From: Candidatus Omnitrophota bacterium
GTDB lineage: Bacteria; Omnitrophota; Gorgyraeia; Zapsychrales; Aceulaceae
Direction: 5' to 3'
DNA: 64,000 bases
Assembly (NCBI GenBank): GCA_028693815.1
Contig: JAQUUP010000005.1
Coordinates: 104 to 64,103, forward strand
Part shown: in pieces, positions 1 to 64,000 of the stretch
Layout of the letters: the number at the start of each line of letters is the position of its first letter
Position numbering within the stretch: the first letter of the stretch is position 1
Notes under the pieces: generated by a model
Told to the model about the DNA's origin: nothing
Seen by the model: only the letters and a program-made list of their open reading frames with translations
Databases searched by the model: none
Made by a program: the position numbers and the translations under genes

Positions 1-984
1 TCGTTTTGCGTTTTAGGTCCTTTCGTATCAAGGCTGAGACGAGCAAAAGTTTCTTTGCCGGGAGGCTGTGTCATTGGGGTCAGGCCTGTTGATTTGCATC
101 TCAAGGGACTTAAAGCACTGAATGTTAAAATTAAAATTGAAAATGGTTATGTTTTTGCCAAAGCAAAGAATTTAAAAGGTGCGCGTATTTATTTGGGTGG
201 GGTTTTTGGATCGTCGGTTTTAGCAACAGCAAACATTATGATGGCAGCGGTGATGGCTGAAGGAAAAACAATTATTGAGTCTGCTGCTTGTGAGCCAGAA
301 ATTGAAGACTTAGCAGATTTCTTGATTAAAATGGGCGCAAAAATAAAAGGACAGGGAACACCACGGCTTATGATCACTGGCGTTAAGAAGCTTCATGGGG
401 CTGACCATCGCATCATTCCTGATCGCATCGAGGCAGGGACGTTTATTCTTTTGGCTGTCGCAACGAGAAGCGATATTGTTGTTCGGGGAGCTTGTTCAAA
501 TCATTTGTTAGCTTTGATTGATACTTTGGAAGAGGCGGGTGTTCAGTTTAGTTATACTGACGATGTGATTCGTGTTAAAGCAAAATGCGCCATAACGCCT
601 GTGAGTGTTACAACGTATCCTTACCCTGGTTTTCCAACGGATTTGCAGGCGCAATTTATGGCGCTGATGACACTGACACCGGGTGTCAGTGTCATTACCG
701 ATAAAGTGTATCCTGATCGTTTTATCCATATTGCAGAGCTTAATCGCATGGGGGCAAACATTCGTCGAGAAGGCATTAACGGGATTGTCCAAGGGGTTAA
801 GTGTATTTATGGAGCGCCAGTTATGGCCTCTGACTTAAGAGCATCAGCAGCGCTTGTCATTGCTGGATTAGCCGCTAAAGGAAAAACAGAAATTCATCGT
901 ATTTATCATCTTGAGAGAGGATATGAGGATTTGGAGAAGAAGCTAGCACAGCTCGGTGCAAGAATTTCACGACAAAAAGAGTAA
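1..984 (+). CDS. murA: UDP-N-acetylglucosamine 1-carboxyvinyltransferase, 5'-truncated by the window edge
   Basis: The reading frame is open from base 1. The translation contains PGGCxIGxRPVDLH, a MurA hallmark, and has the expected C-terminal length. Confidence 0.85.
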
Positions 985-986
985 AA

Positions 987-1550
987 ATGATTTTAATGAT
1001 TGATAATTATGATTCCTTTACTTATAACTTAGTTCAGTATTTTTCAGAATTAGGAGCAGATCTAAAAGTTTTTCGAAACGATAAAATTACGCTTGATCAG
1101 ATAAAGAAAATGAACCCAAGTCGAATTGTCATTTCTCCGGGGCCAGGCCGACCAGAAGTTGCAGGCATATCTGTTGATTTAATCAAAGAATTTTCATCCC
1201 AAATTCCTATTCTTGGTGTTTGCTTAGGTCATCAAGCGATTGGGTTTGCTTTTGGTGGTAAAATTAAGCATGCCAAAAAATTGATGCATGGTAAAACATC
1301 TCTTGTTTATCATGACGAAAAAGAAATTTTTAAAGGATTAACTAATCCTTTTGAGGCAACACGATATCATTCTTTGGTGATTGATTCTAAGACGCTTCCA
1401 AAGTGCTTAGAGATAACAGCTAAGACACAGGACAAGGAAATCATGGGCATACGGCATAAAAAGTTTCCTCTTTGGGGTGTTCAGTTTCATCCAGAATCAA
1501 TTTTGACAAAACAAGGCAAGGCTTTGCTCAATAATTTTCTTACTATTTAA
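987..1550 (+). CDS. trpG: anthranilate synthase component II (glutamine amidotransferase, class I)
   Basis: 187 aa with the catalytic LGVCLGHQ Cys motif and an FHPES tail. It is followed directly by trpD. Confidence 0.85.
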
Positions 1551-1554
1551 ATCT

Positions 1555-2562
1555 ATGTACGATTACATTAATAAAATTCAATGCAAGCAAGACTTAACGT
1601 CTGAAGAGATGTCCGGCGTGATGCGACGCATTATGACAGGAAATGTTCCCCGGGAAGAATTGTTGGCTTTCTTGTTTGCCTTACGCGAAAAAGGCGCAGG
1701 GATTAATGAAATCACAGGCGCGGCAAGGATCATGCGTGAGTTTGCTATTTCGGTTGATACGGACAAGGATGTCGTTTTAGATACCTGCGGAACCGGTGGC
1801 GATCGTGCGGGTACCTTTAATATTTCCACCGTCGCGGCGTTTGTGGTGGCAGGCACAGGGTGCGTTGTGGCCAAACATGGCAATCGATCGGTTTCAAGTA
1901 AATGCGGTAGCGCGGATGTTCTAGAATATCTTGGAGTCGATATTAATATGAGAGTGGATCGTTTGGCCGAATGTCTTCAAAAGGTGGGCATCGCTTTTTT
2001 ATTCGCGCAAAATCTTCATCCAGCGATGCGTTATGCCGCTGCGGTGCGTAAGGAGCTCGGCGTTGAAACCATTTTTAATGTCTTGGGTCCATTAACCAAT
2101 CCGTCAAAAACTACGCATCAAATGATGGGTGTTTATAGCAAAGATTTAGTGGAACCGATGGCATATGTCTTAAAAAATTTAGGACTTAAAAAAGCATTGG
2201 TTGTTCATGGAGTTGATGGTCTTGATGAAATTACTACAACTGCCAAAACTTTTGCTAGCGAATTTAATGGAACAGAAGTTGTCAGCTATGTCATTTCTCC
2301 GGAAAAATATGGCATTCCATATGCTTCTCTAAAAGATGTTCTCGGTGGCGATCTTGATGTTAACGCCCAAATTCTTCAAGATGTCTTAGGTGGAAAAAAT
2401 GGTTTTAAACGAGATATTGTTGTCTTAAACGCAGCGCATGCGCTTTATGTTGGTGAAGTAGCTGATTGTGTGGAGCAAGGCATTGAACTTGCCAAGCATT
2501 CCATTGATTCAGGTAAAGCTTTAGAGAAGCTAGAGCTTTTAAAGCAGTACACTAATCAATAA
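1555..2562 (+). CDS. trpD: anthranilate phosphoribosyltransferase
   Basis: 335 aa with the GTGGD glycine-rich motif. Its position in the operon fits. Confidence 0.9.
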   Translation: MYDYINKIQCKQDLTSEEMSGVMRRIMTGNVPREELLAFLFALREKGAGINEITGAARIMREFAISVDTDKDVVLDTCGTGGDRAGTFNISTVAAFVVAGTGCVVAKHGNRSVSSKCGSADVLEYLGVDINMRVDRLAECLQKVGIAFLFAQNLHPAMRYAAAVRKELGVETIFNVLGPLTNPSKTTHQMMGVYSKDLVEPMAYVLKNLGLKKALVVHGVDGLDEITTTAKTFASEFNGTEVVSYVISPEKYGIPYASLKDVLGGDLDVNAQILQDVLGGKNGFKRDIVVLNAAHALYVGEVADCVEQGIELAKHSIDSGKALEKLELLKQYTNQ

Positions 2563-3344
2563 TGAATGATTTTCTTAGTAAAATTTTATTGCATAAAAAA
2601 GAATTGATCTTAAAAAAGAAAGATTTCTTTAATGCTCTTAAAAATAAATTAAAAGATAAAGAGCATTCATGTTATTCTCTTTTTGAAAAAGCGATTTCTT
2701 CTCCTGGAAAAATTAGTCTGATCGCTGAAATAAAAAAAGCTTCGCCATCGAGAGGCCTGATTTGCAAAGAATTTAGTGTTTCTGGTCTTGCAAGAAAATA
2801 TGTTAAAAGTGGCGCTGCGGCAATATCAGTTTTGACAGAAGAAAAATTCTTCTTAGGAAAACCGTCTTATGTTCGAGAGGTCTCTGATCATTTTGCCATT
2901 CCTGTTTTAGCCAAAGATTTCTTTATTGATGAATTGCAAGTTTATGAGGCGTTTGCTCAAGGGGCAAGCGCTATTCTTTTGATTGTAGCTATTCTAAAGG
3001 ATGAAGAGATTACGCATTTGATGAAAATCGCTCACAATCTCGATATGGATTCTCTTGTTGAAGTTCATGATGAAGAGGATCTTAAGCGGGCAGTTGATTT
3101 AGGCGCTAAAATTATAGGCGTTAATAATCGCAATCTTAAAACGTTTGAGGTTGATTTTAAGAATTGTGAAACACTTGTTCCAAGAATTCCAAAAGACAGA
3201 ATCATTGTTGCGGAAAGTGGCATTAAAACGCACGAGGAAATAGAAATATTAAAAGCCTTAAGGGTCGATGCCGTTTTGATTGGAGAAACATTTTTGCGAT
3301 CGGCTGATGTTGAGACAAAAATTAAGGAGATTATGAATGGGTAG
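2562..3344 (+). CDS. trpC: indole-3-glycerol phosphate synthase
   Basis: 260 aa with an EIKKASPSRG motif. Start and stop overlap the neighbouring genes, which suggests translational coupling. Confidence 0.85.
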   Translation: MNDFLSKILLHKKELILKKKDFFNALKNKLKDKEHSCYSLFEKAISSPGKISLIAEIKKASPSRGLICKEFSVSGLARKYVKSGAAAISVLTEEKFFLGKPSYVREVSDHFAIPVLAKDFFIDELQVYEAFAQGASAILLIVAILKDEEITHLMKIAHNLDMDSLVEVHDEEDLKRAVDLGAKIIGVNNRNLKTFEVDFKNCETLVPRIPKDRIIVAESGIKTHEEIEILKALRVDAVLIGETFLRSADVETKIKEIMNG

Positions 3345-3963
3345 GGTCAAGATTTGCGGCATAACAAATAAAAGAGATGCGCTTTGTGCCAGTTCGTTGG
3401 ACGCATGGGCATTAGGATTTATTTTTTATAAAAAAAGTTCACGTTATATCAGTCCTCAGGATGCTCAGAACATTATTGAGGCTTTGCCAAAGAATGTTCT
3501 GTCGGTTGGTGTCTTTGTTGATGCGCAAAAAGAAGAAATTGACGCTGTTATTAAAGATTGCAGGTTAAAAGTTGTCCAGTTTCATGGCAACGAAACACCT
3601 TTGTTTTGTTCTCAATTTAAAGCTGTTAAGACGATTAAGGCTATTCGCATTAAGAGCAAAGAGGATCTTGTAAAAGCTTTAAAATACAAAACAGATTATT
3701 TGCTTTTTGATACTTTTCAAAAAGATGCTTTTGGTGGCACAGGCAAAGTTTTTGACTGGGAGATTCTTAAGAGTTCAAAATTAAAGGGAAGAAAGATTGT
3801 TCTTTCTGGAGGCCTGAATCCAAAGAATATTGCTGGGGCAATTTCTTCGGTGAAAGCTTATGCGTTTGATGCTTCAAGCGGGGTGGAACGTAGGCCTGGC
3901 AAGAAGTGTCAGAGGTTGTTAAAGAAATTTTTTTCAGAAGTAAATATAAAAAATAAACAATAA
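3337..3963 (+). CDS. trpF: phosphoribosylanthranilate isomerase
   Basis: 208 aa with a KICGIT N-terminus typical of PRAI. It is the last gene of the 5' half of the trp operon. Confidence 0.85.
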   Translation: MGRVKICGITNKRDALCASSLDAWALGFIFYKKSSRYISPQDAQNIIEALPKNVLSVGVFVDAQKEEIDAVIKDCRLKVVQFHGNETPLFCSQFKAVKTIKAIRIKSKEDLVKALKYKTDYLLFDTFQKDAFGGTGKVFDWEILKSSKLKGRKIVLSGGLNPKNIAGAISSVKAYAFDASSGVERRPGKKCQRLLKKFFSEVNIKNKQ

Positions 3964-4045
3964 AAAACTAACAAATTCCCAGCAATATTCAATGCGCTGG
4001 GCTTTGTTTATTTTGCATTGTAAATTCTTGAGAGGAGTTGAAAGA

Positions 4046-4714
4046 ATGAGCAAGATCGTTTTTGATATTGAGACTTTTGGACAGGATTTTGATTCTTTAG
4101 ATGAGAAATCGCAAGAATATTTCTTGAGGTTTGCAAAGACCGATCAAGAAGCTGAGGACGCAAAAAATAGCCTTTCGTTTTATCCTGTGACAGCTCAAAT
4201 TATTACAATTGGCATGTTGGATGTGGATACCAATAAGAGCTTTGTTTTTTTTCAAAATGACGGAAAAACTCAGAAGATTCAAGAGGATAATGTTGTTTAT
4301 ATTTCGGGAAGCGAAAAAGAAATCTTAGAGCATTTTTGGAAGCTGATGGACAAGGCTAATATTTTTATTACGTTTAATGGGCGCACGTTTGATTGTCCGT
4401 TTGTCATGATTCGTTCGGCTATCAACTCTGTGCGGGCGACAAAGGATTTGATGCCGTATCGCTATAAGCAAGGACCGCATGTTGATCTGATGGATCAGCT
4501 TACTTTTTATGATGCAATGCGAAGAAAGTTTAGCCTTGATATGTGGTGCAAGGCTTTTGGTATTCAAAGCCCAAAAGAAAAGGGGATAACTGGTCTTGAA
4601 GTTAAAGATTTCTTTAAAGATGGCCGCTATATGGATATTGCGCGTTATTGCGCCAGAGATCTTTTGGCGACCAAAGAACTATATATGTATTGGGATAAAT
4701 ACTTAAAGGTATAG
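4046..4714 (+). CDS. RNase H-like (DEDDy) 3'-5' exonuclease, PolB-exonuclease-related family protein
   Basis: The translation contains FDIET (an Exo I DxE motif) and YCARD (an Exo III YxxxD motif). An AGGAG RBS lies 8 nt upstream of the ATG at 4046. The ORF track opens at 3992, but that start lacks an RBS. Confidence 0.6.
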   Translation: MSKIVFDIETFGQDFDSLDEKSQEYFLRFAKTDQEAEDAKNSLSFYPVTAQIITIGMLDVDTNKSFVFFQNDGKTQKIQEDNVVYISGSEKEILEHFWKLMDKANIFITFNGRTFDCPFVMIRSAINSVRATKDLMPYRYKQGPHVDLMDQLTFYDAMRRKFSLDMWCKAFGIQSPKEKGITGLEVKDFFKDGRYMDIARYCARDLLATKELYMYWDKYLKV

Positions 4715-4764
4715 GTGTATTTAGATTTTTTCTTTTTCCGATCTTTCCTTGCCTACCTTGTTAT

Positions 4765-4786
4765 TTGCCAAACCATATGCTATATT
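4765..4786 (+). promoter_or_regulatory. putative promoter with extended -10 (TGcTATATT) and upstream TTGCCA
   Basis: The sequence ATGCTATATT occurs here and is nearly identical at 5113 and 15963. The -35/-10 spacing is non-canonical, so the extended -10 is the main signal. Confidence 0.35.
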
Positions 4787-4792
4787 TTAATT

Positions 4793-4992
4793 GAGCCGAT
4801 AAAGGTAAACTCGGGGAAACCCGAGGGCACAAAACCACAGACCTAAGTTGTCTGAAGCACTTTGCGCCCTTTGTCCGGAGTGGCAGAAGGGTAATCGAAC
4901 CGATTGGGTAGACGTGGATGGCAAGAGGGTGGCTGGGTTACCGAAGAGTAGTAGAATAGAGGAGAAATCCTAGCTTTTGTCGGCTCTTTTTT
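4793..4992 (+). ncRNA. candidate structured ncRNA or riboswitch-like element of unknown family
   Basis: A long-range closing helix pairs GAGCCGAUAAA (4793) with UUUGUCGGCUC (4976-4986) and ends in a U-tract. Internally there is a GAAA-tetraloop hairpin (CUCGGG-GAAA-CCCGAG), a further hairpin (CAGAC...GUCUG) and G/C-rich segments. No long ORF overlaps it. Confidence 0.45.
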
Positions 4993-4999
4993 CTTAAAA

Positions 5000-5037
5000 C
5001 TCGCAATTTCCTATAAATGGCGAGATTTTTTATTTTT
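5000..5037 (+). terminator. intrinsic terminator-like hairpin plus T-tract
   Basis: The sequence is CTCGCAATTT-cctat-AAATGGCGAG followed by ATTTTTTATTTTT. Confidence 0.5.
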
Positions 5038-5094
5038 AGAGCTAAAACTCTCTATAATTCAATAGGTATATCGCAATAATTTTATGCTCAAGAC

Positions 5095-5122
5095 TTGAAA
5101 TTCTCTTAAAATATGCTATATT
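5095..5122 (+). promoter_or_regulatory. putative sigma70 promoter of the giant1 gene (TTGAAA-16-TATATT with TGc extended -10)
   Basis: TTGAAA lies at 5095-5100 and TGCTATATT at 5114-5122. Confidence 0.45.
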
Positions 5123-5273
5123 TGATACGAAATTCAGTAAGCTATATAAGTTTTTATTCTATTTCATTTATTCTCGCCACGGAAAAAAGTGTAACCTGTT
5201 TTTTAAAAATACGGTATAAATTTTTTTCAACTTATGGCCCTTGCGGCAAGCTAATCTAATGAGGAGAAAACCC

Positions 5274-8200
5274 ATGATTGTGTATTTCGAAAAGTCTCAA
5301 AAAAGTCTTGCGTCTAAAATTGTATCTATTTTTATTGCTGTTTGTTTTCTTTTAAGCTCTATCGCGCCTAGCTACGCCCAGAGTCTGTCTGCGCTTCCTG
5401 TGCCAGGGACGATTGTTAGCCCAACACCCGGATTCTTTCCTGTGTTGGTCAGAGCTTTAGAGATCAACCCAGAGAATCCTTTGCAATTTGGCTTTATTGT
5501 AGACAACGGAGACACTGAGTTTCAAGGAGAAGACCTTACCGAAGAAGCCAAGAAGCTGATTCGCTATTTTCTTGCCTGTCTGACAACTCCTGAAGAAGAT
5601 ATGTGGGTCAACCTTTCTCCTTATGAAGAAAACCGTATTGTTTCTGATAATCTCGGCAAAACTCAAATGGGCCGCGACCTTTTAGCTCAAGACTATATTC
5701 TAAAGCAATTGACCGCTTCTCTGATTTATCCAGAGGACGAGCTTGGAAAGAAGTTTTGGGACAAGATCTACAAAACAGTTTATGAGAAGTTCGGTACCAC
5801 AGACATTCCTCTTAATACCTTTAATAAGGTCTGGATTGTCCCAAAGACAGCTAAAGTTTATGAGCATGATAATAGAGTTTTTGTGATTGATAGCAAGCTT
5901 GAAGTTATGATGGAAGAGGATTTCCTCGCGCTATCGCGCTCGCGTGAAATGTTAAAAGTGAAAAGTGAAGCGCACGATTCACGCTTCACGAGCGACGCTT
6001 CACAAAACAAATTGGCCTCAGATATTGTCCGCGAAATCCTTATTCCAGAGATTGAAAAAGAAGTCAATTCTGGCAAAAACTTTGCTAATCTTCGTCAGAT
6101 CTATAATGCTATGATCTTAGCGGCTTGGTACAAGAATAACCTTAAAGAGAGCCTTCTAGGCCAGATCTATGTGGATCAGGGAAAGACCAAGGGTATTGAG
6201 ATTAAAGATACAGATGCCACCCAAAAAATCTACGATCAATACATCGAATCTTTCAAAAAAGGTGTCTACGACTATATAAAGGTAGAGCATGATGCCCAAA
6301 CAGGCAAAAATATCCCAAGAAAATACTTTTCTGGTGGTGCCACGGCTTTTTCTTCAAGCGGCATTCCGTTAAGAGGTATGGTTCAGAATGTTGTGCCAGC
6401 GAGAAGCGATATGGATGCAAATGGTGTCCATGGCCGAAAAGGTGGCGATTTTACAAAAATTGATATTGGGCTTGGTGAGATTGGGGATGTGGAAGGTCAA
6501 TCCAGCTCCGGCATTGGAAAGCCATCAAGAAAAGATATTGCCGAAAGCGTTGAGAAAGGGATAACGTTTGTTCTCGAAGAAATAGATGCCGGAGGAGAAG
6601 TTGATTTATCTGAGACATTGCGTGGAATGGGATTTGCGACATCATCTGATGCGGAGAGCCTGAGATTTTTTTTGGAAAACCGCTGGACGGTTTCTTTGGG
6701 TTCCTGGGAGATGATGGATATTGATCAGACTACTGGTCACATGGTTGTTAATTTAGTAAAGGCTAGTTTTGCCAGCTCGGGTATTCTGACTGTTGATGAT
6801 TTTATGAATGATATCATTTCAATTATTGGATCTGCAATGTCAGATTTAGAAGGAGTGCATCGTATTTATATTTCTCCAAAAGGAAGCGGCTCTGGGTGGA
6901 ATTTCTTATCTGTTGAAGAATTTAAAAAGGTAATGGCAAAAGATTTTTCTGGGGTTGGAAATGTTTTAAGTTTGATGTCTAGCCTTGATGTTGGTTTGCT
7001 ATACGGAAAATCAATTTTTGTTCAATTATCAGAAGGTGAGAATAGATACTTAGCTTCTTATAATGGCAAGAAAATGCCTGGAGATGTAACAATCCAAGAA
7101 GCACTTAACAAAAAAGTTCAAGACCTTAACAATCTTCGCAAGTTGGGAGTTGAAGTGACTCAAACCCCACCCACCGCTGCAGCGATCTCATTGCTAAAAA
7201 CTCCTAGTGATGTTGTAGCATCTGCGGTTGAAGAATATGGCATGTTTCTGCAGAATACTTCAGGAAGATTTGAGGGAGACGATCAAAATACCCCATATCG
7301 TGATACTGATGAAAAAATTCGATGGCCTGAAGGTAAATGGCCTTTGTACATTTTCTTAGGGGATTTAACGGCCAATGGGTTGGGGCTTCGTCTTAATGAC
7401 GAAAAGACAGCTTATGTGGGTGTTCAGTTGGGATCTTATGGAACGTGGACAGATAATTTTCAGGATATTTTCATTCCAGTTGAGATTAAAGTCGTGTCTT
7501 CAGGGCTAAAAACTTATCACGATGTCGTAAGTTATTTAAGTGGGCAAGAAGGGGTAAACTTTGATAATATTTTCGGAAAATTTGGTGACGAGAAGATCCC
7601 TTATAAGGATTGGGGATCTTATAGTTCTCAGTTGCCATCGGAAATCTTTGCGATTGGAAGAGAGGGCTACGTGTTTCAAAAAGGTCCTGATGGGTATGAG
7701 CCAACAGATAGCCCAGGTGATTTCGATGAGCCGGCTGATCCCCTTAAGCAATTGCCAACGGCTACTAGAGCCTCTTCAGACATAAAGACTGATACTAAGC
7801 CTTTTGGAGGTGGAAAAATTTTATTTAGCCGTTTTGATCCTCGAGCAAAGGAAACGGTTCATGAGTTTGGGTTTCCTGGCCATGATCCTGATTGGACGTT
7901 TAAAGAGTCTGGAAACACTGTTTATGACTCTTCTGCTGAGATTATAGATAGAAGAAACGCATTATTAGGAGGAAAAAAATCCAGCTCAAATGTTACCAAT
8001 CGTTTGCAACTCGAGAACGCCATTAGACAATTTATCGTTACAGTTGTCAGAAAAGCATCAATTGATTCAATTAGTCAGATTCATATTGATAAAACACCAG
8101 TAGGAAATGGTGTGGAGCCTGGGGATTTTATATGGATTCAATCTCGTGTCGAGGAAGCTTATGGAGTTTCTGTTGGCGAGGAGTTTTCAATTTTACCAGT

Positions 8201-8900
8201 AAGAAATCTTGTTGATTTTGTTGAGAAAGAAAGCCCGATCCTTATTTCTCAAAGAATCATTGAAGATCCTTCTGTTCAGGTTCGCATGATCGATGCTAAA
8301 AGGCCACTTGATACAGACCAGATTGAAAAATTGGCATTTGGTGGACAGATTACAAGCCTTTATTCTCCTAAAGAGGAAAAGACATTGCATATTTTGGTTC
8401 AAGGAGTTGGAGGGACTCGTGGCGTTGTAAGAGCGTATGTAGAAAACGGGAATACTGTAGACTCTAATGTTACGCTGTATAATCCATCTGAAGACGCAAT
8501 TCTTCTTAGAGGTTTTAGAGTCTTTGAAGAGATTCGTTTTGCTTTAGTGAAAAATGGACTTGGTGATGCGATGATGGGAAAACATTATCCTAATAATCAA
8601 GTTTCGTCAAATACTGGTGGTATTAATCTTGATGCTGGGCTTTTGGATCTTCAAATTGAACGCGATGGAAACGGTATGCCTTTGCCATTTGCGCAACAAC
8701 CGCTTGGAATAATGAATATCCAAGGATTTTCATTTTATATTATGAGTGTCACAAATGTTCCGAGCATGCTTTTGATTTCAGGGTTGGTGCCTAATAATCA
8801 GGATGAGAAAACCGTCTCAGCTGAAAGCACGTTTGAACAAGCGTTGGTTGAAAAGAAGTTCCGATTTGTAGCAGATGACCCACGCAGAATATGTGCTTAA
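5274..8900 (+). CDS. giant secreted protein (1208 aa), paralog 1, with the shared N-terminal module
   Basis: A GAGGAG RBS precedes the ATG at 5274. The product has a signal peptide (MIVYFEKSQKSLASKIVSIFIAVCFLLSSIAPSYAQS). The ORF is uninterrupted. The N-terminal ~370 aa align clearly with the 16017 protein (LPVPG, ENPL, WVNLSPYEENRIV, GRDLLAQDYILKQ, FNKVWIVPK, NKLASDIVREI, NFAxLRQIYNA, PRKYFSGG). Confidence 0.85.
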   Translation: MIVYFEKSQKSLASKIVSIFIAVCFLLSSIAPSYAQSLSALPVPGTIVSPTPGFFPVLVRALEINPENPLQFGFIVDNGDTEFQGEDLTEEAKKLIRYFLACLTTPEEDMWVNLSPYEENRIVSDNLGKTQMGRDLLAQDYILKQLTASLIYPEDELGKKFWDKIYKTVYEKFGTTDIPLNTFNKVWIVPKTAKVYEHDNRVFVIDSKLEVMMEEDFLALSRSREMLKVKSEAHDSRFTSDASQNKLASDIVREILIPEIEKEVNSGKNFANLRQIYNAMILAAWYKNNLKESLLGQIYVDQGKTKGIEIKDTDATQKIYDQYIESFKKGVYDYIKVEHDAQTGKNIPRKYFSGGATAFSSSGIPLRGMVQNVVPARSDMDANGVHGRKGGDFTKIDIGLGEIGDVEGQSSSGIGKPSRKDIAESVEKGITFVLEEIDAGGEVDLSETLRGMGFATSSDAESLRFFLENRWTVSLGSWEMMDIDQTTGHMVVNLVKASFASSGILTVDDFMNDIISIIGSAMSDLEGVHRIYISPKGSGSGWNFLSVEEFKKVMAKDFSGVGNVLSLMSSLDVGLLYGKSIFVQLSEGENRYLASYNGKKMPGDVTIQEALNKKVQDLNNLRKLGVEVTQTPPTAAAISLLKTPSDVVASAVEEYGMFLQNTSGRFEGDDQNTPYRDTDEKIRWPEGKWPLYIFLGDLTANGLGLRLNDEKTAYVGVQLGSYGTWTDNFQDIFIPVEIKVVSSGLKTYHDVVSYLSGQEGVNFDNIFGKFGDEKIPYKDWGSYSSQLPSEIFAIGREGYVFQKGPDGYEPTDSPGDFDEPADPLKQLPTATRASSDIKTDTKPFGGGKILFSRFDPRAKETVHEFGFPGHDPDWTFKESGNTVYDSSAEIIDRRNALLGGKKSSSNVTNRLQLENAIRQFIVTVVRKASIDSISQIHIDKTPVGNGVEPGDFIWIQSRVEEAYGVSVGEEFSILPVRNLVDFVEKESPILISQRIIEDPSVQVRMIDAKRPLDTDQIEKLAFGGQITSLYSPKEEKTLHILVQGVGGTRGVVRAYVENGNTVDSNVTLYNPSEDAILLRGFRVFEEIRFALVKNGLGDAMMGKHYPNNQVSSNTGGINLDAGLLDLQIERDGNGMPLPFAQQPLGIMNIQGFSFYIMSVTNVPSMLLISGLVPNNQDEKTVSAESTFEQALVEKKFRFVADDPRRICA

Positions 8901-8929
8901 CCAAATTCAACCTACGAGGTTGAACGCGG
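8899..8929 (+). repeat. REP-like palindromic repeat, family 1, copy 1
   Basis: AACCAAATTCAACCTACGAGGTTGAACGCGG. It begins at the giant1 stop codon. Confidence 0.85.
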
Positions 8930-9011
8930 CATCATATTAAGCAGGTATTTATTGAATATTTGTTACCCACGAAGAGTTAGTTTTCTAAGCTAACGGGTAG
9001 TAGGTGTAAGA

Positions 9012-9044
9012 GGGGCCCCCGAAAATTCGGGGGCCCTTTTTTTT
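9012..9044 (+). terminator. strong rho-independent terminator
   Basis: GGGGCCCCCG-aaaatt-CGGGGGCCC followed by eight T. It lies downstream of giant1. Confidence 0.85.
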
Positions 9045-9071
9045 GGCTCAACAAGGCAAGTTATGCTAATA

Positions 9072-9104
9072 AACCAAATTCAACCTACGAGGTTGAATGC
9101 GGTT
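9072..9104 (+). repeat. REP-like palindromic repeat, family 1, copy 2
   Basis: AACCAAATTCAACCTACGAGGTTGAATGCGGTT. Confidence 0.85.
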
Positions 9105-9167
9105 ATTCTAAGGTTTTAGCCTAAAAATAAATTTGGCTAGATATCCTTTTATGATATAATGCCATTC

Positions 9168-9473
9168 ATGAGCGAGAAATTAATTCGTATTTATAAGAAA
9201 TTTCATGTTGATGAAGTCAAAGAGCATGTATTGGTTTGTGGTGATTTGTCGGCTAATTGTTCAAAATGCAATGCCGTTGGCATTAAGACTAACGCAGACA
9301 AATGTCCTGAATGTGCAACAAAGTTTAAGTATGTGACCTTCCGAAATGTTAGAGGCAATATGCCAAAGATTCATAAGCTGATTGATGAAAGATCAGATCT
9401 AGTTTTTATTGATTATGATGATTTTAATCGTGCGACAGGATCTTTAAAGATCGAAGGATTATTTAATGACTAA
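9168..9473 (+). CDS. small zinc-ribbon protein (Cys cluster CxxxxxxCxxC...CxxC), hypothetical
   Basis: The ORF is about 100 aa and lies between REP copies 2 and 3. A TATAAT-like box lies upstream. The ORF track starts at 9159, but the Met at 9168 also fits. Confidence 0.55.
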   Translation: MSEKLIRIYKKFHVDEVKEHVLVCGDLSANCSKCNAVGIKTNADKCPECATKFKYVTFRNVRGNMPKIHKLIDERSDLVFIDYDDFNRATGSLKIEGLFND

Positions 9474-9485
9474 ACTGATTCAGGC

Positions 9486-9518
9486 AACCGAATTCAACCT
9501 ACGAGGTTGAACGCGGTT
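9486..9518 (+). repeat. REP-like palindromic repeat, family 1, copy 3
   Basis: AACCGAATTCAACCTACGAGGTTGAACGCGGTT. Confidence 0.85.
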
Positions 9519-9540
9519 AAAAAAGATAATATGATGACAC

Positions 9541-10215
9541 ATGACAACATTACGTAAAAATCCTTTAGTTAAAGGGAAGATTTATCATATTTTTAATCGA
9601 AGCATTGCTAAGTTTGTTATTTTTAATGATGAAAAGGAATTTGCGCGCATGCTTGAAACAGTAAAATATTATCAGTCAAAAGACTGCGGGGACAGTTTGT
9701 CACATTTTATAAAAATGAAAGAGTCCGAAGCTGTTAATCGTCAGAATAAAATAAAAATTAAGTTGCTTTCTGATAAGCTTGTCGATATTATAGCTTTTTG
9801 TTTAATGCCAACCCATGTCCATTTTGTTTTAAAGCAGCTTAAAGATGGTGGTATTTCAATTTTTATGAGCAATATCCAAAATAGCTATACTCGATTCTTT
9901 AATCTTAGACATCAGCGAAAAGGTCCACTCTGGGAAGGAAGATTTAAGAGTGTTTTAGTTGAAGATGATGAGCAGCTGCTTCATTTAACGCGATATGTTC
10001 ATCTTAATCCGGTTACAGCCGGCTTGGTCGAAAAGCCAAAGGATTGGTTTGCGTCCTCTTATAAGCAATATTTAAAACAAGGCGTGGCAGATTTCTCAAT
10101 GTGCAACTTTTCTGATATTTTGGATATTGATTCGGGCAGCTATCAAGAATTTGTTAATGACCAAATTTCCTATCAAAGGGATTTGGCAGGAATTAAACAT
10201 TTAGTTTTTGATTAG
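9541..10215 (+). CDS. IS200/IS605-type Y1 (HUH) tyrosine transposase, REP-associated (RAYT-like)
   Basis: 224 aa. It has the HxH motif (MPTHVHFV) and the catalytic-Tyr region (LWEGRF...LLHLTRYVHLNPV) typical of TnpA_REP/IS200 transposases. Family-1 REPs flank it. Confidence 0.8.
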   Translation: MTTLRKNPLVKGKIYHIFNRSIAKFVIFNDEKEFARMLETVKYYQSKDCGDSLSHFIKMKESEAVNRQNKIKIKLLSDKLVDIIAFCLMPTHVHFVLKQLKDGGISIFMSNIQNSYTRFFNLRHQRKGPLWEGRFKSVLVEDDEQLLHLTRYVHLNPVTAGLVEKPKDWFASSYKQYLKQGVADFSMCNFSDILDIDSGSYQEFVNDQISYQRDLAGIKHLVFD

Positions 10216-10219
10216 AAAG

Positions 10220-10251
10220 ATCGAATTCAACCTACGAGGTTAAACGCGGTT
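10220..10251 (+). repeat. REP-like palindromic repeat, family 1, copy 4
   Basis: ATCGAATTCAACCTACGAGGTTAAACGCGGTT. Confidence 0.85.
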
Positions 10252-10268
10252 TAAGTATGGCTTAAAAG

Positions 10269-10300
10269 ACCGAATTCAACCTACGAGGTTAAATGCGGTT
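10269..10300 (+). repeat. REP-like palindromic repeat, family 1, copy 5
   Basis: ACCGAATTCAACCTACGAGGTTAAATGCGGTT. Confidence 0.85.
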
Positions 10301-10325
10301 ATAAGCAAGAAAATGGTAAATAATT

Positions 10326-11465
10326 ATGATCGATAAAAAACGCCTAATTAAGTTGACTCAAGAAGTCTTGCAGATTAATTCTGAAAATCCTCCGGGAAAT
10401 GAGCTTGCCCTTTCAAAATTTATTGAAAAAGATATGCGGTCTTTGGGTCTTAGCGTGAAAACTTATACATTTGCAAAGGCACGTCCAAATGTTGTGGCTA
10501 TTTTAAAAGGAAAAAATCGCAAACTTGCGGCAAAAAGATCTATTTTGATTACGCCGCATTTTGATACTGTGCCTGCTGGCAAGGGATGGAAATTTGGTCC
10601 GTTTTCAGGACAAATTAAAAACGGACGCATTTATGGGCGAGGCGCTTCGGATGACAAAGGAAACTTAGCCTGTGCGATGGAAGCGATGCGTAGCTTGGTT
10701 GAGGATAAAGTTAGTTTTAATTATGATATTATTTTTGCAGCAACAGTTGACGAAGAAACTGGTAGCAAAAAAGGCATTATTCCGCTTATTGAAAAAGGTA
10801 TCATAAAACCAGAAGTGGCGCTCGTGCTTGATTCGGATGAATTTTATTCTATTGTGGCGCAAAAGGGATTGATGCATATGCTTATTCAAGTTTTTGGAAA
10901 GAAAGCACACGGAGCTTATAATTGGCGTGGGATCAATGCCATCGAGATTGCCTCAAAAATTATTCAAGATTTAAAAGCACTAGAGTTTCGCTATAAAAAG
11001 CATGAATTTTTGCGGCCGCCAACGATTAATATTGGGACAATTCAGGGTGGAGATAAGGTGAACATGGTTGCTGATTTTTGTGAATTTTCTTGTGATTTTC
11101 GTTTTTTGCCAGGAATGAAGCATCAAGAAATTCTTAAAGATGTTAAATCTATTGTCTCGCATCATGCAAAAAGATCAAAGATGATTATTGATGATCTTCA
11201 GATGCCGTATGAGATCGATCCAAATCATGACTTAGTTAAGCTTTATAGTCAAAGTTGCAAAAAAATGAAAAGGCCTGCAATTCTAAAAGGGAGCGAAGGC
11301 GCGACGGTAATTACGTTTTTTCAGAAAAAAAAGATTCCTGCGATTGCGACAGGATATGGAAGTACTAAGACCGCCCATTCGACCGATGAATATGCCGAAG
11401 TCAAAAAACTCTACGATGGAGCAAGGGTGTTAGAACAATTTTTAAAGGATTTTGATACGCGATGA
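10326..11465 (+). CDS. M20 family metallopeptidase (ArgE/DapE-like deacylase)
   Basis: 379 aa with a GRGASDDKG motif and His/Asp/Glu metal ligands typical of M20. Confidence 0.8.
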   Translation: MIDKKRLIKLTQEVLQINSENPPGNELALSKFIEKDMRSLGLSVKTYTFAKARPNVVAILKGKNRKLAAKRSILITPHFDTVPAGKGWKFGPFSGQIKNGRIYGRGASDDKGNLACAMEAMRSLVEDKVSFNYDIIFAATVDEETGSKKGIIPLIEKGIIKPEVALVLDSDEFYSIVAQKGLMHMLIQVFGKKAHGAYNWRGINAIEIASKIIQDLKALEFRYKKHEFLRPPTINIGTIQGGDKVNMVADFCEFSCDFRFLPGMKHQEILKDVKSIVSHHAKRSKMIIDDLQMPYEIDPNHDLVKLYSQSCKKMKRPAILKGSEGATVITFFQKKKIPAIATGYGSTKTAHSTDEYAEVKKLYDGARVLEQFLKDFDTR

Positions 11466-12169
11466 AAAAAATAATTATTTTTTTAATTTTATTTGTCATG
11501 TGCGCTGTATCTGCTTTTGCGCAAGCATCAGATTCTTCTTATGATCAATTTAACGGAGAACAGATCACCTATTGGATCAAAAGTTTGGGTGTCAACCAAG
11601 GGGATGCGACGCTTTCGTTTGATGGAACCGCGACGATTAATGGGCAGGAAGTCTATCTTTTGACATTCAAGGCTACAGCGAGGAATTTCTTGGATGTTGA
11701 AAAGATTTATGCTGATAAAAAAGATTTTTATCCGGTTCGTGTTGAACGTGATCTTAATATTTGGGGTTCGAAAGAAAAGATAACAGAATCTTATGATCAG
11801 ACAAAATTTATTGTTACTGTTGAAAAGAGAACAGAAAGCAGTCCTAATCCAGAAAAGACGGTGATTAAAAAAGAAGGAAGGATTGACAACATCTATTGTT
11901 TTATTTATCGATTTCGAAAAAACAAGATTTTTGATATTGGAAATTCGTTTAAAATGAATTTGCCGACAAAGGATGTTTCGATTAAAATAGCAAAGAAAAC
12001 AAATCTTAAAATTGATGGAAAAAGTTACGAGACGTATTATTTGCACACTGTTCCGACACAGTATCAGCTTTGGTTTGACACTTTAGATGATGTGATTCCG
12101 CTTAGGATCGACAAGCCAGCCGTGTTCGGAGGAACATCAATGGTGATGACGGGATATAAGAAAAACTAG
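11462..12169 (+). CDS. secreted hypothetical protein with signal peptide
   Basis: The N-terminus is MKKIIIFLILFVMCAVSAFAQA. The start overlaps the upstream stop. Confidence 0.6.
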   Translation: MKKIIIFLILFVMCAVSAFAQASDSSYDQFNGEQITYWIKSLGVNQGDATLSFDGTATINGQEVYLLTFKATARNFLDVEKIYADKKDFYPVRVERDLNIWGSKEKITESYDQTKFIVTVEKRTESSPNPEKTVIKKEGRIDNIYCFIYRFRKNKIFDIGNSFKMNLPTKDVSIKIAKKTNLKIDGKSYETYYLHTVPTQYQLWFDTLDDVIPLRIDKPAVFGGTSMVMTGYKKN

Positions 12170-12262
12170 AGTTTATAGAGTTTATAGGGTTAGTAGCGTT
12201 TATGGTATTAACGCAACAAACCCAACAAACCCAACAAACTAACAAATACAACAAACTTGTTT
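12170..12262. repeat. short tandem repeats (AGTTTATAG x2; AACAAAC-type x5)
   Basis: Direct repeats visible in caacaaacccaacaaacccaacaaactaacaaatacaacaaact. Confidence 0.7.
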
Positions 12263-12266
12263 TATT

Positions 12267-13445
12267 ATGATACAACCTAATAAAAGCGGACATTTTGAGG
12301 AGTTTGGAGGACGCTTTGTTCCTGAGACGTTAATGTCGTTAGTTGTGGATTTAGAAAAGACATTGAATGCTCTTCGAAAAGATAAGAAATTCAAGAAAGA
12401 ATTTGATTTTTATCTTACGAATTATGCAGGCCGGCCAACCAATTTATATTTTGCTTCTCGCTTAAGCGAAAAACTAAAACCATTAAAAGTTTATCTGAAG
12501 CGTGAAGATCTTCTTCATACGGGCGCTCATAAAATAAACAACACTCTTGGGCAGATCTTAGTCGCACGGTCTATGAAAAAAACGCGCATTATTGCCGAGA
12601 CCGGAGCCGGTCAGCATGGAGTGGCTACGGCGACAGCTGCGGCCCTTTTTGGTTTGAAGTGTGATGTGTATATGGGCGCAAAAGATGTTGAGCGTCAGGC
12701 CTTAAACGTTTTTCGAATGAAACTTTTAGGAGCAAATGTTATTCCAGTAACAAGCGGAACGCAAACTCTTAAAGATGCGATGAATGAAGCTATTCGTGAT
12801 TGGGTGACGAATGTTGAAAATACTTTTTATATTATCGGTTCTGTGGCAGGGCCTCATCCGTATCCTACGATGGTGCGTGAATTTCAGAAAATTATTGGTG
12901 TTGAGGCACGTAAGCAATTTTTGGCTAAAGAGAAAAAACTTCCTGATTATTTGCTTGCTTGTGTTGGCGGTGGCTCTAATGCGATGGGACTTTTTTATCC
13001 ATTCTTTGATGATCAAAAAGTGAAGATGATTGGTGTTGAGGCAGCAGGTTTGGGGCTAAATACTGATAAGCATTCTGCTGCTGTTATCAAAGGGGAGATC
13101 GGGGTTTTGCATGGAAGTAAAAGCAAGCTTTTGCAAACGCCTGACGGACAAATTCGAGAAGTTCACTCGATTGCCGCTGGCCTTGATTATCCTGGCGTTG
13201 GCCCTGAGCATGCTTATTATAAGAAAATAGGACGTGCTGAGTATGTTGGTGTTGATGATAAGCAAGCAATTAAGGGATTGAAATTACTTTGTGAAACAGA
13301 GGGTATTATTCCAGCGCTTGAAAGCGCACATGCCATTGGATATTTAGAAAAATTAGCCAAGAAGGTCAAACGTAAGTCAAGTGTGGTTGTTTGTTTGTCT
13401 GGGCGTGGGGATAAGGACGTACACGAGCTCAAGGGAATTATTTGA
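12267..13445 (+). CDS. trpB: tryptophan synthase beta chain
   Basis: 392 aa with the [12 protein letters not shown]-lysine motif and a GGGSNAMG motif. Confidence 0.9.
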
Positions 13446-13447
13446 AG

Positions 13448-13540
13448 AAACCCCACGTCGCTGAGAATCGCCCCTGGGGTAATAGTCAAGAATCAAGACA
13501 ATTGAAACCCCGATGCCCTTCGGGCACGGGGTAAATTCGC
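13448..13540 (+). repeat. double-hairpin dispersed repeat, family 2, copy A
   Basis: CCCCA..TGGGG hairpin, then TAATAGTCAAGAATCAAGACAATTGAAA, then CCCCGATGCCC-ttcg-GGGCACGGGG, then TAAATTCG. This architecture recurs at 30139, 56795 and 43462. Confidence 0.8.
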
Positions 13541-13542
13541 GC

Positions 13543-13590
13543 TAGATGACTTGACGCTCCTTTTAGTCGCGCAAGTCATGCGCTCATTTA
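13543..13590 (+). other. imperfect hairpin (GATGACTTGaCGC...GCGCAAGTCATGC)
   Basis: An 11-bp stem with one bulged base and an 11-nt loop. Confidence 0.5.
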
Positions 13591-13664
13591 AAGATGTTCA
13601 TGAGTTGAGGGAAATAATTTGAGAAAATTAATGTCGCTAAAAGATGTTTCTAGGGATTGTGAAA

Positions 13665-13697
13665 AACCGCGTTTAACCCCGCGGGTTAAACGCGGTT
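13665..13697. repeat. perfect 33-nt palindrome AACCGCGTTTAACC-ccgcg-GGTTAAACGCGGTT
   Basis: It is self-complementary and shares the AACGCGGTT tail with the family-1 REPs. Confidence 0.8.
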
Positions 13698-13728
13698 ACT
13701 AGCGCTTATGTAAAATTGGAGCTCACTT

Positions 13729-14523
13729 ATGAATCGTATTGATCAAAAATTTAAAAGTTTAAGTAAGCAGAAGAAAAAAGCGTTTATTGCTTTTATTACG
13801 GCAGGAGATCCAAACTTAAAAACAACCGAAGAGTTGGTGTTGGCTTTTGAAAAATCTGGAGTTGATATCGTTGAGCTTGGGGTGCCGTTTTCTGATCCTT
13901 TGGCAGATGGGCCAACCATTCAAGAAGCTTCTTATCGGGCGCTTAAAAATAAGGTCAGCATTATAAAAATTCTTGATTCGGTTAAAAGGATTCGAAAAGT
14001 TTCTGAGATTCCAATTTGTTTAATGACGTATTATAATCCTGTATTTCATTTTGGGGATACAAAATTTGTCGCGCAGGCAAAAGCGGCAGGTGTTGATGGT
14101 GTTATTATTCCTGATCTTCCGCCGGAGGAGGCCTCTGAATTGATTCAAGAGGCGCGAAAAAAGGATTTTTCAACAATCTTCTTTTTATCACCAACAACAA
14201 AAAAAGAGCGTATCAGCATTATCGAAAAAGCTTCGAGTGGGTTTATTTATTATGTTTCGATCGCAGGGGTGACTGGCGCACGCAAGGCTTTGCCTAAGAA
14301 TTTAAAAGAAAATTTAAAGAAAATAAAGCGTTCAATCAAAAAGCCACTATGCGTTGGGTTTGGCATTTCTAACGCACAACAAGCAAAAGAAATTTCAAAG
14401 TGCTGTGATGGTGTTATTGTCGGAAGCGCGATCATCAAAGAGATTATAAAGAATAAGGGCAAAAAGAATTTAGTTTCAAATGTTACCCGTTTTGTGAGTA
14501 GCCTTTCTGCAGCTATTAAATAG
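13729..14523 (+). CDS. trpA: tryptophan synthase alpha chain
   Basis: 264 aa with an IVELGVPFSDPLADGPTIQ motif. Confidence 0.9.
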   Translation: MNRIDQKFKSLSKQKKKAFIAFITAGDPNLKTTEELVLAFEKSGVDIVELGVPFSDPLADGPTIQEASYRALKNKVSIIKILDSVKRIRKVSEIPICLMTYYNPVFHFGDTKFVAQAKAAGVDGVIIPDLPPEEASELIQEARKKDFSTIFFLSPTTKKERISIIEKASSGFIYYVSIAGVTGARKALPKNLKENLKKIKRSIKKPLCVGFGISNAQQAKEISKCCDGVIVGSAIIKEIIKNKGKKNLVSNVTRFVSSLSAAIK

Positions 14524-14575
14524 TATTCGATAGCGTAAAAAAATCATTGAACAAATCAATAAAGGATTAATTAAA

Positions 14576-15844
14576 ATGTATAAACGAACAGATTTAAAGA
14601 ATAAGTTGAGAGTGATCACACACGAGATGAAAGATCGAAATAGTGTTACTATCGGTCTTTGGGCAGGGGTTGGTGGTCGCTATGAGCACGACGAGAACAA
14701 AGGGGCAGCACATTTTTTAGAACACATTCTTTTTAAGGGAACAAAGAATTATCGATGCGAAGCCATTAAAGAAGAGATTGAAGGCATTGGCGGAAGCCTC
14801 AATGCGTTTACTTCTGAGGAATGCACATGTTATTTTGCTAAAGTTCCATCTAAAAATGCTGTTAAGACGTTTGATGTTTTATCAGATATGATGATTCAGC
14901 CTTTGATTCAAAAAAAGGATGTTGACAAAGAACGCGGTGTTATCTTAGAAGAAATTAAAATGTATCATGATCTTCCTCAGCATTTGGTTCAAGATCTTTT
15001 AGATGCGCTTCTTTGGCCAGGTCATCCATTGGGACAAAATATTGCAGGAAGTCTTAAATCTGTGGGGGCGATGAGTTATCAGGATTTAAGGGATTTTCAC
15101 AAGAATTATTATATTTCATCAAATATTGTTGTCTCTGTGTGTGGCGATATGACGCATAGCAAGGTTCTTAAGTTAGTTGAAAAGAAGTTTGAAGGCGTAA
15201 TTCGAAGTGGAAATATCTTGTGTCAGAAGGTAAAAAAAACAGAGACAGGGCCAAAGGTAAAGTTTTTTAAAAAAGATATTGAGCAGATGCATCTTGCGCT
15301 TGGTGTTTTAGGCTTTGAGCGTGAGCATAAGGATCGATATGCTCTGGGTGTTTTGAATGTGATTTTAGGTGGCAATATGTCGAGTCGTCTTTTTAATGAA
15401 GTGCGTGAAAAAAGAGGGCTTGCATATTCAATTTCTTCTGGAGCTAAGTTCTTAAAAGATACGGGTGCCTTTATTGTGCGTGGTGGTGTTCACAACGAAA
15501 AGATTGTTGATGCTGTGGATGTTATCTTAAGGGAATTGAAAAAAATTAGTTTAAAAAAAATTGGTACTAGCGAGTTTAAGCGGGCGAAAGATTATCTTTT
15601 AGGCCAAACTCTTTTGAGCCTTGAAGATACAGCCGAACATATGTTCTGGTTAGGAGAATCTATTGTTTCAACAAATAAGGTTGAGACTTTGGAAGGTGCG
15701 ATTAAAAGAGTAAAAAGCGTTACCATGGAAGATGTGCAAAGAGTCGCAAAGACTCTTTTTAAGAAAAATCGCATGAATTTGGCTATTGTTGGGCCGATCA
15801 GAAAAGATCAAGAGCAAAAAATTCAGTCTTTGCTTGGAATCTAA
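14576..15844 (+). CDS. M16 family zinc peptidase (insulinase-like)
   Basis: 422 aa with an HFLEHILFKGT inverted zinc-binding motif (HxxEH). Confidence 0.85.
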   Translation: MYKRTDLKNKLRVITHEMKDRNSVTIGLWAGVGGRYEHDENKGAAHFLEHILFKGTKNYRCEAIKEEIEGIGGSLNAFTSEECTCYFAKVPSKNAVKTFDVLSDMMIQPLIQKKDVDKERGVILEEIKMYHDLPQHLVQDLLDALLWPGHPLGQNIAGSLKSVGAMSYQDLRDFHKNYYISSNIVVSVCGDMTHSKVLKLVEKKFEGVIRSGNILCQKVKKTETGPKVKFFKKDIEQMHLALGVLGFEREHKDRYALGVLNVILGGNMSSRLFNEVREKRGLAYSISSGAKFLKDTGAFIVRGGVHNEKIVDAVDVILRELKKISLKKIGTSEFKRAKDYLLGQTLLSLEDTAEHMFWLGESIVSTNKVETLEGAIKRVKSVTMEDVQRVAKTLFKKNRMNLAIVGPIRKDQEQKIQSLLGI

Positions 15845-15963
15845 ATCTTTAGACTTTTTAAAGTGTTTTTTTCCTAAAAATGTTGACTAATCCATAAGTT
15901 ATCCATCTGCAATGACTTACATCTCAAGGAAAACTCTCAAAAAGTAGTTTTTTTTGATTCATA

Positions 15964-15972
15964 TGCTATACT
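15964..15972 (+). promoter_or_regulatory. extended -10 element TGCTATACT upstream of giant2
   Basis: It matches the ATGCTATAYT motif at 4777 and 5113, with TTGATT just upstream. Confidence 0.35.
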
Positions 15973-16016
15973 CTATCCAAGTTAATACGAAAATCTCATA
16001 AATTTAATATTTACAA

Positions 16017-19000
16017 ATGGTTCAGAAAATTAAATCAAAAAGACTAAGATCCTTTTTTAGGGGCGCGTCTATTTTCGTGCTTGTGTGCTTTGTGCAGACT
16101 TGCATTGTGCCTTTTGGCATTCCGCAGGCTCATGCGCAAGGGCTTTTGAGTCTTCCTGTGCCTGGCGCTAGTGTGTCTTTGACGCCTGCATTTTCTCCTG
16201 CTACTTTGATTGGTCTAAAAATTCATCCTGAAAATCCATTAAGAGTTGATTTTGTGGTAGATAGCGGAGATTTTGGGCTTTCCAATCAAGCATTTAAGAG
16301 CGAGACCGAAAAATTGATTAAGTATTTCTTGGCAGCACTCACAATTCCAGAAAAAGATCTCTGGGTCAATCTTTCTCCCTATGAGGAAAATCGAATCGTT
16401 GCAGACAATTTTGCTCAGACAGAAATGGGCAGAGACTTGCTTGCCCAGGATTATATCTTAAAGCAGATTACGGCGTCATTGATTTATCCAGACGACGAAC
16501 TTGGAAAAGAGTTTTGGAAACGCATCTATCAAAAGGCTTATGAAGAGTATGGAACAGCGAATATCCCTGTTGATGCGTTTAATAAGGTATGGATTGTGCC
16601 CAAAAAGGCTGTTGTTTATGAAAATGGGGATAGGGTTTTTGTGGCGGAATCGTCTCTATCCGTTATGGTGGAGCAAGACTATTTAGCCATGACAAAGCAT
16701 AGTCAAGGTAGCTCCGACGTTTCAGTCGGAGTCCCGACATCCGACGTTGGTTATAAATCAGGTAAGGAAGTCGGATCGTCGGGAAAGGTGATGCTGGAAA
16801 CGGACTATGTTGCTTTGCAAGCAAAGCAACAAGTATCTAGTGAAGAGCATCTAGTATATGGTGATAATCAGCAACCAAATACCATATCCCAAATACCAAA
16901 TACGGATAATAAATTAGCTTCCGACATTGTCCGCGAAATCATCATTCCTGCCCTTGAAAAGGAAGTCAATCAGGGCAAAAACTTTGCCCAGTTACGTCAA
17001 ATCTATAATGCCGTTATTTTAGCCGCATGGTTTAAAACAAATCTAAAAAATGCTTTGCTCAACGAAGTTTATTCTGATCAATCAAAAGTTTCAGGTGTTG
17101 ACGTTGAAGACAAAAAGATTACGGATAAAATTTATCAAAGATATCTAGAGGCTTTCAAAAAAGGTGTATGTAATTTTGTCAAAGTCGAATACGACGAGAA
17201 TGAGCATAAAAATGTTCCGAGAAAATATTTCTCAGGGGGAACGGACTTGGCTCTTTCTTCTAGCGGAATTTTAGAGAAGACGAATCAATCGTCTTCGGTC
17301 ATTCCAAGCGGGAAGTGTGCTCTTGTTGAGCAGAATTTTAGTGTTTTTTCTTCTACTGTTGTTGAGAAAATTAAGATTAAAGAGGAAGAGCCGTTTTCTG
17401 ATATTTTAAAGGATGTATCTGATAATGAGCTTTTTATTTTAAAAGATATTCTTCGTAATCTTAATGTTCATTTTGCAGAAAGTGAATCAGATTTGATTAA
17501 CGTTGAAAAGTTTTCTTTTAAAAATATTATTCTTAAGCTTAAGAAAATTCTGGATAAACATGGTGATGAAAAGAATAAACTAGATCTCCAAGATCCTAGA
17601 TCTGAAGCATTGATTGGAAGCATTAAGCTTCAGGATGATGGCATTATTTCTATTGTGCACCCGATGTTTACAACTAGTGGTGTTCATGTTGAAAATTATC
17701 CTATTGTTGTTTTTGCACAAAATATAGCCGCTGCAAATTATGAGCAAGTACGGATTCGTCATTGGATCAATTTTTTTAGAGAGCACGATAAGAATTTAGA
17801 TATAGCTATTAAAGATGGAAGATTTGGTACAATAATAAAATTTTGGATTGAAGGCAGCGATGCTCTTGGTTTAAAGAGGCCAAAAGTTGTTGCCAAGCGA
17901 AAAGAAGCATATCGAGCAAAGGTATTAGAATTTAAACAGATAGGGGCCTCTGGCAGAAATGGTTCGGGATCAAAGAATTTTAATGCTTTTCAGAGTAATG
18001 GAAAGCGGGATATCGATTTTGAGTACGATGATGAATTTGTTGTTAACTCTATTTTAGACATTTCTCCACAAGAACTTGGCAAAGTTTCTCGTGAACAATT
18101 GATTCAAAAGCTTGCTTCTTTAATGGCTATGTTAGCGGGAAAAGGTAGTCAGGAGATGGAGCTTTCAACATCAAAGGACAAAGAGCCTTTGTGGCTAGAT
18201 TTTCGAACGGAATCAGCTATTGAGAGGAATTTTTCATCATTTGAACTTTTTCTTGAAGAAGTTTTTGGGCAGGAAGGAGACAAGGAAAAGATTTCTCCTT
18301 ACAAAGCTTACTTTTTTTCAAAAGGACATAGAAAAAATGGTTCTAATGGTAAAAGTTTCTTTACTCCTCGAAAAATTGTTTTAACAATTGATAGAAAGCT
18401 CTTAAAGAATTTTATTATGAAATATAAAGAAAAACATGCTGGAGAAGGTAACGAGTCTGACCGCGTCTATATAGATGAAGATAATTTGAGAAAATATTAT
18501 ATTCTTTCGCTCTGGCTTGATCGAATGATTGAGCTTTTTGAGAAAGAAAGAGTTGTTGAGCGTTATGGTCGTATTGTTGTTGATAAAGAAAAGTTTGTTG
18601 GCGGTCGAGCTTATTCGGAAGACTTTAAATCTTTTGTTGAATTAAAGTCTGAAAAGAATATTTTTATTAATCTGGATGGAACAATTGCTGTTTATGATAG
18701 AGAAAGCGATCAGAAAGGTTATCGTTTTTATGATGATGCCGATAAGCTTTATGATGAGCTTAAAACTTTAAAGGACAATGGATTTAATATTATTCTTTGG
18801 AGTTCAAATTATGAGTGGTTTATTCGTCATAATTTTGTTCGAGAGTCTAGACATAAAAAATGGATAGACCTCTTTAGTTTTATAATCACTCAGGAAAATT
18901 ATCGTGCACCAACAGATGTGGAGCTATCTGAAACTTATTTATCAGAAGAGTTTGCGGATGCTAAAAAACTTTATGGAATTTTTGACTCTTTTAAGGATGT

Positions 19001-22000
19001 CTCTATGTTCGGTCCTTTAAACCGTTTAATCTTAAGGTCAGAACCAATTTATTCGGAGCAGCGAACAGCTATAGAATCAAGGGTTGGTGATAGCACTTGT
19101 GTGATTGGTTATCGTGGAGAGGGAATTGATGGTATGGCCCAAAGAATCTTAAGTGAGGTTTTAACTGAGGCAGAAAAGACTCAGATAGAAAAAGCAAAAA
19201 AAGAGAAATTAGAAAAAATTGAGAAGGAAAAGGCTGAGCGAGAGCGAGTGGAGAAGGCGAGATTAGAGAAAATTGTGAAAGAAAAGGAGCAGCAAGCGAA
19301 GATCGCTGCAGAAAAGAAAGCTCAACGAGATGCAAAAAAGAAAGAAAGAGAAGAAAAAGAGCTAAAAATCAGAGCTTTTTCAAAGGATTATATAAAAGAG
19401 GCAGCAGCTGCAGAAATAATTTTAGAGAACATACTTCATAAGTACCCTCAGATGATGTTTGCGATTAGACTTTTTTCAAATGTTTATGAAAAAGCAGTAG
19501 GATTAGAGGAAAGTGATGACAATAATCAAATTGTAAGCGTGATTTCTGCTTTTTTTGCGATGCAAATAAAACGTCTTGCTTATAGGTCAGGAAAAACTTT
19601 AGATGAATATTTAGAGATCATATCTGGCAATGTCATTGACTCAGAAGGAAAAGTGACGCAACGAGAGGAAGTTGAAGAAATCAAGATTCTTTTGAGAGAT
19701 ATTTTAATTCATGAACTAATTAATGATGAGACGGATGAGTTAATGATTGAAAAGAAAGAAAAGGAATCAATGAGTGGTGACTTGATAATTAAAAAGATGC
19801 TAGACAATGGGATTCCGAAAGCTTTGGGAACTTCAGCGATAAATATTGAAGGATTATTAAGCGCATCTCAGGGAAGCGGTCAGGAAAAGAAAGTATCGCT
19901 GAACAAACAAGCAGCTCAAGCTGTCTCTTCGCTTCTGGATCAAATTTTTGATGATAAGTTTGATTTAGATGGCATAGAAAATCAGGAAAAACTTAAGAAG
20001 GAGATGGACCGCATTGGCTTGTTGATTTTAAGAGATTCGCAGCGAGATATATCTTCTAAAATAAAACATTGGGCGAAAGAGTTTCAAGGGTTTTCACAGG
20101 AAACAATTTTAAGTCGGTGGGCGAAATATAAAGAATCACAATTAAAGAATAAAAAAGATCTTTTGAAGTTTCATGTAACTCTTGCTGATGCGCAAAAAGG
20201 GTATTTGACGATTGAAGTAGTGCTTAAGCTTATCGAGCAGATGCAAGATATTTATAAAAAACTTGATGCAAAAGAAAGAAAAGAATTTTCTTTTCAAGAA
20301 TGGATTGATCTTTGGGATATCAAAATTGATTCTTTTGTTGATAATCTTTTTGATTGTTATCGTTTGGCTGATGGGACTTTTTATTTTTCTAAATTGCCAA
20401 ATTCGCTGCATCCATATTTTGTTAAAACTGGTAATAATTTATATGAATTAAAAGAAGCTTCTCATGGTAATCAGGTTAATTATTTTGACATTTGGTCCAA
20501 GTGGGTTTTTCCGGTTTTTCATAATTTTGAATCTGTTCCTGAAGCAAAAGTCCCTGGCATGCTCAATGCTGATGTGACGTTTTTCATGAATGATCCGAAA
20601 AGATTGGACAGTACTTTTTATACTTATAATGTGTTTCGCATGTTTGAGAAATTTCTAGCGAATATTTCAGTTGATAAGTTTTTTATTTTTAATGTTGATC
20701 ATGGAAAAGAAAAGCTTCCAGCACAAGCAACTGGTATTGTGCGTTATAAGAAAGATGGGACGAGGGATTTGGTGGGTCAGACAAAGGATTTTAAAGATAA
20801 AATAATAAAACTGTTATCAGAGAAGAGATTTTTACAAAACGCGGATTTAAATGGCTTACTGCTTGCTCTTTATGTTCTAGCTGACGAGACGGATGTTGAT
20901 CTTTTGCAATGGTATGGACAATATAAAATTGTCGAAGATCTCTTTGAGGGGGACAGGAGTGGAAATGGCCTTAGTTCTGAGAATAATATCGCACGTGCAC
21001 GTCATTTTGATCGCGGTGTACGCACGTTAGCATTTTATATCTTAGATAAGCTTGCTGGTGGTTTTGAAAAGTTTACAGAAGATTCCTTTGTTGACATAAA
21101 TAAGATTCAGAGCTCGGATGTTGTTATTTTTAAGGAGATAATTCTTCCGTCCGAATATTATAATCAGACAAAGTTCCCTGTTCTTGAGATGGTGGAGGGT
21201 GGATATATAACTTCTGGTGTAGCTGCTCAGATGATACAAATAGAATCTATGTTTTCTCTTGAGCCGCGTGCGTTTAATATTCTTAAGTTAATTCACGGCT
21301 TAGGGCAATCGCTTATTATGGAACCATCTCTTGATCGTAGCGTTTATGTTTTGGGTGATCAAATTCGGGCTGCAAGCAAAGGGTTTCATCCTGCTCATTT
21401 TGCTGAAGATGCACACCGTTACGTGGATTCTGACGGAGTTGTTTTTACACTAGAAGAGGTTGCGCAGAAGAAAAAAACAAAAGAAGAATTCGTAGCAACT
21501 AATACTGATTCAATGGATCTGATCGATTTATCATTAGATGAATATGCTAGGGTTTTTGAGAATTTAACAAGCAAGATTGATTTATCTGTTTTGATTAATT
21601 TGACATTAGAGAAGTATGCTGAGACGCTTACTATGGCTGTAAATTTCTCAGTGCAAAGATATTTGCCTTTGATCAAGAAAGTTATTGAAATACGTAATGA
21701 ATATTTTGAACGATATCAACAATATCCTGCGATTTCTATTGTCAGTAATCGTGATCAAGTTCCAAATGATGCTTTTATTGAGCCAAAAGAAATGAACAAT
21801 AGGGATATCGCAAATAAAATTTTAGGTACAGGACTTCCTGACATTATCCCTCTTAATGGTCAATTGGTCGAAAATTTAGCCGTAGAGCATATTGAGAGCT
21901 TGTTATCTTCTGGGGATGACACACAAGTTTTAAAGCCAGTTGATTCGAATGATAATCGACTTTTTCCTGCGCTGGCCGCAGATCAACTACTCCAAATTTT

Positions 22001-25000
22001 TGGGATCATCAATGCTTCAAGCAAATCAATGGCAATGATTAATCATATTGCTCGTCAGTTTCAGACGAAAGAAGATCTTGAAGATCTTTTGGCTTGTGTT
22101 TTGGGTAATTTTTCTTCCAAGCTTTCTTATCGATCTTCTTTGACCGCTAATTTTATTGTACAAAAAGGTTTTGCCACAAATGAGCAGATGTCAATGGCCT
22201 TTGGGCCGGCCTATCGTTATGACTCCTTTAATCCGTATTATTCTTTAGACAATATTCATTTCTTTGATATTCCAGAATACGGAGTTCCTCAGAATATTAA
22301 TTTTTCATATTATTTTGATTCAAATGAAAAGGCAATTCTTTATCAAATAGCGGAGAATAAGGGTGGGCATGAATTTGTCCGCTATGAATATTCTGGATCT
22401 AAGAGGATTAGTAAAGATTTTGTCCGAGATAGAAAAGAAGATCTTAATTCTGATATTGCAGAGGTTTTAATTGCTTTGGATCGTTTGGCAAATAAAACTC
22501 TTGATTTTGCAGATAAGAAATATGGGGATTTTAAATTAGATGTAGAAAAAGAATTTGGAGCAAAGATTGATGATAGCAATAAATATTTGTTTCTTGAAAA
22601 ATTGCTTGATGCTGTGCTTGATGCTTTGCAAGAAACAGAAATATCTAATGATGGTGAGTTTCTTGACATGCTTTTAAAGGTAGAAAGGGGTGTTGTTTTA
22701 GCAAAAACATTAATTGAGACACGAAATAGTATGGACGAGCTATATCCGTTTGCTTTAGAAAATCGGGTCGAGAATTTTGAATATATTGAGAAGCGTATTG
22801 AAGAATCTAAAGAAGATCAAAAAATAAATATGTATATTGAGCAGAGATTTGCTGGTGCGATTTCAGAGAATTTTCGCGCTTTGATTGAGGGGCTTCTCCA
22901 GTCTAGTCCAAGGATTAAGGTGGATCTTTATATTTTGAGTGATGATCCAAATTATGATTTTGTTCCAAGGAATGGAAATCAAATTGTCGATCCTTATCAA
23001 GGATTTACGACTACGGTTGTTCGCAGTTTAGATGAGCTTGAAGTAATCAAAAAACAAGATTGTCTTCATGTTGGATTGAATTATGATGATTTTGAAAATC
23101 CTCAAGACGAAAATATTTTTGTTGTGGATCTTGCGCATAATGTTCAAGGGGAACTTGATTTTTCACTGAAACGCCAAGAATTATCAACGAGACTCAATCT
23201 TGATCTAGATGATCCTTCTGGATCTATTCCGATCAATCCAGCTTTATTGAAACGAAAAAAGATTCGTAACGAAATTTGGTCTTTAGATGATCTCCTGAGA
23301 CGCAGAGGCGCATTTTTAGATAAAATTTTAACTTCTAAGCAGTTGGAAGTATTGCAATCGAGCGTAGATGCGTTGCCGGACGGCAAAAGCGTTTTTAATG
23401 TTAACATGTCTGTTTTGTCATATATGTCACCAAGTAATCTAGAAAAGTTTCTAGAAGAGATGAGTATCTTAAGATCAGCTATTCTTGATGATGATTTGAA
23501 TGATATTTTTATTAGCGCTGGAGAGGAGCACGGTAAGCAGATTGTTCTTCTTTGGGAGGATTCAGGGTACGTAGCCGAGAGGCTTGATCTTAAGAAGTTA
23601 ACAGATGACATTGGGATTACAGTTATTGACCAAGCTGGAGAGGTTTATCCCGGATTAAAAGAAAAAAGAATTCCTGTAACAATTATTCGCTGTCATGAGT
23701 TGAGTGAAAAACAAAGAAAAGAACTCTTTTCTGAATTGGCTGGAACGGCGAAAATAGTAGAAAAAGATTTGGGTAATGGAAAAGGAAAGAGTAGATTCTT
23801 TGTTGATTTCCCGATTTATATTTCTGGTATGTCTTCGAAATTTTTTAATTTATTATCCACAGGGTCGATGTTTATTCACGATAATTTTGTGATCAAGACT
23901 GGTGAAATGAAATCTTATCTTCAAAATATTCTTAGAAGGGCTTTTGCTTTTGAATCGAAGGATCGGAATAATGGCCCAGCAATTCATAAAGCAGAAATCC
24001 TTGTGCCTGATATGATCATGGGAGGCCAGGCAAAGAATTCTAGGATAGTGATTCAGAAAGGATCTCATAACAACGAAATAAAGACTGCTGCCACATTTGG
24101 GCCAATGTTTGCTTTGGGGAAATATTCTGATCTTGTTGGTAGAACACTGCATTCGCAATCGATTGCTGAAACTTTTTCTAATTTTTCAGCTGTTGAAGAT
24201 TTGCTCTGCGGGATTGCTGGAAGGATTATTGAAGCAGAGGATGTTCCTAATAAATCATCTGTTTTTATTAAATCAAAAGCAGATTCTGATCAATTGGGCA
24301 GTGCAGCACAACCCAAAGAACAGCCTTCGTCTTCAACTAAGAAATTTTTTCCCCCGAAAGAACATTCTCTTTATGCAGGGTTTATGTGGTTGCAACAAAA
24401 TAGTCCGGAATATTTTAATCTTTTTATCAAAAAAGCAAAGAATCCTAATATGGTTATTAAGGATAAAAGTTTTATTGCTGCTGTTACGGATTGCGGGTTG
24501 TGGAACGGCAAGGATGGAGAAGCCGGAGATATTTTGCCAGAAGCAAGGCAATTTGTATTGGACAGCATTAAGGCGTCCGAAGATGAGGCAGGTAACTTTG
24601 ATGAAGGGGCCGATGTATCAAGTAGTGCCATTAGCGATCATTTTAAGGTTGATGATCAAGGACATATAAAATATGTTGATGAAAATTTTAAAGAAAATCC
24701 TACTATCAAACTTGATTTTGAAATGATTGGTTTTCGTCATATGATTACGTTTGCGAATGAACAAGGAATTCTGCAAGGGGGGCCTAGTAACGGTGAAGAT
24801 AATAAGCTAAGTGAAGAAGGAAAAAGGCAGGCCACAGAGGATTTAGCTCCAGCACTTTATGCAATGCTTAAAGAAAAAATTGAGCAAGGAAAGAAAATAG
24901 TGATTGCTCTTAGTGAGGCAGACAGGACGATTGAAAGTATTCAGCCCTTTATTAATTTTGTTAAGGAAACACTCGGCATTGATTTAGAGGTTAAGGTCTA

Positions 25001-25655
25001 TCCTCAGTCCAACGAAAGATCTTTTGGCAACTATGAAGGGAAAACATTGAGCGAGTTTCAGGAAAGTGATTCGGAGACTTACATAAAGGTTATTAAAAAG
25101 TTTGATTCTACAGCTAAAATAGGAGGAGGCGAAAGCGATATCGATGCTCTCAGCCGTTCTTATGATTTTCTTCAAGCGCTGAAAAAAGAGTATGATAACA
25201 CGGACACAACCGTTGTCCTTGTAAATCATGGAATGTTTCTTCTTGCTTGCTTGGCTAATTTGGGACACAATCGGGTTGCGGATGAAAACGAAAATATTAA
25301 TTTCTGGAAATTTGATGGTACATTTCCTGGTCATGGCGAAATTATTAATCTTTCTGACCCTAAGAGCGATTATGAAAAAAAATCTGGCATAATTTCTGCA
25401 TATGATCCGAAAGCAAGCACAGGCGGTATTGATTTTAGTTCTGATAAACTTGATTTGGAAACTAGAGGCCAGGGGATTGATTTTACGATTCCAGATGAAT
25501 TGCGTAATATCGATTGGGCGGACGTTGATGGGCTTGTTCCTATGATTATTGAGATTATTCCATTGGTCAATTTCCAGGGATTTGTGCGGGGAGAAGATGA
25601 GGCTGAGTTTCTTAAGGAACAAGATTTAGCTTATTTTGATTTGACAAAGTCATAA
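16017..25655 (+). CDS. giant secreted multidomain protein (3212 aa), paralog 2
   Basis: The 9.6-kb ORF is uninterrupted and the product has a signal peptide. The N-terminal module is homologous to giant1. A HAD-like motif (IFINLDGT...ILWSSN) lies at about 18655-18900. A K/E-rich coiled coil lies at about 19170-19380. A histidine-phosphatase-like region lies at about 24700-25330 (RHM...LSEEGKRQA ... VVLVNHG). Confidence 0.85.
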   Translation: MVQKIKSKRLRSFFRGASIFVLVCFVQTCIVPFGIPQAHAQGLLSLPVPGASVSLTPAFSPATLIGLKIHPENPLRVDFVVDSGDFGLSNQAFKSETEKLIKYFLAALTIPEKDLWVNLSPYEENRIVADNFAQTEMGRDLLAQDYILKQITASLIYPDDELGKEFWKRIYQKAYEEYGTANIPVDAFNKVWIVPKKAVVYENGDRVFVAESSLSVMVEQDYLAMTKHSQGSSDVSVGVPTSDVGYKSGKEVGSSGKVMLETDYVALQAKQQVSSEEHLVYGDNQQPNTISQIPNTDNKLASDIVREIIIPALEKEVNQGKNFAQLRQIYNAVILAAWFKTNLKNALLNEVYSDQSKVSGVDVEDKKITDKIYQRYLEAFKKGVCNFVKVEYDENEHKNVPRKYFSGGTDLALSSSGILEKTNQSSSVIPSGKCALVEQNFSVFSSTVVEKIKIKEEEPFSDILKDVSDNELFILKDILRNLNVHFAESESDLINVEKFSFKNIILKLKKILDKHGDEKNKLDLQDPRSEALIGSIKLQDDGIISIVHPMFTTSGVHVENYPIVVFAQNIAAANYEQVRIRHWINFFREHDKNLDIAIKDGRFGTIIKFWIEGSDALGLKRPKVVAKRKEAYRAKVLEFKQIGASGRNGSGSKNFNAFQSNGKRDIDFEYDDEFVVNSILDISPQELGKVSREQLIQKLASLMAMLAGKGSQEMELSTSKDKEPLWLDFRTESAIERNFSSFELFLEEVFGQEGDKEKISPYKAYFFSKGHRKNGSNGKSFFTPRKIVLTIDRKLLKNFIMKYKEKHAGEGNESDRVYIDEDNLRKYYILSLWLDRMIELFEKERVVERYGRIVVDKEKFVGGRAYSEDFKSFVELKSEKNIFINLDGTIAVYDRESDQKGYRFYDDADKLYDELKTLKDNGFNIILWSSNYEWFIRHNFVRESRHKKWIDLFSFIITQENYRAPTDVELSETYLSEEFADAKKLYGIFDSFKDVSMFGPLNRLILRSEPIYSEQRTAIESRVGDSTCVIGYRGEGIDGMAQRILSEVLTEAEKTQIEKAKKEKLEKIEKEKAERERVEKARLEKIVKEKEQQAKIAAEKKAQRDAKKKEREEKELKIRAFSKDYIKEAAAAEIILENILHKYPQMMFAIRLFSNVYEKAVGLEESDDNNQIVSVISAFFAMQIKRLAYRSGKTLDEYLEIISGNVIDSEGKVTQREEVEEIKILLRDILIHELINDETDELMIEKKEKESMSGDLIIKKMLDNGIPKALGTSAINIEGLLSASQGSGQEKKVSLNKQAAQAVSSLLDQIFDDKFDLDGIENQEKLKKEMDRIGLLILRDSQRDISSKIKHWAKEFQGFSQETILSRWAKYKESQLKNKKDLLKFHVTLADAQKGYLTIEVVLKLIEQMQDIYKKLDAKERKEFSFQEWIDLWDIKIDSFVDNLFDCYRLADGTFYFSKLPNSLHPYFVKTGNNLYELKEASHGNQVNYFDIWSKWVFPVFHNFESVPEAKVPGMLNADVTFFMNDPKRLDSTFYTYNVFRMFEKFLANISVDKFFIFNVDHGKEKLPAQATGIVRYKKDGTRDLVGQTKDFKDKIIKLLSEKRFLQNADLNGLLLALYVLADETDVDLLQWYGQYKIVEDLFEGDRSGNGLSSENNIARARHFDRGVRTLAFYILDKLAGGFEKFTEDSFVDINKIQSSDVVIFKEIILPSEYYNQTKFPVLEMVEGGYITSGVAAQMIQIESMFSLEPRAFNILKLIHGLGQSLIMEPSLDRSVYVLGDQIRAASKGFHPAHFAEDAHRYVDSDGVVFTLEEVAQKKKTKEEFVATNTDSMDLIDLSLDEYARVFENLTSKIDLSVLINLTLEKYAETLTMAVNFSVQRYLPLIKKVIEIRNEYFERYQQYPAISIVSNRDQVPNDAFIEPKEMNNRDIANKILGTGLPDIIPLNGQLVENLAVEHIESLLSSGDDTQVLKPVDSNDNRLFPALAADQLLQIFGIINASSKSMAMINHIARQFQTKEDLEDLLACVLGNFSSKLSYRSSLTANFIVQKGFATNEQMSMAFGPAYRYDSFNPYYSLDNIHFFDIPEYGVPQNINFSYYFDSNEKAILYQIAENKGGHEFVRYEYSGSKRISKDFVRDRKEDLNSDIAEVLIALDRLANKTLDFADKKYGDFKLDVEKEFGAKIDDSNKYLFLEKLLDAVLDALQETEISNDGEFLDMLLKVERGVVLAKTLIETRNSMDELYPFALENRVENFEYIEKRIEESKEDQKINMYIEQRFAGAISENFRALIEGLLQSSPRIKVDLYILSDDPNYDFVPRNGNQIVDPYQGFTTTVVRSLDELEVIKKQDCLHVGLNYDDFENPQDENIFVVDLAHNVQGELDFSLKRQELSTRLNLDLDDPSGSIPINPALLKRKKIRNEIWSLDDLLRRRGAFLDKILTSKQLEVLQSSVDALPDGKSVFNVNMSVLSYMSPSNLEKFLEEMSILRSAILDDDLNDIFISAGEEHGKQIVLLWEDSGYVAERLDLKKLTDDIGITVIDQAGEVYPGLKEKRIPVTIIRCHELSEKQRKELFSELAGTAKIVEKDLGNGKGKSRFFVDFPIYISGMSSKFFNLLSTGSMFIHDNFVIKTGEMKSYLQNILRRAFAFESKDRNNGPAIHKAEILVPDMIMGGQAKNSRIVIQKGSHNNEIKTAATFGPMFALGKYSDLVGRTLHSQSIAETFSNFSAVEDLLCGIAGRIIEAEDVPNKSSVFIKSKADSDQLGSAAQPKEQPSSSTKKFFPPKEHSLYAGFMWLQQNSPEYFNLFIKKAKNPNMVIKDKSFIAAVTDCGLWNGKDGEAGDILPEARQFVLDSIKASEDEAGNFDEGADVSSSAISDHFKVDDQGHIKYVDENFKENPTIKLDFEMIGFRHMITFANEQGILQGGPSNGEDNKLSEEGKRQATEDLAPALYAMLKEKIEQGKKIVIALSEADRTIESIQPFINFVKETLGIDLEVKVYPQSNERSFGNYEGKTLSEFQESDSETYIKVIKKFDSTAKIGGGESDIDALSRSYDFLQALKKEYDNTDTTVVLVNHGMFLLACLANLGHNRVADENENINFWKFDGTFPGHGEIINLSDPKSDYEKKSGIISAYDPKASTGGIDFSSDKLDLETRGQGIDFTIPDELRNIDWADVDGLVPMIIEIIPLVNFQGFVRGEDEAEFLKEQDLAYFDLTKS

Positions 25656-25708
25656 ATATTCGATAAACTCTATACACTTAATTCAGTAAACTAACGAAAG
25701 GAGTTTCC

Positions 25709-25879
25709 ATGGAAGAGTTATCTTTCTACGATGTAAAAACAAAGGCAAAATTCAACTCTAGCGAATATGAGGTTAGAGAAAAAAGTGGTCGTTTTTTTGC
25801 TGTTACAAAATCACAGCAAGGAACACATGAATGCTGGAGAGTTCTTTCTAAAGATCAAGCAGCAAAATTAAAGAAGTAA
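25709..25879 (+). CDS. small hypothetical protein (56 aa), absent from the ORF track
   Basis: An AGGAG RBS lies 7 nt upstream of the ATG. The product is MEELSFYDVKTKAKF...CWRVLSKDQAAKLKK. Confidence 0.45.
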   Translation: MEELSFYDVKTKAKFNSSEYEVREKSGRFFAVTKSQQGTHECWRVLSKDQAAKLKK

Positions 25880-25955
25880 TCCGGTAAAACGAATTTATTG
25901 ATCACATGCATAAATTTTTTTACGGGCAAAAGCGTACATTAGGCTCGGTTAAGAT

Positions 25956-26339
25956 TTGACAAAAAAATCTTCTGTTACAAGTAAAAAACCCCAGCGGACC
26001 TCAAAGAAAACCATTCAATTGATTGCGGAGCTTGCCTTAAGCAAGAAAGCAGAAGATTTGGTTGTACTTGATATTCGGAAAGTCGCAAATTTTTGTGATT
26101 ATTTTATTATTTGCTCTGGAAATTCTGATCGTCAGGTTAAAGCCATTGCTGATGGGATGCGTGAGGGCCTTAGTGAACAAGGTACTTTTGTGGCTCGTCC
26201 ACAAGGTTACCGCGATGCTAAGTGGATTATTATTGATATTGGAGATGTCGTGGTTCATGTTTTCGAAAAACAAGCGCGGGAGTTTTACGGGTTAGAGTAT
26301 CTCTGGCAAGGCGGAAAAAAAATTGATTGGCAAAAGTAA
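25956..26339 (+). CDS. rsfS: ribosomal silencing factor RsfS (Iojap family)
   Basis: It contains DYFIICSGNSDRQVKAIAD and DIGDVVVHVF motifs. The apparent start codon is TTG. Confidence 0.8.
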   Translation: MTKKSSVTSKKPQRTSKKTIQLIAELALSKKAEDLVVLDIRKVANFCDYFIICSGNSDRQVKAIADGMREGLSEQGTFVARPQGYRDAKWIIIDIGDVVVHVFEKQAREFYGLEYLWQGGKKIDWQK

Positions 26340-26347
26340 ATTCGCTT

Positions 26348-28021
26348 ATGCTAGTAAATTTCAAGATCCAATTAGAAGATTTCATTAAAAAGTCACTCGA
26401 AGGAGCCACCCAAGGCTCCTTTGAGCTTCCTTCCATTGAGTTAGAAAAACCAAAAGAAAAAACGCATGGTGATTTTTCATCTAACGTTGCTTTACGTTGT
26501 GCCAAAATTTTCAAAAAAAGTCCTATGGCTATTGCCGAAGAATTTAAAGGGCTTATTATCCAGTCTATTGAAAATTCTCCCTTAAAGAGCAAAATTAAAT
26601 CTGTTGAAGTTAGCCCGCCAGGATTTATTAATTTCTTTTTATCTGATAAAGTATTCTGCGATATCCTTGAAGATATTTTGCGATTAGGTTCTCAGTTTGG
26701 AAAATCAAGTATTGGTAAGGGGCAGAAAATTCAGATTGAATTTGTTTCGGCTAATCCTACAGGGCCTCTGACCGTTGCTCATGCACGTCAAGCTGCCGTC
26801 GGAGATGTGCTGGGTAATATTTTAGGATTCTTAGGTTTTGAGGTAAAAAAAGAATATTATATTAATGACGAGGGAAATCAGATTAAGATTTTGGGTCAAT
26901 CGATTCGGCTTAGAGCACGCGAAATTTTAGGTGATACTATTGAGTTTCCGGAAGATCATTATCAGGGAAGTTACATTAAAGATATTGCCAATGATTTCTT
27001 AAGGGAAAATCAAATTAAGGATATCGTTGGGCTTGAAAAGAAAAAAGAAAAAGATTTTGAAGAATTTGGCGTTATATATCTTTTAGACCGAATCAAAAAT
27101 GATTTAAAAGATTTTGGTGTTCAGTTTGACACTTGGACATCGCAAGCTAAAGTTGCTAATCCAGAGAGCGTTAAAAAAGCTTTGGAGTCGATTGCTGCAA
27201 AAGGGCATATTTATACTGAAGAGGGTGCGACATGGTTTCGCACAACCGCATTGGGTGATGACAAAGATCGCGTTGTTAAAAAGTCTGATGGTCAATATAC
27301 GTATTTGGCGCCGGACATTGCCTATCATAAAAATAAATTTGAGCGGGGATTTAATCGTGTTATTGATATTTTGGGTCCGGACCATCATGGATACGTGGCT
27401 CGACTTAAGGCAGCTGTCCAAGCCCTTGGTTATGATTCAAGGAATTTGGATGTTTTGATTGTTCAGCTAGCTACGCTTTATCGAGATGGCAAACCTTTGT
27501 CAATGTCAACGCGCAAAGGAGAATTTATCAGTTTGCGCGAAGTTATCGATGAGGTGGGCGTTGATGCGGCTCGATTTTTCTTTTTGATGAGACATATTAA
27601 AATTCATTTGGATTTTGATTTAGAACTTGCCAAAGAACAATCTCCAGAAAATCCTGTTTATTATATTCAGTATGCGCATGCGCGCATTAAAAGTATTTTC
27701 GCGAAAGCAAAGGAACAAAAATTTAAACCTTCAAAGAAAAACTTCTCATCTTTTCAGGAACCTGAAGAGATTGATTTAATCCAAAAAATGGCAGCATTTG
27801 AAGATGCGCTTGCAATCTGTTTGGTTCAGCTTGATCCGTTTGGTATGGTTTCGTATCTTATGGACTTAGCAGGTTGTTTTCATAAGTTTTATGATAAGCA
27901 TAAAGTGATTGGGGATGACCCAAAATTGTCTTCAGACCGTCTTGTTTTAATTGAGGCGGCGCGCATTGTATTTGCTAATGGATTAAATCTTTTAGGTGTA
28001 AGCGTTCCGGAAAAGATGTAG
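26348..28021 (+). CDS. argS: arginine--tRNA ligase
   Basis: It has SANPTGPLTVAHAR (the HIGH-region analogue) and an MSTRKG motif. The start could also be 26327, which would overlap rsfS. Confidence 0.85.
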   Translation: MLVNFKIQLEDFIKKSLEGATQGSFELPSIELEKPKEKTHGDFSSNVALRCAKIFKKSPMAIAEEFKGLIIQSIENSPLKSKIKSVEVSPPGFINFFLSDKVFCDILEDILRLGSQFGKSSIGKGQKIQIEFVSANPTGPLTVAHARQAAVGDVLGNILGFLGFEVKKEYYINDEGNQIKILGQSIRLRAREILGDTIEFPEDHYQGSYIKDIANDFLRENQIKDIVGLEKKKEKDFEEFGVIYLLDRIKNDLKDFGVQFDTWTSQAKVANPESVKKALESIAAKGHIYTEEGATWFRTTALGDDKDRVVKKSDGQYTYLAPDIAYHKNKFERGFNRVIDILGPDHHGYVARLKAAVQALGYDSRNLDVLIVQLATLYRDGKPLSMSTRKGEFISLREVIDEVGVDAARFFFLMRHIKIHLDFDLELAKEQSPENPVYYIQYAHARIKSIFAKAKEQKFKPSKKNFSSFQEPEEIDLIQKMAAFEDALAICLVQLDPFGMVSYLMDLAGCFHKFYDKHKVIGDDPKLSSDRLVLIEAARIVFANGLNLLGVSVPEKM

Positions 28022-28023
28022 TC

Positions 28024-29703
28024 ATGCCCAAGAAGTGGTTTATTAAAACTCCCAATCCTCACCTGCAAGTTCAGTTAAGCAATGTTCTTAAAATCCATCC
28101 GATTGTTTCTCAACTTTTAGTGAATCGTGGTGTCAAAACTCCTGAAGAAGCAAAGCAATTTCTGTTTAGCGATTTTAAAGATTTACACGATCCTTTTTTG
28201 CTTAAAGATATGGATAAGGCTGTTAATCGTATCAGGCAAGCAAAAGATAACGGGGAAGTTGTCCTTGTTTTTGGGGACTATGATGTTGACGGAGTGACTT
28301 CTTCTGCGATTCTAACAAAGGCGCTAAAGAAATTGGGAATCAAGGTCATTAATCATATTCCGCATCGTTTAACTGATGGGTATGGATTAAATCATGAGAT
28401 TGCAAAAGAAGCAAAAGAAAAAGGTGTGAGCCTTTTGATTTCTGTTGATTGTGGCATTAGTGCAATCGAAGAGGCTAAGACATTAAAAGATAATGGAATT
28501 GATGTGATTATTGTTGATCATCATGAGCCTTTGAAAGAAAACGTTCCAGACGCTGTTGCTGTCATTGATCCAAAGCGCAAAGATTGTCCGTATCCGTTTG
28601 GAGGGTTGGCTGCTGTTGCTTTGGCCTTTAAGCTGGCGCAAGCTTTGCATGGAACGCAATATATCGAAGATCTTGATTTGGTAGCCTTGGGAACGATTGC
28701 AGATGTTGTTCCTCTTTATGGAGAAAATCGAATTTTTGTAAAATCAGGATTGCCGGCCATTGAAAAAACAAAGAATTTTGGACTTAGGGCTCTTATGGAT
28801 GGCGCACGGATCAAAAAGAAATTAACGCCGCGCCATGTTGGATTTATTTTAGGGCCTCGTATTAATGCCATGGGTCGCATTGATTCAGCCGAAAAATCTC
28901 TGCAACTTCTTTTAAGTGAGAGCGCTGATGAGGCAAGAGGCATTGCGCAGGTTTTAGAGGATCACAATAAGCAACGTCAAAAAATGCAAACTGAAATTAT
29001 TGATGCGGCGCTTAAAAAAGTAGAGCAAGAAGTGAATTTTAAGACAGATCGAGTTATTGTTGTTGGAGAACAAGGATGGCACAGAGGAGTTGTTGGCATT
29101 GTTGCTGCAAGGATTATGGATACTTATTATCGGCCTACCATTGTTCTTTCAATTGAAGAGGGCATAGCTGTAGGATCGGCTAGATCGATTCAAGGATTTC
29201 ATCTTTTTGATGCGCTTAGCCAATGCTCGTCTTTGTTGGAAAATTATGGTGGACATAAATATGCAGCTGGCTTGACGGTTCGGGAAGAAAATATTTCGGG
29301 TCTTCGAGAGAAGATGAACAGAATTGCTTGTGATACTCTTTGTGCAGAAGATCTTATTCCGAGCCTTTCGATTGATTGTGAGATTGCTCTTTCGGATGTT
29401 AATATGAATTTGGTTAATCTGGTTAATAAGCTTGAGCCTTATGGGGAAGGAAATCCAGAGCCTATTTTTTGCTCGAGAGCGGTAACCGTGAAAAGTCCGG
29501 CTGTTGTGTTGGGTAGAGGGACACTAAAATTTTGGGTTACAGATGGCATTAATGTTTTTTCTGCAGTTGGATTTGGAATGGAAAGTTATCGCAACGTTGT
29601 TGAGCAGGGTAAGAAAGTAGATCTTGCCTATAAAGTTTCAATCGATGATTGGAATAAAGAGCCAACAGTCCAATTAGAGTTAAAGGATATCAAGGAAGCT
29701 TAA
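28024..29703 (+). CDS. recJ: single-stranded-DNA-specific exonuclease RecJ
   Basis: It has the DHH-family motifs DYDVDGVTS and IIVDHHEP. Confidence 0.85.
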   Translation: MPKKWFIKTPNPHLQVQLSNVLKIHPIVSQLLVNRGVKTPEEAKQFLFSDFKDLHDPFLLKDMDKAVNRIRQAKDNGEVVLVFGDYDVDGVTSSAILTKALKKLGIKVINHIPHRLTDGYGLNHEIAKEAKEKGVSLLISVDCGISAIEEAKTLKDNGIDVIIVDHHEPLKENVPDAVAVIDPKRKDCPYPFGGLAAVALAFKLAQALHGTQYIEDLDLVALGTIADVVPLYGENRIFVKSGLPAIEKTKNFGLRALMDGARIKKKLTPRHVGFILGPRINAMGRIDSAEKSLQLLLSESADEARGIAQVLEDHNKQRQKMQTEIIDAALKKVEQEVNFKTDRVIVVGEQGWHRGVVGIVAARIMDTYYRPTIVLSIEEGIAVGSARSIQGFHLFDALSQCSSLLENYGGHKYAAGLTVREENISGLREKMNRIACDTLCAEDLIPSLSIDCEIALSDVNMNLVNLVNKLEPYGEGNPEPIFCSRAVTVKSPAVVLGRGTLKFWVTDGINVFSAVGFGMESYRNVVEQGKKVDLAYKVSIDDWNKEPTVQLELKDIKEA

Positions 29704-29848
29704 GTTTGCGGAAGCCAAGCGACGCAAATTTTAGCTGATGTTATCCCGAATTTTTTAATGAGGGATTAAAGAAAATTTATAGTGTTCGTAGAGTTTTTGG
29801 CGCTTGTAGAGTTTTAGCTCTGTAAGCTCAAAGAATTAAAGAAATTGT

Positions 29849-30079
29849 TTAGGCTGCTTTTGTAATTTTTCCAGCTTTGATACACTTTGTGCAGACAGAA
29901 GTTCTTTTGGTAGAGTTCTTTAAAACAATTTTAACGCTTTGCAGATTTGGGCTAAATCGTCTTGGAGATTTTCCGACAATTTTTTGACCTGCACCGCCTT
30001 TTCGGACAGCCATACCACGCCTTTTGTATTTACGTCCAGCGATCGAGGTTTTTCCACATATTTCGCATGATTTTGCCAT
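29849..30079 (-). CDS. rpmB: 50S ribosomal protein L28
   Basis: 76 aa. It has an MAKSCEICGK N-terminus and PNLQ and CTKC motifs. Confidence 0.8.
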   Translation of the reverse strand: MAKSCEICGKTSIAGRKYKRRGMAVRKGGAGQKIVGKSPRRFSPNLQSVKIVLKNSTKRTSVCTKCIKAGKITKAA

Positions 30080-30138
30080 AATTTTTTCCTTAAATGAGGC
30101 CGAAACTTATGGAATTTTTATGATATAAGTTTTTTGGC

Positions 30139-30236
30139 CGAATTTACCTCATGCCCGAAGGGCATTGGGGTTTCAATTATTTTGATTCTTGAACGTTACC
30201 CCATGCCCGAAAGGCATTGGGTTGAAATAGAAGTAT
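30139..30236 (-). repeat. double-hairpin dispersed repeat, family 2, copy B (inverted orientation)
   Basis: The reverse complement reads CCCAATGCC-tttcg-GGCATGGGG, then TAACGTTCAAGAATCAAAATAATTGAAA, then CCCCAATGCCC-ttcg-GGGCATGAGG, then TAAATTCGG. Confidence 0.8.
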
Positions 30237-30368
30237 ACTAAAAAATGGCGTTTTGTCAAGTAGGAAATTGATCGAAAGACACTGCAAAACTAAGGTTTTT
30301 TTATTTTAAGATATCTGTTATAATGCCATTTAGAAATTTCAAATAGAAAATTCAAGATAGAGGAGAAT

Positions 30369-30551
30369 ATGAAAAGAAAAGTTATTTGGATTTTAATTGG
30401 TTTGATTATTATTGGAACGGTTTCAGCGCTTTTGGTTATGCGTTCAATGTGCATGTCAACATGCATTGCAAGCTTTGAAGGAGCTTATCCTGAGATTGCT
30501 TGTAAGTATGAATGCGCTATTCTTGATAAATTTAAGAAACCATCAAGATAA
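30369..30551 (+). CDS. small Cys-rich membrane protein, hypothetical
   Basis: 60 aa with an N-terminal transmembrane segment and five Cys. A GGAG RBS lies upstream. Confidence 0.4.
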   Translation: MKRKVIWILIGLIIIGTVSALLVMRSMCMSTCIASFEGAYPEIACKYECAILDKFKKPSR

Positions 30552-30560
30552 GCACTAGTT

Positions 30561-33476
30561 ATGCCTAACGAGATTGCCTCAAAGCTCAATCCTGAGCAAA
30601 AAAAATCTGTAATGCATGGCGATGGGCCACTTTTGATTATTGCCGGAGCAGGTACCGGCAAGACAACGGTTATTACGCGTCGCATTGCACATCTGATTGT
30701 GGATGAAAAAGTTAAGCCGAGTGAAATATTGGCGCTGACTTTTACAGATAAAGCGGCTTATCAGATGCAGGAAAAAGTCGATATCTTGGTCCCGTATGGT
30801 TTTACGGATACATGGATTTCAACGTTTCATTCATTTGGAGATCGGGTTTTAAGAGAAAATGCTTTAGAGATTGGACTTGATCCAGATTTTAAAGTTTTGA
30901 CTCGACCGCAAGCGGCTGTTTTTTTTCAGGAAAATCTTTTTAAATTTCAACTTAATCATTTTCGTCCGCTAGGAAATCCTATTAAATTTGTTGATGCGAT
31001 GATTTCTCTTTTTTCAAGAGCGCTCGATGAAGATGTTTCTCCGGAAGAATATCTAAAACATGCAGAAAGCCTTAAAAAGGAGTCTGCGGAAAATCCAAAA
31101 GACGATGCTCTCAAACAAGAATCAGAGTGTCAGATGGAACTTGCGATTTGCTATAAGCAGTATCAGGATCTTCTTTTAAAAGAGGGGAAACTTGATTTTG
31201 CAAATCAATTTTATTTATCTTTAAAGTTGTTGCGTGAGCATCCGCGTGTTCTAAAGAGATATCAAAATCAGTTTCGTTATATTTTGGTTGATGAGTTTCA
31301 GGATACCAATTATGCGCAATTCGAGCTTGTGAAGATTTTGTTATCACAAAACAATAATTTGACTGTTGTTGCGGATGACGATCAATCGATTTATAAATGG
31401 CGTGGAGCTGCTGTGAGCAATATTATGAATTTTGTTCAACTGTATCCTGATAGCGAAAAAATTGCGCTGACACAAAATTATCGATCAACACAAAATATCT
31501 TGGATGCCTCGTATCGCTTGATTCAAAATAATAATCCTGATCGTTTTGAGGTGCAAGCCAAGATCGATAAAAAGCTAATTTCTCAGAATAAAAAAGGACA
31601 GGATCCAAAACATATCCATTTTGATACGTTGTCTTCTGAGGCCGATTGGGTATCTGAATATATTAGCGAGTGCATCGATCAAAAGAAATATGTATATAAC
31701 GATTTTGCTATTCTTGTCCGATCTAATGCTACAGCGGATCCTTTTATTCGCGCATTAAATATGCGCGGCATTCCATGGCAGTTTAGTGGCAACCAAGGAT
31801 TGTATTCTCTTAAAGAAGTCCGGCTGTGTATTCATTTTTTGCGCATGATTGCTAATCCTGGTGATTCATTAAGCTTGTTTTATTTGGCGACGTCAAGTAT
31901 TTATCAGATTCCAGCAGTCGAATTAACGCAAATGATGCATCATGCCAAGAGAAGACAATGGGATTTATTTTATACGTTAAAGCATATAGACCAAATTCAA
32001 GAGTTTTTGGAGTTGTCTGATGAATTTCTTGAAAAAAAGGATCAGTTTCTCAAGGATGTCGAGAAGTATATCGATTGGGCAAAAGATTATACAACAGGAA
32101 GATTGCTTTATACGTTTTTGACTGACACAGGTTTTATTGCGGGTCTTGTTAGAGAACAAAATATCGAAAACGAAGATACGTTAAGAAATATTGCAAAGTT
32201 TTTTGATGTTGTTAAGAATTTCGAACATGTGACTAATGAAGATCGTGTTTTATATTTTATTCAGTATTTGGATATGATGATTAATGTCGGAGATGATCCT
32301 GCGGTTGCAGAGGCGGATATTGATACGTCTGCGGTTAATGTAATGACAATACATAAAGCTAAAGGATTAGAGTTTCCAGTTGTTTTTATGGTTAGCTTGA
32401 TTGAAAAGAAATTTCCGTGGCCAAGGCGGAGTGATCCGATTGAACTCCCTTCTGAGCTTATCAAAGACATTTTACCTTTAGGTGATTTTCATATTCAAGA
32501 GGAGAGAAGACTTTTTTATGTTGGAATGACGCGTGCCAAGGAAGAATTGTTTTTGACATCTGCGGTTGATTACGGGACAAAACAGCCTAGGAAAGTAAGC
32601 CGTTTTGTTGTTGAATCTGTTGAAGAGAAAAGAGATGCCTATACGATTAAGACAACGGCACTGCAAGCTATTGAGCGAAATGCTCCTAGTGCAGTACCGT
32701 TTGTTTCTGCAAAGAAAATTATTGATGACAAAGAGATTCTAAAGTTAAGTTATTATCAGATTGATGATTATTTGACCTGTCCGTTAAAATACAAATATAT
32801 TCATATTCTTCGCGTGCCGATTATGACGCATCATACGGTTGCCTATGGAAAAGCACTTCATGATGCCGTTCAGCTTTATCATCAGAGAAAGATGGATGGC
32901 AAGGATGTTTCTTTGGATGACGTTGTTCAAGCGTTTGAACGTTCATTTCAAAAGCAGGGATTTTTGTCCAGAGAACATATTGAGCTTCGTATTCAAGGAG
33001 CGAAGCAGGCGCTGGAAGAGTTCTATTTACAACAAGAGCGACTAAAAATTATTCCGTCGTTTGTTGAAAAAGAATTTTCATTTATGATTGAAAATAATCG
33101 CATGGTTGGCCGATGGGACCGTGTCGATGTTGTTGATGGAGTGGCAACTGTTATTGATTTTAAATCGTCGGAAATTAAAAAGCAGGTTGATGCGGATAAA
33201 AAAGCAAAAGCAAACTTACAGCTTAATCTTTATAGCCTTGCGTATGAAAAAATGACTGGAACACTTCCTGCTTTTAAGGAGCTTCATTTTCTAGAGACAG
33301 GATTGGTTGGGCGTGCAGAAGTTACTCAAAAGGATATTGATAAAATTTTAGCGGCTATCAAAGACGCTTCTGATGGTATTCGAAAGGGAACATTTGACCC
33401 TAAACCAGATTTTTTAGCTTGTTCCTATTGCGCATATAATCAAATTTGTCCAAAAGTTAAAATTAATTTGGCATAA
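30561..33476 (+). CDS. UvrD/PcrA-family helicase fused to a C-terminal PD-(D/E)xK (RecB/Cas4-like) nuclease domain
   Basis: 971 aa. It has Walker A (AGAGTGKTT) and UvrD motifs. The C-terminus carries a Cys cluster (CPLKYKY...CSYCAYNQIC) like the Fe-S nuclease domains of AddB/RecB. Confidence 0.8.
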   Translation: MPNEIASKLNPEQKKSVMHGDGPLLIIAGAGTGKTTVITRRIAHLIVDEKVKPSEILALTFTDKAAYQMQEKVDILVPYGFTDTWISTFHSFGDRVLRENALEIGLDPDFKVLTRPQAAVFFQENLFKFQLNHFRPLGNPIKFVDAMISLFSRALDEDVSPEEYLKHAESLKKESAENPKDDALKQESECQMELAICYKQYQDLLLKEGKLDFANQFYLSLKLLREHPRVLKRYQNQFRYILVDEFQDTNYAQFELVKILLSQNNNLTVVADDDQSIYKWRGAAVSNIMNFVQLYPDSEKIALTQNYRSTQNILDASYRLIQNNNPDRFEVQAKIDKKLISQNKKGQDPKHIHFDTLSSEADWVSEYISECIDQKKYVYNDFAILVRSNATADPFIRALNMRGIPWQFSGNQGLYSLKEVRLCIHFLRMIANPGDSLSLFYLATSSIYQIPAVELTQMMHHAKRRQWDLFYTLKHIDQIQEFLELSDEFLEKKDQFLKDVEKYIDWAKDYTTGRLLYTFLTDTGFIAGLVREQNIENEDTLRNIAKFFDVVKNFEHVTNEDRVLYFIQYLDMMINVGDDPAVAEADIDTSAVNVMTIHKAKGLEFPVVFMVSLIEKKFPWPRRSDPIELPSELIKDILPLGDFHIQEERRLFYVGMTRAKEELFLTSAVDYGTKQPRKVSRFVVESVEEKRDAYTIKTTALQAIERNAPSAVPFVSAKKIIDDKEILKLSYYQIDDYLTCPLKYKYIHILRVPIMTHHTVAYGKALHDAVQLYHQRKMDGKDVSLDDVVQAFERSFQKQGFLSREHIELRIQGAKQALEEFYLQQERLKIIPSFVEKEFSFMIENNRMVGRWDRVDVVDGVATVIDFKSSEIKKQVDADKKAKANLQLNLYSLAYEKMTGTLPAFKELHFLETGLVGRAEVTQKDIDKILAAIKDASDGIRKGTFDPKPDFLACSYCAYNQICPKVKINLA

Positions 33477-33480
33477 ATTA

Positions 33481-33780
33481 ATGAAACAGAATTTAGATTT
33501 ATTTTATTATCATCAGCTGCAAGAAAAGCAGTATCAAGCATGGGAAAATAAGTGCCTTAATTGCGGCGCATGTTGTGGATTGCAAGATGGAGATCCTTGT
33601 GAGCATTTAAGGATGAGTACAGAAGGAAAGTCTTCGTGCGATATTTATGAAAATCGTTTTGGGCTTCATAAGACACAGCAGGGCAGAGAATTTCGTTGCG
33701 TTCCTATTAGGGATATTTTGCATAAAAGTTGGCCAGGAGACTGTGGCTGCGCCTATAAATATAAAACGGACCCATCTTGA
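33481..33780 (+). CDS. YkgJ-like putative zinc/iron-chelating (CxxCxxCC) protein
   Basis: 99 aa with a CLNCGACCG motif and further Cys. Confidence 0.5.
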   Translation: MKQNLDLFYYHQLQEKQYQAWENKCLNCGACCGLQDGDPCEHLRMSTEGKSSCDIYENRFGLHKTQQGREFRCVPIRDILHKSWPGDCGCAYKYKTDPS

Positions 33781-33849
33781 CAGAAGGCTATTATCGCCTT
33801 AGAATAAGTTTCAATATTATTTAGTTATTTATAACAGGGGGCGAAATAC

Positions 33850-34800
33850 ATGTATCGGGAGCAAATTAAAGTTTTAGATTGTACGATCCGCGATGGGGGA
33901 TTGATTAATAATCATGATTTTGATATTAAGTTTGTCCGTGAAGTCTATAAGGCTGTTTCTCAGTCTGGGGCTGATTATATTGAGCTTGGGTACAAGAACT
34001 CTAAACATCTTTTTTCTGAAAAAGAATATGGGCTATGGAAATTTTGTGAAGATGATGTAATCCATCAGGTTGTTGATGGTATCGAATCTAATGCCAAGGT
34101 TTCGGTTATGGTTGATATTGGACGTGTTAATATTGATGATGTGAAGCCTGCGGCGGACAGTCCTGTGGATATGGTGAGAGTTGCTTGTTATGTTAAAGAT
34201 ATTGATAAAGCCATTGCTATGGTTAATGATTTTCATGGGAAAGGTTATGAAACAACCATCAATATTATGGCTATTTCACGTGATCAGGGGCCAGAACTTA
34301 CGCAAGCTTTGCGTCAAGTTGAAAAAGAATGTCAAGCTAAGGCGATTTATATTGTTGATAGTTTTGGCGCTCTTTATCAGGAATCTGTTGAAGATTTAGT
34401 CAAGCAGTTTAAAGATATTTTAAAGACAAAAGAGGTTGGATTTCATGGACATAATAATCAGCAGCTTGGATTTGGAAACACTATTGAGGCGATTATTCAT
34501 GGAGCAAATTTTTTGGATGCGACTGTTTATGGGATTGGGCGTGCGGCAGGCAATTGTCCCTTGGAGCTTTTGCTAGGATTTTTGAAAAATCCAAAATTTG
34601 ATATTCGTCCACTTTTAGATTTAATTTCTAAAGAATTTATTCCATTGCGTAATAAAATTGAATGGGGATATATTATTCCTTATGCGATTGCTGGCATGCT
34701 TAATGAGCATCCTAAGCTTGCGATGGCGTTGCGTGAAAGTGAGCATAAAGAAAATTATCGTGAGTTTTACGAAAGCTTAGTAAGCACGGAAACAGAATAA
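33850..34800 (+). CDS. HMGL-like (pyruvate carboxyltransferase / aldolase TIM-barrel) family protein
   Basis: 316 aa. It has an LDCTIRDGG N-terminal motif and an HGHNN metal-binding motif. Confidence 0.6.
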   Translation: MYREQIKVLDCTIRDGGLINNHDFDIKFVREVYKAVSQSGADYIELGYKNSKHLFSEKEYGLWKFCEDDVIHQVVDGIESNAKVSVMVDIGRVNIDDVKPAADSPVDMVRVACYVKDIDKAIAMVNDFHGKGYETTINIMAISRDQGPELTQALRQVEKECQAKAIYIVDSFGALYQESVEDLVKQFKDILKTKEVGFHGHNNQQLGFGNTIEAIIHGANFLDATVYGIGRAAGNCPLELLLGFLKNPKFDIRPLLDLISKEFIPLRNKIEWGYIIPYAIAGMLNEHPKLAMALRESEHKENYREFYESLVSTETE

Positions 34801-34823
34801 TCTAAAAAACAACGGAGGTTTTC

Positions 34824-35207
34824 ATGCCTGGGAAAAAAGTTGTTATTTTTGATGATGAAATAGACATGTTGACAGTAACGGAAACAATACTGACAAGTCG
34901 TGGTTTTGATGTTATAACATTTAGCTCGTCAAAGGATGCGATTAAGGATATTAAGAGAGAAAAGCCAGATTTAATTCTTTTGGATATTAACATGCCTCAC
35001 AAAGATGGGTATCAGGTGTGTGATGAAGTTAGATGTGACGAAGAAATTAAACATATTCCGATTATTGTTTTTACAGCACAAACGATTGAAAAAGATTTGA
35101 TTGATAAAGCTCATGCGTTTTATGGGGCCGATGATTATGTGATTAAGCCTTTTGAGGCGAATGATTTAGTTGATAAAATTAATAAAAATATTTTAAAGCA
35201 TAGTTGA
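34824..35207 (+). CDS. stand-alone response regulator receiver protein
   Basis: 127 aa. The phospho-acceptor Asp lies in LLDINMP. It is CheY-like. Confidence 0.8.
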   Translation: MPGKKVVIFDDEIDMLTVTETILTSRGFDVITFSSSKDAIKDIKREKPDLILLDINMPHKDGYQVCDEVRCDEEIKHIPIIVFTAQTIEKDLIDKAHAFYGADDYVIKPFEANDLVDKINKNILKHS

Positions 35208-35222
35208 TGGACGGAGGAAGGT

Positions 35223-35594
35223 ATGCATAAAATTTTGATTGTTGAGGATGATGTTGACCTTGCGACTGTTTTACAGATGAATCTTGTATCAAAAGGATTT
35301 GAAGTTTTTGTGGCACATGATGCGATTCAGGGTACAAGTTTAGCGCATAACAAAAATCCTGATTTGATTATTTTAGATATTAATTTGCCTGCGGGTGGAG
35401 GATTAGCGATATTAAGAAATGTTAAGATGTCGATCAATACTAAATTGATTCCGGTTATTATTCTTTCAGGCACAGAAGATGAGCAGCTTATTCATGAAGT
35501 TTTGCATGGGGGAGTCGAAGATTATATTAAAAAACCTTATGACCTTGAAGATCTGTGCAAGAGAATTAACCATATTTTGCATGCTACCGAATAG
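35223..35594 (+). CDS. stand-alone response regulator receiver protein
   Basis: 123 aa with an ILDINLP motif. Confidence 0.8.
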   Translation: MHKILIVEDDVDLATVLQMNLVSKGFEVFVAHDAIQGTSLAHNKNPDLIILDINLPAGGGLAILRNVKMSINTKLIPVIILSGTEDEQLIHEVLHGGVEDYIKKPYDLEDLCKRINHILHATE

Positions 35595-35612
35595 TTTTTT
35601 ATTAGACGCATC

Positions 35613-37520
35613 ATGTTAAAAAAACTTAAACTAAGACCTAAATTTTTTCTCTCCTTAATTATTATTTCGATTGTCCCTCTTGTTATTATCAGTTTGTTTA
35701 ACTATCTCTATACAAAATCGGAAATTAAAGAAAGAACTGTTGGGAATTTGCGCGCCCTTAACGATTCGCGCGTTGCGCATATTAATCAATTTATTCGGCT
35801 TCGTCAGGAGCAGGCTAAGGCGCTTGCGGGTACCTTTACGATACGTCAGCTTGACCCTCAGGGAGCTAATTCACCTCGAACGGTTCAGATGGTTCAGGCT
35901 GATATTGAATCTGTTTATAGTGAAATTAAAAAAACACCTCGAAGCGATTATCGAGATATTGATCTTGCTTCATCGATTGCCAATATAAGTGTTTGGGATA
36001 TTCATGGCAATATTATCGCAAATACAAATCGTTTTTTAGTCGGAAAAAAAATGCCGTTTAAGTTTTTGCATATTTTATATAGCAAAGGGACTTATTTTAT
36101 GGGATTTGAAAAGGACTCTTTGACGGATGAAAAATTCTTAACAATTCTAGAAGGCGTTCGAAATTGGGAATCGGGAGAGTATTCTGGTGTTGTTTTTTTA
36201 AGAAGCGATGCTAACGTTCTTGATGAGATTACGGCCGCACGCAAAGGTTTGGGAAGAACCGGGGAGACATATATTGTTAACAAGTCAAGGCTGATGATCA
36301 CTGAATCCCGGTTTGTTAAAGATGCTATTTTAAATTTAGAGGTAAATACACGGGCCGTTGATGCATGTTTTGATTCTGACAAAACAAAAAGTCCAGAAAT
36401 TTATAAGAATTACAGAGGGGACATGGTTTTAGGCGTTCAAAGATATCTGCCGGATCAGCAATGGTGCGTTATAACAGAAACAGCCACAGAAGAAGCTTTT
36501 GATCCAGTGACGGCATTTCGCAATCGTATTCTTGTTATTGGTGGATGTTTAATTCTTTTGATTTTATTTTTAGTGCATGTTGCAGGACTAGCTTTTGTTC
36601 GTCCTATTTTACAAATTCGAGATGCGTCTTTAAAAGTGGCAAGAGGTAATTATGATGTAACAACAAAGGTTGATAGCGAGGATGAATTGCATGATCTTTC
36701 TCGCTCGTTTAATCAAATGACCAAGGTTTTGGCAAGCACAACGGCACAACTTCATGAAAAGAATAAAATTCTAGAACAGCAAAAAGAAGAGCTTAAAAAA
36801 CTCAATGAATTAAAATCAGAATTTGTTTCAATGGTTTCACACGAACTTCGAACGCCGATGTCGATTATCAGAGGAAGTCTTTCACAGCTCGCCGATGAAA
36901 CGGTAGTAAATACCAAAGAAATAAGTCAGCGATTAATTAATATTTCTTTAAACAATATTAAGCGTTTAACAGAAATGATCAATAACTTATTGGATTTATC
37001 AAAGATTGAAGCTGGAAAGATTGAATTGCATAAGGAAGATATCGATATTGTTGGTGTTCTTAAAGAAATATGTCAAACATTTGAGCTAAAAGCCAAAGAT
37101 CATCAAATTCAAATGCGATATCGTTCTTCTTCTGAGAGCATTATAGTTAACGTGGATCGTGATAAAATTATTCAAATATTTTTTAATTTAACGGGCAATT
37201 CAATGAAATTTGTGGAAAAAGGTTTTATTGAAGTTTCGGCAGAGGATAAGGGCGATCATATTCTTTGCATGGTTGAAGATTCTGGCCCTGGAATTTCTAA
37301 AGAAAGCTTGGACAAGGTATTTAGCAAGTTTCAGCAGCTTGGCCATAAAGCCATTAATGATCCTGGGACAAAGGGAACAGGATTGGGTCTTTCGATTTCA
37401 AAAGGTTTAGTTGAGCTTCATGGCGGAACGATTTGGCTCGAGAGTGAAATTGGCGTCGGAACAAAGTTTATATTTACCTTGCCGAAGCAGAATGTTGATT
37501 CTGGCGATAGCCAAGAATAA
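35613..37520 (+). CDS. sensor histidine kinase (TM, periplasmic sensor, HAMP, HisKA, HATPase_c)
   Basis: It has the H-box HELRTPM and the G-box GTGLGLSISKG. Confidence 0.85.
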   Translation: MLKKLKLRPKFFLSLIIISIVPLVIISLFNYLYTKSEIKERTVGNLRALNDSRVAHINQFIRLRQEQAKALAGTFTIRQLDPQGANSPRTVQMVQADIESVYSEIKKTPRSDYRDIDLASSIANISVWDIHGNIIANTNRFLVGKKMPFKFLHILYSKGTYFMGFEKDSLTDEKFLTILEGVRNWESGEYSGVVFLRSDANVLDEITAARKGLGRTGETYIVNKSRLMITESRFVKDAILNLEVNTRAVDACFDSDKTKSPEIYKNYRGDMVLGVQRYLPDQQWCVITETATEEAFDPVTAFRNRILVIGGCLILLILFLVHVAGLAFVRPILQIRDASLKVARGNYDVTTKVDSEDELHDLSRSFNQMTKVLASTTAQLHEKNKILEQQKEELKKLNELKSEFVSMVSHELRTPMSIIRGSLSQLADETVVNTKEISQRLINISLNNIKRLTEMINNLLDLSKIEAGKIELHKEDIDIVGVLKEICQTFELKAKDHQIQMRYRSSSESIIVNVDRDKIIQIFFNLTGNSMKFVEKGFIEVSAEDKGDHILCMVEDSGPGISKESLDKVFSKFQQLGHKAINDPGTKGTGLGLSISKGLVELHGGTIWLESEIGVGTKFIFTLPKQNVDSGDSQE

Positions 37521-37653
37521 GAATGATTTAAAAAAATGAGTGTGGTAGGCATGCTTTTTTCTTATCTGCGATTTTCTTCTGCATTTAGATTTCTCTTGTA
37601 AAAGAAAATAGAATATAGATAATATAAGGATACTTTTTAAAAAGGATTGTCCT

Positions 37654-38586
37654 ATGAATGATATTGTTGCAAATATTAAAAAACTTAAAAAAGAACGCAA
37701 CGCGGTTATTCTTGTGCATAATTATCAGTTGCCTGAGGTTCAGGATATTGCTGATTTTACAGGGGATTCCTTAGGCTTGAGCATTGAAGCCTCAAAAACA
37801 AGCGCTGACGTGATTGTTTTTTGTGGAGTTCATTTTATGGCTGAGACTGCTAAGATTTTGTCTCCACAAAAAACTGTTTTGATTCCAGATTCCAGCGCAG
37901 GTTGTCCGATGGCGGATATGATCACTCGAGAACAATTGCAGGATCTAAAGAAAAAGCATCCTAAAGCAAAAGTGATTTGTTATGTGAACACATCGGCGGA
38001 GGTAAAGGCAGAATGTGATTATTGTTGTACGTCTGCTAATGCTGTTGAAATGCTTGAAAAAGCATTTGATGAAGATGATGAAATCTTATTTGTTCCTGAT
38101 AAATATTTAGCTTCCTATGCGGCATCTCAAACAAATCGTAATGTTATTATTTGGCAAGGATATTGCCCGACGCATGCACGAATATTAGCAGAGCATATTA
38201 TTGATCTTAAAAAGCTTCATCTGAATGCCAAGGTGATGGTTCACCCAGAATGCAGTGGCCCTGTGATCAGGGAAGCGGACGAAGTTTTATCGACATCGGG
38301 AATGTTGCGTTATGCTAAAGAATCGGATGCGAAAGAGTTTATCGTTGGAACAGAAGTTGAAATGGTTTATCCGTTAAGCAAGGAAAATCCAAACAAGATT
38401 TTTTATCCTGTAACAGAGTTAGCCGTATGTCCGAATATGAAAAAAACAACATTAGAAAAAGTTGAGATTTCTTTAAGGAATATGGTTTATGAAGTTATTT
38501 TATCGCAAGAAATTATCAAGGGTGCTAAAAAACCAATTGATAATATGATTAAATTTCGACAGAATGCACAGTTAACAAAGAAATGA
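37654..38586 (+). CDS. nadA: quinolinate synthase
   Basis: 310 aa with the NadA N-terminal motif VHNYQLPEVQDIADFTGDSL. Confidence 0.8.
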   Translation: MNDIVANIKKLKKERNAVILVHNYQLPEVQDIADFTGDSLGLSIEASKTSADVIVFCGVHFMAETAKILSPQKTVLIPDSSAGCPMADMITREQLQDLKKKHPKAKVICYVNTSAEVKAECDYCCTSANAVEMLEKAFDEDDEILFVPDKYLASYAASQTNRNVIIWQGYCPTHARILAEHIIDLKKLHLNAKVMVHPECSGPVIREADEVLSTSGMLRYAKESDAKEFIVGTEVEMVYPLSKENPNKIFYPVTELAVCPNMKKTTLEKVEISLRNMVYEVILSQEIIKGAKKPIDNMIKFRQNAQLTKK

Positions 38587-39776
38587 AAAATCCAAAAATT
38601 TATTTAGATAACAATGCCACAACACCGCTTCATCCGGAGGTCAAGAAAGCTTTGGTTGAGGCAATGGAAGTTTTTGGTAATCCTTCTAGCATGCACGAGT
38701 TTGGGAGGGAAGCAAAAACGTTATTGGATAGTGCGAGAGAAAAGGTTTCTTCTTTTATTGGGGCCAATATTGATGAGGTTGTTTTTGTTGGAAGCGGGTC
38801 AGAAGCTAACAATACAGTTCTTTCGATGTTGGCTTGTCCGTCAAAACATTGCTGCAGTTTTCAGAGTGCATCGAAAAAAATTATTACAACTAAGATCGAG
38901 CATCCGTGCGTTTTTGAGACAGCAAAGTGTTTGCGCGATCGTGGCATTGAGGTCGATTTTTTAGATGTGGACGAATATGGGAAAATAAATATTGAGCAAT
39001 ATAAGGAAATTCTTTTAAGAGGCGGCGTTTCTTTAGTTTCGATTATGACAGCTAATAATGAAATCGGGACAATCCAGGACATCAAAATGTTGTGTCATTT
39101 GGCTCATAAGCATGGATCTTTGTTCCATACGGATGCTGTACAGGCTGTTGGCAAAATACCTATTGATGTTAATGATTTGAATGTTGATTTTCTAACACTT
39201 TCTGGACACAAAATATACGGGCCCAAGGGTATCGGAGCGTTATATGTAAAGAAGGGAATTAGTTTTTGTCCGCTGATTCGAGGTGGCCATCAAGAAAAAG
39301 GACGTCGCGCCGGAACAGAAAATGTATTAGGTATCATTGGCCTTGGAAAAGCTGTTGAGATGCGTTCAAAAGAAATGGCGGAAGAAGAAAAACGTCTTTT
39401 ACGCTTAAAGAATTTGTTGAAACATGGGATTGAAAAAAGTATTCCTGATATTCATTTTAATGGCCATCCTGATGATTGTTTGGCTGGAACATTAAATGTT
39501 TCTTTTTCTGGAGCCGAAGGAGAAGCGATTTTGCTTTATCTTGACATGGAAGGCATCAGTGTTTCAACCGGATCGGCATGTTCCTCAGGATCTCTTGATC
39601 CGTCTCATGTTTTGCTCGCAACTGGGGTGGGAGCTGAGCAAGCGCATGGCTCTATCCGTATAAGCCTTGGGCGCGAAACAACACAAAAAGAAATTGAATA
39701 TTTGCTAGAGGTATTTCCTAAGATAATTAATAAGATACGCGAAATGTCAACGGCATACGTAAGGAAAGATAAATAA
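38583..39776 (+). CDS. cysteine desulfurase (NifS/IscS)
   Basis: It has the SGHKIYGPKGIGALY PLP-Lys motif. The active-site Cys lies in GSACSSG. Confidence 0.85.
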   Translation: MKNPKIYLDNNATTPLHPEVKKALVEAMEVFGNPSSMHEFGREAKTLLDSAREKVSSFIGANIDEVVFVGSGSEANNTVLSMLACPSKHCCSFQSASKKIITTKIEHPCVFETAKCLRDRGIEVDFLDVDEYGKINIEQYKEILLRGGVSLVSIMTANNEIGTIQDIKMLCHLAHKHGSLFHTDAVQAVGKIPIDVNDLNVDFLTLSGHKIYGPKGIGALYVKKGISFCPLIRGGHQEKGRRAGTENVLGIIGLGKAVEMRSKEMAEEEKRLLRLKNLLKHGIEKSIPDIHFNGHPDDCLAGTLNVSFSGAEGEAILLYLDMEGISVSTGSACSSGSLDPSHVLLATGVGAEQAHGSIRISLGRETTQKEIEYLLEVFPKIINKIREMSTAYVRKDK

Positions 39777-40372
39777 TGGAATCTAATTGGGTCTATACCG
39801 ATAAAGTTAAAGAGCATTTTATGCATCCAAAAAATGTTTTAAAGGATGATGAGGGTTTTAAGCCGGATGGTGAAGGAATGGTTGGAAATATTAAATGTGG
39901 CGATCAAATGATGATGATGATTAAAGTTAAGGATGATATGATTATTGATTGTCGATGGAAGACATACGGATGCGCATCGGCGATTGCAAGCACATCGGTT
40001 CTTTCTGAGATGATTAAAGGAATGAGTCTTAAAAAAGCATTTAAATTAACGCCAAAAGAAATTATGCAGCAATTAGGGTCTCTTCCAGAGCATAAAATTC
40101 ATTGCTCGGTTTTGGGAGATAAAGCGCTACGTGCTGCGATTAATGATTATTATCAAAAAAATGGCATGACTGATAAGGTTTGCAAGGAAGAGGCAAAGAT
40201 TATTTGTCAATGTATGAATGTTACTGATCACGAAATAGAAGATGCTGTTTTAGAAGGTGCTCGAACGTATTATGAGCTTCAAGAGCGGACAAAGCTTGGG
40301 ACGGTTTGTGGTCAGTGTGAAACAGAAGCAAAAGTGATTTTGGAAAAATACATTAAAGAACATTTTAAATAA
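39776..40372 (+). CDS. NifU-like Fe-S scaffold (IscU-like N-terminal domain plus BFD-like [2Fe-2S] domain)
   Basis: The Cys residues in GNIKCGDQMM and CASAI match IscU. The BFD-like Cys pairs are CQCMNV...CGQC. Confidence 0.75.
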   Translation: MESNWVYTDKVKEHFMHPKNVLKDDEGFKPDGEGMVGNIKCGDQMMMMIKVKDDMIIDCRWKTYGCASAIASTSVLSEMIKGMSLKKAFKLTPKEIMQQLGSLPEHKIHCSVLGDKALRAAINDYYQKNGMTDKVCKEEAKIICQCMNVTDHEIEDAVLEGARTYYELQERTKLGTVCGQCETEAKVILEKYIKEHFK

Positions 40373-40419
40373 GAGCGTAACTTAGAGAACTTAGTGAGAT
40401 AAGTTGTTTGCTTGAATTT

Positions 40420-40453
40420 ATCCTTGACCATCAAAATGTAAAAGGTCAAGGAT
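40420..40453 (+). other. perfect 10-bp hairpin ATCCTTGACC / GGTCAAGGAT with a 14-nt loop
   Basis: An inverted repeat downstream of the nifU-like gene. It has no U-tract. Confidence 0.5.
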
Positions 40454-40486
40454 TTAGCTTATAGCAATTTTAACACAGGAGGGCAT

Positions 40487-40735
40487 ATGGCAAAGTTTGA
40501 TGCGAAAGCTTTTGGAATTAGTTGTGGAGTTGTTTGGGGTGTTGGTATGTTTTTTCTTGGAATTTTCGATATTTTTTCAACGTGGGGTTGCGGGATAACC
40601 AAAATGATGTCAACGCTTTATATCGGGTATCAGCCTACAATTTTAGGAAGCGTTATTGGCGCCCTTTGGGGATTTGTGGATGCTGGCATTGGTGGTTTTG
40701 TTTTCGCACTTTTGTATAACAAATTAGCGAAATAA
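40487..40735 (+). CDS. small Gly/Trp-rich membrane protein, hypothetical
   Basis: 82 aa with two predicted transmembrane segments. A GGAGGG RBS lies upstream. Confidence 0.5.
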   Translation: MAKFDAKAFGISCGVVWGVGMFFLGIFDIFSTWGCGITKMMSTLYIGYQPTILGSVIGALWGFVDAGIGGFVFALLYNKLAK

Positions 40736-40753
40736 AGTAGAGCATAGGTTTAG

Positions 40754-40795
40754 ATGGGCGGCCTTTAAAAAAAAGGCCGCCCATTTTTATTTATT
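40754..40795 (+). terminator. rho-independent terminator (possibly bidirectional)
   Basis: ATGGGCGGCC-tttaaaaaaaa-GGCCGCCCAT followed by TTTTATTTATT. Confidence 0.85.
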
Positions 40796-40889
40796 CAATC
40801 ATTAAAACTTAAGACTTTTTTTGTTAAGTAGCAAAGATTTATGTTATAATCACATATCATTTTTTGTATTTTAAAATAAGGAGATTAGT

Positions 40890-42332
40890 TTGTCTAAAAA
40901 ACCAAGAATGACGTCTTTTGAGAAATCATCCTTGATTTCTCAATTTAATATTTTTTTTGTTTTATTTTCTGTGATCCCTTTGGGGGTTCTTTATTATTTT
41001 TATCGTCAACTTACTGACTCTGGAAAGATTGAAATTACGATTGAAGATTTTAGGGCAACGCTGACTTTGGTTGTTCTTGGGATTGCGGTTGGTTATTTTG
41101 CAATGAATATGGTTTTTAGAAAATTATTGCGTTTAATCAAAAGTAATCAAAGTGCTTTGCAAAATTTCTTAGACGATGACAAGATGGGGGAAATTCAGTC
41201 AAATAATAATGAGGTTGCTGTTTTAACGAAAACATTTAGTGAGATTCGTTCTAAATTAGAGCAAAATGTTGAAAAACTTGAGATGGCCAAAAATACCTTG
41301 CAGTCTGTTTTGGCTAAAGTTGGAGAAGGGATTTCTTCTGTTCAAAATATTGATGCATTTTTAGAGCTTATTGTCGAAACGCTTGTTGATGCTGTTGGAG
41401 CAAAATCTGGTGCATTGCTTTTTTTAGATTCGGAAGCTACAGAGCTGAATGTTCGAACGGTATTAGGGGAGAATTTAAAAATTAAGAGAAATGCCTGCTT
41501 TAAGGTTTCTGAATCTATTTTTAAGTCGGTTATTGAATCAAGAGAAAACTTGATTATTTCTCAAAGGGATTCCGCTGCATTTAAGTTGACTGCTAAACAC
41601 GATTATTTCGAATTTCCGCTGGTGTGCGCACCTCTTTTAGTCCACGATAAAGTGCTGGGTATCATTGTTATCTGCGGACGAAAATTCGATACAAATTTTA
41701 CACATGATGATGCGTCGCTTTTGACAAGCATTGCAACGCAAACGGCAATAGCGGTTGAAAACGATCAGCTTAATCTTGATGCGGAAAAAACATACTTTGA
41801 TATCATTTCAGCTTTAGCTTTAGCTGTTGAGGCAAAAGATCCGTATTCTCGCGGGCATTTGGATCGAGTTTCTGATTATTCTTTGAAGATTGCAGAAAAA
41901 TTTGGCCTGACTGATGATGAAAAGAAATTGTTGCGAGATGCCGCACGATTGCATGATCTTGGAAAGATTGGAATCACAGACGATATCCTTTGTAAAAACG
42001 GCCCATTAACAGAGCAAGAATGGGTTGTTATGAGAAACCATCCCGAAATTGGTGAGGGCATTGTAAAATCAGTCAAGTCGCTTTCTGGGCTTTGCGATAT
42101 TGTTCGTCATCATCACGAGAAGCTTGACGGAACAGGTTATCCAGATGGTCTCAAGGGTGACGAGATAAGTTTGCTGGTGCGCATTTTAGCGGTTGCAGAT
42201 ATCTGTGATGCTTTAATGACTAATCGTCCTTATCGAAGAGCCTTAAGCGCTGAAGAGACAAAGAAAACGTTAAAAGAGATGGGCGATAAAGTTGACCAAA
42301 AAATTGTTGATGCGCTTGCTTCAATTCTTTAG
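40890..42332 (+). CDS. GAF-domain HD-GYP c-di-GMP phosphodiesterase
   Basis: It has HDLGKIGI and HHEKLDGTGYPDGL motifs. The start codon is TTG, preceded by an AAGGAG RBS. Confidence 0.8.
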   Translation: MSKKPRMTSFEKSSLISQFNIFFVLFSVIPLGVLYYFYRQLTDSGKIEITIEDFRATLTLVVLGIAVGYFAMNMVFRKLLRLIKSNQSALQNFLDDDKMGEIQSNNNEVAVLTKTFSEIRSKLEQNVEKLEMAKNTLQSVLAKVGEGISSVQNIDAFLELIVETLVDAVGAKSGALLFLDSEATELNVRTVLGENLKIKRNACFKVSESIFKSVIESRENLIISQRDSAAFKLTAKHDYFEFPLVCAPLLVHDKVLGIIVICGRKFDTNFTHDDASLLTSIATQTAIAVENDQLNLDAEKTYFDIISALALAVEAKDPYSRGHLDRVSDYSLKIAEKFGLTDDEKKLLRDAARLHDLGKIGITDDILCKNGPLTEQEWVVMRNHPEIGEGIVKSVKSLSGLCDIVRHHHEKLDGTGYPDGLKGDEISLLVRILAVADICDALMTNRPYRRALSAEETKKTLKEMGDKVDQKIVDALASIL

Positions 42333-42376
42333 GATATCCCTTTTTAAAAATATTTACTACCTTGTAAGGAGTTAGA

Positions 42377-43450
42377 ATGGAAATAGGAATCGTTGGGCTT
42401 CCTAATGTAGGAAAGTCAACACTTTTTAACGCATTAACTGGCGCAGGCGTTGCCGCCGAAAATTTTCCGTTTACAACAATTGAGCCAAACATTGGAATTG
42501 TGCCTCTGGCAGATGAGAGGTTGATGCATCTGGCTAAAGAATTTCAGAGTGCGAAAATCACACCTAGTGGAATTCGATTTGTTGATATTGCTGGTATTGT
42601 CAAAGGGGCAAGCCAAGGAGAAGGTTTAGGAAATAAGTTTTTGGGTAATATTCGCAGCGTGGATGCAATATGTCATGTGGTTCGCTGTTTTCATGATGAG
42701 AATATTGTCAACGCTACCGGAGATTTGAATCCAATTCATGCAGCAGAAACGATTGAAACTGAGCTATTGCTGGCAGATTTGCAACAAGCAGAGAAGGCTT
42801 ATCAGCGATTGATTAAGGTAGCAAAATCTGGAGATCAAAACGCGAAAGATAAGGTGGAAGCTTTAGATATTGCAATTAAAGGTTTCAATGATGGACAATC
42901 GGCGCGTTCGCTTAATCTTCCTGATGATGTTATTGGAGAGTTTCAATTTCTAACGATGAAGCCAATTTTATATGTAGCTAATACATCCGAAGGAGATCCT
43001 TGCGATGATATGCTTAAGCCTTTAAGAGAATTGGCAGAAAAGGAAAAGACGCAAGTCATTGTTTTGTCAACAAAGCTTGAAGCCGAAATTTTAGAGTTGC
43101 CACAAGAAGAGCGAGAGAGTTATTATGAAGATGCCGGTATCACATCGCCGGGATTGGCAAAGCTTGCAAAGGCAGGCCAAGAACTTCTTGATTTGATTTG
43201 TTTTTTTACAGCGGGAGAAAAAGAATCGCGGGCTTGGTTAGTTTCTGAGGGGACTAAGGCGCCGCAAGCTGCTGGAAAAATTCATACTGACATTGAGCGA
43301 GGTTTTATTCGTGCAGAAATTTTCAAATATGATGATTTAAAACGCGAAGGTAATTATGAAACGGTTAAGCAAAAAAATCTTGTTACTTTGGAAGGTAAAG
43401 AATACGTTATGAAAGATGGGGATGTGGCTCATTTTCGGTTTAGCGTATAA
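42377..43450 (+). CDS. ychF: ribosome-binding ATPase YchF
   Basis: It has a [19 protein letters not shown]-loop and a TGS C-terminal domain. Confidence 0.9.
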
Positions 43451-43461
43451 CTTAAGGAAAT

Positions 43462-43497
43462 CCCGATACCCTTTGGGTACGGGATAAATTCGGACTA
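43462..43497 (+). repeat. single-hairpin unit of the family-2 repeat, copy D
   Basis: TTAAGGAAATCCCGATACCC-ttt-GGGTACGGGATAAATTCGG. It has the same flanks as copies A-C, and its stem differs by compensatory changes. Confidence 0.75.
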
Positions 43498-43550
43498 ATA
43501 ATTTACGAGCGCTTCGCTCTACAAATTATGTCCTCATTTAGGAGGGAAAG

Positions 43551-44978
43551 ATGAAAAAGATTTTATTAATTTCTGTTATATTTGTTTTTTGTGCGTTTTC
43601 TTTAGCGCAGGCTCAGACTGTAACAAAATCTACTATCGATGATCAAATAGGCGTTGAGGTGACGGTTTATAATTCAAACGTTGGGCTTGTTAAAGATACG
43701 CGTAAAGTTAATCTTTCAACCGGAAAAGAAAACGAACTTCAGTTTATGGATGTGGCGGCTTCTATTATGCCGGTGACGGTTCATGCTAAATCTCTAAACG
43801 CACCGGACAAGTTTATGGTTTTAGAGCAGAATTATGAATACGATTTGATGAATAGCACAAAGCTTTTGGATAAATTTGTTGGTAAGAAAATTAAGCTGAT
43901 GGAAAATAATCAGTATCAGGATCGTAAGAGCATTGTTGAGGCAACACTTTTGAGTAATAACAACGGTCAGATTTATAAAGTCGGCGATGAAATTTATTTG
44001 GGTTATCCTGGCTATCAAGTATTGCCAAAAATTCCAGAAAATCTTATTGCCAAGCCAACTCTAACGTGGATGTATGCTTCTAGCGTGAGGGCTCACGATC
44101 TTCAGGTTTCTTATTTGACAAATCAGATTAATTGGAAAGCAGACTATGTTTTGATTCTCGATAAAGCTGATGTAAAAGCAGATCTCTCGGGCTGGGTAAC
44201 CATCGACAATAAAAGCGGCACTGCTTATAATAATGCTAAGCTCAAGCTTGTTGCTGGTGATGTTAATCGCGTTCAGCAAAATCAGGGGCGTGGAATGCGA
44301 TATAAAAACGAAGCATTAATGATGGATTCTATTATGGAAGCACCGCAATTTCAAGAACAGGCATTTTTTGAATATCATATTTATGATTTGCAGCGGCAAA
44401 CCGATATTAAGGATAATCAAACAAAACAAATTAGTTTGTTGGAAGCCAATGGGTTTAACATTACGAAAGAGTTTTTAGTTTATGGTGAGCAAGGATATTA
44501 CACGCGTCAATATCGAGAAGAGATTCCAAAACAGAAAGCCAAGGTTTTTGTAAAATTTAAGAATGAAGAAAAGAACAATCTTGGGCTTCCGTTGCCCGCT
44601 GGAATAATGCGCCTTTATAAGCAAGACGATAAAGGTTCTTTGCAATTTATTGGTGAAGATCGCATTGATCATATGCCGAAAGATGAAGAAGTTAAAATTA
44701 AAGTTGGAGAGGCATTTGATGTTGTTGTTGAGCGTAAACAGATCGACTACAAACAGATTACGAGAACGCTTTATGAAACAGAATGGGAAATCACCGTTCG
44801 TAATCATAAAAAAGAAGAGATAACCGTTGGGCTTATTGAGCCGCTTTATGGTAACTGGACGATGCTTTCAAGTAGCCATCAATACGAGAAGATAGGAGCC
44901 TTTACGGCACGTTTTGATGTTAGAGTTCCTAAAGACGGCGAAGTTACTGTTAAATATCGGATTCGCGTTGGAATTTAA
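43551..44978 (+). CDS. secreted hypothetical protein (possibly DUF4139/TIGR02231-like)
   Basis: It has a signal peptide (MKKILLISVIFVFCAFSLAQA). The family assignment is from memory and unverified. Confidence 0.5.
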   Translation: MKKILLISVIFVFCAFSLAQAQTVTKSTIDDQIGVEVTVYNSNVGLVKDTRKVNLSTGKENELQFMDVAASIMPVTVHAKSLNAPDKFMVLEQNYEYDLMNSTKLLDKFVGKKIKLMENNQYQDRKSIVEATLLSNNNGQIYKVGDEIYLGYPGYQVLPKIPENLIAKPTLTWMYASSVRAHDLQVSYLTNQINWKADYVLILDKADVKADLSGWVTIDNKSGTAYNNAKLKLVAGDVNRVQQNQGRGMRYKNEALMMDSIMEAPQFQEQAFFEYHIYDLQRQTDIKDNQTKQISLLEANGFNITKEFLVYGEQGYYTRQYREEIPKQKAKVFVKFKNEEKNNLGLPLPAGIMRLYKQDDKGSLQFIGEDRIDHMPKDEEVKIKVGEAFDVVVERKQIDYKQITRTLYETEWEITVRNHKKEEITVGLIEPLYGNWTMLSSSHQYEKIGAFTARFDVRVPKDGEVTVKYRIRVGI

Positions 44979-45024
44979 TAGAGGTTTTTCGTCTTTAAGG
45001 AGTTATTTATAGCGAGGAAGATTT

Positions 45025-45777
45025 ATGAAAAAATTTAAGATTTTTTTTAATTGGCAGGTTTGGTTTGGTATTAGCCTTTTGATGTTTTCGGCTTTCGTTT
45101 ATTATATTCATTATCTGATTTTTCATGATGCGCATCATATTTTTATTTATTTGATCGGCGATATTGCGTTTGTTTTTATTGAGGTTTTGCTTGTTACGCT
45201 TATTTTGCATCAAGTTTTAAGCCGAAGAGAAAAACGTTTGATGCTTAATAAGCTAAACATGTTGATTGGAATATTTTTTAGCGAAGTTGGCACAGAGCTT
45301 TTGAGAAAATTTATAGCGCTAGACAAAGAGTCTCAAGAAATAAGTGATAAGCTTTCTTCTGCAAGCAACCGGACGCTTAAGGAGTTTTCTTTAGCGGTTG
45401 ATAATTTAAAGCACTGCCATCACGACATCGATATAACAACAGAGAGCTTAGTTGAAATAAAAAAACTTTTGGCCTCCAAACGTGATTTTTTGGCAAATCT
45501 CTTGGCTAACCCCAATATGTTAGAACATGATGCATTTACAGGTCTTTTGTGGTCTGTTTTTCATTTAATGGAAGAATTGTTGCAGCGAAAAGATCTTGCA
45601 TTGTTGCCAAAGGCAGATTATGCGCATATTGCGTCTGACATTGACCGCGTGTATCGTTATTTAGTTTCTGAGTGGATTGAGTACATGAAGCATCTTAAAA
45701 AATCGTATCCATACTTGTTTTCATTGGCGTTAAGAGCGAATCCATTTGATCCAAATCCATGCGTTGAAATAACATAG
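45025..45777 (+). CDS. hypothetical membrane protein (two N-terminal TM helices plus a helical cytoplasmic domain)
   Basis: A hydrophobic N-terminus. No recognisable catalytic motif. Confidence 0.5.
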   Translation: MKKFKIFFNWQVWFGISLLMFSAFVYYIHYLIFHDAHHIFIYLIGDIAFVFIEVLLVTLILHQVLSRREKRLMLNKLNMLIGIFFSEVGTELLRKFIALDKESQEISDKLSSASNRTLKEFSLAVDNLKHCHHDIDITTESLVEIKKLLASKRDFLANLLANPNMLEHDAFTGLLWSVFHLMEELLQRKDLALLPKADYAHIASDIDRVYRYLVSEWIEYMKHLKKSYPYLFSLALRANPFDPNPCVEIT

Positions 45778-45819
45778 AATACAGATGGAAATTATTTCTG
45801 TTAAAATTATATTTCTTGA

Positions 45820-45853
45820 CAGATATCTTTAAAAAGAGGTAGAATAAATTTGC
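45820..45853 (+). promoter_or_regulatory. putative sigma70 promoter TTGACA-18-TAGAAT
   Basis: It lies upstream of the small gene at 45869. Confidence 0.4.
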
Positions 45854-45868
45854 CACGGGGGATAAAAA

Positions 45869-46054
45869 ATGTGTAAAATACCACTAGAAGAACTTTTAAA
45901 AGATAAAAGAGTTGTCGAGGAAATTCAACGCCATCAATGGTTTGAGAGTGAAAAGAAGGGGCGCGATATTGGATTTAATGCGGCCGCCAAAGATTGGCAT
46001 AAGCGATTTGCTCAAGAATGGCTTAGATATCACGATTTAGAGATCCCTGCGTAA
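45869..46054 (+). CDS. small conserved-looking hypothetical protein (61 aa)
   Basis: A GGGGGA RBS lies upstream. The product contains HQWFESEKKGRDIGF...AAKDWHKRF. Confidence 0.45.
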   Translation: MCKIPLEELLKDKRVVEEIQRHQWFESEKKGRDIGFNAAAKDWHKRFAQEWLRYHDLEIPA

Positions 46055-46182
46055 TTTTCAGGTCCTGTTTTGTTTTTCACTTATACCCCTCAAAATAATT
46101 TGAAGAAAATTTAGTAAAAGCCATTTTTTATACGCAATGGTTCAATATCCATATTAGTATTAATAATTATAAAGGAATTAAA

Positions 46183-47811
46183 ATGTCATTGAAACTAGAA
46201 AAGCTTAAGAAATTTAAAGGACGCCCAGGGCCTCTTTTGTTTATTATTATGGATGGTGTTGGAATTGGAAAACAAGATGAAACGGATGGTGTTTTTAGCG
46301 CAAAAACACCATGTTTGGATCAGCTTTTTAAGAGTGATCTTTTTACGACACTTCAGGCTCATGGAACTGCCGTAGGACTTCCAACGGATGATGATATGGG
46401 AAATAGTGAAGTTGGTCATAATGCGCTTGGTGCAGGCAGAGTGTTTGAGCAGGGAGCAAAATTGGTTGATGCGTCTATTGAAACAGGAGAAATCTTTAAA
46501 ACTCCTATTTGGGAGAAATTGACAAAGAATCCATCTGAGGATAAGAGCACAATTCATCTTGTTGGCCTTCTTTCCGACGGTAATGTGCATTCTCACATCA
46601 AGCATTTTTTTGCGTTAATTAAGCAATGTGCAAAACAGAATGTTAAAAAGCTTCGATTGCATATTTTGTTGGATGGGCGTGATGTTGGAGAAAAAACCGC
46701 ATTGGGATATGTTCAGAAAACCGAAGAGCTTTTAAGAACAATTAATGATGAATTTGGGTTTGATTATTGCATCGCCTCTGGCGGAGGACGGATGATTACA
46801 ACAATGGATCGTTATGCTGCTGATTGGAGCGTTGTTAAAAGAGGGTGGGATGCCCATGTGCTCGGTAAAGCTCGTATGTTTGAATCAGCGACTCAAGCTA
46901 TTCAGACGTATTATGATGAGGATCCAAAAATTACGGATCAGTATTTAGAGTCATTTGTTGTTGCAAAAGACGGGAATCCAGTTGGGAAAATTAATGATGG
47001 AGATTCAGTTGTATTTTTAAATTTTAGAGGAGATAGAGCTATTGAGCTGTCGCGTGCTTTTGATGAAAAAGATTTTAGCGAATTTGATCGAGAATATTAT
47101 CCGAATGTGATATTTGCTGGAATGATGGAATATGATGGAGATCTCAAAGTTCCCAAGAATTATTTGGTGAATCCTCCTAAAATTGATCGAACGATTGGCG
47201 AATATCTTTGTGATGAAGGTATCAAATCTTTTGCGCTTTCAGAAACGCAAAAGTATGGTCATGTGACATATTTTTGGAATGGAAATAAATCTGGATATAT
47301 CAATGAGCAAATGGAGAAATATATCGAGATTCCATCTGATAAAGTTCGCTTTGAGCAAGCGCCTAAAATGAAAGTTTATGAAATCACTGAAAAAGCGATC
47401 GAGCTTTTGAAAAGCGGTGAATATAAGTTTGGACGTATTAATTTTCCAAATGGAGATATGGTCGGACACACGGGTGTCGTTGATGCCATCAAGGTGTCAA
47501 TGGAAGCTTTAGATGAATGTGTTTGTAAGCTTATCAAGACCGTGAGTTCTCTTGGTGGGATCACGGTTGTATCCGCCGATCACGGGAATGCAGACGAGAT
47601 GTTTACGGAAAAAAATGGAAAGCACTCTGTTAAGACTGCGCACACATTAAATCCTGTGCCATTTATTATCGTTGATTCTGCATATGACGGTGAATATAAG
47701 ATGGCAGATCTTGATAAGCGGGGACTGTCAAATGTGGCGGCAACACTGCTTAATTTTCTTGGGTTTAATGCGCCAAAGGACTATGATTCGTCTTTGATTT
47801 CGGTTGAATAG
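46183..47811 (+). CDS. gpmI: 2,3-bisphosphoglycerate-independent phosphoglycerate mutase
   Basis: 542 aa with IIMDGVGIG and NSEVGHNALGAGRV motifs. Confidence 0.8.
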   Translation: MSLKLEKLKKFKGRPGPLLFIIMDGVGIGKQDETDGVFSAKTPCLDQLFKSDLFTTLQAHGTAVGLPTDDDMGNSEVGHNALGAGRVFEQGAKLVDASIETGEIFKTPIWEKLTKNPSEDKSTIHLVGLLSDGNVHSHIKHFFALIKQCAKQNVKKLRLHILLDGRDVGEKTALGYVQKTEELLRTINDEFGFDYCIASGGGRMITTMDRYAADWSVVKRGWDAHVLGKARMFESATQAIQTYYDEDPKITDQYLESFVVAKDGNPVGKINDGDSVVFLNFRGDRAIELSRAFDEKDFSEFDREYYPNVIFAGMMEYDGDLKVPKNYLVNPPKIDRTIGEYLCDEGIKSFALSETQKYGHVTYFWNGNKSGYINEQMEKYIEIPSDKVRFEQAPKMKVYEITEKAIELLKSGEYKFGRINFPNGDMVGHTGVVDAIKVSMEALDECVCKLIKTVSSLGGITVVSADHGNADEMFTEKNGKHSVKTAHTLNPVPFIIVDSAYDGEYKMADLDKRGLSNVAATLLNFLGFNAPKDYDSSLISVE

Positions 47812-47891
47812 TGCTATGCGATAAATTTAATAATTCTCTTTAAACAGCGCCAGTATAAATATATACTAGAAATAAATGCATTACACCTATT

Positions 47892-48893
47892 ATGACTAAA
47901 AAGAAGCCTGAACTTCATGATGAGAAATTTCGATTAATTTTTGAGCATTCTCCAGTCTCAATTTGGGAAGAAGATTTTTCGTGTTTTATTGAGTTACGAG
48001 ATCAACTCAAAGAGCAAGGTGTTGTTAATTATCATAAATATTTAAGTCAACATCCCAGCGTTGCCGCTAAGGCATTTCAGAGTATCAAAGTTTGTGATGC
48101 TAACAGGGCCGCGCTTAAGCTTCATGGTTCTAAGAGCAAAGAGGAGCTTATTAAGCATTTTGGGCAAACATTTACTAGGGATGACATAAAAGTTTTAATT
48201 GAACAATTTGTTTCTTTGATTAGCGGCGAGAGGATTTTTGAATCGGAGTTTTCGACCAAGGCAGCGAATGGAAAACGCCGCGATTTATGGCTGCGGGCTG
48301 CTGTTCCTAATGAGTATGAAGAAACTTTGTCTAGAGTCATTATTACAATTGAAGATATTACAGCGCGCAAAAAGAAAGAAAATTATTTAAAGCGTATTGC
48401 GCAAGAAGATAGTTTGACAGGTTTGTTGAATCATAAAACGATTACAAAGCGTGTTGATGAAGAGCTTAATCGATGCCGTCGCTATAATGCGCCAATGGCT
48501 TGTTTGATGGTTGACATTGATCATTTTAAGCCCATTAATGATAATTTTGGACATCAAATCGGGGATCGTATGCTTAAGCAGATTGCAGGTTTTCTAAATA
48601 AGCTTTTACGAAATACGGATCTTTTGGGCAGGTACGGAGGAGATGAATTTTTAATTATTTTAACAGGAACAGAGCAATCCGGGGCCATTGTGGCCGCAGA
48701 GCGCATTAGAGAGACAATTGCTAATAAGCAGTTTAAGCTTAACATTAAGAGTTCAATTAAGACGACTTTAAGTATTGGAGCAACATCTTATCCTGCTAAT
48801 CAAGCAAAAACGACTAAAGAATTTATTCATTGTGCTGATAAAGCATTGTATCAGGCTAAGGCAGATGGCCGAAATTGTGTTCATTTTTCATAA
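47892..48893 (+). CDS. PAS-domain diguanylate cyclase (GGDEF)
   Basis: It has an RYGGDEF active-site motif. Confidence 0.85.
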   Translation: MTKKKPELHDEKFRLIFEHSPVSIWEEDFSCFIELRDQLKEQGVVNYHKYLSQHPSVAAKAFQSIKVCDANRAALKLHGSKSKEELIKHFGQTFTRDDIKVLIEQFVSLISGERIFESEFSTKAANGKRRDLWLRAAVPNEYEETLSRVIITIEDITARKKKENYLKRIAQEDSLTGLLNHKTITKRVDEELNRCRRYNAPMACLMVDIDHFKPINDNFGHQIGDRMLKQIAGFLNKLLRNTDLLGRYGGDEFLIILTGTEQSGAIVAAERIRETIANKQFKLNIKSSIKTTLSIGATSYPANQAKTTKEFIHCADKALYQAKADGRNCVHFS

Positions 48894-48923
48894 ATATTCA
48901 ATATTTCAAGGATTTATATAAAA

Positions 48924-48958
48924 CTTGACTATTATATATATAAATAGTATAATGTCCA
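48924..48958 (+). promoter_or_regulatory. sigma70 promoter TTGACT-17-TATAAT for rpsO-pnp
   Basis: A canonical match at 48924-48929 and 48947-48952. Confidence 0.55.
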
Positions 48959-49001
48959 AAATTTACGTCAGTTGATAATAACGAAGAAGGAGGAAAAGGA
49001 A

Positions 49002-49271
49002 TTGGTTTTATTGAAAGAAAAGAAAACAGAGGTAATTGATAATTTTAAAGTTCATGCGAAAGATACAGGATCTTCAGTGGTTCAGGTCGCAATCTTAACT
49101 GAAAGAATTAATGATCTTGCAGAGCATTTAAAAGTTCATAAAAAAGATTTTCATTCTCGCCGTGGTCTTTTGGTTATGATTGGTGCCAGAAGACGCCATT
49201 TGGCTTATTTAAAGAAAAAAAATCCCCTAAAATACGAAGAAACAATAAAGAAGCTTAATTTACGTAAGTGA
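49002..49271 (+). CDS. rpsO: 30S ribosomal protein S15
   Basis: 89 aa from the TTG at 49002, preceded by an AGGAGG RBS. The product contains [16 protein letters not shown]. The ORF-track start at 48972 is probably too far upstream. Confidence 0.8.
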
Positions 49272-49280
49272 GGTTAGTTA

Positions 49281-51380
49281 ATGAATATTGAACGCATTGA
49301 GGTTCCTTTTGGGGATCAAAATATTATTATTGAGACTGGAAAATTAGCGAAACAGGCTAACGGAGCTGTTACGGTGACATGCGGAGGAACCGTTGTTTTA
49401 GTTACGGCATGTATGGCAAAAGAAGCCCAAGAAGGCGCAGGTTTTTTTCCATTAACAGTTGAGTACAAAGAAAAGACATATGCTGCTGGACGAATTCCAG
49501 GAGGATTTTTTAAGCGAGAAGGACGTCCATCAGAAAGCGAGATTTTAATTTCTCGAATTATTGATAGGCCGATTCGACCGCTTTTCCCAAAAGGATTTTT
49601 TAACTGTGTTCAGGTTGTTGCTTTAGTTTTAAGTAGCGATTGTGAAAATGCACCAGACATTCTTGCCTTAATGGGAGCTTCTGTGGCTTTATCTATTTCG
49701 GATATTCCATTTGAAGGGCCGATTGGCGCTGTTCGTGTTGGATTAGTTGACGATGAATTTATCTTGAATCCAACAAATACGCAAAGAGAAGGTAGTCCTT
49801 TGGATTTACTGATTGTTGGATCAGATGATGGTATTGTCATGATTGAAGGCGAGTCCTCAGAAGTTGCTGAGGATGTTGTTGTTAAAGGCATCGCTTTTGG
49901 TGCCGAGAAGCTAAAGAACTTGATTGCTGTCCAAAAGGAATTGGTTCGTAATATTGGAATGCCAAAAGCAGAGGTTGTTCTTCAAGAAGTCAATCCTGGA
50001 TTAGTTAAAAAGGTCAAAGAGCTTGCTTCAAAGAAGATTTCTGAGATTTATAAAATTGCAGAAAAAGAGGACCGTCAAACAGGTATTGATGCTTTAGCGA
50101 AAGAGTTGACTAAAGATTTGTCGATTTTTGATGAGTTTAAACCTGAGAAAAAGAACGAAGTTTCTATTTCTGATATTAAAATGGCGCTTGAGCAAATCGA
50201 AGAAGAAGAATTGAGACGTATTGCTCTAGAAGAAAACAGGCGAATTGATGGACGCGCTATGGACGAAGTTAGGCCGATTGATTGCGAAGTTACGATTATG
50301 CCTCGTACGCACGGTTCAGCATTGTTTACTAGAGGTCAAACTCAAAGCTTATCAATCGCAACGCTTGGGACGCGTAGTGATGAGCAGATGATTGATGCGC
50401 TAGAAGGAAAGACTAATAAATCATTTATGTTGCATTATAATTTTCCTTCGTTTAGTGTTGGTGAAACTCGTCCAATGCGTGGACCGGGTCGCCGAGAGAT
50501 TGGTCATGGCGCCTTAGCTGAGAAAGCATTGTGCGCGATTATGCCAACAAAAGAAGAATTTCCTTATACTGTCCGCGTTGTTTCTGAGGTTCTTGAATCT
50601 AATGGTTCTTCTAGTATGGCGACTGTTTGTGCTGGAACGCTTTGTTTGATGGATGCAGGTGTTCCGATTAAAGATCCGGTTGCTGGAATTTCCGTTGGAC
50701 TTATTACAGGTCAGGGTAAAGAAGTTTTACTAACTGATATTCTTGGTGTTGAAGATCATTTTGGGGATATGGATTTTAAAGTTGCAGGTACACGTAAAGG
50801 TGTTACAGCGATTCAACTTGATCTTAAGATCAAAGGAATTAGCGTTGAACTTTTATCAAAAGCGGTTGAGCAATCAAAAAAAGCTCGTTTTGAAATTCTC
50901 GATAAAATGCATGCGGCATTGCCATCTCCTAGAGAAGCTGTTTCTGAATATGCTCCTCAGATTATTGAGCTGCATATTGATCCTTCGAAGATTGGTGAAG
51001 TTATTGGACCTGGAGGAAGAGTTATTAAGAAAATTATTGCAGATACTGAAGCAGCGATTGATATTGATGATACAGGCACTGTTTTGGTTTCATCGCCAAA
51101 CAAAGCTGCTTGTGATAAAGCCGTTGCTATTATCAAAGGTATTGTAGAAGAACCTGAAATAGGAAGAATCTACGATGCTGAAGTTAAGAAAATTATGAAT
51201 TTTGGTGTTTTCTGTGAATTTATGCCTGGCAAGGATGGCTTGGTTCATGTTTCTGAGTTGTCGAGTGAATACATCAAAGACATTGAGTCAGCTGTTAAGG
51301 TTGGCGATAAGTTCAAGGTTAAAGTTATTAAAATAGATGAACAGAAGCGTGTAAATTTAAGCAAAAAACAAGCTGAATGA
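49281..51380 (+). CDS. pnp: polyribonucleotide nucleotidyltransferase (PNPase)
   Basis: 699 aa with two RNase PH domains followed by KH and S1 domains. Confidence 0.9.
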   Translation: MNIERIEVPFGDQNIIIETGKLAKQANGAVTVTCGGTVVLVTACMAKEAQEGAGFFPLTVEYKEKTYAAGRIPGGFFKREGRPSESEILISRIIDRPIRPLFPKGFFNCVQVVALVLSSDCENAPDILALMGASVALSISDIPFEGPIGAVRVGLVDDEFILNPTNTQREGSPLDLLIVGSDDGIVMIEGESSEVAEDVVVKGIAFGAEKLKNLIAVQKELVRNIGMPKAEVVLQEVNPGLVKKVKELASKKISEIYKIAEKEDRQTGIDALAKELTKDLSIFDEFKPEKKNEVSISDIKMALEQIEEEELRRIALEENRRIDGRAMDEVRPIDCEVTIMPRTHGSALFTRGQTQSLSIATLGTRSDEQMIDALEGKTNKSFMLHYNFPSFSVGETRPMRGPGRREIGHGALAEKALCAIMPTKEEFPYTVRVVSEVLESNGSSSMATVCAGTLCLMDAGVPIKDPVAGISVGLITGQGKEVLLTDILGVEDHFGDMDFKVAGTRKGVTAIQLDLKIKGISVELLSKAVEQSKKARFEILDKMHAALPSPREAVSEYAPQIIELHIDPSKIGEVIGPGGRVIKKIIADTEAAIDIDDTGTVLVSSPNKAACDKAVAIIKGIVEEPEIGRIYDAEVKKIMNFGVFCEFMPGKDGLVHVSELSSEYIKDIESAVKVGDKFKVKVIKIDEQKRVNLSKKQAE

Positions 51381-53602
51381 AATCTCAGTATGTTAACGAG
51401 ATAAAAGGTGTTGTCATTCTGGCTATGGCGTTAATTCTCCTGGCCAGTTTGATTTCTTTCGATCCTGCGGATCTTCCGTGGTATACATCTCATCCGAACG
51501 TTCCCGTTCACAATCTTATTCAAATTTTTGGTGCGTATTTAGCCGGAGCATTACTATTTGTTATTGGTTATAGTGCATATTTTATCGCGATTTTTTTATT
51601 TTTTTGGAGTTGGAATAAATTTGCAAATCGTGAAATGCAATTTTCAGCTTCAAAGTTAATTAGTTTTGGCGTTATTTTTGTTGTCTTGAGCTCTTTGTTC
51701 AGTCTTATCGGTGCACAAGCGCAAGATATGCGTTTTGCACGTTCTGGTATTACTGGTATTTTTGTTTCGAATTTTCTTGTAAAATATTTTGGTTTGGTTG
51801 GTTCTTATATTATTTTGGGCGCCCTTACGGTTTTGACTTCTATTGTGATTGGAGAGTTTTTAATCTATCCATTTATTTTAAAAGTAATTGAGGGGGGTAA
51901 AGAGGCGTTTGCATTTTTAAAAGAAAGACGTCAGGCAAAAAAAGAAGAAAAAGAAGAAAGTCTGACAACCCGTCTTCGAGAAAAAGCAAAAGAAAAAATG
52001 CTTCAAGCTAAAAAAGCGCTTATAAAGGCTGAATCGAAAAAACAAAACAATGATGAAGAACTAGAAGATGATAAGGAAGGCTTATCAATAGCTCAGAAGC
52101 CAAGAATTCGCATTGCGAAACCAGAACCTTCAAAGGCAGCTGTTGTAGCTGTGCAGGAGCCTCGTCATGTTGGTGAATATAATTTGCCAAGTGTAGATTT
52201 GTTAAAAGATCCACCGGCTATTTCGTCTCAAAAGCAAGAGGAAGATTTGTCAGGCGGGGCAAAAGTTTTAGAAGAAACGCTTGCTCAGTTTGGTGTTTCT
52301 GTTCGGGTTGTTGATATTGAGCAAGGGCCGGTGATTACGCGTTACGAACTTGAGCCTTCACCAGGCGTTAAGGTGCAAAAGATCACAACGCTTTCTGACG
52401 ATATTTCGCTTGCTATGAAAGCGCCTTCGATTCGCATTTTAGCTCCAATTCCAGGAAAAAATCGTGTTGGGATTGAAATTCCAAATATTTCTTCAGCTAC
52501 TGTATATTTGAAGGAAGTTTTGTCGCAACAAAACTTTATTTCATCGAAACATCGCTTAACGCTTGCGCTTGGAAAAGATACAGCTGGAAAGTCTATGGTT
52601 GCAGATTTAGCTGACATGCCGCATCTTTTGATTGCGGGAACAACCGGGTCTGGTAAAACAGTTTGTTTAAATAGTATTATTTTATCAATGCTTTATAAAT
52701 ATGGGCCTGATCAAATAAAATTTTTAATGGTTGATCCAAAAATGGTTGAGTTAAGCCAGTATAATCCTATTCCTCATTGTTTGTGCCCAGCTGTGACAAA
52801 TCCGAAGAAAGTAACTGCAGCGCTTCATTGGGTTGTTGGTGAGATGGAGACGCGTTATTCGCAGCTTTCAAAAACAGGGTCACGTAATATTGTTGATTAT
52901 CATAAAAAAGGCAATGGTATGCCGTATATCATTGTTGTTATTGATGAGCTTGCGGATTTGATGCAGATTTGCCCAAAAGAAGTCGAGAGTGCGATTACAC
53001 GGTTGGCGCAATTGTCACGGGCGGTCGGGATTCATTTAATTTTGGCGACTCAGAGGCCGTCGGTGGATGTTATTACGGGCGTTATTAAAGCAAATTTTCC
53101 AGCGCGCATTTCTTTTAAGGTTGCATCAAAGATTGATTCGCGGACTGTTTTAGATATGAATGGAGCTGAGAGCTTAATTGGAAAAGGAGACATGCTTTTT
53201 TTAAAGCCTGGCGAAGCAAAACCCATTCGAGGACAATGCTGCTATGTTTCAGATGATGAGATTTCAAATGTTATTGATTTTATTAAAGTTCAGCAAGAGC
53301 CTGTTTATGATGACAGTATTATTGCGAAGCAAAAAACTTCTGCAACGGGTGCATCAGAACAGAAAGATGAGCTTTATGATGAGGCTGTGCGTTTGGTGAT
53401 TGAAACAAATCAAGCATCTGTTTCAATTTTGCAGCGACGTATGCGTTTAGGATATACACGGGCGGCAAGATTAATTGATATGATGGAACAAGAGGGAATT
53501 GTCGGCCCATATTGTGGAAGCAAGCCTCGAGAGATTCTTGTGAATCGTGAGGACTGGTTAATGAAAGACATGGAAGAAAATACGGAGAGTGATAATGGAT
53601 GA
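51377..53602 (+). CDS. ftsK: DNA translocase FtsK
   Basis: It has N-terminal transmembrane helices, a GTTGSGKT Walker A motif and a gamma-domain tail. Confidence 0.9.
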   Translation: MKSQYVNEIKGVVILAMALILLASLISFDPADLPWYTSHPNVPVHNLIQIFGAYLAGALLFVIGYSAYFIAIFLFFWSWNKFANREMQFSASKLISFGVIFVVLSSLFSLIGAQAQDMRFARSGITGIFVSNFLVKYFGLVGSYIILGALTVLTSIVIGEFLIYPFILKVIEGGKEAFAFLKERRQAKKEEKEESLTTRLREKAKEKMLQAKKALIKAESKKQNNDEELEDDKEGLSIAQKPRIRIAKPEPSKAAVVAVQEPRHVGEYNLPSVDLLKDPPAISSQKQEEDLSGGAKVLEETLAQFGVSVRVVDIEQGPVITRYELEPSPGVKVQKITTLSDDISLAMKAPSIRILAPIPGKNRVGIEIPNISSATVYLKEVLSQQNFISSKHRLTLALGKDTAGKSMVADLADMPHLLIAGTTGSGKTVCLNSIILSMLYKYGPDQIKFLMVDPKMVELSQYNPIPHCLCPAVTNPKKVTAALHWVVGEMETRYSQLSKTGSRNIVDYHKKGNGMPYIIVVIDELADLMQICPKEVESAITRLAQLSRAVGIHLILATQRPSVDVITGVIKANFPARISFKVASKIDSRTVLDMNGAESLIGKGDMLFLKPGEAKPIRGQCCYVSDDEISNVIDFIKVQQEPVYDDSIIAKQKTSATGASEQKDELYDEAVRLVIETNQASVSILQRRMRLGYTRAARLIDMMEQEGIVGPYCGSKPREILVNREDWLMKDMEENTESDNG

Positions 53603-54380
53603 TCGTGCCCAAAAAGGTTTGATTTTAAAAGAAGCGAGAGAGTCAAGAGGGATTGCTATTGAGACAGTCCATGAAGCAACAAAGGTCCCCTTAGATGCGC
53701 TTAAAGCTATTGAAGAGGGGTATCGTGTTCGAAGCATGACAGATTTTTATTATCGAGCATTTATTAAGCTTTATGCGAATTATTTAGGAATTGATATTAG
53801 GAGAATTTTAGAGGATTATCATCCTGAAAAAATTCCAGAACCGACATCCTTTCATCGAGGAAAGAATTTCTGGGAAGGAGAAGAGTCAAATATTTTTACA
53901 CCGAATGTTATTCGCAACATTGTTAAAACTGTTGTTGTTATTTTTGGACTTTTTGTTGTTTTTCGCATTGGAGGCTGTATTTTTAATCGAAAACCTCAAG
54001 TGGATTCTAAAAAGACAACAAAGGAAAGAGTTGTTAAGAAAAAACCGGTGGTGGCTGTTGCCTCGAAACCTGTTGTTGATAAAGTTAATCCAGAAGAAAA
54101 GGTTTCTAGCGTTTCTGAAAAAAAAGTTAATTTGGTCGTTCGTGCTAAAAAGAAGACGTGGTTGCGCGTATCAGCAGATGGAAGCGAAGTTTTTCGATCT
54201 TCATTGTCGAAGGGTGCTGTTGAGTCTTGGAATGCGAAAGAAAGAATTGAATTATCTGGAAAAAATTTGCTAGGTCTTGAATTAGAACTAAACGGAAAAG
54301 CAATCAGTTCTTTAACTGATGGCAATCGAGGAATTAATAAAATTATCATAACGCCTAGTGGTTTTACGGTTGAAGAATAA
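53589..54380 (+). CDS. rodZ: RodZ-like protein (XRE-type HTH, TM helix, C-terminal DUF4115)
   Basis: The N-terminus has an HTH, a single transmembrane helix follows, and the conserved C-terminal domain is VVRAKKKTWLRVSADG. Confidence 0.65.
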   Translation: MIMDDRAQKGLILKEARESRGIAIETVHEATKVPLDALKAIEEGYRVRSMTDFYYRAFIKLYANYLGIDIRRILEDYHPEKIPEPTSFHRGKNFWEGEESNIFTPNVIRNIVKTVVVIFGLFVVFRIGGCIFNRKPQVDSKKTTKERVVKKKPVVAVASKPVVDKVNPEEKVSSVSEKKVNLVVRAKKKTWLRVSADGSEVFRSSLSKGAVESWNAKERIELSGKNLLGLELELNGKAISSLTDGNRGINKIIITPSGFTVEE

Positions 54381-54394
54381 TATCTAATCTAATC

Positions 54395-55693
54395 GTGCAA
54401 TTTTCAAAAATCCCAATTGTTAATCAAATCCCAAAGTCTTCTAGTGTACGGCTTATTAATTTGGGCTGTGCGCGGAATTTAGTCGATTCCCAGATTATAT
54501 TAGGCCGGCTTAAGAAAAAAAATCATGCGATTGTCCATAGCCAAAAAGCAGATGTTGTTATTTTAAACACATGTGCTTTTATTGAAACGGCAAAAAAAGA
54601 AACAATTGATTTAATCTTAGAGCTCATTGATTTAAAGAAAAGCGGCATTATTAAAAGAATTGCCGTTGTTGGATGTTTTCCAGAGCGTTATCCAAAGCAA
54701 ATGCGTAAAGAGTTTAAGGAAGTAGATTTCATCGACGGTGTATTGAGTTTGGAGAAAGAGGAGAATGAAAAGAAGGTTGTTCTGACACCAAAATCTTATG
54801 TGTATTTGAAAATTTGTGAAAGTTGTTATAATCTTTGCCATTTTTGTGTGATTCCTAAAATTAAAGGAAAGTTTGTTTCGCGTTCGATAGAATCAATCAC
54901 AAGAGAAGCAAAACGGCTTGATCGAAAAAAGATCAAAGAAATAAATATTATTGGCCAAGATATTACTGCCTATGGGCTTGATCTATACAAACACAAAGCC
55001 CTTGTTGACTTGCTTAAGAGTTTGTTAAAAAATACAAGTCAGATTAAATGGTTTCGGCTGTTGTATGCATATCCTTCGCATGTCACAGATGAGTTGCTTG
55101 ATTTGATGCAGAGCCAAAAGCGTATTTGTCAATATCTAGATATTCCTTTGCAGCATGTAAATGATAAAATTTTACGAGACATGAATCGGCATTTCTTTAA
55201 AAAAGAAATTATTGCTTTGATCAAGAAAATTCGTAATAAAATGCCTGAATGTTGCTTGCGAACTTCTTTTATTGTTGGCTATCCGGGCGAGACTGAGGCT
55301 CAGTTTAAGGAATTATGCGCATTTGTTCGAAAGTTTCAGTTTGATCGATTAGGTGTCTTCATGTATTCAAGAGAAGAGGGCACTAAAGCTGCTTGTTTGC
55401 CAAATCAGATTTCAGAGGATGTCAAACAAAGACGATATGACACCTTGATGAAAATTCAGCAGGGGATTTCAACGTCTAAGCTCAGGCGTTTTATCGGCAA
55501 GAAACTTTTTGTTGTTGTTGACGAAGAAATAAAGAATGAAAAGGGATTATATGTCGGTCGTAGTCAATATGATGCGCCTGAAGTCGATGGTGTTATTTAT
55601 ATTGAGACGCGAAAGAAGCTAAAATCTGGTGATTTTTTTAAGGTTGAAATAATAGACAGTTATGAGTATGATTTATTAGGGAAGCCTTGCTAG
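54395..55693 (+). CDS. rimO: MiaB/RimO-family radical-SAM methylthiotransferase (probably RimO)
   Basis: It has a CxxxCxxC radical-SAM motif (CESCYNLCHFC), N-terminal Cys and a C-terminal TRAM domain. The start codon is GTG. Confidence 0.75.
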   Translation: MQFSKIPIVNQIPKSSSVRLINLGCARNLVDSQIILGRLKKKNHAIVHSQKADVVILNTCAFIETAKKETIDLILELIDLKKSGIIKRIAVVGCFPERYPKQMRKEFKEVDFIDGVLSLEKEENEKKVVLTPKSYVYLKICESCYNLCHFCVIPKIKGKFVSRSIESITREAKRLDRKKIKEINIIGQDITAYGLDLYKHKALVDLLKSLLKNTSQIKWFRLLYAYPSHVTDELLDLMQSQKRICQYLDIPLQHVNDKILRDMNRHFFKKEIIALIKKIRNKMPECCLRTSFIVGYPGETEAQFKELCAFVRKFQFDRLGVFMYSREEGTKAACLPNQISEDVKQRRYDTLMKIQQGISTSKLRRFIGKKLFVVVDEEIKNEKGLYVGRSQYDAPEVDGVIYIETRKKLKSGDFFKVEIIDSYEYDLLGKPC

Positions 55694-55745
55694 AGAGTAA
55701 AATTTTTAGTAAAACAAATAGTGGCAAGACTTAGGAGTAAAATAA

Positions 55746-56324
55746 ATGAACCTTGCAAACAAAATAACGATATCACGTATTTTTCTAACATTTTTGTTTA
55801 TTTTTTTTATCGGGCAGGAAAGTTTAATTTTTGCTATTTTGGCAACGGTGACATTTGCTTTGGCATCGCTGACGGATTATTATGATGGGTATGTTGCTAA
55901 GAAGTATAATCTAGTTAGCGATTTTGGAAAATTAATGGATCCGATTGCAGATAAATTCTTGATGTTAGCTGCTTTTCTTGCTTTTGTTCGTATGAATATT
56001 GTCATTGATTGGATGGTTGTTTTAATTTTGGGTCGAGAAATTCTTGTGACTGGATTAAGAATTTTTGCTTTAACGAAGCAAAAAGTGTTGGCTGCGGAAA
56101 GAGGGGGAAAGCACAAAACGGTTTCGCAAGTAGTTGCTATTTTTATTATTTTAGGATTTATTATTTTTAAACGATTGGTTACTATTATTTCTGGCTGGTC
56201 TGAAGATATTGAATTTTGGTGGAAGGTTGGAATCAACATCTCGATGCTCATCACGGTTGCATTAACGTTGATTTCTGGACTTTCTTATTTTTGGCGAAAC
56301 CGTAATTTAATAAAAACACAATGA
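55746..56324 (+). CDS. pgsA: CDP-diacylglycerol--glycerol-3-phosphate 3-phosphatidyltransferase
   Basis: It has the CDP-alcohol phosphatidyltransferase motif DYYDGYVAKK...GKLMDPIADK. Confidence 0.85.
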   Translation: MNLANKITISRIFLTFLFIFFIGQESLIFAILATVTFALASLTDYYDGYVAKKYNLVSDFGKLMDPIADKFLMLAAFLAFVRMNIVIDWMVVLILGREILVTGLRIFALTKQKVLAAERGGKHKTVSQVVAIFIILGFIIFKRLVTIISGWSEDIEFWWKVGINISMLITVALTLISGLSYFWRNRNLIKTQ

Positions 56325-56776
56325 AAAATATATTGATAAAGACAGTTTCAACTTTCTTTGGGATTGGCTATGTTCCTGTTGCTCCAGGGAGCGCTGCTAG
56401 CGTAGTCGCTGGTGTTATGTGTTTTTTGCTTTTTAATAATATGTATCTTTATATTTTTGTTTTTTTTGTTGTGACTATTTGCGGTTTTCTCATTTCTGGA
56501 AAAATGGAGGATATTGTTAAGGAAAAAGATCCTTCTTGTGTTGTGATCGATGAGGTTTCTGGAATGATGATTACTTTTTTTATGTTGCCTAGAACTTGGC
56601 CTGTGTTGATTACGGCATTTTTTCTGTTTCGTGCATTTGATATGTTTAAAATTTATCCTGTGAGTTATTTTGAGAAAAAACCAGGCGGTATTGGTATTAT
56701 GATGGATGATGTTGCCGCAGGGCTTTATGCAAATATTGTTATGCAAATCTCTTTGTTTATTTTTAGGTCAAATTAA
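56321..56776 (+). CDS. pgpA: phosphatidylglycerophosphatase A
   Basis: 151 aa with an FFGIGYVPVAPGSAASVVAG motif. Confidence 0.8.
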   Translation: MKNILIKTVSTFFGIGYVPVAPGSAASVVAGVMCFLLFNNMYLYIFVFFVVTICGFLISGKMEDIVKEKDPSCVVIDEVSGMMITFFMLPRTWPVLITAFFLFRAFDMFKIYPVSYFEKKPGGIGIMMDDVAAGLYANIVMQISLFIFRSN

Positions 56777-56794
56777 TTTTTAGTAATTTTTAAG

Positions 56795-56890
56795 GAAGTC
56801 CTGACGCGCTTTCACGCGCGGGATAAAGTTCAAGAATCTAAACGTTCAATATCCCGACGCGCTTTCACGCTCGGGATAAATTCGCCCCTG
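56795..56890 (+). repeat. double-hairpin dispersed repeat, family 2, copy C
   Basis: TCCTGACGCGC-tttca-CGCGCGGGA, then TAAAGTTCAAGAATCTAAACGTTCAATA, then TCCCGACGCGC-tttca-CGCTCGGGA, then TAAATTCGCC. Confidence 0.8.
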
Positions 56891-56949
56891 ATGCTTTGTT
56901 TTGCAAGCAAAGTGAAGCAAAAAAGCAGAGGCTCATTTAAGGAGGTATT

Positions 56950-57726
56950 ATGAGACGATCATCAAATCCAACATTAAATCCAGCTGTATTTTCGAAGCTT
57001 CAAGCTGCAGAAGGGGATGGTGTTATGACGGTTCAGGGAGCGGTTAACAAGGTTTTTGCGCTTCTTTTTTTAGTTATGATTACAGCTTCTTGGTCTTGGG
57101 GGAAAATTTTTCAGCCTGCTTCAACCCTTGGCTTAAATCAGGAAGGTGTACCGATTTCTAGTACATCGATGGGTCTTGTTATGGTTTGCGCTATTGTTGG
57201 CTTTATAATTGCGCTTATAACTATTTTTAAGAAACAATGGTCACCGCTTACTGCTCCTGGCTATGCGTTATGCGAAGGTATTGTTTTAGGCGGGTTTTCG
57301 GCAATTTTTGAAATGCAGTATCCTGGCATTGTTCTTCAGGCCGTTTGTCTTACTTTTGGGGTTTTGTTTTCTCTGCTGTTAATTTATAAATCTGGCTTGA
57401 TAAAGGTGACTGAAAAGTTTCGTATGGGCGTTGTTGCTGCAACTGCAGGAATCGCTGTTGTTTACATTCTAAATTTTGTTTTAGGATTTTTCGGAATACA
57501 GTTACCTTTTATTTACGGAGCAAATACCTTTGGAATTGTTTTTAGCTTATTTGTTGTTGGAATTGCCTCATTAAATCTTGTCTTAGATTTTGATTTTATT
57601 GACCAGGGTGCTGCACATCGTTTACCAAGATATATGGAATGGTATTCTGCTTTTGGCATTATGGTTACTTTGATTTGGCTTTATATTGAAATCCTTCGGC
57701 TACTTTCAAAGCTTCGAAGACGTTAG
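56950..57726 (+). CDS. multi-pass membrane protein, possibly Bax-inhibitor-1/YccA family
   Basis: It has about 7 transmembrane segments and a polar N-terminus followed by a KVFALLFLVMITAS-type segment. The family call is tentative. Confidence 0.4.
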   Translation: MRRSSNPTLNPAVFSKLQAAEGDGVMTVQGAVNKVFALLFLVMITASWSWGKIFQPASTLGLNQEGVPISSTSMGLVMVCAIVGFIIALITIFKKQWSPLTAPGYALCEGIVLGGFSAIFEMQYPGIVLQAVCLTFGVLFSLLLIYKSGLIKVTEKFRMGVVAATAGIAVVYILNFVLGFFGIQLPFIYGANTFGIVFSLFVVGIASLNLVLDFDFIDQGAAHRLPRYMEWYSAFGIMVTLIWLYIEILRLLSKLRRR

Positions 57727-57930
57727 TAAATAGTTACTCAGACTTACTCAAGATTACTCTTAATATATTATAGATCTATATTCATATATTCCCAGCTTAT
57801 TATAGAAATAGCTTAGACTTACCCAAACTTACTTTAATTACTATATATCATTACCTAGAATATTATTATTGTATTAATAGAATGATTTTATAGTATTAAA
57901 TACTTACTCAAACTTACTTATCAATATGTT
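57725..57930. repeat. AT-rich region with three copies of an ACTTACYCAARCTTACT-type motif
   Basis: Copies lie at about 57731-57760, 57811-57841 and 57899-57925, in the convergent gap between the + gene and thpR. Confidence 0.6.
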
Positions 57931-57980
57931 ACTATGCAGATAGATTCATATTTAACAGTATCGAATCATATATATTCATT

Positions 57981-58574
57981 TTAATACTTTAGAGTAAAGC
58001 TTGAGATTTCCTGATAAATTGGACCTGTTTGAGAGAGAGTGGTTTTGAAGAGGGTCAGCGAATTGATGTTCTTTTTGATTTCTTTGTTAAAGTCAAAATC
58101 CTGAATATCTTTCTTTAGCTGATCCATCTTTTTTAGGTTTTTAATTCGCCCTAATGTGATATGGGCAGAAAATTCTCTTTCTCTAAGAAATCCAACTTTA
58201 GCTAAGGAGATGCTTATGTCATCCGCAAGATTCTTAAGATTGTTTTCTTTTTTGTTGATTCCAAGAGAGATAATCTTTGGGCTTTGCGCAGGAAACATTT
58301 CAATTCTGGTTGTTTTGATAAGAAAGGGATGATGATTCTTGGAAATGTTCGTAATAGTTTTTGAAATAATTTCAATTTGACTTTGATCGATGTTTCCTAG
58401 AAATTGAAGTGTGATGTGAGTATTCTCTAGGTTAACCCATTTGATATTAGCGTGATATTCTTTGAGTTTATCCTGAGCCTTTAGGATAAGGGATTTTATT
58501 TGTTTATTAAATTTAATTGCGATGAAGGCGCGTATTCTTTGGTTATTCATAAAGAAGAACAAAAAGAAGTTCAA
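57981..58574 (-). CDS. thpR: RNA 2',3'-cyclic phosphodiesterase (2'-5' RNA ligase family, ThpR/LigT)
   Basis: It has two H-x-T-x motifs (HITLQF and HITLGR). Confidence 0.8.
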   Translation of the reverse strand: MNFFLFFFMNNQRIRAFIAIKFNKQIKSLILKAQDKLKEYHANIKWVNLENTHITLQFLGNIDQSQIEIISKTITNISKNHHPFLIKTTRIEMFPAQSPKIISLGINKKENNLKNLADDISISLAKVGFLREREFSAHITLGRIKNLKKMDQLKKDIQDFDFNKEIKKNINSLTLFKTTLSQTGPIYQEISSFTLKY

Positions 58575-59013
58575 GAGCTTTTTTGCAGATTTTTGATTTG
58601 ATTGCTAGACGAGATCCTTTGAATTGACACTGAATGCAGATGTCTTGTTTTTTTGAACTTCCTGCAATAAAAACAAGACCTACAGGTTTGTTTTTTGTTC
58701 CTCCTGTTGGGCCGGCAATTCCTGTGATTCCTATGCCGTAGTCAGCGTTGAGTGCTTGGCGTGCGCCATTTGCCATTTTTATTGCGACTTGGGAGCTAAC
58801 AGCACCATAAGTTTTAATTAAGCCAGAAGGGACTTTTAAGAATTTTATTTTGGCTTCGTTCGAATAAGCAACAATTCCTGTTTTTAGGAATTTGGAACTT
58901 CCGCTGATATTTGTTAAACGATTTGAGAGAAGTCCGCCAGTACAAGATTCTGCAAGAGACAATGTCTTTTTATTTTTGATAAGAATTTTCGCTATTTTTT
59001 GTTCTATAGGCAT
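58543..59013 (-). CDS. CinA C-terminal domain protein (PncC-like NMN deamidase family)
   Basis: It has an ESCTGGLLSNRLTNISGSS motif. Confidence 0.8.
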   Translation of the reverse strand: MPIEQKIAKILIKNKKTLSLAESCTGGLLSNRLTNISGSSKFLKTGIVAYSNEAKIKFLKVPSGLIKTYGAVSSQVAIKMANGARQALNADYGIGITGIAGPTGGTKNKPVGLVFIAGSSKKQDICIQCQFKGSRLAIKSKICKKALELLFVLLYE

Positions 59014-59057
59014 ATATCCATTATAGGGAACAGTAAATCGTTTGACAACATAAACAT

Positions 59058-59087
59058 CTTGAATTTTTAGTCAAAAAGACTTATAAT
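59058..59087 (+). promoter_or_regulatory. putative sigma70 promoter TTGAAT-17-TATAAT for the rib operon
   Basis: Hexamers lie upstream of ribBA. No FMN-riboswitch motifs were seen. Confidence 0.35.
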
Positions 59088-59152
59088 TCGTGTTATTCTT
59101 TCGAATAACTAATATATATATTTAGATTAATAATAAAAAAGGACGGAGTATT

Positions 59153-60367
59153 ATGAGCAATTCAATAGAGGAAATTATCAAGGATCTTCAACAGGGTAAG
59201 ATAATTATTGTTATTGATGATGAGGGTCGCGAAAATGAAGGTGACCTTTTGATTGCGGCGGAATTTGTTAGTGCTGAGGATATTAATTTTATGGCAAGAG
59301 AAGCCAGGGGACTTATTTGTATGCCAATGGAAGGAAAAAGGTTGGACGAACTTCGGCTTCATCCAATGGTTTCCGCTGGTAGCGATTGGCAGGATGAGGG
59401 CAATACTGGGTGGACCGTTTCGGTTGACGCGGCCAATAATTCAACAACTGGAATTTCAGCTGCTGATAGAGCGCAAACGGTAAAAGTTTTAATTGATCCG
59501 AAAACAACTCCAAAGGATCTTATTAGGCCAGGACATTTATTTCCATTAAAGGCAAGAGAAGGTGGTGTTTTAGTTCGCGCAGGGCATACGGAAGCAACTG
59601 TTGATTTGATGAAGATTTCTGGACTTTATCCAGCTGGGGTTATTTGTGAGATTATGAAACCAGATGGAACGATGGCAAGAACTTCTGAGCTTAAAGAATT
59701 TGCAAAAAAACATAATTTAAAAATTTGTACTATTGATAGTATTATTGAATATCGAAGAAAAAAAGATAAGTTGATTGAGAAGTCAGGAGAGGCAAAGCTT
59801 CCAACAATACATGGCGATTTTCAAATGATTGGATATGATTCAACTGTTGATGGAGTTACTCACGTTGCGCTCGTAAAAGGAAACGTTTCGGATGGAAAAC
59901 CTGTTTTGGTTCGCGTGCAATCTGAATGTTTAACTGGCGATGTTTTTGGATCAAGGCGATGCGATTGTCGTGAGCAGTTAGATGCAGCTTTAGAGGCGAT
60001 TAAAAAAGAAGGTTCTGGTGTTATGCTTTATATGCGACAAGAAGGTCGAGGCATTGGATTGCAAAATAAAATTAAGGCGTATCATCTTCAGGACCAGGGT
60101 ATGGATACTGTTGAGGCAAATGAAGCATTAGGGTTTGGTGCTGATTTACGTGATTATGGAATTGGCGCTCAAATTTTAGTTGATCTAGGCGTTAAGGAAA
60201 TTAGACTTTTAACGAACAACCCAAAGAAAATTGTTGGACTTGAGGGTTATGGTCTTAAAGTTTCTGAGCGCGTTCCTATCGTTGTTCCTCATAACGAAAA
60301 GAATAAGAATTATCTAAAAACTAAAAAAGAAAAGCTAGGTCATTTTCTAGAGTCTTTGAGATTTTAA
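59153..60367 (+). CDS. ribBA: bifunctional 3,4-dihydroxy-2-butanone-4-phosphate synthase / GTP cyclohydrolase II
   Basis: The N-terminal half has RENEGDL (DHBP synthase). The C-terminal half has the CxxC...C zinc motif ([14 protein letters not shown]) of GTP cyclohydrolase II. Confidence 0.9.
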
Positions 60368-60368
60368 T

Positions 60369-60839
60369 ATGGCAAAAATAATTAAAGGGGATTTGAAAGG
60401 AAAAGGTATCAAGCTGGGCGTTGTTGTTTCCCAGTTTAATGATTTTATTACATCTAAGCTTTTAGATGGATGTCTTGAAGAGCTGTCTAAGAATGGTGTT
60501 AAGAAAACTGATGCTACTGTTGTTTTCGTTCCGGGGGCGTGGGAGATTCCTGTTGTTGCTCTTCAATTAGCTAAAAATAAAAATATTGATGGAGTCATTT
60601 GTCTTGGCGCTGTGATTCGTGGAGAGACAGCACATTTTGATTTTGTTGCGCGAGGTGCGTGTGATGGTATTCAGAAAGTCGCACTTTCAACAGGCAAGCC
60701 CGTAGTTTTAGGTGTTCTAACGACAGATACAATAGATCAAGCGTATAAGCGCTCTAACGAGAATAACAATAAAGGGTGCGATGTTGCAAAAGCAGTTCTC
60801 GAAATGGTTGATGTCTTTAAGAAGTTAAAGAAAATATAA
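60369..60839 (+). CDS. ribH: 6,7-dimethyl-8-ribityllumazine synthase
   Basis: 156 aa with a VPGAWEIP motif. Confidence 0.9.
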   Translation: MAKIIKGDLKGKGIKLGVVVSQFNDFITSKLLDGCLEELSKNGVKKTDATVVFVPGAWEIPVVALQLAKNKNIDGVICLGAVIRGETAHFDFVARGACDGIQKVALSTGKPVVLGVLTTDTIDQAYKRSNENNNKGCDVAKAVLEMVDVFKKLKKI

Positions 60840-60872
60840 TCTTAGGTCTTTGATTAGAATTGGATTCTATAA

Positions 60873-61301
60873 ATGCGAAAACGAACATTAGCTCGTGAAT
60901 TAGTTTTAAAAGTTCTTTATCAGGCTGATATAAGAAAAGAGTCTATGTCACTACTCGCCAAAAGCTTTTCTGACCTTTCTGAAATTAATGATAGCGAAAT
61001 TAAAGATTTCGCTTCTGTCCTCATCTCAGGTATCGAAAAAAATTTAAAAGACATTGATGCAAAAATTTTTAAATACGCATCTAATTGGGATATAAGCCGC
61101 ATGGCTTTTATTGATCGCAATGTTTTAAGAATGGGTATTTTTGAATTGCTCTATATGCCGGATGTTCCATCGAAAGTTTCTATTAATGAAGCGATTGAGC
61201 TTGTTAAAAAGTATGGGGATATTGAATCTAGCAAGTTTGTAAATGGAATTCTAGATAAAGCACACAAAGAGAATCCCGTTGTGAAAGATAAAAAATCGTG
61301 A
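60873..61301 (+). CDS. nusB: transcription antitermination factor NusB
   Basis: 142 aa. It has an N-terminal RKRTLARELVL Arg-rich motif and an NGILD motif. Confidence 0.85.
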   Translation: MRKRTLARELVLKVLYQADIRKESMSLLAKSFSDLSEINDSEIKDFASVLISGIEKNLKDIDAKIFKYASNWDISRMAFIDRNVLRMGIFELLYMPDVPSKVSINEAIELVKKYGDIESSKFVNGILDKAHKENPVVKDKKS

Positions 61302-62122
61302 CGTTGTTTGCTGATCTTCATATACATACAAATTATTCGGATAGTAGTTTAACGCCCGAGGAAGTTGTTCAAGAATCTTTGAATGCTGATTTAAAGTGTA
61401 TTGCCATCACAGATCACGATACCTTTGAGGGTGTGGCTCCTGCTCAAAAGGCAGCTGACTCGAAGAATCTTGAAATTATTTCAGGTATTGAATTTTCTTC
61501 GGAGCTAGATGGCAAAGATATCCACATTCTTGGATATTGTCTGGATTGTAAAAATAAAACGCTTTTGGATAAAATTGAAGAAATGCAAAATACGCGAGTT
61601 GCTCGTATTGAGAAAATGATTGAGAAGTTAAAAGGTGTTGGTATTGACAATATTTCTTTGGACGAAGTCTGTTCTTTGACAAAAACAAAATCAGTAGGAC
61701 GTCCTCATTTAGCGTTTGTTTTAAAAGAGAAGAAATGGGTATCTTCAATCAGAGAAGCTTTTGATCGGTTTTTGGCTGACGATGCTGTGGCATATGTAAA
61801 AAAGTATAAGCAGACGCCCGTTGAAGCAATTAATCTTATTCGACTATCTGGAGGAGTTGCTGTCTTAGCTCATCCTATGAGTACGCGTTGTGATGAAATA
61901 ATTCCTGGGCTCGTTAAAGCAGGACTTCAAGGATTAGAAGTGTATTATCCGAATTGGTCTAGGTCTGTAATTGAGTATTACGAAAAGATTGGAAAGAAAA
62001 ATAATTTAATTTTAACAGGTGGGTCGGATGCGCATGGAGAAGGAAAAGATAATACGTTTATTGGAAAAGCAAAAGTGCCCTATGAAGTTGTCGAGCAGCT
62101 AAAGGCAATGGCGGGAAAATAA
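61298..62122 (+). CDS. PHP-domain metal-dependent phosphoesterase
   Basis: It has an HIHTNYSD motif and later His/Asp ligands (AHP, GGSDAHG). It is embedded in the rib operon. Confidence 0.8.
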   Translation: MTLFADLHIHTNYSDSSLTPEEVVQESLNADLKCIAITDHDTFEGVAPAQKAADSKNLEIISGIEFSSELDGKDIHILGYCLDCKNKTLLDKIEEMQNTRVARIEKMIEKLKGVGIDNISLDEVCSLTKTKSVGRPHLAFVLKEKKWVSSIREAFDRFLADDAVAYVKKYKQTPVEAINLIRLSGGVAVLAHPMSTRCDEIIPGLVKAGLQGLEVYYPNWSRSVIEYYEKIGKKNNLILTGGSDAHGEGKDNTFIGKAKVPYEVVEQLKAMAGK

Positions 62123-62123
62123 A

Positions 62124-63218
62124 ATGAAATTAAATTCTGATACAACTTATATGAAAATGGCATTAAATTTTGCGCTTAAGGCGAAAGGTCAGACTTCGCC
62201 TAATCCTATGGTTGGGGCTCTGATCGTTAAGAATAATCGTATTATTGCTAAAGGATATCATCGGCGTTGTGGGGCTGATCATGCAGAAATTGAAGCTTTA
62301 AAGAAAGCTGGACGTTTTTCTAAAGGGGCAAAGCTGTATGTTACTCTTGAGCCATGTGGGCATTTTGGACGAACGCCGCCTTGTGTTGATGCAATTATTA
62401 ACAGCGGTATTAAAGAAGTTGTGATTGGGACAGAAGATCCAAATATAAAGAATAACGGAAAATCAATTCAAAAGTTAAATAGAGCTGGCGTTAAGACAAA
62501 AGTTGGGATTTTGGCTGATGAGCTTTTTCAGATGAATGAGGCTTTTTTTAAATATATTAAAAAAGGGATGCCGTTTGTTGTTGTTAAATGTGCTCAGACA
62601 ATGGATGGAAAGATTGCAACATCTAACGGGCATTCAAAGTGGATTACGAGCGAAGAAACGAGAAAATTAGCGCATGAGTTGCGTAATGATTTTGATGCAA
62701 TTTTAGTTGGAATTAATACTGTTGTTAAGGATAACCCTTTTTTGAATGCAACGAAAGAATCAAAAGAGTTAAAAAAGATTATTGTTGATTCGTCTTTGAG
62801 GATTTCTTTAGGTGCGAATTTGTTTAAAAAAACAAATTCTCACAATATTTATATTGCAACAACTGAATCTGCAAGCATAAAGAAAATTGAAAATTTTAGA
62901 AAAAAAGGGATCAATGTTTTTGTTTGTTCATCCAAGGACGGACGCGTTGATTTAAAGAAATTCTTTAAAATTTTAGCAGGTCATGAGATTACAAGTATTC
63001 TTGTTGAAGGCGGAGCAACTATCGTGGGCAGCGTTTTAAAGCAAGGGCTTGCAGATAAAATGTGGATATTTATTGCACCAAAAATTATTGGAGATCAAGA
63101 GGCGAAAAGTGCAATTACTGGGCTTGGAATAAAAAATGTGAATCGTTCTTTAAAATTAGGCGATATGCGTTTAAAATACATGAAAAGTGATATTTTTATT
63201 GAGGCTTATATAAAGTAG
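62124..63218 (+). CDS. ribD: bifunctional diaminohydroxyphosphoribosylaminopyrimidine deaminase / 5-amino-6-(5-phosphoribosylamino)uracil reductase
   Basis: It has a deaminase HAEIEAL...PCGHFGRTPPC zinc motif and a C-terminal reductase domain. Confidence 0.9.
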   Translation: MKLNSDTTYMKMALNFALKAKGQTSPNPMVGALIVKNNRIIAKGYHRRCGADHAEIEALKKAGRFSKGAKLYVTLEPCGHFGRTPPCVDAIINSGIKEVVIGTEDPNIKNNGKSIQKLNRAGVKTKVGILADELFQMNEAFFKYIKKGMPFVVVKCAQTMDGKIATSNGHSKWITSEETRKLAHELRNDFDAILVGINTVVKDNPFLNATKESKELKKIIVDSSLRISLGANLFKKTNSHNIYIATTESASIKKIENFRKKGINVFVCSSKDGRVDLKKFFKILAGHEITSILVEGGATIVGSVLKQGLADKMWIFIAPKIIGDQEAKSAITGLGIKNVNRSLKLGDMRLKYMKSDIFIEAYIK

Positions 63219-63238
63219 CTGTTAGGGAAAGGAATTTA

Positions 63239-63844
63239 ATGTTTTCAGGAATCGTTGAAGAAAAAGGCATTGTTCAAAAGATTGAGCGAAAAGAAAATCT
63301 TATTGTCTTATCGGTTAAAGCTAAAAAAGTTTTAAAAGGAATTAAAATTGGTGACAGTATCTCGACTGATGGAGTTTGTCTTACTGTTGCGAAGTTAAAG
63401 AAAGATGTCTTTACTTTTGATATTATGAAAGAAACAATGGATAAGACGACTTTAAAATATTTAGAAGTCGGAAGCAGGGTTAATCTTGAGGGCGCGCTTC
63501 GTGTTAATGATCGATTGGGAGGTCATTTTGTATCGGGTCACATTGATGGAGTTGGGACAATTAAGAAAAGAATATCTTTGCCGAATTATGAAGAATTTCA
63601 AATTCTGATTCCAAAGAGTCTTGCACGTTATTTGGCTCCTAAAGGCTCTGTTTGTATTGATGGGATTAGTCTAACGATTGGCGAAGTTAAAGGGAACATG
63701 TTTTTTGTTTATATTATTCCGCACACTCTTAAGGTGACAACCTTGGGTTCTAAAAAAGATAATGATAAAGTGAATATTGAAACAGATCTTTTAGCAAAAT
63801 ATATTTTATCTGCACGCGAACAAGATCTTGTTATTGGAAAGTAA
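63239..63844 (+). CDS. ribE: riboflavin synthase alpha subunit
   Basis: It has an MFSGIVEE N-terminus and a duplicated lumazine-binding repeat. Confidence 0.85.
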   Translation: MFSGIVEEKGIVQKIERKENLIVLSVKAKKVLKGIKIGDSISTDGVCLTVAKLKKDVFTFDIMKETMDKTTLKYLEVGSRVNLEGALRVNDRLGGHFVSGHIDGVGTIKKRISLPNYEEFQILIPKSLARYLAPKGSVCIDGISLTIGEVKGNMFFVYIIPHTLKVTTLGSKKDNDKVNIETDLLAKYILSAREQDLVIGK

Positions 63845-63852
63845 CAAATAAA

Positions 63853-64000
63853 ATGAAAAAAAGAGTTCTTATTACTGGATTGGGTGTTTTATCAAGCATT
63901 GGCAAAGGCCGTGCGGAATATTGGAAATCTCTTAAAGCCGGAAAGCCAGGCTGGGCCCCAGCGACTTTATTTGACACATCTGATCTTTCGGTTCATGAAG
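63853..64000 (+). CDS. fabF: 3-oxoacyl-ACP synthase II, 3'-truncated by the window edge
   Basis: The N-terminus is MKKRVLITGLGVLSSIGKG... Confidence 0.7.
   Translation, partial: MKKRVLITGLGVLSSIGKGRAEYWKSLKAGKPGWAPATLFDTSDLSVHE

Follow-up and report, generated by a model that had tools for sequence, protein, structure and literature searches.

Organization of the locus

The region of interest lies near the start of the window, by which we mean the whole 64,000-nucleotide stretch of Omnitrophota DNA that was analysed. A candidate promoter, a structured RNA element, two putative terminators, a second promoter, a leader hairpin and a large open reading frame follow each other on the forward strand (Table 1). 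The encoded protein starts with a membrane helix, contains conserved N- and C-terminal modules and belongs to an Omnitrophota-specific family. A Candidatus Omnitrophica MAG encodes an identical hypothetical protein, and more than 4800 Omnitrophota proteins share 50–60% identity with the N-terminal ∼355 residues of the window's protein. Searches of Pfam, NCBIfam and the PDB, the latter at the level of both sequence and fold, gave no match. A second paralogue is encoded in the window without the RNA module. The HD-GYP and GGDEF genes pointed out in the initial annotation are also present; they encode a GAF-HD-GYP and a PAS-GGDEF protein, from which it follows that the organism both makes and degrades c-di-GMP.

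The initial annotation had placed one promoter with an extended −10 element about 7 nt ahead of the RNA element and another in front of the large gene, which it called giant1. Both are present. The upstream −10 ends 6 nt ahead of G4793, and transcription is predicted to start at about this nucleotide. A promoter scan on its own does not rise above chance (three found, 2.9 expected), and both promoters are called on the strength of their conserved positions in related loci. The sequence TGCTATATT occurs only twice in the window, on both occasions at these promoters. Using a strict pattern, an extended −10 is found 16–18 nt ahead of GCCGA in 14 of 21 modules, the others having TATACT at this place; past the module, 18 of 21 loci show an extended −10 by the strict pattern. 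The promoter of the large gene is kept in sequence and position in loci L002–L006 and L067.

The 5′-UTR hairpin of the large gene, for which no Rfam match was found, is present in eight of the ten riboswitch-bearing loci compared with ten of 70 other paralogue loci. Its stem covaries (CUCC/GGAG).

Table 1. Features of the locus and of related genes in the window
Feature	Position	Strand	Basis
Predicted promoter of the riboswitch unit: −35 TTGTTA 4758–4763, 17-nt spacer, extended −10 TGcTATATT 4778–4786	4758–4786	+	Promoter scan, positional conservation
5′ strand S5, GAGCCGAUAAA (4793–4803), plus G20 (G4804)	4793–4804	+	Rfam alignments
Predicted c-di-GMP-I aptamer (RF01051)	4794–4945	+	Rfam match, covariation
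Helix P2 with GAAA loop 4816–4819	4805–4830	+	Model alignment
Helix P3 with receptor CCUAAG at 4842–4847	4833–4939	+	Model alignment
Distal P3 insertion, 69 nt, three-way junction	4853–4919	+	Unaligned by Rfam; RNAalifold
Variable linker with small hairpin AGGA-GAAA-UCCU 4960–4971	4947–4975	+	Folds
Distal strand UUUGUCGGCUC 4976–4986 and U6 4987–4992; with S5, putative terminator T1	4976–4992	+	Folds, alignment
Putative terminator T2: hairpin CUCGCAAUUU/AAAUGGCGAG 5000–5024, U-run 5026–5037	5000–5037	+	Fold
Predicted promoter P2 of the downstream gene: TTGAAA 5095–5100, 16 nt, TGcTATATT 5114–5122	5095–5122	+	Promoter scan, conservation
5′-UTR hairpin of the downstream gene: stem UUCU/GGAA, loop CGCCAC	5171–5184	+	Conservation
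Downstream gene, 1208 aa, RBS GAGGAG 5261–5266	5274–8900	+	Open reading frame, sequence comparison
Second paralogue	16017–25655		
GAF-HD-GYP protein	40890–42332		
PAS-GGDEF protein	47892–48893		

Identity and anatomy of the aptamer

The initial annotation proposed comparing the element with Rfam and looking for covariation in homologous regions. At gathering scores, the whole window has one Rfam match, to c-di-GMP-I (RF01051), on the forward strand with 65.4 bits and an E-value of 1.5e-10. The gathering score of this family is 35 bits and the match spans model positions 1–87 of 87. Permissive E-value scans of 4600–5400 and 4990–5300 brought up nothing beyond c-di-GMP-I. None of the Rfam scans matched tmRNA, RNase P, SRP or 6S RNA, in agreement with the initial annotation, and its guess of a second-messenger riboswitch was a good one. 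By its sequence, the element at 4794–4945 is a class I c-di-GMP riboswitch aptamer with c-di-GMP as the predicted ligand.

Apart from P1, which is reduced (see below), the sequence and structure features of the c-di-GMP-I class are found in this predicted aptamer. By model alignment, the ligand contacts G20, A47, C92 and A18 correspond to G4804, A4831, C4941 and A4802, and the inter-helix pair C44–G83 to C4828 and G4932. The roles of the contact residues are described in PMC4744006 and bioRxiv 10.1101/871194, and in the latter A18 and G20 hydrogen-bond the ligand. Helix P2 carries the GAAA-tetraloop hairpin of the initial annotation (4810–4825), and the segment GGUUACCGA that it listed is likewise present (4936–4944). 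Canonical P1 has C4797 and G4798 on its 5′ side and C4942 and G4943 on its 3′ side, and A4801–A4803 correspond to A17–A19 of Vc2. With canonical P1 taken from the RF03167 model annotation, only G4798–C4942 and C4797–G4943 can form in the window, with C4796–G4946 as a possible third pair (2–3 bp). The insertion in P3 contains the hairpins P3a (4867–4875/4882–4892) and P3b (4898–4901/4907–4910); RNAalifold with six relatives gives 31 pairs for it, eight of them with compensatory changes.

The covariation looked for is there. In an alignment of 15 sequences, 98% of the cells of the consensus structure are paired and 17 pairs are changed on both sides. The covariation measures were reached by none of 500 shuffles, and slid partners give 30–50% paired. 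Most of the covariation resides in helices P2 and P3, where five of six and ten of 15 pairs, respectively, show compensatory changes. The MFE fold of 4788–5045 includes the long helix discussed below and both hairpins; its z-score is −2.1, and two of 200 shuffles fold as well as the native sequence.

Two variants of the aptamer were considered and ruled out. The GGC variant (RF03167) is recognized by a G in place of A47, with consensus GCGAA, and position 47 is an A both in the window and in L005 (GCACAAAA and GCGCAAAA). RF03167 scores marginally above RF01051 in three related loci; the best clan match of the window is RF01051. Since these three loci and the window all have an A at position 47, they are ordinary G20/A47/C92 aptamers. 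The cGAMP-sensing GEMM-Ib type known from studies of Geobacter has an A at position 20. Here this position is G4804, which is invariant in all 15 aligned modules. The residue equivalent to position 20 guides selectivity (PMC9262584). The class of the aptamer is thus already known, and what is unusual is its expression platform.

The long-range helix and the recurrent module

The initial annotation described an 11-bp long-range helix followed by a U-tract. This helix, between S5 and the distal strand, is part of the MFE fold, with the distal strand at 4976–4986 instead of 4977–4987. U4975 and C4974 can pair with G20 and G21. Across the 15 sequences the helix is 96% paired, and it is part of the RNAalifold consensus. 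G20 faces a C in 12 sequences and a U in the other three, and in modules located upstream of GH1 genes (see below) G21 is covered too. The core of the helix is invariant in sequence and only the two outer pairs covary (GC, AU, UG), so that its support from covariation is limited to these pairs and to locus L053. In L053 the 5′ strand is UUCUCGAAAA, and the proximal (CGA-AA-GAAG) and distal (UUUUCGAGAA) partners have both changed to match.

The distal strand can pair with the 5′ strand of P1, with the adenines A17–A19 of the junction and with G20. As it takes up all of these, the long helix should be incompatible with bound ligand; at the level of pairing, this predicted helix and the ligand-bound junction are mutually exclusive. 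Capture of pocket residues by pairing abolishes binding in Cd1 and pilM (PMC9262584). The canonical partners C93 and G94 stay conserved despite the presence of the distal strand. In constrained folding, the free fold has −70.4 kcal/mol at position 4992 compared with −56.4 kcal/mol for a mimic of the bound state. The helix of the initial annotation therefore stands, although a ligand-free alternative, i.e. an anti-aptamer terminator, describes it better than a helix that simply closes the functional fold.

In all ten loci of the window's gene family, the distal strand is followed by a T-tract with 6–9 T in 10 nt, against a background T frequency of 0.34. With a U-tract directly after the distal strand, the ligand-free structure would be an intrinsic terminator (T1) that encloses the whole aptamer. 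A local 5′ arm for T1 was looked for in the window and rejected; the only candidate is a weak hairpin of −8 kcal/mol that uses part of the U-tract. In L053 the distal strand belongs to a local terminator of 15 bp, which exists alongside the aptamer. By analogy this locus is predicted to be a Cd1-like OFF design of opposite polarity, and polarity may thus differ between paralogues.

The linker that separates C92 from the distal strand varies from ∼9 nt (L005 and L006) to ∼90 nt (L114). The second hairpin with its T-tract is as originally annotated. A hairpin and U-run resembling T2 is found in 18 of 21 modules and is absent from L005, L006 and L114; read-through into the gene may therefore be possible in L005 and L006. 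In bound-mimic folds of 12 modules T2 is unchanged. Two further interactions were examined and rejected. Antitermination of T2 by the freed distal strand would need a complementarity that is not there, and T2 stays intact in all bound-mimic folds. For kissing of the P3a loop (GAGUGG) with the leader loop (GCCAC), the complement is missing in L023, L037 and L067, and the absence of the leader from GH1 mRNAs also argues against it.

In order to trace the module, 80 loci encoding the N-terminal domain were screened by pattern, with Rfam and with our own covariance model R1. Nine of these have the long module (L002–L006, L017, L023, L037 and L067) and L053 has a compact GEMM-I aptamer. Rfam matches to c-di-GMP-I were obtained in ten related loci with 57–68 bits. 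With model R1, neither the window nor the other 70 paralogue loci yielded a further copy. A pattern scan of metagenomes with GCCGAYAAAGGYAAAC returned 120 matches, made up of 11 long-P1 modules, four compact GEMM-I aptamers and chance matches in coding DNA. Nine of the 11 metagenome modules are located upstream of a GH1 β-glucosidase gene whose named relatives all come from Omnitrophota. In a sample anchored on GH1, five of six Omnitrophota loci have the module, between the gene of a peptidoglycan-binding protein and GH1. The long helix, the U-tract, T2 and both promoters recur in these sets (nine of 80 paralogue loci, 11 metagenome contigs and five of six GH1 loci), and the whole layout is found in more than 25 independent loci. 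The recurrence of the U-tract after the distal strand is a property of the window's gene family and not of the GH1 context, where the distal strand lacks a U-tract (3–4 T of 10).

The shared layout begins with a promoter whose −10 ends 6–8 nt before the first paired nucleotide, followed by (G)AGCCGAUAAAGGY. Next comes the aptamer, whose large insertion sits in P3 or, in some loci, in P2; it is followed by the sequence GGCUGGGUURCCGAAG, a linker of 9–90 nt that usually contains a hairpin, and the distal strand CUUU(G/A)UCGGCU. A hairpin with a U-run, a near-consensus promoter and the gene complete the layout. A co-oriented gene always lies downstream of the module. It encodes a member of the paralogue family, GH1, one of two small Cys-rich proteins or an HtpX-like protease, which makes five kinds. 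Where this gene is GH1, the promoter lies 11 nt after the U-run of T2 and several GH1 mRNAs would be leaderless. In this type the −35 (TTGGGA) of promoter P2 is part of the 3′ arm of T2, and the U-run falls in the promoter spacer. The distance from T2 to the promoter ranges from 0 to ∼400 nt in the window's gene family, and L204 retains the T2 hairpin without any aptamer.

We regard the module, as predicted from these comparisons, as a phylum-wide Omnitrophota subclass with a distinctive expression platform. No publication was found that links Omnitrophota to riboswitch biology. Likewise, in the literature consulted we found no description of a phylum-wide platform in which an aptamer-enclosing terminator is formed from the P1 5′ strand and pocket nucleotides and is followed by a second terminator and a promoter.

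Possible mechanisms and comparison with known systems

The mechanism that we propose, and to which we give roughly even chances, is an ON switch in cis, in which c-di-GMP would block T1 and provide added read-through into the gene. The polarity of the switch, the efficiencies of the terminators and the effect on the gene that we infer are as follows. Transcription would start at about G4793, where the 5′ strand begins, and c-di-GMP would be sensed by the aptamer via G4804, A4831 and C4941, the linker offering a time window for capture of the ligand ahead of synthesis of the distal strand. Without c-di-GMP, a helix of 11–14 bp would enclose the aptamer and destroy the pocket, and T1 would end the transcript at about 4992, leaving a closed RNA of ∼200 nt. 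With c-di-GMP bound, the 5′ strand would be locked in the aptamer, T1 would not form and RNA polymerase would continue. The ligand-independent T2 would then stop most of these transcripts, and the fraction that passes would add c-di-GMP-dependent transcription of the gene to that from its own promoter. As discussed for Bc1 (PMC11218506), two terminators in series preserve the fold-change and lower the level.

This ON switch agrees with the strict co-orientation of module and gene and with the lack of T2 in L005, L006 and L114. Canonical P1 consists of only two pairs, the nucleotides of which are also claimed by the distal strand, and there is a precedent in pilM, an ON switch in which aptamer and terminator exclude each other (PMC9262584). 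On the other hand, T2 looks efficient and ligand-independent and a near-consensus promoter comes next, so that little riboswitch-controlled transcription may reach the gene. A terminator stem around a 170-nt domain is unusual, the distal strand still forms a weak local hairpin before the remaining Us in the bound mimic, and the invariant core of the long helix leaves little covariation. L053, which is located upstream of a paralogue, predicts the opposite polarity. As the GH1 type lacks the T1 U-tract and several of its mRNAs would be leaderless, the T1 logic is probably not general for the subclass.

The latter observations fit better with the stand-alone RNA of the initial annotation. What stands of this proposal is that the element's own promoter, both terminators and the gene promoter are conserved; its autonomy is called into question by the gene that is always found downstream in the same orientation and by the lack of T2 in L005 and L006. 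In this alternative, which we hold to be possible but doubtful, promoter, aptamer, T1 and T2 would form an autonomous gene for a c-di-GMP-binding sRNA and the downstream gene would never be reached. Two forms might then exist: a closed RNA of ∼200 nt with its end at T1, and an open one, loaded with ligand and ∼245 nt long, which would end at T2 and expose the distal strand. They could conceivably serve as a sink or sensor of c-di-GMP or act in trans, like merRNA of Bdellovibrio. Put more generally, and as tentatively, Omnitrophota might possess conserved autonomous sRNA genes in which c-di-GMP selects between T1-closed and T2-open isoforms rather than the state of an mRNA. Such isoforms would, again with some doubt, be a c-di-GMP sink or regulate the neighbouring gene, itself transcribed separately, in trans or from a promoter-proximal position. 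The boundaries of the transcript coincide with the closing helix, the −10 ending 6–8 nt before the first pair in all modules. T2 is present in most modules (18 of 21) and is ligand-independent in the folds, and nearly all loci continue with a near-consensus gene promoter, with leaderless GH1 mRNAs. In GH1-type modules, lacking the T1 U-tract, T2 would be the only 3′ end, and merRNA is a precedent (PMC3627812). Nevertheless, an autonomous sRNA gene needs no co-oriented gene downstream, and here there always is one, in five contexts; L005, L006 and L114 are without T2. No conserved seed for pairing in trans was found, the complementarity of the P3a and leader loops being absent from L023, L037 and L067, and the closed form that ends at T1 has an occluded pocket and thus cannot act as a sponge. 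With a co-oriented gene behind the module in every case, and with T2 missing in L005 and L006, a role in cis is at least as likely.

The polarity of the cis switch could also be reversed, although we consider this unlikely. The long helix would then be an extended P1 of the bound fold, and c-di-GMP would pre-organize the junction, speed up closure of the helix and so promote T1, with escape to T2 or beyond in its absence. In Vc2, ligand binding and the formation of P1 are coupled (PMC4744006; bioRxiv 10.1101/871194), L053 from the same gene family is predicted to be of the OFF type, and with a proximal P1 of only 2–3 bp an extra closing helix could be needed. This is difficult to reconcile with a distal strand that pairs with A17–A19 and G20 (the latter opposite a C or U in all 15 sequences), and with G21 in the GH1 type, and conservation of C93 and G94 would be needless if the long helix were the functional P1. 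Finally, how far the polymerase travels (to T1 or to T2) might alter occlusion of, or re-initiation at, the gene promoter without any read-through mRNA. The conserved tandem arrangement of promoter, terminator and promoter would suit such coupling, as would the −35 and spacer of the GH1-type promoter overlapping T2. The idea is, however, purely inferential and in our view very improbable: a T2-to-promoter spacer of 0 to ∼400 nt argues against a distance-dependent mechanism, and the T2 hairpin of L204 occurs without an aptamer.

The identification provides a firm annotation for the region and ties c-di-GMP signalling in an uncultured phylum to a huge family of membrane-anchored proteins without assigned function, and also to a conserved GH1 glycosidase locus. 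Omnitrophota are probably host-dependent. Identifying the aptamer is routine, and the conserved insulated architecture is a worthwhile experimental question. It is a recurring and testable design of an aptamer-enclosing terminator, a second terminator and a fresh promoter, and it bears on the puzzle posed by Bc1 and merRNA of certain perfectly conserved c-di-GMP aptamers that are seemingly insulated from the following gene. If the element were to act as a stand-alone RNA, it would be a case of a widespread natural riboswitch aptamer being used as a ligand-gated small RNA.

GEMM-I riboswitches are typically located upstream of genes for environmental response, membrane and motility functions. 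The Omnitrophota element resembles this class in preceding the gene of a large protein anchored by an N-terminal transmembrane helix. It shares with the V. cholerae prototype Vc2 a full-length RF01051 match, a P2 GAAA tetraloop predicted to dock into a CCUAAG-type receptor in P3, and the residues G20, A47, C92, A18 and C44–G83. In contrast to Vc2 and the class in general, it has a 69-nt three-way-junction extension of P3, a proximal P1 of only 2–3 bp and a distal anti-aptamer strand 9–90 nt past C92; a tightly spaced promoter of its own precedes it, and two terminators and a further promoter come after it.

In the pilM GEMM-Ib riboswitch of Geobacter metallireducens, a terminator also sequesters pocket nucleotides and ligand prevents termination (PMC9262584). 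However, pilM senses cGAMP through an A at position 20, where the Omnitrophota element has G20. Its terminator takes up the 3′ side of the aptamer including the equivalent of C92, whereas that of Omnitrophota would take the 5′ strand A17–G20, with the whole aptamer as its loop. Bc1 of Bacillus thuringiensis likewise has two rho-independent terminators in series after a GEMM-I aptamer; c-di-GMP unfolds its T1, and T2 remains intact and masks the response (PMC11218506). The two Bc1 terminators are local hairpins with 28 bp between them and belong to a long 5′ UTR, unlike the long-range helix of the Omnitrophota T1 and the separate gene promoter after T2. The merRNA of Bdellovibrio bacteriovorus, a host-dependent bacterium, holds a c-di-GMP-I aptamer in a discrete non-coding transcript and has been proposed as a store or sponge of c-di-GMP (PMC3627812); the corresponding Omnitrophota transcript is a prediction. 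The merRNA differs in being 445 nt long, massively expressed and without a conserved downstream ORF, whereas the Omnitrophota module always has a co-oriented gene downstream. By analogy, the nearest relatives in function would be pilM for the exclusive ON logic, Bc1 for the dual terminators and merRNA for the discrete riboswitch RNA.

Large gene and its surroundings

The 1208-residue protein with an N-terminal membrane helix that is encoded downstream of the c-di-GMP-I riboswitch belongs to a family of more than 4800 members, all from Omnitrophota, of which the window contains two paralogues. In the window proteins and those of loci L002-L081, which encode further paralogues, the N-terminal ∼355 amino acids (the membrane helix and a fold predicted by AlphaFold2 with a pLDDT of 70) and a C-terminal motif of ∼70 amino acids (GGIxLNPxLLDLQIKRDGxGVPLP...) are conserved, while the middle region is hypervariable. 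No relative of this predicted N-terminal fold was found in the PDB. In paralogues this middle region contains cytosolic enzymes (UGPase, PGK, GPI, enolase and PGM) and also REC, HEAT or GGDEF domains.

The tryptophan operon (1555-14523) is split into two parts that are ∼8 kb apart. Between trpF and trpB lie genes for a PolB-like exonuclease, an IS200-like Y1 transposase, an M20 peptidase and a DUF3108 protein, together with the riboswitch and the large gene, an arrangement suggestive of an insertion.

Coordinates of the features discussed, including signalling genes of the window
Location	Feature	Positions	Remark
Window	trpD, trpC, trpF	1555-3963	
Window	5′-UTR hairpin	5171-5184	CGCCACGG at 5175-5182
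Window	Large gene	5274-8900	Family paralogue
Window	Y1 transposase	9541-10215	IS200-like
Window	trpB	12267-13445	
Window	trpA	13729-14523	
Window	Second large gene	16017-25655	Family paralogue
Window	dCache-HAMP histidine kinase	35613-37520	
Window	GAF-HD-GYP phosphodiesterase	40890-42332	
Window	PAS-GGDEF cyclase	47892-48893	
L005	Aptamer	3606-3761	Passes RF03167
L006	Aptamer	3415-3570	Passes RF03167
L037	Aptamer	3557-3703	Passes RF03167
L053	Aptamer	3818-3965	Compact c-di-GMP-I

Conserved hairpins near the promoters

A conserved hairpin lies in the 5′-UTR of the large gene, ∼45-60 nt downstream of the −10 element of the gene's own promoter. Its UUCC/GGAA stem covaries to CUCC/GGAG, its loop reads YGCCAC and it has no match in Rfam. 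It is present in eight of ten loci with the riboswitch, compared with 10 of 70 paralogue loci that lack the riboswitch.

A different hairpin, AAUCCCAACA...UGUUGGGAUUUUUU, with both arms conserved in sequence, precedes the GH1 β-glucosidase gene (compared in L129, L149, L165, L177, L180, L183, L199 and L202-L207). Its 3′ arm provides the −35 element (TTGGGA) of a promoter with an extended −10, 18 nt away, and L204 retains the hairpin while the aptamer is absent. Several GH1 start codons are positioned 5-10 nt downstream of TATAAT, a spacing implying that these mRNAs would be leaderless.

Aptamer variants

The aptamers of L005, L006 and L037 pass the gathering score of the c-di-GMP-I-GGC model RF03167 (61 bits versus 59), and at the variant-defining position 47 they carry A, not G. 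RF03167 may over-call ordinary c-di-GMP-I members with long P3 insertions.

The L053 aptamer lacks the P3 insertion, has a proximal P1 of 7 bp and is located 55 nt upstream of a paralogue gene, with no second promoter. The distal strand is part of a 15-bp local terminator that is compatible with the aptamer, and L053 is predicted to be an OFF switch. Its layout is like the Cd1 design, and its predicted polarity is opposite to that proposed for the window riboswitch, where the stem of the putative terminator T1 (a long-range helix with a U6 tract) encloses the aptamer.

Follow-up and report, generated by a model that had tools for sequence, protein, structure and literature searches.

T9SS cargo proteins of the Bacteroidota are a phylum-restricted set of many unrelated exported proteins, which carry a Sec signal and a short, beta-rich C-terminal domain of ~80 aa. 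MARTX proteins have constant ends, with long repeat regions, around a variable, modular center of enzyme domains that act in the cytoplasm, and they gain or lose domains between close relatives. PE/PPE proteins and polymorphic toxins with trafficking domains share a conserved N-terminal domain (~100-180 aa) among the paralogues of one lineage, of which a genome has dozens, followed by a variable and sometimes enzymatic remainder; these domains have neither a Sec signal nor a C-terminal cap, and use type VII or other dedicated systems. Omnitrophota, the phylum considered here, are widespread, uncultured and ultra-small bacteria that presumably live on other cells or prey on them. Their described giant proteins (Archaeovorins, Dockerin-type and "multi-enzyme metabolic" giants) are long, mostly unannotated and equipped with signal peptides, and contain domains of metabolic enzymes and of the HEAT, NUDIX and HAD types (10.1101/2023.11.21.568195; 10.64898/2026.06.07.730766).

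Here we describe two proteins, giant1 and giant2, encoded in a 64,000-nucleotide stretch of Omnitrophota DNA (the window). Each has a signal peptide, a conserved N-terminal module (N-module), a middle of its own and a short conserved C-terminal module (C-module), and both are members of a very large, unnamed family that is apparently confined to Omnitrophota. The family resembles T9SS cargo in the features listed above. T9SS cargo, however, has no counterpart of the 320-aa N-module, and in the Omnitrophota family we found neither matches to the CTD models of NCBIfam and Pfam nor T9SS-like partner genes near the loci. The likeness to MARTX extends to domain turnover, as a His_Phos domain is present in giant2 and absent from its orthologue. 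The Omnitrophota ends are single globular modules instead of repeat regions, giant1 and giant2 lack RTX/glycine-rich repeats and a cysteine protease domain, and their export signal is of the Sec type and not for type I secretion. No homology was found between the N-module family and PE/PPE-type domains. The giant proteins reported from Omnitrophota are defined by a length of at least 10,000 aa and are rich in transmembrane helices, with domains of the SecA-DEAD, HEAT, dockerin or TSP3 kind; giant1 and giant2 have no such helices past the signal peptide and none of these domains. Term searches of the two reports returned no passage on either module. Term searches of the paper of Seymour et al. 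likewise gave no mention of them, and a literature search with the module motifs as terms did not find them.

Two Large Proteins with a Common N-Terminal Module

All features described below lie on the forward strand. giant1 is an ORF of 1208 aa at 5274-8900, preceded by AGGAG 8 nt upstream of its ATG, and giant2 is an ORF of 3212 aa at 16017-25655, both exactly as the initial annotation had placed them. They are the only ORFs in the window in which the family profiles detect a module. A signal peptide had been proposed for both, and each N-terminus indeed has the sequence features of one: its n-region is basic, its core is hydrophobic, and an A-x-A↓Q site follows. In giant1 it spans aa 1-35 (5274..5378), with predicted cleavage at SYA↓Q (A35↓Q36), and in giant2 aa 1-40 (16017..16136), with predicted cleavage at AHA↓Q (A40↓Q41). 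The giant2 start is conserved in P0266, its sole orthologue found; the NCBI annotation begins 25 aa downstream. Among 223 N-complete family members, a hydrophobic core is present in 221, x-x-[AGS]-Q in 206 and Ala at position -1 in 193. The signal-peptide segment is the only hydrophobic stretch of giant1 and giant2 that is clearly of transmembrane grade. We infer that the proteins are exported by Sec to a destination beyond the inner membrane; a positive-inside n-region followed by A-x-A↓Q predicts that the bulk of the protein lies outside the cytoplasm.

The common N-terminal module reported earlier is well supported, and every motif quoted for it is found in the translations. BLASTP aligns giant1 aa 18-364 with giant2 aa 18-418, i.e., ~400 N-terminal residues, at 211/401 identities (53%, E 2e-124). 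The N-module, the conserved head of the family, occupies 5379..6347 in giant1 (aa 36-358; E 1e-160 to the family profile) and 16137..17255 in giant2 (aa 41-413). The giant2 copy has a variable loop with a lineage-specific insertion of ~54 aa at about aa 233-296, which is absent from P0266 and maps to a low-pLDDT loop of the AF2 model. The AF2 model of the giant1 N-module (pLDDT 79.9, pTM 0.76) contains long beta-hairpins, and the module is predicted to be an alpha/beta fold of ~320 aa without a known relative. The N-module profile has no match among PDB sequences, and Pfam and NCBIfam searches with both whole proteins and with 450-aa chunks gave only His_Phos_1 and weak HAD matches. Two checks called for in the initial annotation were run: none of the well-known families in Pfam, NCBIfam and PDB sequences matched the N-module, and the search of other genomes recovered a large Omnitrophota family. 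The two genes are paralogues, as had been proposed, but they are not a peculiarity of this locus, since the family is phylum-wide with many paralogues per genome.

A Short Module Close to the C-Terminus

The two proteins had been described as diverging completely past the N-module. This does not hold at their ends, which share a beta-rich C-module of ~65 aa with the pattern GGID/N...PVIINITP...LLG. In giant1 it spans aa 1112-1181 (8607..8816), with 27 more residues before the stop at 8900; in giant2 it spans aa 3133-3195 (25413..25601) and is followed by an acidic tail of 17 aa. These copies score 67.4 and 52.7 bits, respectively, with a profile built without the two window proteins. The giant2 copy aligns with the C-terminus of P0266, and the giant1 copy has lost both conserved prolines. 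Tails downstream of the C-module range from 0 to 78 aa in 99 proteins (median 13 aa) and are net acidic across the family (915 acidic vs. 561 basic residues). P0085, a natural member of 549 aa, was modeled with AF2, and there the conserved strand of the C-module (aa 492-503, pLDDT ~83) lies between disordered linkers. Both modules are present in 43 of 47 complete homologue ORFs. The C-module is missing from the other four and from several short members (e.g., P0002, P0009), and is therefore not obligatory.

When the C-modules were compared with the T9SS CTD, PEP-CTERM-type and other named sorting signals, there was no NCBIfam or Pfam match at E ≤0.1. In exosortase- and sortase-type signals a motif is followed by a transmembrane helix and then, at the very C-terminus, by clustered basic residues; the C-module lacks such a helix-plus-basic tail. 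Searches of both proteins and of their 450-aa chunks also gave no Pfam match to an autotransporter barrel, to RTX repeats or to the Chlamydia Pmp repeats (GGA(I/L/V)/FxxN). The single GGID-FNxxN of the C-module bears a merely superficial likeness to the Pmp motifs.

The Middles of giant1 and giant2

The giant1 middle (6348..8606, aa 359-1111) is an orphan sequence: it has no Pfam or NCBIfam match and no BLASTP similarity to ~340 collected family members. The giant2 middle likewise has no BLASTP similarity to these members, and a homologue search with 2474 aa of it returned giant2 itself and one orthologue only.

The histidine-phosphatase-like domain proposed near the giant2 C-terminus is borne out by a match to His_Phos_1 (PF00300) at E 5.5e-15 with the whole protein and 1.4e-16 with the segment (56-61 bits vs. 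a cut-off of 21.7). The domain spans aa 2907-3083 (24735..25265) and is absent from P0266. By the known family signature, its catalytic residues are intact, with R2907, H2908 (the nucleophile), N2914 (Asn at +6), R2970 (the second Arg), E3000 (the Glu acid/base) and H3071 (the second His) in place. The RHG-type motif reads R2907-H2908-M-I-T-F-A-N2914, with Met for Gly, and H3071-G is also present. The segment has no match among PDB sequences at E 1e-3, and for its subfamily, dPGM mutase or phosphatase, there are only sub-threshold matches to NCBIfam equivalogs (RNase H/acid phosphatase, alpha-ribazole phosphatase). It is apparently an active domain of the histidine-phosphatase/phosphoglycerate-mutase type, placed just before the C-module.

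The second domain proposed for giant2, a HAD-like block, fares less well. The motifs on which it was based, IFINLDGT (aa 883) and ILWSSN (aa 926), exist, but all HMM matches are sub-threshold: NCBIfam HAD-IIIC (E 6e-4, 20.6 bits vs. a threshold of 35.75), and Pfam Hydrolase_3 (E 0.037, 14.2 vs. 20.9 bits), HAD_2 (E 0.079, 13.5 vs. 23.8 bits) and HAD_PNKP (E 0.13, 12.9 vs. 27.6 bits). Because these four related models match the same stretch, aa ~881-1011 (18657..19049), a HAD-like fold is plausible there. Motif I reads N-L-D-G-T, with Asn for the nucleophilic Asp and hence no DxD; the Asn is not a sequencing error, since it is identical in P0266. In a register taken from weak alignments only, WSS (aa 928-930) is a candidate for motif II, K993 is a possible Lys, and the position expected to hold the acidic pair of motif IV reads R-S (LILRSEP). 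The assignment draws only on the order of the motifs and on their retention, that of NLDGT included, in P0266; a homologue search with the segment found nothing beyond P0266, and PDB sequences gave no usable match. If present, the domain is probably inactive. The long K/E-rich coiled coil that had also been ascribed to giant2 reduces to a K/E/R-rich helical stretch of only ~70 aa (aa 1050-1121, 19164..19379; 59% K+E+R over 80 aa), which is lineage-specific and mostly a gap in P0266.

A Large Omnitrophota Family with Variable Cargo

The N-module has at least 1390 matches, and Omnitrophota account for 41 of the 43 that bear an organism name. In GTDB species representatives there are at least 582 N-module loci, of which the best 80 amount to 5-6 per genome, and the paralogues are often in tandem. 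The C-module is present in 5785 cluster representatives at 50% identity, and is always C-terminal in the 150 listed. Members have a signal peptide with A-x-A↓Q, an N-module directly after it and a C-module within ~80 aa of the C-terminus, features that giant1 and giant2 both possess. This build recurs in hundreds of homologues, whose lengths run from 1000 to over 5000 aa. A search of 2.9 million viral contigs returned only three loci, and a phage origin was rejected.

The ends stay constant while the middles change. Mean identity of the N-module is ~57% across the family, and distances in the N-module correlate with those in the C-module (Mantel r 0.48, a value reached by none of 999 permutations). 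The middles (113-5358 aa in 99 proteins) show similarity in only 49 of 4278 member pairs (~1%). Three loci, L001, L013 and L032, occupy the same trp-linked, riboswitch-bearing position, yet their middles are unrelated. Between the modules, the linker motif SS[PSG][VILMA] is five-fold enriched. Across 79 loci there is no conserved neighbor gene such as a transporter or a sortase-like enzyme (a receiver-domain protein occurs in 8 and trp genes in 4), and hence no partner machinery was identified.

Domains recognized in the middles of other members include full-length PGK, enolase, TIM, FBPase, PGM, NUDIX, PP2C, ankyrin and HEAT, and also PGI, UDPGP and receiver domains. PGK is present in at least six members and is directly followed by enolase in L032; full-length PGK and enolase matches have E values of about 1e-107. 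Most middles, including those of giant1 and L001, have no enzyme domain. The phosphatase-type domains of giant2, which had been regarded as unusual for a secreted giant, are thus in company, as many members carry cytoplasm-type enzymes. PGK, enolase, TIM and similar enzymes behind a signal peptide are nevertheless hard to rationalize, and because such complete enzymes need cytoplasmic substrates, the topology deduced above may be wrong. Their presence raises two questions: whether metabolic reconstructions of Omnitrophota count exported copies as cytoplasmic steps, and what role glycolytic enzymes would have outside the cell. A family of thousands with constant, unannotated ends and a free payload is a strong candidate for a cell-interaction interface. 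Two new domain profiles, the cleavage rule A-x-A↓Q and a candidate linker motif provide sequence handles on it, and the profiles and rules allow payloads to be catalogued in any metagenome.

Possible Roles of the Constant Ends

On balance we lean toward an Omnitrophota-restricted, Sec-exported "bracketed-cargo" family, with constant ends that handle the protein and, between them, a payload that can be exchanged. In such a family, every member would carry a cleavable signal peptide, an N-module, an unrelated middle and a C-module a few residues from the C-terminus. The ends would be the handling parts, which either recognize one another or are recognized by a conserved machinery of the cell envelope, and would act after Sec export in sorting, anchoring or assembly. 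The payload of giant2 would include its His_Phos and HAD-like domains; that of giant1 would be its orphan middle. A further step, that the two modules constitute an undescribed Omnitrophota system for sorting, display or delivery, is tentative and on the doubtful side: it would bring repeat scaffolds and whole cytoplasm-type enzymes, among them PGK, enolase, TIM and a PGAM-type phosphatase, out of the cytoplasm of these ultra-small, host-dependent bacteria, with the ends as address or docking parts that possibly bind each other, and with payloads exchanged rapidly between paralogues and species.

Cytoplasmic-type cargo (ankyrin, HEAT, PP2C, NUDIX and receiver domains among it) and very fast payload turnover at conserved loci, as expected in conflict, would also fit carriers of effectors directed at prey or hosts, similar to MARTX or polymorphic toxins, whose ends would form or engage a translocation device and whose middles would act in the cytoplasm of the cell to which the bacterium attaches. 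Omnitrophota have been reported to be host-dependent or predatory (PMC10066038; PMC12583861), and the enriched linker motif could be a processing site. However, neither protein has pore-forming repeats or an autoprocessing protease domain, there are no immunity-like neighbors in the 79 loci, and housekeeping-like full-length PGK and enolase would be odd effectors; we consider this reading rather unlikely. It is a little less likely still that the proteins self-assemble into a surface polymer or lattice, with the C-module strand docking on the N-module of its own or the next molecule in donor-strand style, so that paralogues co-assemble into a fiber or coat with varied payloads. The ends are far better conserved than the middles and co-vary, AF2 gives C-module residues 492-503 as a confident 12-residue beta-strand amid disordered flanks, the N-module has long hairpins, and genomes hold many, often tandem, paralogues. 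Common descent alone can explain the co-variation, however, and the C-module is absent from some members and, in giant1, without both conserved prolines.

The ends could instead be a scaffold or tether, not sorting signals, that keeps metabolic enzymes at the membrane or inside a periplasm-like compartment of enlarged size. Enzymes of lower glycolysis and sugar-nucleotide metabolism recur (PGK, enolase, TIM, FBPase, PGM, PGI, UDPGP and the PGAM-type domain of giant2), and the adjacent PGK and enolase of L032 would suit such an arrangement; a 2026 preprint describes multi-enzyme metabolic content in membrane-associated Omnitrophota giants (10.64898/2026.06.07.730766). Extracytoplasmic or membrane-tethered metabolic scaffolds are nonetheless improbable in our estimate, as the predicted topology puts the protein bulk away from ATP/ADP and glycolytic intermediates, and most middles contain no enzyme domain. 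We give very little credence to a trivial origin, in which the 9.6-kb ORF would be a chimera created during assembly, or the module common to both proteins an adhesin or stalk domain that is already known. A chimera is unlikely because P0266, from an independent assembly, is a collinear orthologue: its start, N-module, HAD-like block and C-module match those of giant2, with collinearity that runs from aa 1 to 2741 and resumes at the C-module. In P0266 the frame is kept and the segment corresponding to aa ~2742-3127, with the His_Phos domain, has no counterpart, so that this assembly is the sole source for that junction. The same giant2 ORF is found in NCBI on an 81-kb contig, the gene is uniform in GC content and in GC skew, and neither the absence of a match to any known domain family nor hundreds of homologues built alike fit a trivial origin.

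Promoter-like Sites and a c-di-GMP Riboswitch Upstream of giant1

In other bacteria the c-di-GMP lifestyle switch controls surface and secreted proteins, and riboswitches for c-di-GMP control gbpA in Vibrio cholerae and adhesin and protease genes in Clostridioides difficile. The giant1 leader likewise has a GEMM-I aptamer and a terminator-like platform ahead of a large signal-peptide protein. The c-di-GMP-I aptamer (RF01051; 4794..4945) is full length, covering model positions 1-87 of 87 at 65.4 bits (gathering score 35; E 1.5e-10), and the family genes at L001, L013 and L032 are likewise preceded by homologous aptamers. The putative expression platform (4986..5006) consists of the 3' strand of a long closing stem, base-paired with 4793-4806, and of the U-tract behind it. 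This closing stem is present in both MFE and centroid folds and is kept with compensatory changes at the other three loci. It may act as a terminator. Unlike in the systems named above, the giant1 aptamer has a 69-nt insertion in one hairpin, and a second promoter-like site lies past the riboswitch. Through the riboswitch and its terminator-like platform, this lineage at the least is connected with the c-di-GMP switch, a link that offers a testable regulatory input.

The motif ATGCTATAYT occurs three times in the window (4777, 5113 and 15963; 0.33 expected), each time upstream of giant1 or giant2. The initial annotation had both genes just downstream of such extended -10 boxes. Boxes do precede both, but the first ATGCTATATT box would drive the riboswitch and not the gene directly. 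It belongs to promoter-like site P1 (4758..4786; TTGTTA-17-TATATT with the TG of an extended -10), and a box of this type also lies ~7 nt upstream of the riboswitch in L001, L013 and L032. The second ATGCTATATT box belongs to promoter-like site P2 (5095..5122; TTGAAA-16-TATATT with TG), 152 nt before the giant1 start. As P2 sits between the aptamer and giant1, it is uncertain whether the riboswitch controls this gene. Over the family in general, a TGnTAnAnT box is present within 300 nt upstream in only 21 of 78 loci and is uninformative as a common regulatory motif. At L001, a second box matching P2 is present as well, and upstream of giant2 the extended -10-like box ATGCTATACT (15963..15972) lies 45 nt before the start.

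Two Window Proteins and a Family with Constant Ends

The core finding is a family of Omnitrophota proteins, here called bracketed-cargo proteins, in which a signal peptide and a conserved head of ~320 aa (N-module) and a conserved tail of ~65 aa (C-module) enclose a changing middle, together with a member linked to a riboswitch. The window is low in GC (~37%), its GC skew is strongly positive, and nearly every gene lies on its + strand. The ORFs of the initial annotation, 5274-8900 (giant1, 1208 aa) and 16017-25655 (giant2, 3212 aa), are present as described, and their N-termini align at 53% identity over ~400 columns (BLASTP, E 2e-124), giant2 carrying an additional segment of ~54 aa. As had been proposed, both open like signal peptides: a basic stretch leads into a hydrophobic core, and an A-x-A site stands directly before Gln; beyond this core, neither holds a segment clearly of transmembrane grade. 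Complete divergence past the shared head had also been claimed: the middles are indeed unrelated, but the C-module, common to both proteins, had been overlooked. The earlier observation is confirmed, and its interpretation is partly supported and much widened.

Giant1 is identical to MDD3374606.1, a hypothetical protein on an 81-kb contig of a Candidatus Omnitrophica MAG. The public record of giant2, on the same contig, is annotated "phosphoglycerate mutase family protein" (3187 aa) and starts 25 codons downstream (16092 versus 16017), so that most of the signal peptide is lost; the longer N-terminus is kept in P0266, an orthologue of giant2 from an independent assembly.

At least 1390 proteins match the giant1 N-module, at ~50-60% identity. 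Among the 43 matches with an organism name, 41 are from Omnitrophota and the other two bear archaeal MAG labels. GTDB, at one genome per species, holds at least 582 N-module loci; among the best 80, individual MAGs contribute five or six. Neither Pfam nor NCBIfam has a model for the N-module, and the PDB has no sequence relative. The C-module (consensus GGIDFN..LDL...G.G....L....Q......I.G..PVIINITP..N...LLG) closes 43 of 47 complete family ORFs at GTDB loci. Its profile matched 5785 proteins among 1.84 billion cluster representatives (2313 at E 1e-10 or below). In each of the 150 matches listed it lies C-terminally, the longest of these proteins measuring 5808 aa. The N-module is likewise present in nearly all longer matches with an initial signal peptide, and most of those without it look fragmentary. 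A profile from which the window proteins were left out scored 67.4 bits on giant1 and 52.7 bits on giant2; neither module was detected in other window ORFs. In giant1, both conserved prolines of PVIINITP are gone (aa 1166-1181, window 8769-8816, reading SFYIMSVTNV), and the remainder of the module scores well.

Of 223 members, 221 have a hydrophobic core in the signal peptide, 206 have x-x-[AGS]-Q and 193 have Ala at -1; residues at -3 are small or aliphatic, and the median Lys/Arg count of the n-region is four. Judged from these sequences, the peptides would fit cleavage by type I signal peptidase, leaving an N-terminal Gln. In the predicted structure of P0085, a natural 549-aa member, the C-module strand (aa 492-503) is a 12-residue beta-strand (pLDDT ~83) with disordered linkers on either side. 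Beyond the C-module the tails carry a net excess of acidic residues, which sets them apart from exosortase- or sortase-type signals.

Middles Change within a Stable Frame

Measured in 99 proteins that carry both modules, the middle spans 113-5358 aa (median 1040) and the tail beyond the C-module 0-78 aa (median 13). Mean N-module identity is ~57%, and the distance matrices of the two modules are correlated (Mantel r 0.48, reached by 0 of 999 permutations). Any similarity between middles was found in 49 of 4278 protein pairs, and in 21 of the 218 pairs above 65% N-module identity. The middles of giant1 and giant2 matched none of ~340 collected members, and a search of 5.8 billion proteins with the giant2 middle returned giant2 itself and P0266. 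This orthologue is 52% identical to giant2 over aa 1-1238, 23% over aa 1350-2741, and has the C-module in common with it; missing from P0266 are the N-module insertion, most of a K/E-rich stretch and an entire histidine-phosphatase domain. The comparison points to gain or loss of domains within a stable frame. It also makes an assembly chimera unlikely over most of the giant2 ORF.

That domain, His_Phos_1, is the sole significant Pfam domain in either window protein (giant2 aa 2907-3083; E 5.5e-15 in the whole protein, 1.4e-16 as an isolated segment). The expected residues R2907, H2908, N2914, R2970, E3000 and H3071 are all in place, and at the sequence level the suspected histidine-phosphatase identity is confirmed. 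A HAD-like block, also suggested earlier, is present as strings (NLDGT at 885, WSS at 928) and recurs in P0266 with the same Asn; the four HAD models that match it all score below threshold. The K/E-rich stretch described as a long coiled coil exists, but covers only ~70 aa.

A Pfam survey of 32 complete members (E 1e-5 or below) detected 42 families. The enzymes include PGK (2.7e-107, full length), enolase, TIM, class V FBPase, PGM, UDPGP, PPDK_N and RmlD/epimerase; the others include PP2C, NUDIX and receiver domains and ankyrin, HEAT and NHL repeats. Fusions to NUDIX, PGK, PGI and PGM were already among the N-module matches, and PGK-like segments occur in at least six members. One predicted exported protein (L032:4253-11326, aa 1660-2355) has a full-length PGK with enolase immediately after it. 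Since cytoplasm-type enzymes, especially of lower glycolysis, recur across the payloads, the PGAM-type domain of giant2 fits a family habit and is no oddity. Many other middles, including those of giant1 and the L001 member, contain no recognisable domain. In another member (L005:5890-10575, aa 936-1363), the C-terminal TIM-barrel domain of enolase (936-1250) precedes the N-terminal domain (1269-1363), either as a permuted order or as two partial copies. The motif SS[PSG][VILMA] is ~5-fold enriched in the middles (130 observed, 24.6 expected) but confined to 42 of 93 members, and it is often found beside modules. It occurs at aa 361, 411, 501 and 742 of giant1 (window ~6354-7500) and aa 415, 425 and 2868 of giant2; SSPV, SSPI and SSPL occur in other members and SSSGI in the window proteins. 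It may act as a linker, or mark a site of processing or glycosylation.

What the Constant Ends May Do

The reading that we favour, with modest confidence, is a lineage-specific, Sec-exported family whose constant ends would be handling parts for sorting, anchoring or assembly, while the middle would be a swappable payload. The build is analogous to T9SS cargo in its signal peptide and conserved C-terminal domain, and to MARTX toxins in constant ends that flank variable effector domains; the family has none of the defining features of either, and so belongs to neither. That the family delivers effectors to a prey or host cell is possible but rather unlikely; assembly head to tail by docking of N- and C-modules is somewhat less likely still, and an extracytoplasmic or membrane-tethered enzyme scaffold is improbable. 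Every model with export, the swappable-payload reading included, faces the same chief difficulty: complete glycolytic enzymes are found behind signal peptides.

Omnitrophota giant proteins, as described in two preprints and one paper (10.1101/2023.11.21.568195; 10.64898/2026.06.07.730766; Seymour et al.), measure 10,000 aa or more and combine numerous transmembrane helices with SecA-like, dockerin and HEAT domains and with "multi-enzyme metabolic" content; term searches of these texts yielded nothing on the end modules. The module motif strings were found in no paper within the searchable literature, where the family appears to be undescribed.

Riboswitch and Gene Neighborhood

The string ATGCTATAYT occurs three times in 64 kb (0.33 expected), always upstream of giant1 or giant2. 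A promoter-like site with an extended -10 (4758-4786) stands directly before a full-length c-di-GMP-I aptamer (4794-4945; Rfam, 65.4 bits versus 35). A long closing stem, in which 4793-4806 pairs with 4986-5000, is followed by a U-tract and ends the element. The same layout, with compensatory changes in the closing stem, lies upstream of family genes at three other loci (L001, L013 and L032, the last being the PGK-enolase gene), which come after trpG-D-C-F as giant1 does in the window; their middles are unrelated to that of giant1. Control of giant1 by the riboswitch is not certain, because a second promoter-like site (5095-5122), with a counterpart in L001, lies between the two.

Family genes are frequently in tandem: 21 of 79 loci have at least two N-module ORFs (two or three within 13 kb), and in 16 further loci the C-module end of another member lies just upstream. 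Such arrays occur at L005, L006, L042/L053, L061, L073 and other loci. Apart from a receiver-domain protein in 8 of the 79 loci and trp genes in 4, no non-family gene recurs beside family genes. Other neighbors in the window are housekeeping genes or an IS200-like transposase. Viral contigs held three family loci in 2.9 million. The trp genes of the window are split (987-4714, with trpG-like, trpD-like, trpC-like and trpF genes, and 12267-14523). Between trpF and trpB/trpA lie, in order, a PolB-type 3'-5' exonuclease, the riboswitch, giant1, an IS200-like transposase, an M20 peptidase and a DUF3108 protein. The transposase is a Y1 ORF at 9541-10215, 640 nt downstream of giant1 (Pfam Y1_Tnp, E 4.4e-9).

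Follow-up and report, generated by a model that had tools for sequence, protein, structure and literature searches.

Organization of the locus

The window, that is, the whole 64-kb stretch of DNA analyzed here, holds an island in which a 33-nt imperfect palindrome, present as five direct copies, surrounds a gene for a predicted RAYT-like Y1 HUH endonuclease. A search of the window allowing up to 3 mismatches returns exactly five matches to the 33-mer, all on the plus strand, where the number expected by chance is zero (0 matches in 100 dinucleotide shuffles). The features of the locus are as follows, with bit scores from a covariance model of the repeat.

8899..8931, plus strand: REP copy 1 (AACCAAATTCAACCTACGAGGTTGAACGCGGCA), 42.3 bits; outer stem degraded
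9011..9046, plus strand: intrinsic terminator of the giant gene, a GC-rich hairpin with a T run; conserved in REP-free relatives
9072..9104, plus strand: REP copy 2, 50.3 bits
9168..9473, plus strand: resident zinc-ribbon gene, 101 aa, enclosed by REP2 and REP3
9474..10325, plus strand: REP3-RAYT-REP4-REP5 cassette, 852 nt, delimited by comparison with relatives L189, L192 and L193
9486..9518, plus strand: REP copy 3, identical to the consensus, 49.8 bits
9541..10215, plus strand: RAYT-like Y1 HUH endonuclease gene, 224 aa, assigned from Pfam, NCBIfam, PDB sequence and fold matches
10219..10251, plus strand: REP copy 4, 45.8 bits; 3 nt 3' of the RAYT-like stop codon
10268..10300, plus strand: REP copy 5, 49.0 bits; M20 peptidase start 25 nt downstream
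13665..13697, no strand assigned: perfectly palindromic REP variant, AACCGCGTTTAACCC-CGC-GGGTTAAACGCGGTT, 41 bits on both strands

The five same-strand copies proposed by the sequence-only reading are all present, the last two starting one base earlier than it placed them (10219 and 10268 rather than 10220 and 10269). Copy 1, described there as abutting the stop codon of the giant1 ORF, does touch it, sharing 2 nt with the TAA of this ORF, which ends at 8900. Copy 2 follows the native terminator and precedes the -10 box of the zinc-ribbon gene; it has no counterpart at the equivalent position in L189. Copy 3 starts 12 nt 3' of the zinc-ribbon stop codon and ends 22 nt short of the RAYT-like start, and REP4 and REP5 stand in tandem. 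The start-to-start spacings of copies 1 to 5 are uneven (173, 414, 733 and 49 nt) and there are genes between the repeats, in agreement with the earlier view that this is not a CRISPR array. Inverted REP doublets (REPINs) are absent from the 64-kb window.

The reading had also expected the repeat to recur elsewhere, and a repeat search recovers a sixth, diverged copy outside the island at 13665. This variant retains the family's outer arms and carries compensatory changes at pairs 10–24 and 15–19; it sits in the trpB-trpA spacer, which measures 285 nt here versus 8–17 nt in relatives. With filters off, the covariance model detects these six copies only in 64 kb, all within 5 kb of the RAYT-like gene, and none in the other 59 kb. 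A further hairpin at 665–697 lies within a MurA-like ORF and was rejected as a REP.

Anatomy and folding of the repeat

The consensus stem consists of 5 bp, a 2×2 internal mismatch (AA opposite CG) and 8 bp, closed by an ACG loop. As single-stranded DNA, copies 2, 3 and 5 and the 13665 variant are predicted to form full hairpins (-7.2 to -17.4 kcal/mol, z from -3.7 to -5.5); in copy 1 the inner 8 bp alone fold, and copy 4, with its stem weakened by G24A, folds no better than shuffled sequences (z = 0.0). The suggestion that variant positions in the arms are paired between copies does not hold up: the five copies combine G/A at position 5 with C/T at position 27 in all four ways, and these two positions are not pairing partners, T27 just closing one of the two internal mismatches.

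The canonical 5' GT[AG]G tetranucleotide is absent from the hairpin foot in the window's repeat, where GTAG is confined to the minus strand and straddles the loop and 3' arm. The coding strand of the hairpins carries no T tract, and one copy scores terminator-like on the minus strand. Searched against Rfam at gathering scores and also at E ≤ 1, the hairpins match no family; the only Rfam matches are sub-threshold ones to the native terminator. The window-specific 26-mer AATTCAACCTACGAGGTTRAAYGCGG has no match in JGI metagenomes. A promoter-like TTGAAC-17-TATGAT inside REP3 was discarded, as it does not exceed the chance level for the region.

The RAYT-like protein

Judged by its motifs and matches, the 224-aa ORF is a predicted class-2 Y1 HUH endonuclease. 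It contains PTHVH (His92 and His94), LWEGRF, RYVHLNP (Tyr152) and WFASSY. The HxH and catalytic-tyrosine motifs recognized by the sequence-only reading are in place, since His92, His94 and Tyr152 align with the HuH histidines and catalytic tyrosine of TnpAREP in 4ER8, the best PDB sequence match (E = 7e-7). The HMM comparison that it proposed gives a Pfam Y1_Tnp match of 36.9 bits, above the gathering cut-off of 23, and REP_Tyr_transpos (NF047646) as the best NCBIfam model, which scores 68.4 bits, below its equivalog cut-off of 80, and spans residues 78–169 only. An AF2 model of the protein (pLDDT 83.6) finds 4ER8 as its best fold match (E = 2.8e-8), followed by ISDra2 TnpA and IS608 TnpA. Neither an HTH domain in the protein (Pfam) nor a tnpB among the neighboring genes was found.

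The tyrosine motif RYVHLNP is of the Y---NP type that defines class 2 TnpAY1, as opposed to the Y---Q of IS200 TnpA (PMC6006769). With this motif, and with TnpAREP as its closest PDB match in both sequence and fold, the protein stands apart from ordinary IS200 TnpA; grouping with the latter, together with an absence of additional genomic copies, would have made the locus a plain IS in the sequence-only reading. Among 24 homologues, H92, H94, Y152, N156 and P157 are invariant, and every invariant residue is present in the window's intact ORF. Of the residues with which E. coli TnpAREP reads GTAG, W94 is the sole one conserved in the alignment with 4ER8 (W131 here), Q95, E100, H101 and R104 aligning with E132, S137, V138 and E141. 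The gene gives one tblastn match in the window.

The cassette and its junction in relatives

In L189 and L192, synteny is kept and the RAYT-like gene is missing, the zinc-ribbon stop and M20 start overlapping or lying 0–2 nt apart; a search with the hairpin model gives no match in 20 kb of each. In L193, a more distant relative, an orthologous cassette with 4 hairpins occupies the same zinc-ribbon/M20 junction. The arms are homogenized per genome (CCRAATTC...GAAYGCGG in the window versus CCATTTC...GAATTTGG in L193), which points to turnover rather than static relics. The zinc-ribbon gene, which the sequence-only reading had counted within the island, is indeed enclosed by REP2 and REP3; its presence in relatives both with and without the RAYT-like gene marks it as a resident host gene and not as cargo of the element. 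The terminator at 9011..9046, flanked by REP1 and REP2, is likewise resident and outside the element. The cassette has a GC content of 0.32–0.35, slightly below the 0.38–0.42 of its neighbors, and a difference this small gives no evidence for a recent foreign origin.

Pairing of gene and hairpin across homologues

Homologues of the protein fall into about 677 clusters (50% identity, E ≤ 1e-30), most of them from Omnitrophota and other PVC lineages, Elusimicrobia and Patescibacteria. No close relatives occur among 72,556 plasmids and 50,697 phages, and each 90% protein cluster has a single genomic context. Across homologues there is no conserved synteny around the gene; vertical inheritance at a fixed locus is therefore not family-wide.

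At least one flanking hairpin (at least 8 bp, 3-nt loop) is present at 57 of 89 homologous loci, and hairpins on both sides at 38. Under looser criteria, nearly all of the ~90 loci have a flanking hairpin, the upstream and downstream copies being of the same lineage-specific type; the same type recurs beside a homologous gene in dozens of unrelated contexts and in both orientations. At many loci the flanking hairpins are inverted, not direct. Two divergent paralogues with different hairpins, L112 and L188, reside on one 532-kb contig.

The lineage-specific hairpins share an apex, ACCY-NNN-RGGT, below which the stem covaries. In a set of 120 hairpins selected by the 4-bp apex alone, so that positions 5–10 were unselected, Watson-Crick pairing at these positions is 0.99, 0.85, 0.81, 0.70, 0.59 and 0.53, compared with 0.14–0.47 in slid controls, and each of them shows 2–4 pair types. 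G-T mismatches in the stems are no more frequent than C-A mismatches, which argues against an RNA-only constraint. Related hairpin types have CTG, CAG, CCG or GAC loops, with no GTAG anywhere. An AACC...GGTT foot at the stem base is the commonest symmetric 4-mer, yet it occurs in 18 of 138 hairpins only, and we do not put it forward as a hallmark of the family. Relative to local GC skew, the ACG loop shows a weak strand bias (55 versus 33 loci, p = 0.025, for loci that are not independent).

Hairpin cores are also found away from the gene. Per genome, the exact 19-mer core is dispersed over 5 to 11 or more sites, and in several MAGs over 5–9 separate 8-kb blocks, mostly outside long ORFs; just 8 of 99 blocks with the 19-mer contain the RAYT-like gene. 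Genomes with the repeated core belong to Omnitrophota, Planctomycetia-labelled MAGs, Elusimicrobia and Patescibacteria, so that an identical 19-nt core is found in several phyla, and the enzymes there are only 42–55% identical. Other genomes also contain this core as inverted and nested doublets, for example L007, L014, L055 and L090. Single 19-mer matches in Acidobacteriota, Terriglobia, Deltaproteobacteria, Polyangiaceae and two Gammaproteobacteria fall within long ORFs and were discounted as coding or chance matches.

Interpretation of the locus and proposed mechanism

Taken together, these findings suggest that the locus is probably a REPtron (REP/RAYT system), in which the gene for a RAYT-like Y1 HUH single-stranded DNA endonuclease, apparently present in one copy, is set amid its cognate REP hairpins. 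REP3 lies upstream of the gene and REP4 and REP5 downstream, as in a REPtron. The REP/RAYT island of the sequence-only reading thus gains support from the family-wide association of gene and hairpin, the solo cores elsewhere and the lack of hairpins in gene-less syntenic relatives. The locus is non-canonical in that it has neither the 5' GTAG foot nor the GTAG-reading residues and its protein scores below the NCBI RAYT cut-off.

An autonomous IS200-like insertion sequence, with REP3 as the left-end and REP4/REP5 as the right-end subterminal hairpins of an 852-nt unit that transposes whole, would account for the presence or absence of the cassette as one unit, with a junction of 0–2 nt in relatives, for the direct hairpins on both sides, as at IS200/IS605 ends, and for the similarity in fold to IS608 and ISDra2 TnpA. 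We nevertheless consider it unlikely, given the Y---NP rather than Y---Q motif under the PMC6006769 criteria, the length of 224 aa with extra helices, the missing tnpB, the one gene copy in the window and the one context per homologue cluster. In addition, hairpins occur away from the gene here (REP1, REP2 and 13665) and as solo copies on many contigs of other genomes, and many homologous loci carry their two flanking hairpins in inverted orientation.

REPs of E. coli stabilize upstream mRNA, and the hairpins here could by the same token be host regulatory elements (3'-end mRNA stabilizers or terminators) whose origin is separate from the gene and whose adjacency to it is incidental. REP1, REP3 and REP4 do start 0–12 nt past stop codons on the coding strand, and the terminator-like score of one copy on its minus strand points the same way. 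This explanation appears quite improbable against the coding strand without a T tract, the recurrence of the hairpin type beside the gene in unrelated contexts and both orientations, the absence of hairpins from the same operon without the gene in relatives, the G-T mismatches not exceeding C-A mismatches and the lack of any Rfam family match. The hairpins may have a secondary RNA-level effect. That gene and hairpins are a decaying, now inactive relic of a past invasion is hardly credible: the stems of copies 1 and 4 are weakened and the copies are limited to the neighborhood of the gene, but the ORF is intact with all residues invariant in 24 homologues retained, and the arms are homogenized within the genome, unlike those of the orthologous L193 cassette.

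For the preferred REPtron reading, we propose a mechanism modelled on E. coli TnpAREP, IS608 TnpA and ISDra2 TnpA, and it is by analogy with these enzymes that we infer binding, cleavage, a single-stranded DNA substrate and the direction of transfer. The 33-nt unit would fold into a hairpin when the DNA is transiently single-stranded and would be recognized by the enzyme, probably via the conserved apex ACCT-ACG-AGGT. Tyr152 would cut the single-stranded DNA beside the hairpin, with His92 and His94 holding the metal, and strand rejoining would move or copy hairpin units to near and distant intergenic sites. The gene is probably expressed through read-through of the host operon and probably does not itself multiply.

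More speculatively, the homologues might represent a large and apparently undescribed RAYT-like clade with apex-marked, non-GTAG REPs, whose cassette here possibly fits exactly between translationally coupled genes with neither harmed, and its occurrence at the same junction in two non-sister genomes could then reflect either two clean losses or two site-directed insertions.

Mini-transposon systems of this kind are already known from bacteria, and the locus probably represents a little-studied form of them that many uncultivated bacteria share. To our knowledge, REP/RAYT systems have been characterized almost wholly in Proteobacteria and defined around the GTAG foot, and our literature search found no paper that prints the hairpin sequence or links RAYT to these phyla. 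In uncultivated phyla, the locus and its ~90 relatives pair gene and hairpin by the same logic and with a different putative recognition element, a conserved apex on a covarying stem, and the enzyme/hairpin pairs form a natural series in which hairpin recognition by Y1 nucleases can be studied. The sites in close relatives, whether empty, filled or orthologous, amount to a rare before-and-after comparison for a REPtron and its accompanying hairpins. In annotation, the genes are now called "transposase" and the hairpins go unannotated; a hairpin covariance model would mark them.

Comparison with known systems

The E. coli REPtron protein TnpAREP (YafM, PDB 4ER8; Quentin subclass 2.2, Bertels Group 2), whose partners are the REP/BIME sequences, is the best sequence and fold match. 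The two proteins share the HuH histidines, the W motif and the Y---NP tyrosine motif, and in both systems a gene, apparently low-copy here, stands amid copies of its own imperfect palindrome, whose stem is interrupted by a mismatch (AA opposite CG in the window, AA/GC in E. coli; PMC3733652). However, identity in the structural alignment is only 16%, and the protein here has 224 aa versus 165 aa, with an extra helical insertion at about residues 45–78 and a long C-terminal helix. Distinct from the E. coli REPtron, the repeat has no 5' GTAG foot, the GTAG-reading residues are unconserved save W94, the copies are all direct rather than in inverted pairs, and the protein falls below the NCBIfam cut-off.

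TnpAY1 subclass 2.1 (Bertels Group 1, TIRYT) has a median length of 238 aa, similar to the 224 aa found here (PMC6006769, PMC5581495, PMC3733652), and shares with it the motifs W[EQ] and Y[IV]HLNP, an SS tail motif (WFASSY here) and a wide, patchy taxonomic spread. The flanking repeats appear to number about a dozen per genome, like the 12 occurrences reported for Group 1. Members of subclass 2.1 reportedly lack REP-like flanks, or else carry TIRs with GGGG[AT][CG]A[CG], and have a C-terminal HTH domain (PMC6006769, PMC5581495, PMC3733652), whereas the gene here stands between clear hairpins and its protein shows no HTH in Pfam. HuH is preceded by an invariant Thr here, against Asn/Asp in the published consensus, the likeness to this subclass being drawn from published motifs.

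With TnpA of the IS200/IS605 family (IS608, ISDra2), the protein has the Y1 HUH fold in common, and the locus has hairpins on both sides, here in the same orientation. The features of that family that are lacking are several near-identical units, Y---Q and a ~150-aa core-only protein often accompanied by tnpB; instead, the motif is Y---NP, multiple copies are not seen in the window, tnpB is absent among the neighboring genes and gene-free solo hairpins are dispersed. Compared with the Pseudomonas REPIN-RAYT systems (Group 3), the window has no inverted doublets, and copy numbers in relatives run to tens, not hundreds. The two have in common a gene that would mobilize short palindromes, and in both each gene appears to co-evolve with its own hairpin type, as the L112 and L188 paralogues illustrate.

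Hairpin copies and layout of the locus

Searching the window with the 33-mer and allowing 3 mismatches recovers the five copies (REP1–REP5) that the sequence-only reading had described, all on the plus strand, while 100 dinucleotide-preserving shuffles give no match at this setting. A repeat search adds a sixth, diverged copy. A covariance model derived from these six hairpins and related copies, run over the 64 kb with filters off, returns the same six only, the next match having E = 1.6.

Features of the locus (window coordinates)
8898–8900: giant1 stop codon; 2-nt overlap with REP1
8899–8931, +: REP1; about 80 nt before the terminator
9011–9046: native GC-rich terminator; 25 nt before REP2
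9072–9104, +: REP2; 63 nt before the zinc-ribbon start
9168–9473: zinc-ribbon gene, 101 aa; 12 nt before REP3
9486–9518, +: REP3; 22 nt before the 224-aa ORF
9541–10215: 224-aa ORF (RAYT-like); 3 nt before REP4
10219–10251, +: REP4; 16 nt before REP5
10268–10300, +: REP5; 25 nt before the M20 peptidase gene
10326: start of the M20 peptidase gene
13665–13697: diverged sixth copy (variant)

Each REP unit consists of two 15-nt arms around an ACG loop, with a 2 × 2 internal mismatch, positions 6–7 (AA) opposite 27–28 (CG), separating a 5-bp outer stem from an 8-bp inner stem. As single-stranded DNA, REP2, REP3 and REP5 fold into the complete hairpin (−7.2 to −10.7 kcal/mol, z −3.7 to −5.5), REP1 retains the inner stem only, and REP4 folds no better than its shuffles. 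The variant pairs perfectly over all 15 bp (−17.4 kcal/mol), keeping the outer arms of the family and carrying compensatory changes at pairs 10–24 (C-G to T-A) and 15–19 (T-A to C-G). The variant positions that had been taken as paired between copies are not pairing partners, and the five copies between them show every one of the four combinations.

The stretch separating REP2 from the zinc-ribbon gene includes a promoter-like site, TTGGCT-16-TATAAT. The region surrounding the RAYT-like gene is a trp operon with non-trp genes in its middle. Specifically, six non-trp genes split trpG-D-C-F from trpB-A (about 2600–14500); their products are an RNase H-like exonuclease, the giant, the zinc ribbon, the M20 peptidase, DUF3108 and, in the window, the RAYT-like protein. 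All except the RAYT-like gene are kept in the syntenic relatives L189 and L192. Upstream of the 1,219-aa giant1 lies a c-di-GMP-I riboswitch (RF01051, 4794–4945, 65.4 bits, cut-off 35), a stretch about 80% conserved in L189 and L192. A second giant-gene paralogue begins near 15.4–16 kb, and the paralogues share stretches at 71–76% nucleotide identity (5548–6146 and 16306–17048).

The RAYT-like protein

The HxH and catalytic Tyr motifs claimed for the 224-aa ORF are borne out by alignment of His92, His94 and Tyr152 to 4ER8 (E. coli TnpAREP), the top match of a PDB sequence search (E = 7e-7), and the protein passes the Pfam check proposed with them (Y1_Tnp). The top NCBIfam model is REP_Tyr_transpos, at 68.4 bits under its cut-off of 80. 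The AlphaFold model (pLDDT 83.6) matches the fold of 4ER8 first (E = 2.8e-8), followed by the ISDra2, IS608 and IS200 transposases. An alignment of 24 homologues shows complete or nearly complete conservation of MPTHxH, RKGPLWEGRFK, HLTRYxHLNP and W-SSY.

By published criteria, a Y---NP tyrosine motif marks class 2 (TnpAREP-like) and Y---Q marks IS200 TnpA (PMC6006769); its Y---NP motif therefore places the predicted protein in class 2 and not with IS200 TnpA. Compared by published motifs and description, its WE, Y[IV]HLNP, SS tail and length of about 220 aa are nearest to subclass 2.1, for which a C-terminal HTH and no REP flanks are reported (PMC6006769). Unlike subclass 2.1, the window protein has no Pfam-detected HTH, and an invariant Thr precedes its HuH. 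The GTAG-reading residues of E. coli TnpAREP are mostly not conserved: W94 corresponds to W131, whereas Q95, E100, H101 and R104 are replaced by E, S, V and E.

Hairpins accompany the gene across homologous loci

More than 2,100 homologues are word-indexed at about 55% identity, with no name more specific than "transposase", and a profile search yields 677 clusters (50% identity) at E ≤ 1e-30. We sampled 80 metagenome loci, a few contigs located by the exact protein, and the gene-bearing GTDB blocks. At 57 of 89 loci the gene has at least one hairpin (8 bp or more, 3-nt loop) no more than 160 nt away, and at 38 it has one on both sides; under looser criteria nearly all loci are positive, with upstream and downstream copies of the same type. 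These types are lineage-specific (e.g. caacctCGTaggttg, ccacccCTGgggtgg, acacccCCGgggtgt, tgcaccTACGCggtgca) and have a common apex, ACCY-NNN-RGGT. Flanking copies may be direct or inverted; the pattern seen in the window, with ACG hairpins all in direct orientation, is found also at homologous loci L156, L183, L184 and L193.

For covariation, 120 distinct hairpins were picked by the 4-bp apex alone, against circularity. Pairing at the unselected stem positions 5–10 is 0.99, 0.85, 0.81, 0.70, 0.59 and 0.53, compared with 0.14–0.47 in slid controls, and each stem position uses two to four pair types. Among stem mismatches G-T is no commoner than C-A, which matches, as expected, a constraint at the DNA level.

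Contig Ga0315294_10000001 (532,701 nt; L112, L188) carries two divergent RAYT-like paralogues, each with its own flanking hairpin type, ccgttcCTGgaacgg and ccacttGCGacgtgg. At another Omnitrophota locus (L101, 3951–3989), the RAYT-like gene is preceded by a hairpin that overlaps the stop codon of the metH-like gene before it, just as REP1 overlaps that of giant1.

Empty and filled junctions in relatives

Homologues of the zinc-ribbon protein are confined to close relatives.

The zinc-ribbon/M20 junction in three relatives
L189, GCA_964648665.1: 74–78% nucleotide identity to the window; RAYT-like gene absent; zinc-ribbon stop and M20 start overlap (AATGATTAA)
L192, Candidatus Aceula meridiana: about 70% nucleotide identity; RAYT-like gene absent; zinc-ribbon stop and M20 start 2 nt apart
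L193, GCA_018400235.1: 68.8% nucleotide identity over the aligned stretch; RAYT-like gene present, as a cassette at the same junction in the same orientation

L189 and L192 both read trpC-trpF-exonuclease-giant-zinc ribbon-M20-DUF3108-trpB-trpA-M16, with no hairpin match in 20 kb of either. L193 is collinear with window 9145–10393 and has two hairpins upstream and two downstream of the gene, all ACG-direct.

On zinc-ribbon identity the window groups with L189 as its sister (0.89), L192 and L193 being further off (0.64–0.71). Because the window's sister is thus L189, presence of the RAYT-like gene in the window and L193 implies two events: the cassette was either gained once and cleanly lost twice, or gained twice at one junction. 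The RAYT-like proteins of the window and L193 are mutual closest known relatives (63%, against at most 59% for all others); since this is near the zinc-ribbon identity (68%), the comparison favours, without settling, orthology with later loss. Hairpin arms are uniform inside each genome and different between the two, which indicates turnover or homogenisation after the split. Additionally, the giant/zinc-ribbon spacer of L193 (2395–2450) contains two AACCCCGCGGGTT-type hairpins arranged as an inverted doublet; because their apex is that of the 13665 variant, this suggests a second REP subtype common to both genomes.

Dispersal of the hairpin core in other genomes

The exact 19-mer core TTCAACCTACGAGGTTRAA occurs on 99 8-kb blocks of GTDB genomes. 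Several MAGs carry it on 5–9 separate blocks each: Omnitrophica WOR_2 GWF2_43_52, other Omnitrophota, and Planctomycetia-labelled, Elusimicrobia, Saccharibacteria and Roizmanbacteria MAGs; here genome-specific outer stems lengthen the palindrome, and long ORFs contain only a minority of the copies. The RAYT-like gene is present on just 8 of the 99 blocks, where the hairpin adjoins it. Counts per genome are lower bounds, the fetched blocks being those with the exact core, and are of the order reported for Group 1 and Group 4 RAYTs, not for E. coli or Pseudomonas; the count for the window's own genome covers 64 kb. We disregarded single matches in Acidobacteriota, Terriglobia, Deltaproteobacteria, Polyangiaceae and two Gammaproteobacteria, which fall within ORFs.

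Several MAGs labelled Planctomycetia or Omnitrophota carry a longer, multi-copy element (about 130–150 nt) that begins with the same 19-nt hairpin (L009, L022, L032, L035, L038, L045, L048, L057, L059, L076, L079, L085, L098). It holds a second long hairpin, ACTTACACATAAAYTCACG / CGTGAGTTTATGTGTAAGT, reaches 7 copies in one MAG, and has no match in Rfam. Solo hairpins of Omnitrophica WOR_2 GWF2_43_52 (L049, L092) that share an identical 20-nt left flank, tttcctcgacggtaaattta, are located about 100–150 nt upstream of two giant1 paralogues.

A probable REPtron of a divergent form

We consider the locus most likely to be a REPtron, a low-copy Y1 HUH nuclease together with the hairpins cognate to it, the nuclease probably being retained by the host. 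Weaker explanations are that it is a plain IS200-like insertion sequence, which we regard as unlikely, or that its hairpins are purely regulatory, which is less likely again; a dead relic is scarcely plausible. Beside the observed anatomy, family-wide association, covariation, dispersal in other genomes and site comparison, we infer all biochemical steps of the REPtron from the mechanism established for TnpAREP, IS608 and ISDra2: the nuclease would likely recognise the hairpin in single-stranded DNA and cut the strand via Tyr152, and rejoining of cut strands would likely spread hairpin units.

The kind, REP/RAYT, is already known. Unlike known REP/RAYT systems, the window form lacks the GTAG foot and the GTAG-reading residues, has a conserved apex in place of the foot, and encodes a longer enzyme that has a helical insertion as well as a C-terminal helix; it is also distributed in uncultivated phyla, with one hairpin core identical across phyla. 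A search through the text of an incomplete set of papers found no description of this form.

Other hairpins in the window

The trpB-trpA spacer is 285 nt in the window versus 8–17 nt in the syntenic relatives, and contains at least three different hairpins (13443–13729): one of a second family, a palindrome around 13546–13590, and the REP variant at 13665. The second intergenic family, GAAACCCCGATGCCCTTCGGGCACGGGGTAAATT, has no Rfam match and lies at 13504–13537 (+), 30141–30174 (−) and 30195–30228 (−), with looser relatives near 13443–13480 and 43456–43490. Two tandem units of this family produce a 72-nt inverted repeat, 13468–13539 / 30139–30210, which is 85% complementary.

Follow-up and report, generated by a model that had tools for sequence, protein, structure and literature searches.

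Within a 64,000-nt stretch of a Candidatus Omnitrophota metagenome-assembled genome (hereafter the window), a short sequence downstream of the tryptophan synthase gene trpB is very probably the original 3' end of that gene, displaced by an inserted hairpin module and superseded by a diverged version that now closes the reading frame. Comparison with orthologous junctions points to this displacement. As to its origin, we hold with about even confidence the reading that the relic, which we call the fossil, arose in place by an insertion with local duplication that kept trpB intact. The features concerned are collected in Table 1; the TrpB protein encoded here is 100% identical to the NCBI tryptophan synthase subunit beta from a Candidatus Omnitrophica MAG.

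Table 1. Features of the trpB locus and of comparable junctions, by position in the window
Feature	Position	Strand	Remarks
REP hairpin (8900-8930) followed by gene-end fossil (8967-8993, PRRVSFLS*)	8900..8993	+	Second, independent case; gene 5241-8900
RAYT-like Y1 transposase gene	9541..10215	+	D2 REPs at 9487-9517, 10220-10250 and 10269-10299; absent from relatives
trpB (tryptophan synthase beta subunit, 392 aa)	12267..13445	+	NCBIfam TIGR00263, 615 bits
Working trpB 3' end, upstream copy of the duplicated 33 nt	13413..13445	+	AAGGACGTACACGAGCTCAAGGGAATTATTTGA
Inserted three-hairpin module	13449..13589	+	Missing in the four relatives; paralogous to the copy in the rpmB leader. Parts: H1 13449-13480; linker 13481-13505; H2 13506-13532; AAATTCG 13533-13539; H3 13539-13583; TCATTT tail 13584-13589
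Very probable fossil of the ancestral trpB end, with ~10 nt of native downstream sequence	13590..13632	+	Similarity to relatives
"Third echo" (AAAGATGTTTCTAGGGATTGTGA)	13640..13662	+	Weak: gapped score 11, p ~0.03; rests mainly on the common AAAGATGTT
REP-like perfect hairpin, D2 family	13665..13697	+	Fold -23.7 kcal/mol, z = -5.3; absent from relatives
Native trpA leader (ACTAGCG...AATTGGAGCTCACTT)	13698..13728	+	Ortholog of the spacer between trpB and trpA in Ca. Aceula lacicola (locus L002)
trpA	13729..14523	+	NCBIfam TIGR00262, 291 bits
Putative ancestral trpA 3' end (fossil), before the M16 peptidase start	14542..14575	+	p = 3e-4 and 0.015; the M16 start contributes part of the score
Probable recJ 3' end fossil, adjoining the rpmB stop	29825..29851	+	p = 0.018 against L014
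Second module copy, rpmB (L28) 5' leader	30092..30223	-	H1 30223-30198; H2 30172-30146; H3 30139-30098; CTCATTT 30098-30092

The working end of trpB is of the form AAGGACGTACAC...TGA and gives the protein a C-terminus of ..HELKGII. The fossil proper (13590-13622, AAAGATGTTCATGAGTTGAGGGAAATAATTTGA), of the form AAAGATGTTCAT...TGA, encodes KDVHELREII* and closes on the same stop; it starts 144 nt past the trpB stop. It is identical to the working end, in frame, at 24 of 33 positions, just as the first-pass annotation of this DNA had described. That annotation had also judged the differences to be mostly synonymous, and so they are: seven of the nine leave the amino acid unchanged and two do not. 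By codon position they are divided one, two and six, so that the copies differ at 6/10 third positions and at 3/20 first and second positions taken together. Read by eye, no run of identity between the copies exceeds the 6 nt of ATTTGA, which lies at the stop, and there is none at the left border.

Such a resemblance might be accidental, or might be an artefact, the source being metagenome-assembled and repeats being capable of generating chimeric joins; we consider this exceedingly improbable. Among 20,000 dinucleotide-preserving shuffles of the 283-nt spacer none reached 24/33 (maximum 22), and the match is thus significant by the very test that had been proposed to refute it. The fossil is the only match of at least 21/33 to the trpB end in the whole window on either strand, and trpB alone, among 49 gene ends scanned, is followed by a significant echo. 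Moreover, the similarity of the fossil to the trpB ends of all four relatives is significant (p<3e-4), an independent Logan assembly agrees exactly with the window over 7,179 nt, and trpB and trpA are adjacent in every relative. The still weaker third echo that had been listed beyond the fossil is present, one base downstream of the coordinates first given for it (13639-13661), with the slight support recorded in Table 1. It has no significant similarity to the relatives' trpA starts and spacers, and the notion that it is a relic of the trpA start was rejected for that reason.

The relatives indicate which of the two copies is the original. In the four nearest of them, trpB has a single end, encoding KDV, which lies 0-40 nt from trpA with no hairpins; there is no second copy, the best self-match being 17-19/33. 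Hence, the hairpin-free orthologous regions do not contain both KDVHEL-encoding segments. Alignment of the orthologous trpB-trpA junctions placed the downstream copy nearer to every relative: its identities out of 33 were 29, 24, 25, and 25, versus 23, 21, 23, and 22 for the working end. The highest of these values is that against locus L003, to which the fossil is identical at nine of ten third positions, and there the alignment continues beyond the stop into native downstream sequence (45 columns, four mismatches, and one gap). All six neighboring genes rank the relatives in the same order, which speaks against a large transfer. The single end of the hairpin-free relatives, the greater proximity of the fossil to all four and the homology past the stop together uphold the suggestion of the first-pass annotation that the downstream copy is the displaced original. 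Both copies stop at TGA where all four relatives have TAA, and both encode VHEL, which is absent from the other 119 TrpB homologues listed; these points favor a common history of the two copies.

The fossil contains neither an indel nor a unique change, and this lack of decay would be explained if selection had kept it, for example within a short translated ORF or as a signal acting on the translation of trpA. An ATG at 13578 shares its frame, giving a 14-codon ORF (MRSFKDVHELREII*); the fossil is preceded by CTCATTT, as are some ribosome-binding sites; and it is unusually close to L003. Selection on the downstream copy is nonetheless very improbable. By eye, no convincing ribosome-binding site precedes the ATG, the ORF is absent from all the relatives and trpA has a GGAG site of its own 106 nt downstream. 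A search of 13380-13760 and 30040-30400 against Rfam 15 matched no family, even at E up to 5, and returned only snoRNA and miRNA noise. A promoter-like site was also sought in the trpB-trpA spacer, and none was found.

The pattern of substitution is less easily accommodated. Outgroups allow six sites to be polarized; every one of them shows the derived state in the working end, and none shows it in the fossil. Had the copies diverged in place in a clock-like manner, one would expect the opposite asymmetry, and this counts against an origin in place; judged from their sequences, the working end and the fossil differ as orthologues do, unlike a gene and its recent dead copy. In hand tests the asymmetry has p ~0.02-0.05, and AT-biased mutation together with shared codon bias could be a partial source of it. 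In addition, six of the eight codons in the AAG..GGA segment of the working end finish in G or C, which only 1% of the 8-codon windows in the genes of the window match. The idea that gene ends adjoining insertions shift generally to codons ending in G or C was dropped because trpB alone does so, and a local template for the substitutions (e.g., quasi-palindrome correction) was dropped because only chance-level 7-mers occur nearby.

The mostly synonymous differences and the GC3-rich working end hint at import from a relative, 33 nt being too short to decide the matter. In that event, the working end, or the last 10-14 codons of the gene, would have come in with the module from a related but diverged lineage whose trpB-trpA junction already contained it. 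The block would have been joined on the left by short homology inside trpB and on the right illegitimately, at AARGA, and the recipient's own end would have been left as the fossil; such an exchange amounts to homology-facilitated or short-patch illegitimate recombination. We regard this import as unlikely. It agrees with a working end that is the derived copy and differs mostly at synonymous positions, with a GC3-rich patch of a kind not seen as a trend at other junctions, with the undamaged state of the fossil and with the great distance of H1 and H3 of the module from the resident rpmB copy; furthermore, the integration of ectopic single strands at microhomologies has been documented in Acinetobacter (10.1101/2023.11.22.568220). 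Against it, no donor was found, none of the other 119 TrpB homologues listed having VHEL or ending ..HELKGII, and a degenerate search for the working end in the JGI metagenomes gave no match. The TGA stop and VHEL are common to both copies, and the event is a rare one, yet several nearby junctions have similar relics. Nor does trpB contain a long foreign tract: over its last 38 codons the synonymous identity to L003 is normal (0.62). Against L002 it falls to 0.29-0.38 in the last third of the gene, where identity to L003 is normal; this says nothing about the window, and the idea of such a tract was dropped.

The DNA which separates the two copies is accounted for completely: the 144 nt are AGAA plus the three-hairpin module and nothing more. 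A stretch of the module recurs in the leader of rpmB (30139-30210, minus strand; 72 nt, 85% identical), and these two copies, rather than the four once claimed, are the only ones in the window. The rpmB copy is preceded by the rpmB promoter (30259-30232) and has no trpB-like flank. In Ca. Aceula lacicola, the rpmB leader consists of a promoter, CTATTTC, a native hairpin and then CTCATTAC..AAGGAAG ATG; empty-site comparison with loci L014 and L015 indicates that the window's leader has gained a double hairpin of ~85 nt, and its third hairpin and CTCATTTAAGGA occupy the position of the native leader hairpin. The third hairpins of the two module copies have a common architecture (4 bp, a 3-nt bulge, and 8 bp) and different sequences. 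CTCATTT precedes the ribosome-binding sites not only of rpmB but also of the genes starting at 43551 and 56950. The third hairpin and CTCATTTAAGGA thus seem to belong natively to the rpmB leader, and for this reason the insert at trpB has the look of a segment copied from an rpmB-type 5' untranslated region, not of a transposon with defined ends. H1 and H3 at trpB are far from those of the resident rpmB copy, so the copying was presumably not recent or else had a different source. A search with the linker pattern yielded five chance hits in unrelated public genomes and no copy in metagenome and viral contigs.

The arrangement of gene body, substitute end, insert, and displaced end matching the relatives is that of a well-known class of integrative elements. 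Prophages such as e14 or phage 21 in the icd gene of Escherichia coli, and the islands that target tRNA genes, enter at the 3' end of a gene and bring a substitute for it, the original being retained as a pseudo-fragment whose differences are largely synonymous (PMC13626634). The first-pass annotation had accordingly proposed a miniature of this process, in which a small mobile element bearing its own trpB 3' end integrated site specifically. The geometry fits, and mostly synonymous divergence is what that proposal predicts, which leaves room for a replacement end from elsewhere. As a site-specific event, however, it is very unlikely. Elements of the e14 type are kilobases long, carry an integrase and share a common core at both junctions, whereas the trpB insert is 141 nt, encodes nothing, lacks a recombinase gene and has no identical core (att) at its junctions. 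Its other copy lies in a 5' leader and is not accompanied by the same gene end, its right part is rpmB-leader sequence, and a displaced end is also found behind an unrelated REP. The sole ORF of at least 30 aa that overlaps the insert (13442..13534) is read across H1, the linker, and H2, and the nearest transposase-like gene, 3.2 kb upstream, is the RAYT-like gene, which is tied to a different hairpin family.

Other classes of element were also considered. A MITE or IS insertion, recognized here by inverted repeats at its termini and by a short, identical duplication of the target of 2-15 bp, was rejected: neither end of the insert is an inverted repeat of the other, and the duplication is 33-37 nt and 73% identical. 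A diversity-generating retroelement was likewise set aside, the mismatches being not adenine specific (by hand count, the downstream copy has an adenine at only three of the nine differing positions); the template repeats of known retroelements of this type are far longer than 33 nt. A bolder conception is that the hairpin cassettes of this lineage travel with a short substitute copy of a neighboring gene's end and enter the homologous gene of another genome in frame, with homology serving at one junction and an illegitimate join at the other, so that the resident end is pushed aside. We consider it distinctly improbable; were it true, e14-type integration would have a micro-scale counterpart that needs no recombinase, and repeats would have a route for passing between lineages without gene breakage.

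The layout copy-insert-copy fits an insertion accompanied by duplication, and the insert is explained by the module it shares with the rpmB leader. If the fossil arose in place, some 141 nt of hairpin DNA would have entered trpB 33 nt before its stop. The DNA would be a copy of an rpmB-type 5' untranslated leader, composed of two REP-like hairpins, the third leader hairpin and the CTCATTT that precedes the ribosome-binding site. Either simultaneously or a little earlier, the stretch of 33-37 nt from the point of entry to just beyond the stop would have been duplicated. The upstream duplicate, joined to the body of the gene, would have become its working end, while the downstream duplicate, joined to the old spacer, would no longer be translated within TrpB. 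The likeliest route would be replication-associated template switching, or else an ectopic single strand that annealed through short homologies, the candidates being TATTT (left junction) and AARGA (right junction); re-annealing upstream of the point of departure would produce the duplication. Such products may be the ones seen because selection retains only those in which trpB is intact. Weaknesses are that the junction microhomologies are only 4-5 nt and that no transposition mechanism is known to yield 33-nt target duplications. The route resembles microhomology-mediated templated insertions in bringing an ectopic leader to a new site, in the extent of its junction similarity and in having local duplication as a possible by-product (10.1101/2023.11.22.568220). 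The patches reported for short-patch double illegitimate recombination are 3 to ~100 bp and very rare, whereas the DNA added at trpB is 177 nt and its mechanism is read from the junction sequences alone.

The trpB locus is not the only gene border in the window with such a trace. Gene 5241-8900 now ends ...PRRICA*, and beyond a REP hairpin lies a fossil of its original end, PRRVSFLS*. This fossil is identical at 21 of 27 positions to the real end of the gene in L002 (PRRVSALS*), which it equals in length, and the orthologous terminator comes after it (p<3e-4). Comparison of sequences makes this displaced end a strong case, and the traces at trpA and recJ, two junctions with neither a REP nor the module, weaker ones. 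The trpA and M16 peptidase genes overlap by 8 nt in three of the four relatives (L002, L003, and L005) and have a 52-nt spacer between them in the window; the convergent recJ and rpmB, which share 4 nt in relatives, lie 145 nt from each other here. The genes p101 and M20, which overlap in relatives, have also become separated, and the p104/M20 echo is not significant. Thus, at two of the three separated junctions, trpA/M16 and recJ/rpmB, an old end has been left beside the downstream gene. An independent trpA fossil suspected by eye in the L006 lineage proved not significant (p = 0.41). The separation of overlapping genes by duplication of their junction is a known phenomenon, and the contrast between overlaps of 4-8 nt in relatives and separated genes in the window resembles it; our literature search found no paper that describes it as a bacterial process. 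The occurrence of similar traces, with other inserts, at several tightly packed junctions nearby suggests a general process and not a property of the trpB module.

These junctions also bear on whether the duplication and the insertion were a single event. A short tandem duplication of the trpB end could have come first and created disposable DNA, in which the module and later the REP landed. The duplicated end at trpA/M16 has neither a REP nor a three-hairpin module between its copies, the REP at 8900-8930 does not abut its fossil but is separated from it by 36 nt, and the REPs at 10220 and 10269 are arranged as a 49-nt tandem unit, all of which is congenial to two steps. We find them rather unlikely, as the module fills the space between the trpB copies exactly, AGAA aside, a precision not expected of a later insertion, and the substitution asymmetry presents the same difficulty as for insertion-duplication in place.

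If the analysis is correct, the trpB fossil is a trace of a compact bacterial genome taking in insertions at its gene borders, a neat but fairly ordinary one. A genome of overlapping and abutting genes would in this manner take up selfish hairpin repeats without loss of ORFs, the surviving events being those that duplicate the border. Such events can endow a protein with a new C-terminus, as in gene 5241-8900 (ICA*, formerly VSFLS*), and, if the working trpB end was imported, the locus would illustrate how lineages exchange DNA in nature by short-patch illegitimate recombination. Left-over gene ends keep the earlier sequence and could be used to order insertions and to estimate neutral rates in uncultured lineages; in annotation they can be miscalled as small ORFs.

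The REP hairpins of the D2 family, which are distinct from the trpB module, number six (8900, 9073, 9487, 10220, 10269, and 13666), and three of them flank the RAYT-like gene. The product of this gene matches Pfam PF01797 (36.9; cut-off 23), and its best NCBIfam match, REP_Tyr_transpos, scores 68.4, below the cut-off of 80. With a Y1 (RAYT) transposase gene and multiple imperfect palindromes of 20-40 nt between genes, some of them flanking it, the family resembles a REP/RAYT system; like REPs and BIMEs, its members are short, GC rich and mostly downstream of ORFs. The terminal GTAG/CGTC tag usual in REPs is not evident by eye; on the complementary strand, five copies have CGTAGG in their loop, and the perfect hairpin at 13666 is without it. 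The trpB module is not a plain REP, being a three-hairpin unit seen only twice whose right part is rpmB-leader sequence. To our knowledge, REPs have not been reported to leave behind a duplicated, displaced gene end. They are known to abut or overlap the ends of ORFs and to supply stop codons (PMC3733652), a paper whose text makes no mention of duplication. In a self-comparison of the direct repeats flanking the REPs, the trpB case alone was significant, the other seven p-values giving ~0.26 in our own combination. The REP at 8900 behaves as those earlier examples do, for it supplies the last A of a TAA stop.

The final 33 nt of trpB reappear in frame downstream of the gene, where a second copy encodes KDVHELREII* and is identical to the working end, the present 3' end of the gene, at 24/33 positions. 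This duplication, first proposed in the first-pass annotation, holds up well: none of 20,000 dinucleotide-preserving shuffles of the 283-nt spacer attained 24/33 (maximum 22), no second match to the trpB end above 20/33 was found elsewhere on either strand of the 64-kb window, and of 49 scanned gene ends, that of trpB alone is significantly echoed in the 400 nt that follow. The differences between the copies are, as had been claimed, mostly synonymous (7 of 9; one, two and six at codon positions 1, 2 and 3). A reported third echo does exist as a weak match (p ~0.03), although it lies at 13640-13662 rather than 13639-13661. The window is part of a Candidatus Omnitrophota metagenome-assembled genome (MAG); its TrpB is 100% identical to an NCBI-named protein of a Candidatus Omnitrophica MAG, and the relatives closest to it are Ca. 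Aceula lacicola (89%), GCA_964648665.1 (88%), Ca. Aceula meridiana (81%) and a JGI/Logan lineage (80%). An independent assembly of SRR22315505, from Logan, agrees with the window base for base along 7,179 nt covering the entire trpB-trpA region.

Coordinates of the trpB-trpA region, the inserted module and related features in the window
Feature	Position	Strand	Remark
trpB	12267-13445	+	
Working end of trpB	13413-13445	+	
H1	13449-13480	+	module part
Linker	13481-13505	+	module part, 25 nt
H2	13506-13532	+	module part
AAATTCG	13533-13539	+	module part
H3	13539-13583	+	module part
TCATTT	13584-13589	+	module part
Downstream copy of trpB end	13590-13622	+	
trpA	13729-14523	+	
CCACGAAGAGTTAGTTTTCTAAGCTAA beyond gene 5241-8900	8967-8993		gene now ends ...PRRICA*; REP, 36 nt, then CCACGAAGAGTTAGTTTTCTAAGCTAA; p<3e-4
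trpA/M16 junction			52 nt apart; 8-nt overlap in 3/4 relatives (L002, L003, L005)
recJ/rpmB junction (convergent)			145 nt apart; 4-nt overlap in relatives
CTCATTT, then AAGGA(GG) or AGGAGG and start codon	30098-30080	-	one of three genes
Same	43533-43553	+	one of three genes
Same	56932-56952	+	one of three genes

Which of the two copies is the original was asked of the trpB-trpA junctions of four relatives (loci L002, from Ca. A. lacicola, L003, L005 and L006-8). All four lack the hairpins and have a single trpB end without a second copy, followed by a spacer of 0-40 nt; compared with themselves, their trpB ends match at 17-19/33 positions at best. The downstream copy is closer than the working end to every one of them (of 33 positions, 29 versus 23 for L003, 24 versus 21 for L002, 25 versus 23 for L005 and 25 versus 22 for L006); its alignment with L003 extends ~10 nt past the stop (45 columns, 4 mismatches, 1 gap), and the stretch directly before trpA (13698-13728) is orthologous to the L002 spacer. 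This combination of nearness to all relatives, homology past the stop and an orthologous pre-trpA stretch indicates that the downstream copy is most probably the old, ancestral trpB end in its native context, and that everything from 13413 to 13589 would be added DNA.

The DNA between the copies had been described as exactly a repeat plus a hairpin; a hairpin-bearing repeat module is indeed present, but it is preceded by AGAA. No Rfam family matched the module regions. Within the window the module has only one other copy, at 30223-30092 on the minus strand and directly 5' of rpmB (L28), with no trpB-like flank. Comparison of the rpmB locus with Ca. A. lacicola and A. meridiana revealed a conserved promoter (TTGACA, 16 nt, TATACT) and CTATTTC. 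In A. lacicola the leader continues with a native hairpin and then CTCATTAC...AAGGAAG ATG; in the window a double hairpin of ~85 nt is inserted at roughly the transcription start, and a hairpin plus CTCATTTAAGGA occupies the position of the native one. From this position, the third hairpin and CTCATTT look like rpmB-leader sequence rather than part of a transposon. With its right part so leader-like, the whole trpB insert seems to have been copied from an rpmB-type 5' leader, starting near the first base of that leader and running to the ribosome-binding site. The third hairpins of the two copies have a common architecture (4 bp, 3-nt bulge, 8 bp) and different sequences, their 5' arms being ~60% identical by hand alignment; the copying would thus not be recent, or its source would be another such leader. 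CTCATTT with a ribosome-binding-site motif also stands before the genes with starts at 43551 and 56950 and may be a lineage-typical translation-initiation context; it usually has a hairpin upstream in the three genes, and CTCAYTT is found between the GGAG and ATG of trpA. Within trpB, GGGCGTGGGG (13401-13410), where relatives carry GGTCGTGGAG or GGACGAGGTG, is similar to the 3' arm of the module hairpins and is predicted to pair with 13451-13459 in the 5' arm of H1, itself a poorly formed hairpin, looping out the working end.

The first-pass annotation envisaged a small element that integrated site-specifically and brought its own trpB end. Junction expansion is more general in this genome. 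A RAYT-like Y1 transposase gene (9541-10215) is flanked by REP-like hairpins of a six-copy family, one of them at 13665-13697, and the relatives have neither this gene nor its hairpins. Most gene borders at 8.9-15 kb, and that of recJ/rpmB, are wider than in the relatives. Beyond the 5241-8900 gene, CCACGAAGAGTTAGTTTTCTAAGCTAA encodes PRRVSFLS*, equal in length to the real L002 end PRRVSALS*, and is followed by the orthologous terminator. An old trpA end precedes the M16 peptidase start (p = 3e-4 and 0.015, the M16 start itself contributing), with neither REP nor three-hairpin module between it and the working trpA end; an old recJ end probably adjoins the rpmB stop (p = 0.018). At the junction of p104, a 104-aa gene, the echo behind the REP was not significant. 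Displaced gene ends thus appear to be a recurring by-product of junction expansion, which argues against the module specifically bringing the trpB end; as displaced ends occur at junctions that lack it, and neither a recombinase nor an att core was found, we consider an element-borne end highly improbable. The p104 promoter is itself doubled around REP 9073-9103: the upstream, old copy (9042-9072) retains the -35 and spacer and is truncated within the -10, the downstream copy (9132-9162) is complete (TTGGCT-17-TATAAT), and both match the single L002 promoter (p = 0.003 and 0.008), a parallel at the regulatory level to the gene-end relics. The widened DUF3108/trpB (12170-12266) and recJ/rpmB (29780-29830) junctions contain short repeated motifs, namely TAGAGTTT(A/T) units, with CAACAAAC(C) units also at 12215-12255; the former junction measures 0-16 nt in relatives, but 72 nt in L006.

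The same layout is seen for the e14 prophage in icd, a gene that continues into prophage DNA, with a fragment, icdC, at the opposite end of the element (PMC13626634), although the trpB insert lacks a recombinase, an att core and consistent cargo. REPs close to or overlapping ORF ends, and providing stop codons, are already known (PMC3733652); that text has no match for 'duplicat' and is thus silent on gene ends that are duplicated and displaced. At trpB the layout is copy, insert, copy, the insert is absent from the relatives, and it is akin to the rpmB leader. We infer that insert and duplication arose together, the likely route being ectopic strand annealing, or template switching, at short homologies (candidates are TTATTTGA versus CTATTTCA on the left and AAAGA versus AAGGA on the right), with re-annealing occurring 33 nt upstream of where the strand had departed; products with trpB intact would then have been retained by selection. 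Ectopic-strand integration at microhomologies has been demonstrated experimentally (10.1101/2023.11.22.568220), and we hold such an origin in place to be about evenly balanced. The trpA/M16 case favors a two-step version of the origin in place, with duplication first and insertion afterwards, which we nonetheless judge quite unlikely.

The copies seem to differ as orthologues do, unlike a gene and its dead copy, and this would fit a replacement end whose evolution as coding sequence took place elsewhere and which came with the module. So would the derived state of the working end (6/6 differences polarisable by a majority of the four outgroups, against 0/6 in the downstream copy, with ties at 3 sites), the lack of indels in the downstream copy, and the G/C-ending codons of the working end (6/8, a level that only 1% of 8-codon stretches attain across the genes of the window). 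No such enrichment was seen at other gene ends beside insertions, and hand tests of the substitution pattern on the 33 nt gave p ~0.02-0.05. Import is nevertheless rather unlikely: both copies share a TGA stop (TAA in 4/4 relatives) and encode VHEL, a motif that the 119 other listed TrpB homologues lack; no donor end emerged from those homologues or, with a degenerate pattern, from JGI metagenomes; the neighboring genes bear no sign of transfer; and synonymous identity to L003 is normal over the last 38 codons of trpB. The downstream copy could also have come to resemble AT-rich relatives through parallel change, under AT-biased mutation and a common codon preference.

In the last third of trpB (codons ~270-392, 13075-13445), synonymous third-position identity to Ca. 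A. lacicola drops from 0.6-0.74 to 0.29-0.38, whereas it stays near 0.5 in other genome pairs; this suggests a mosaic history in one or other genome of the pair. Strong positive GC skew extends across the whole window, and 47 of 50 tabulated genes (rpmB and 49 that passed a crude ORF filter) are on the plus strand; the window therefore belongs to a single replichore, and its genes are co-oriented. The 1219-aa gene at 5241-8900 has a c-di-GMP-I riboswitch (Rfam RF01051, 65 bits; 4794-4945, plus strand) ~300 nt 5' of it. The 5' parts of this gene and of the 3212-aa gene at 16017-25655 share DNA of 71-76% identity (5548-5847/16306-16605 and 6006-6146/16908-17048), and their N-terminal regions are therefore paralogous.
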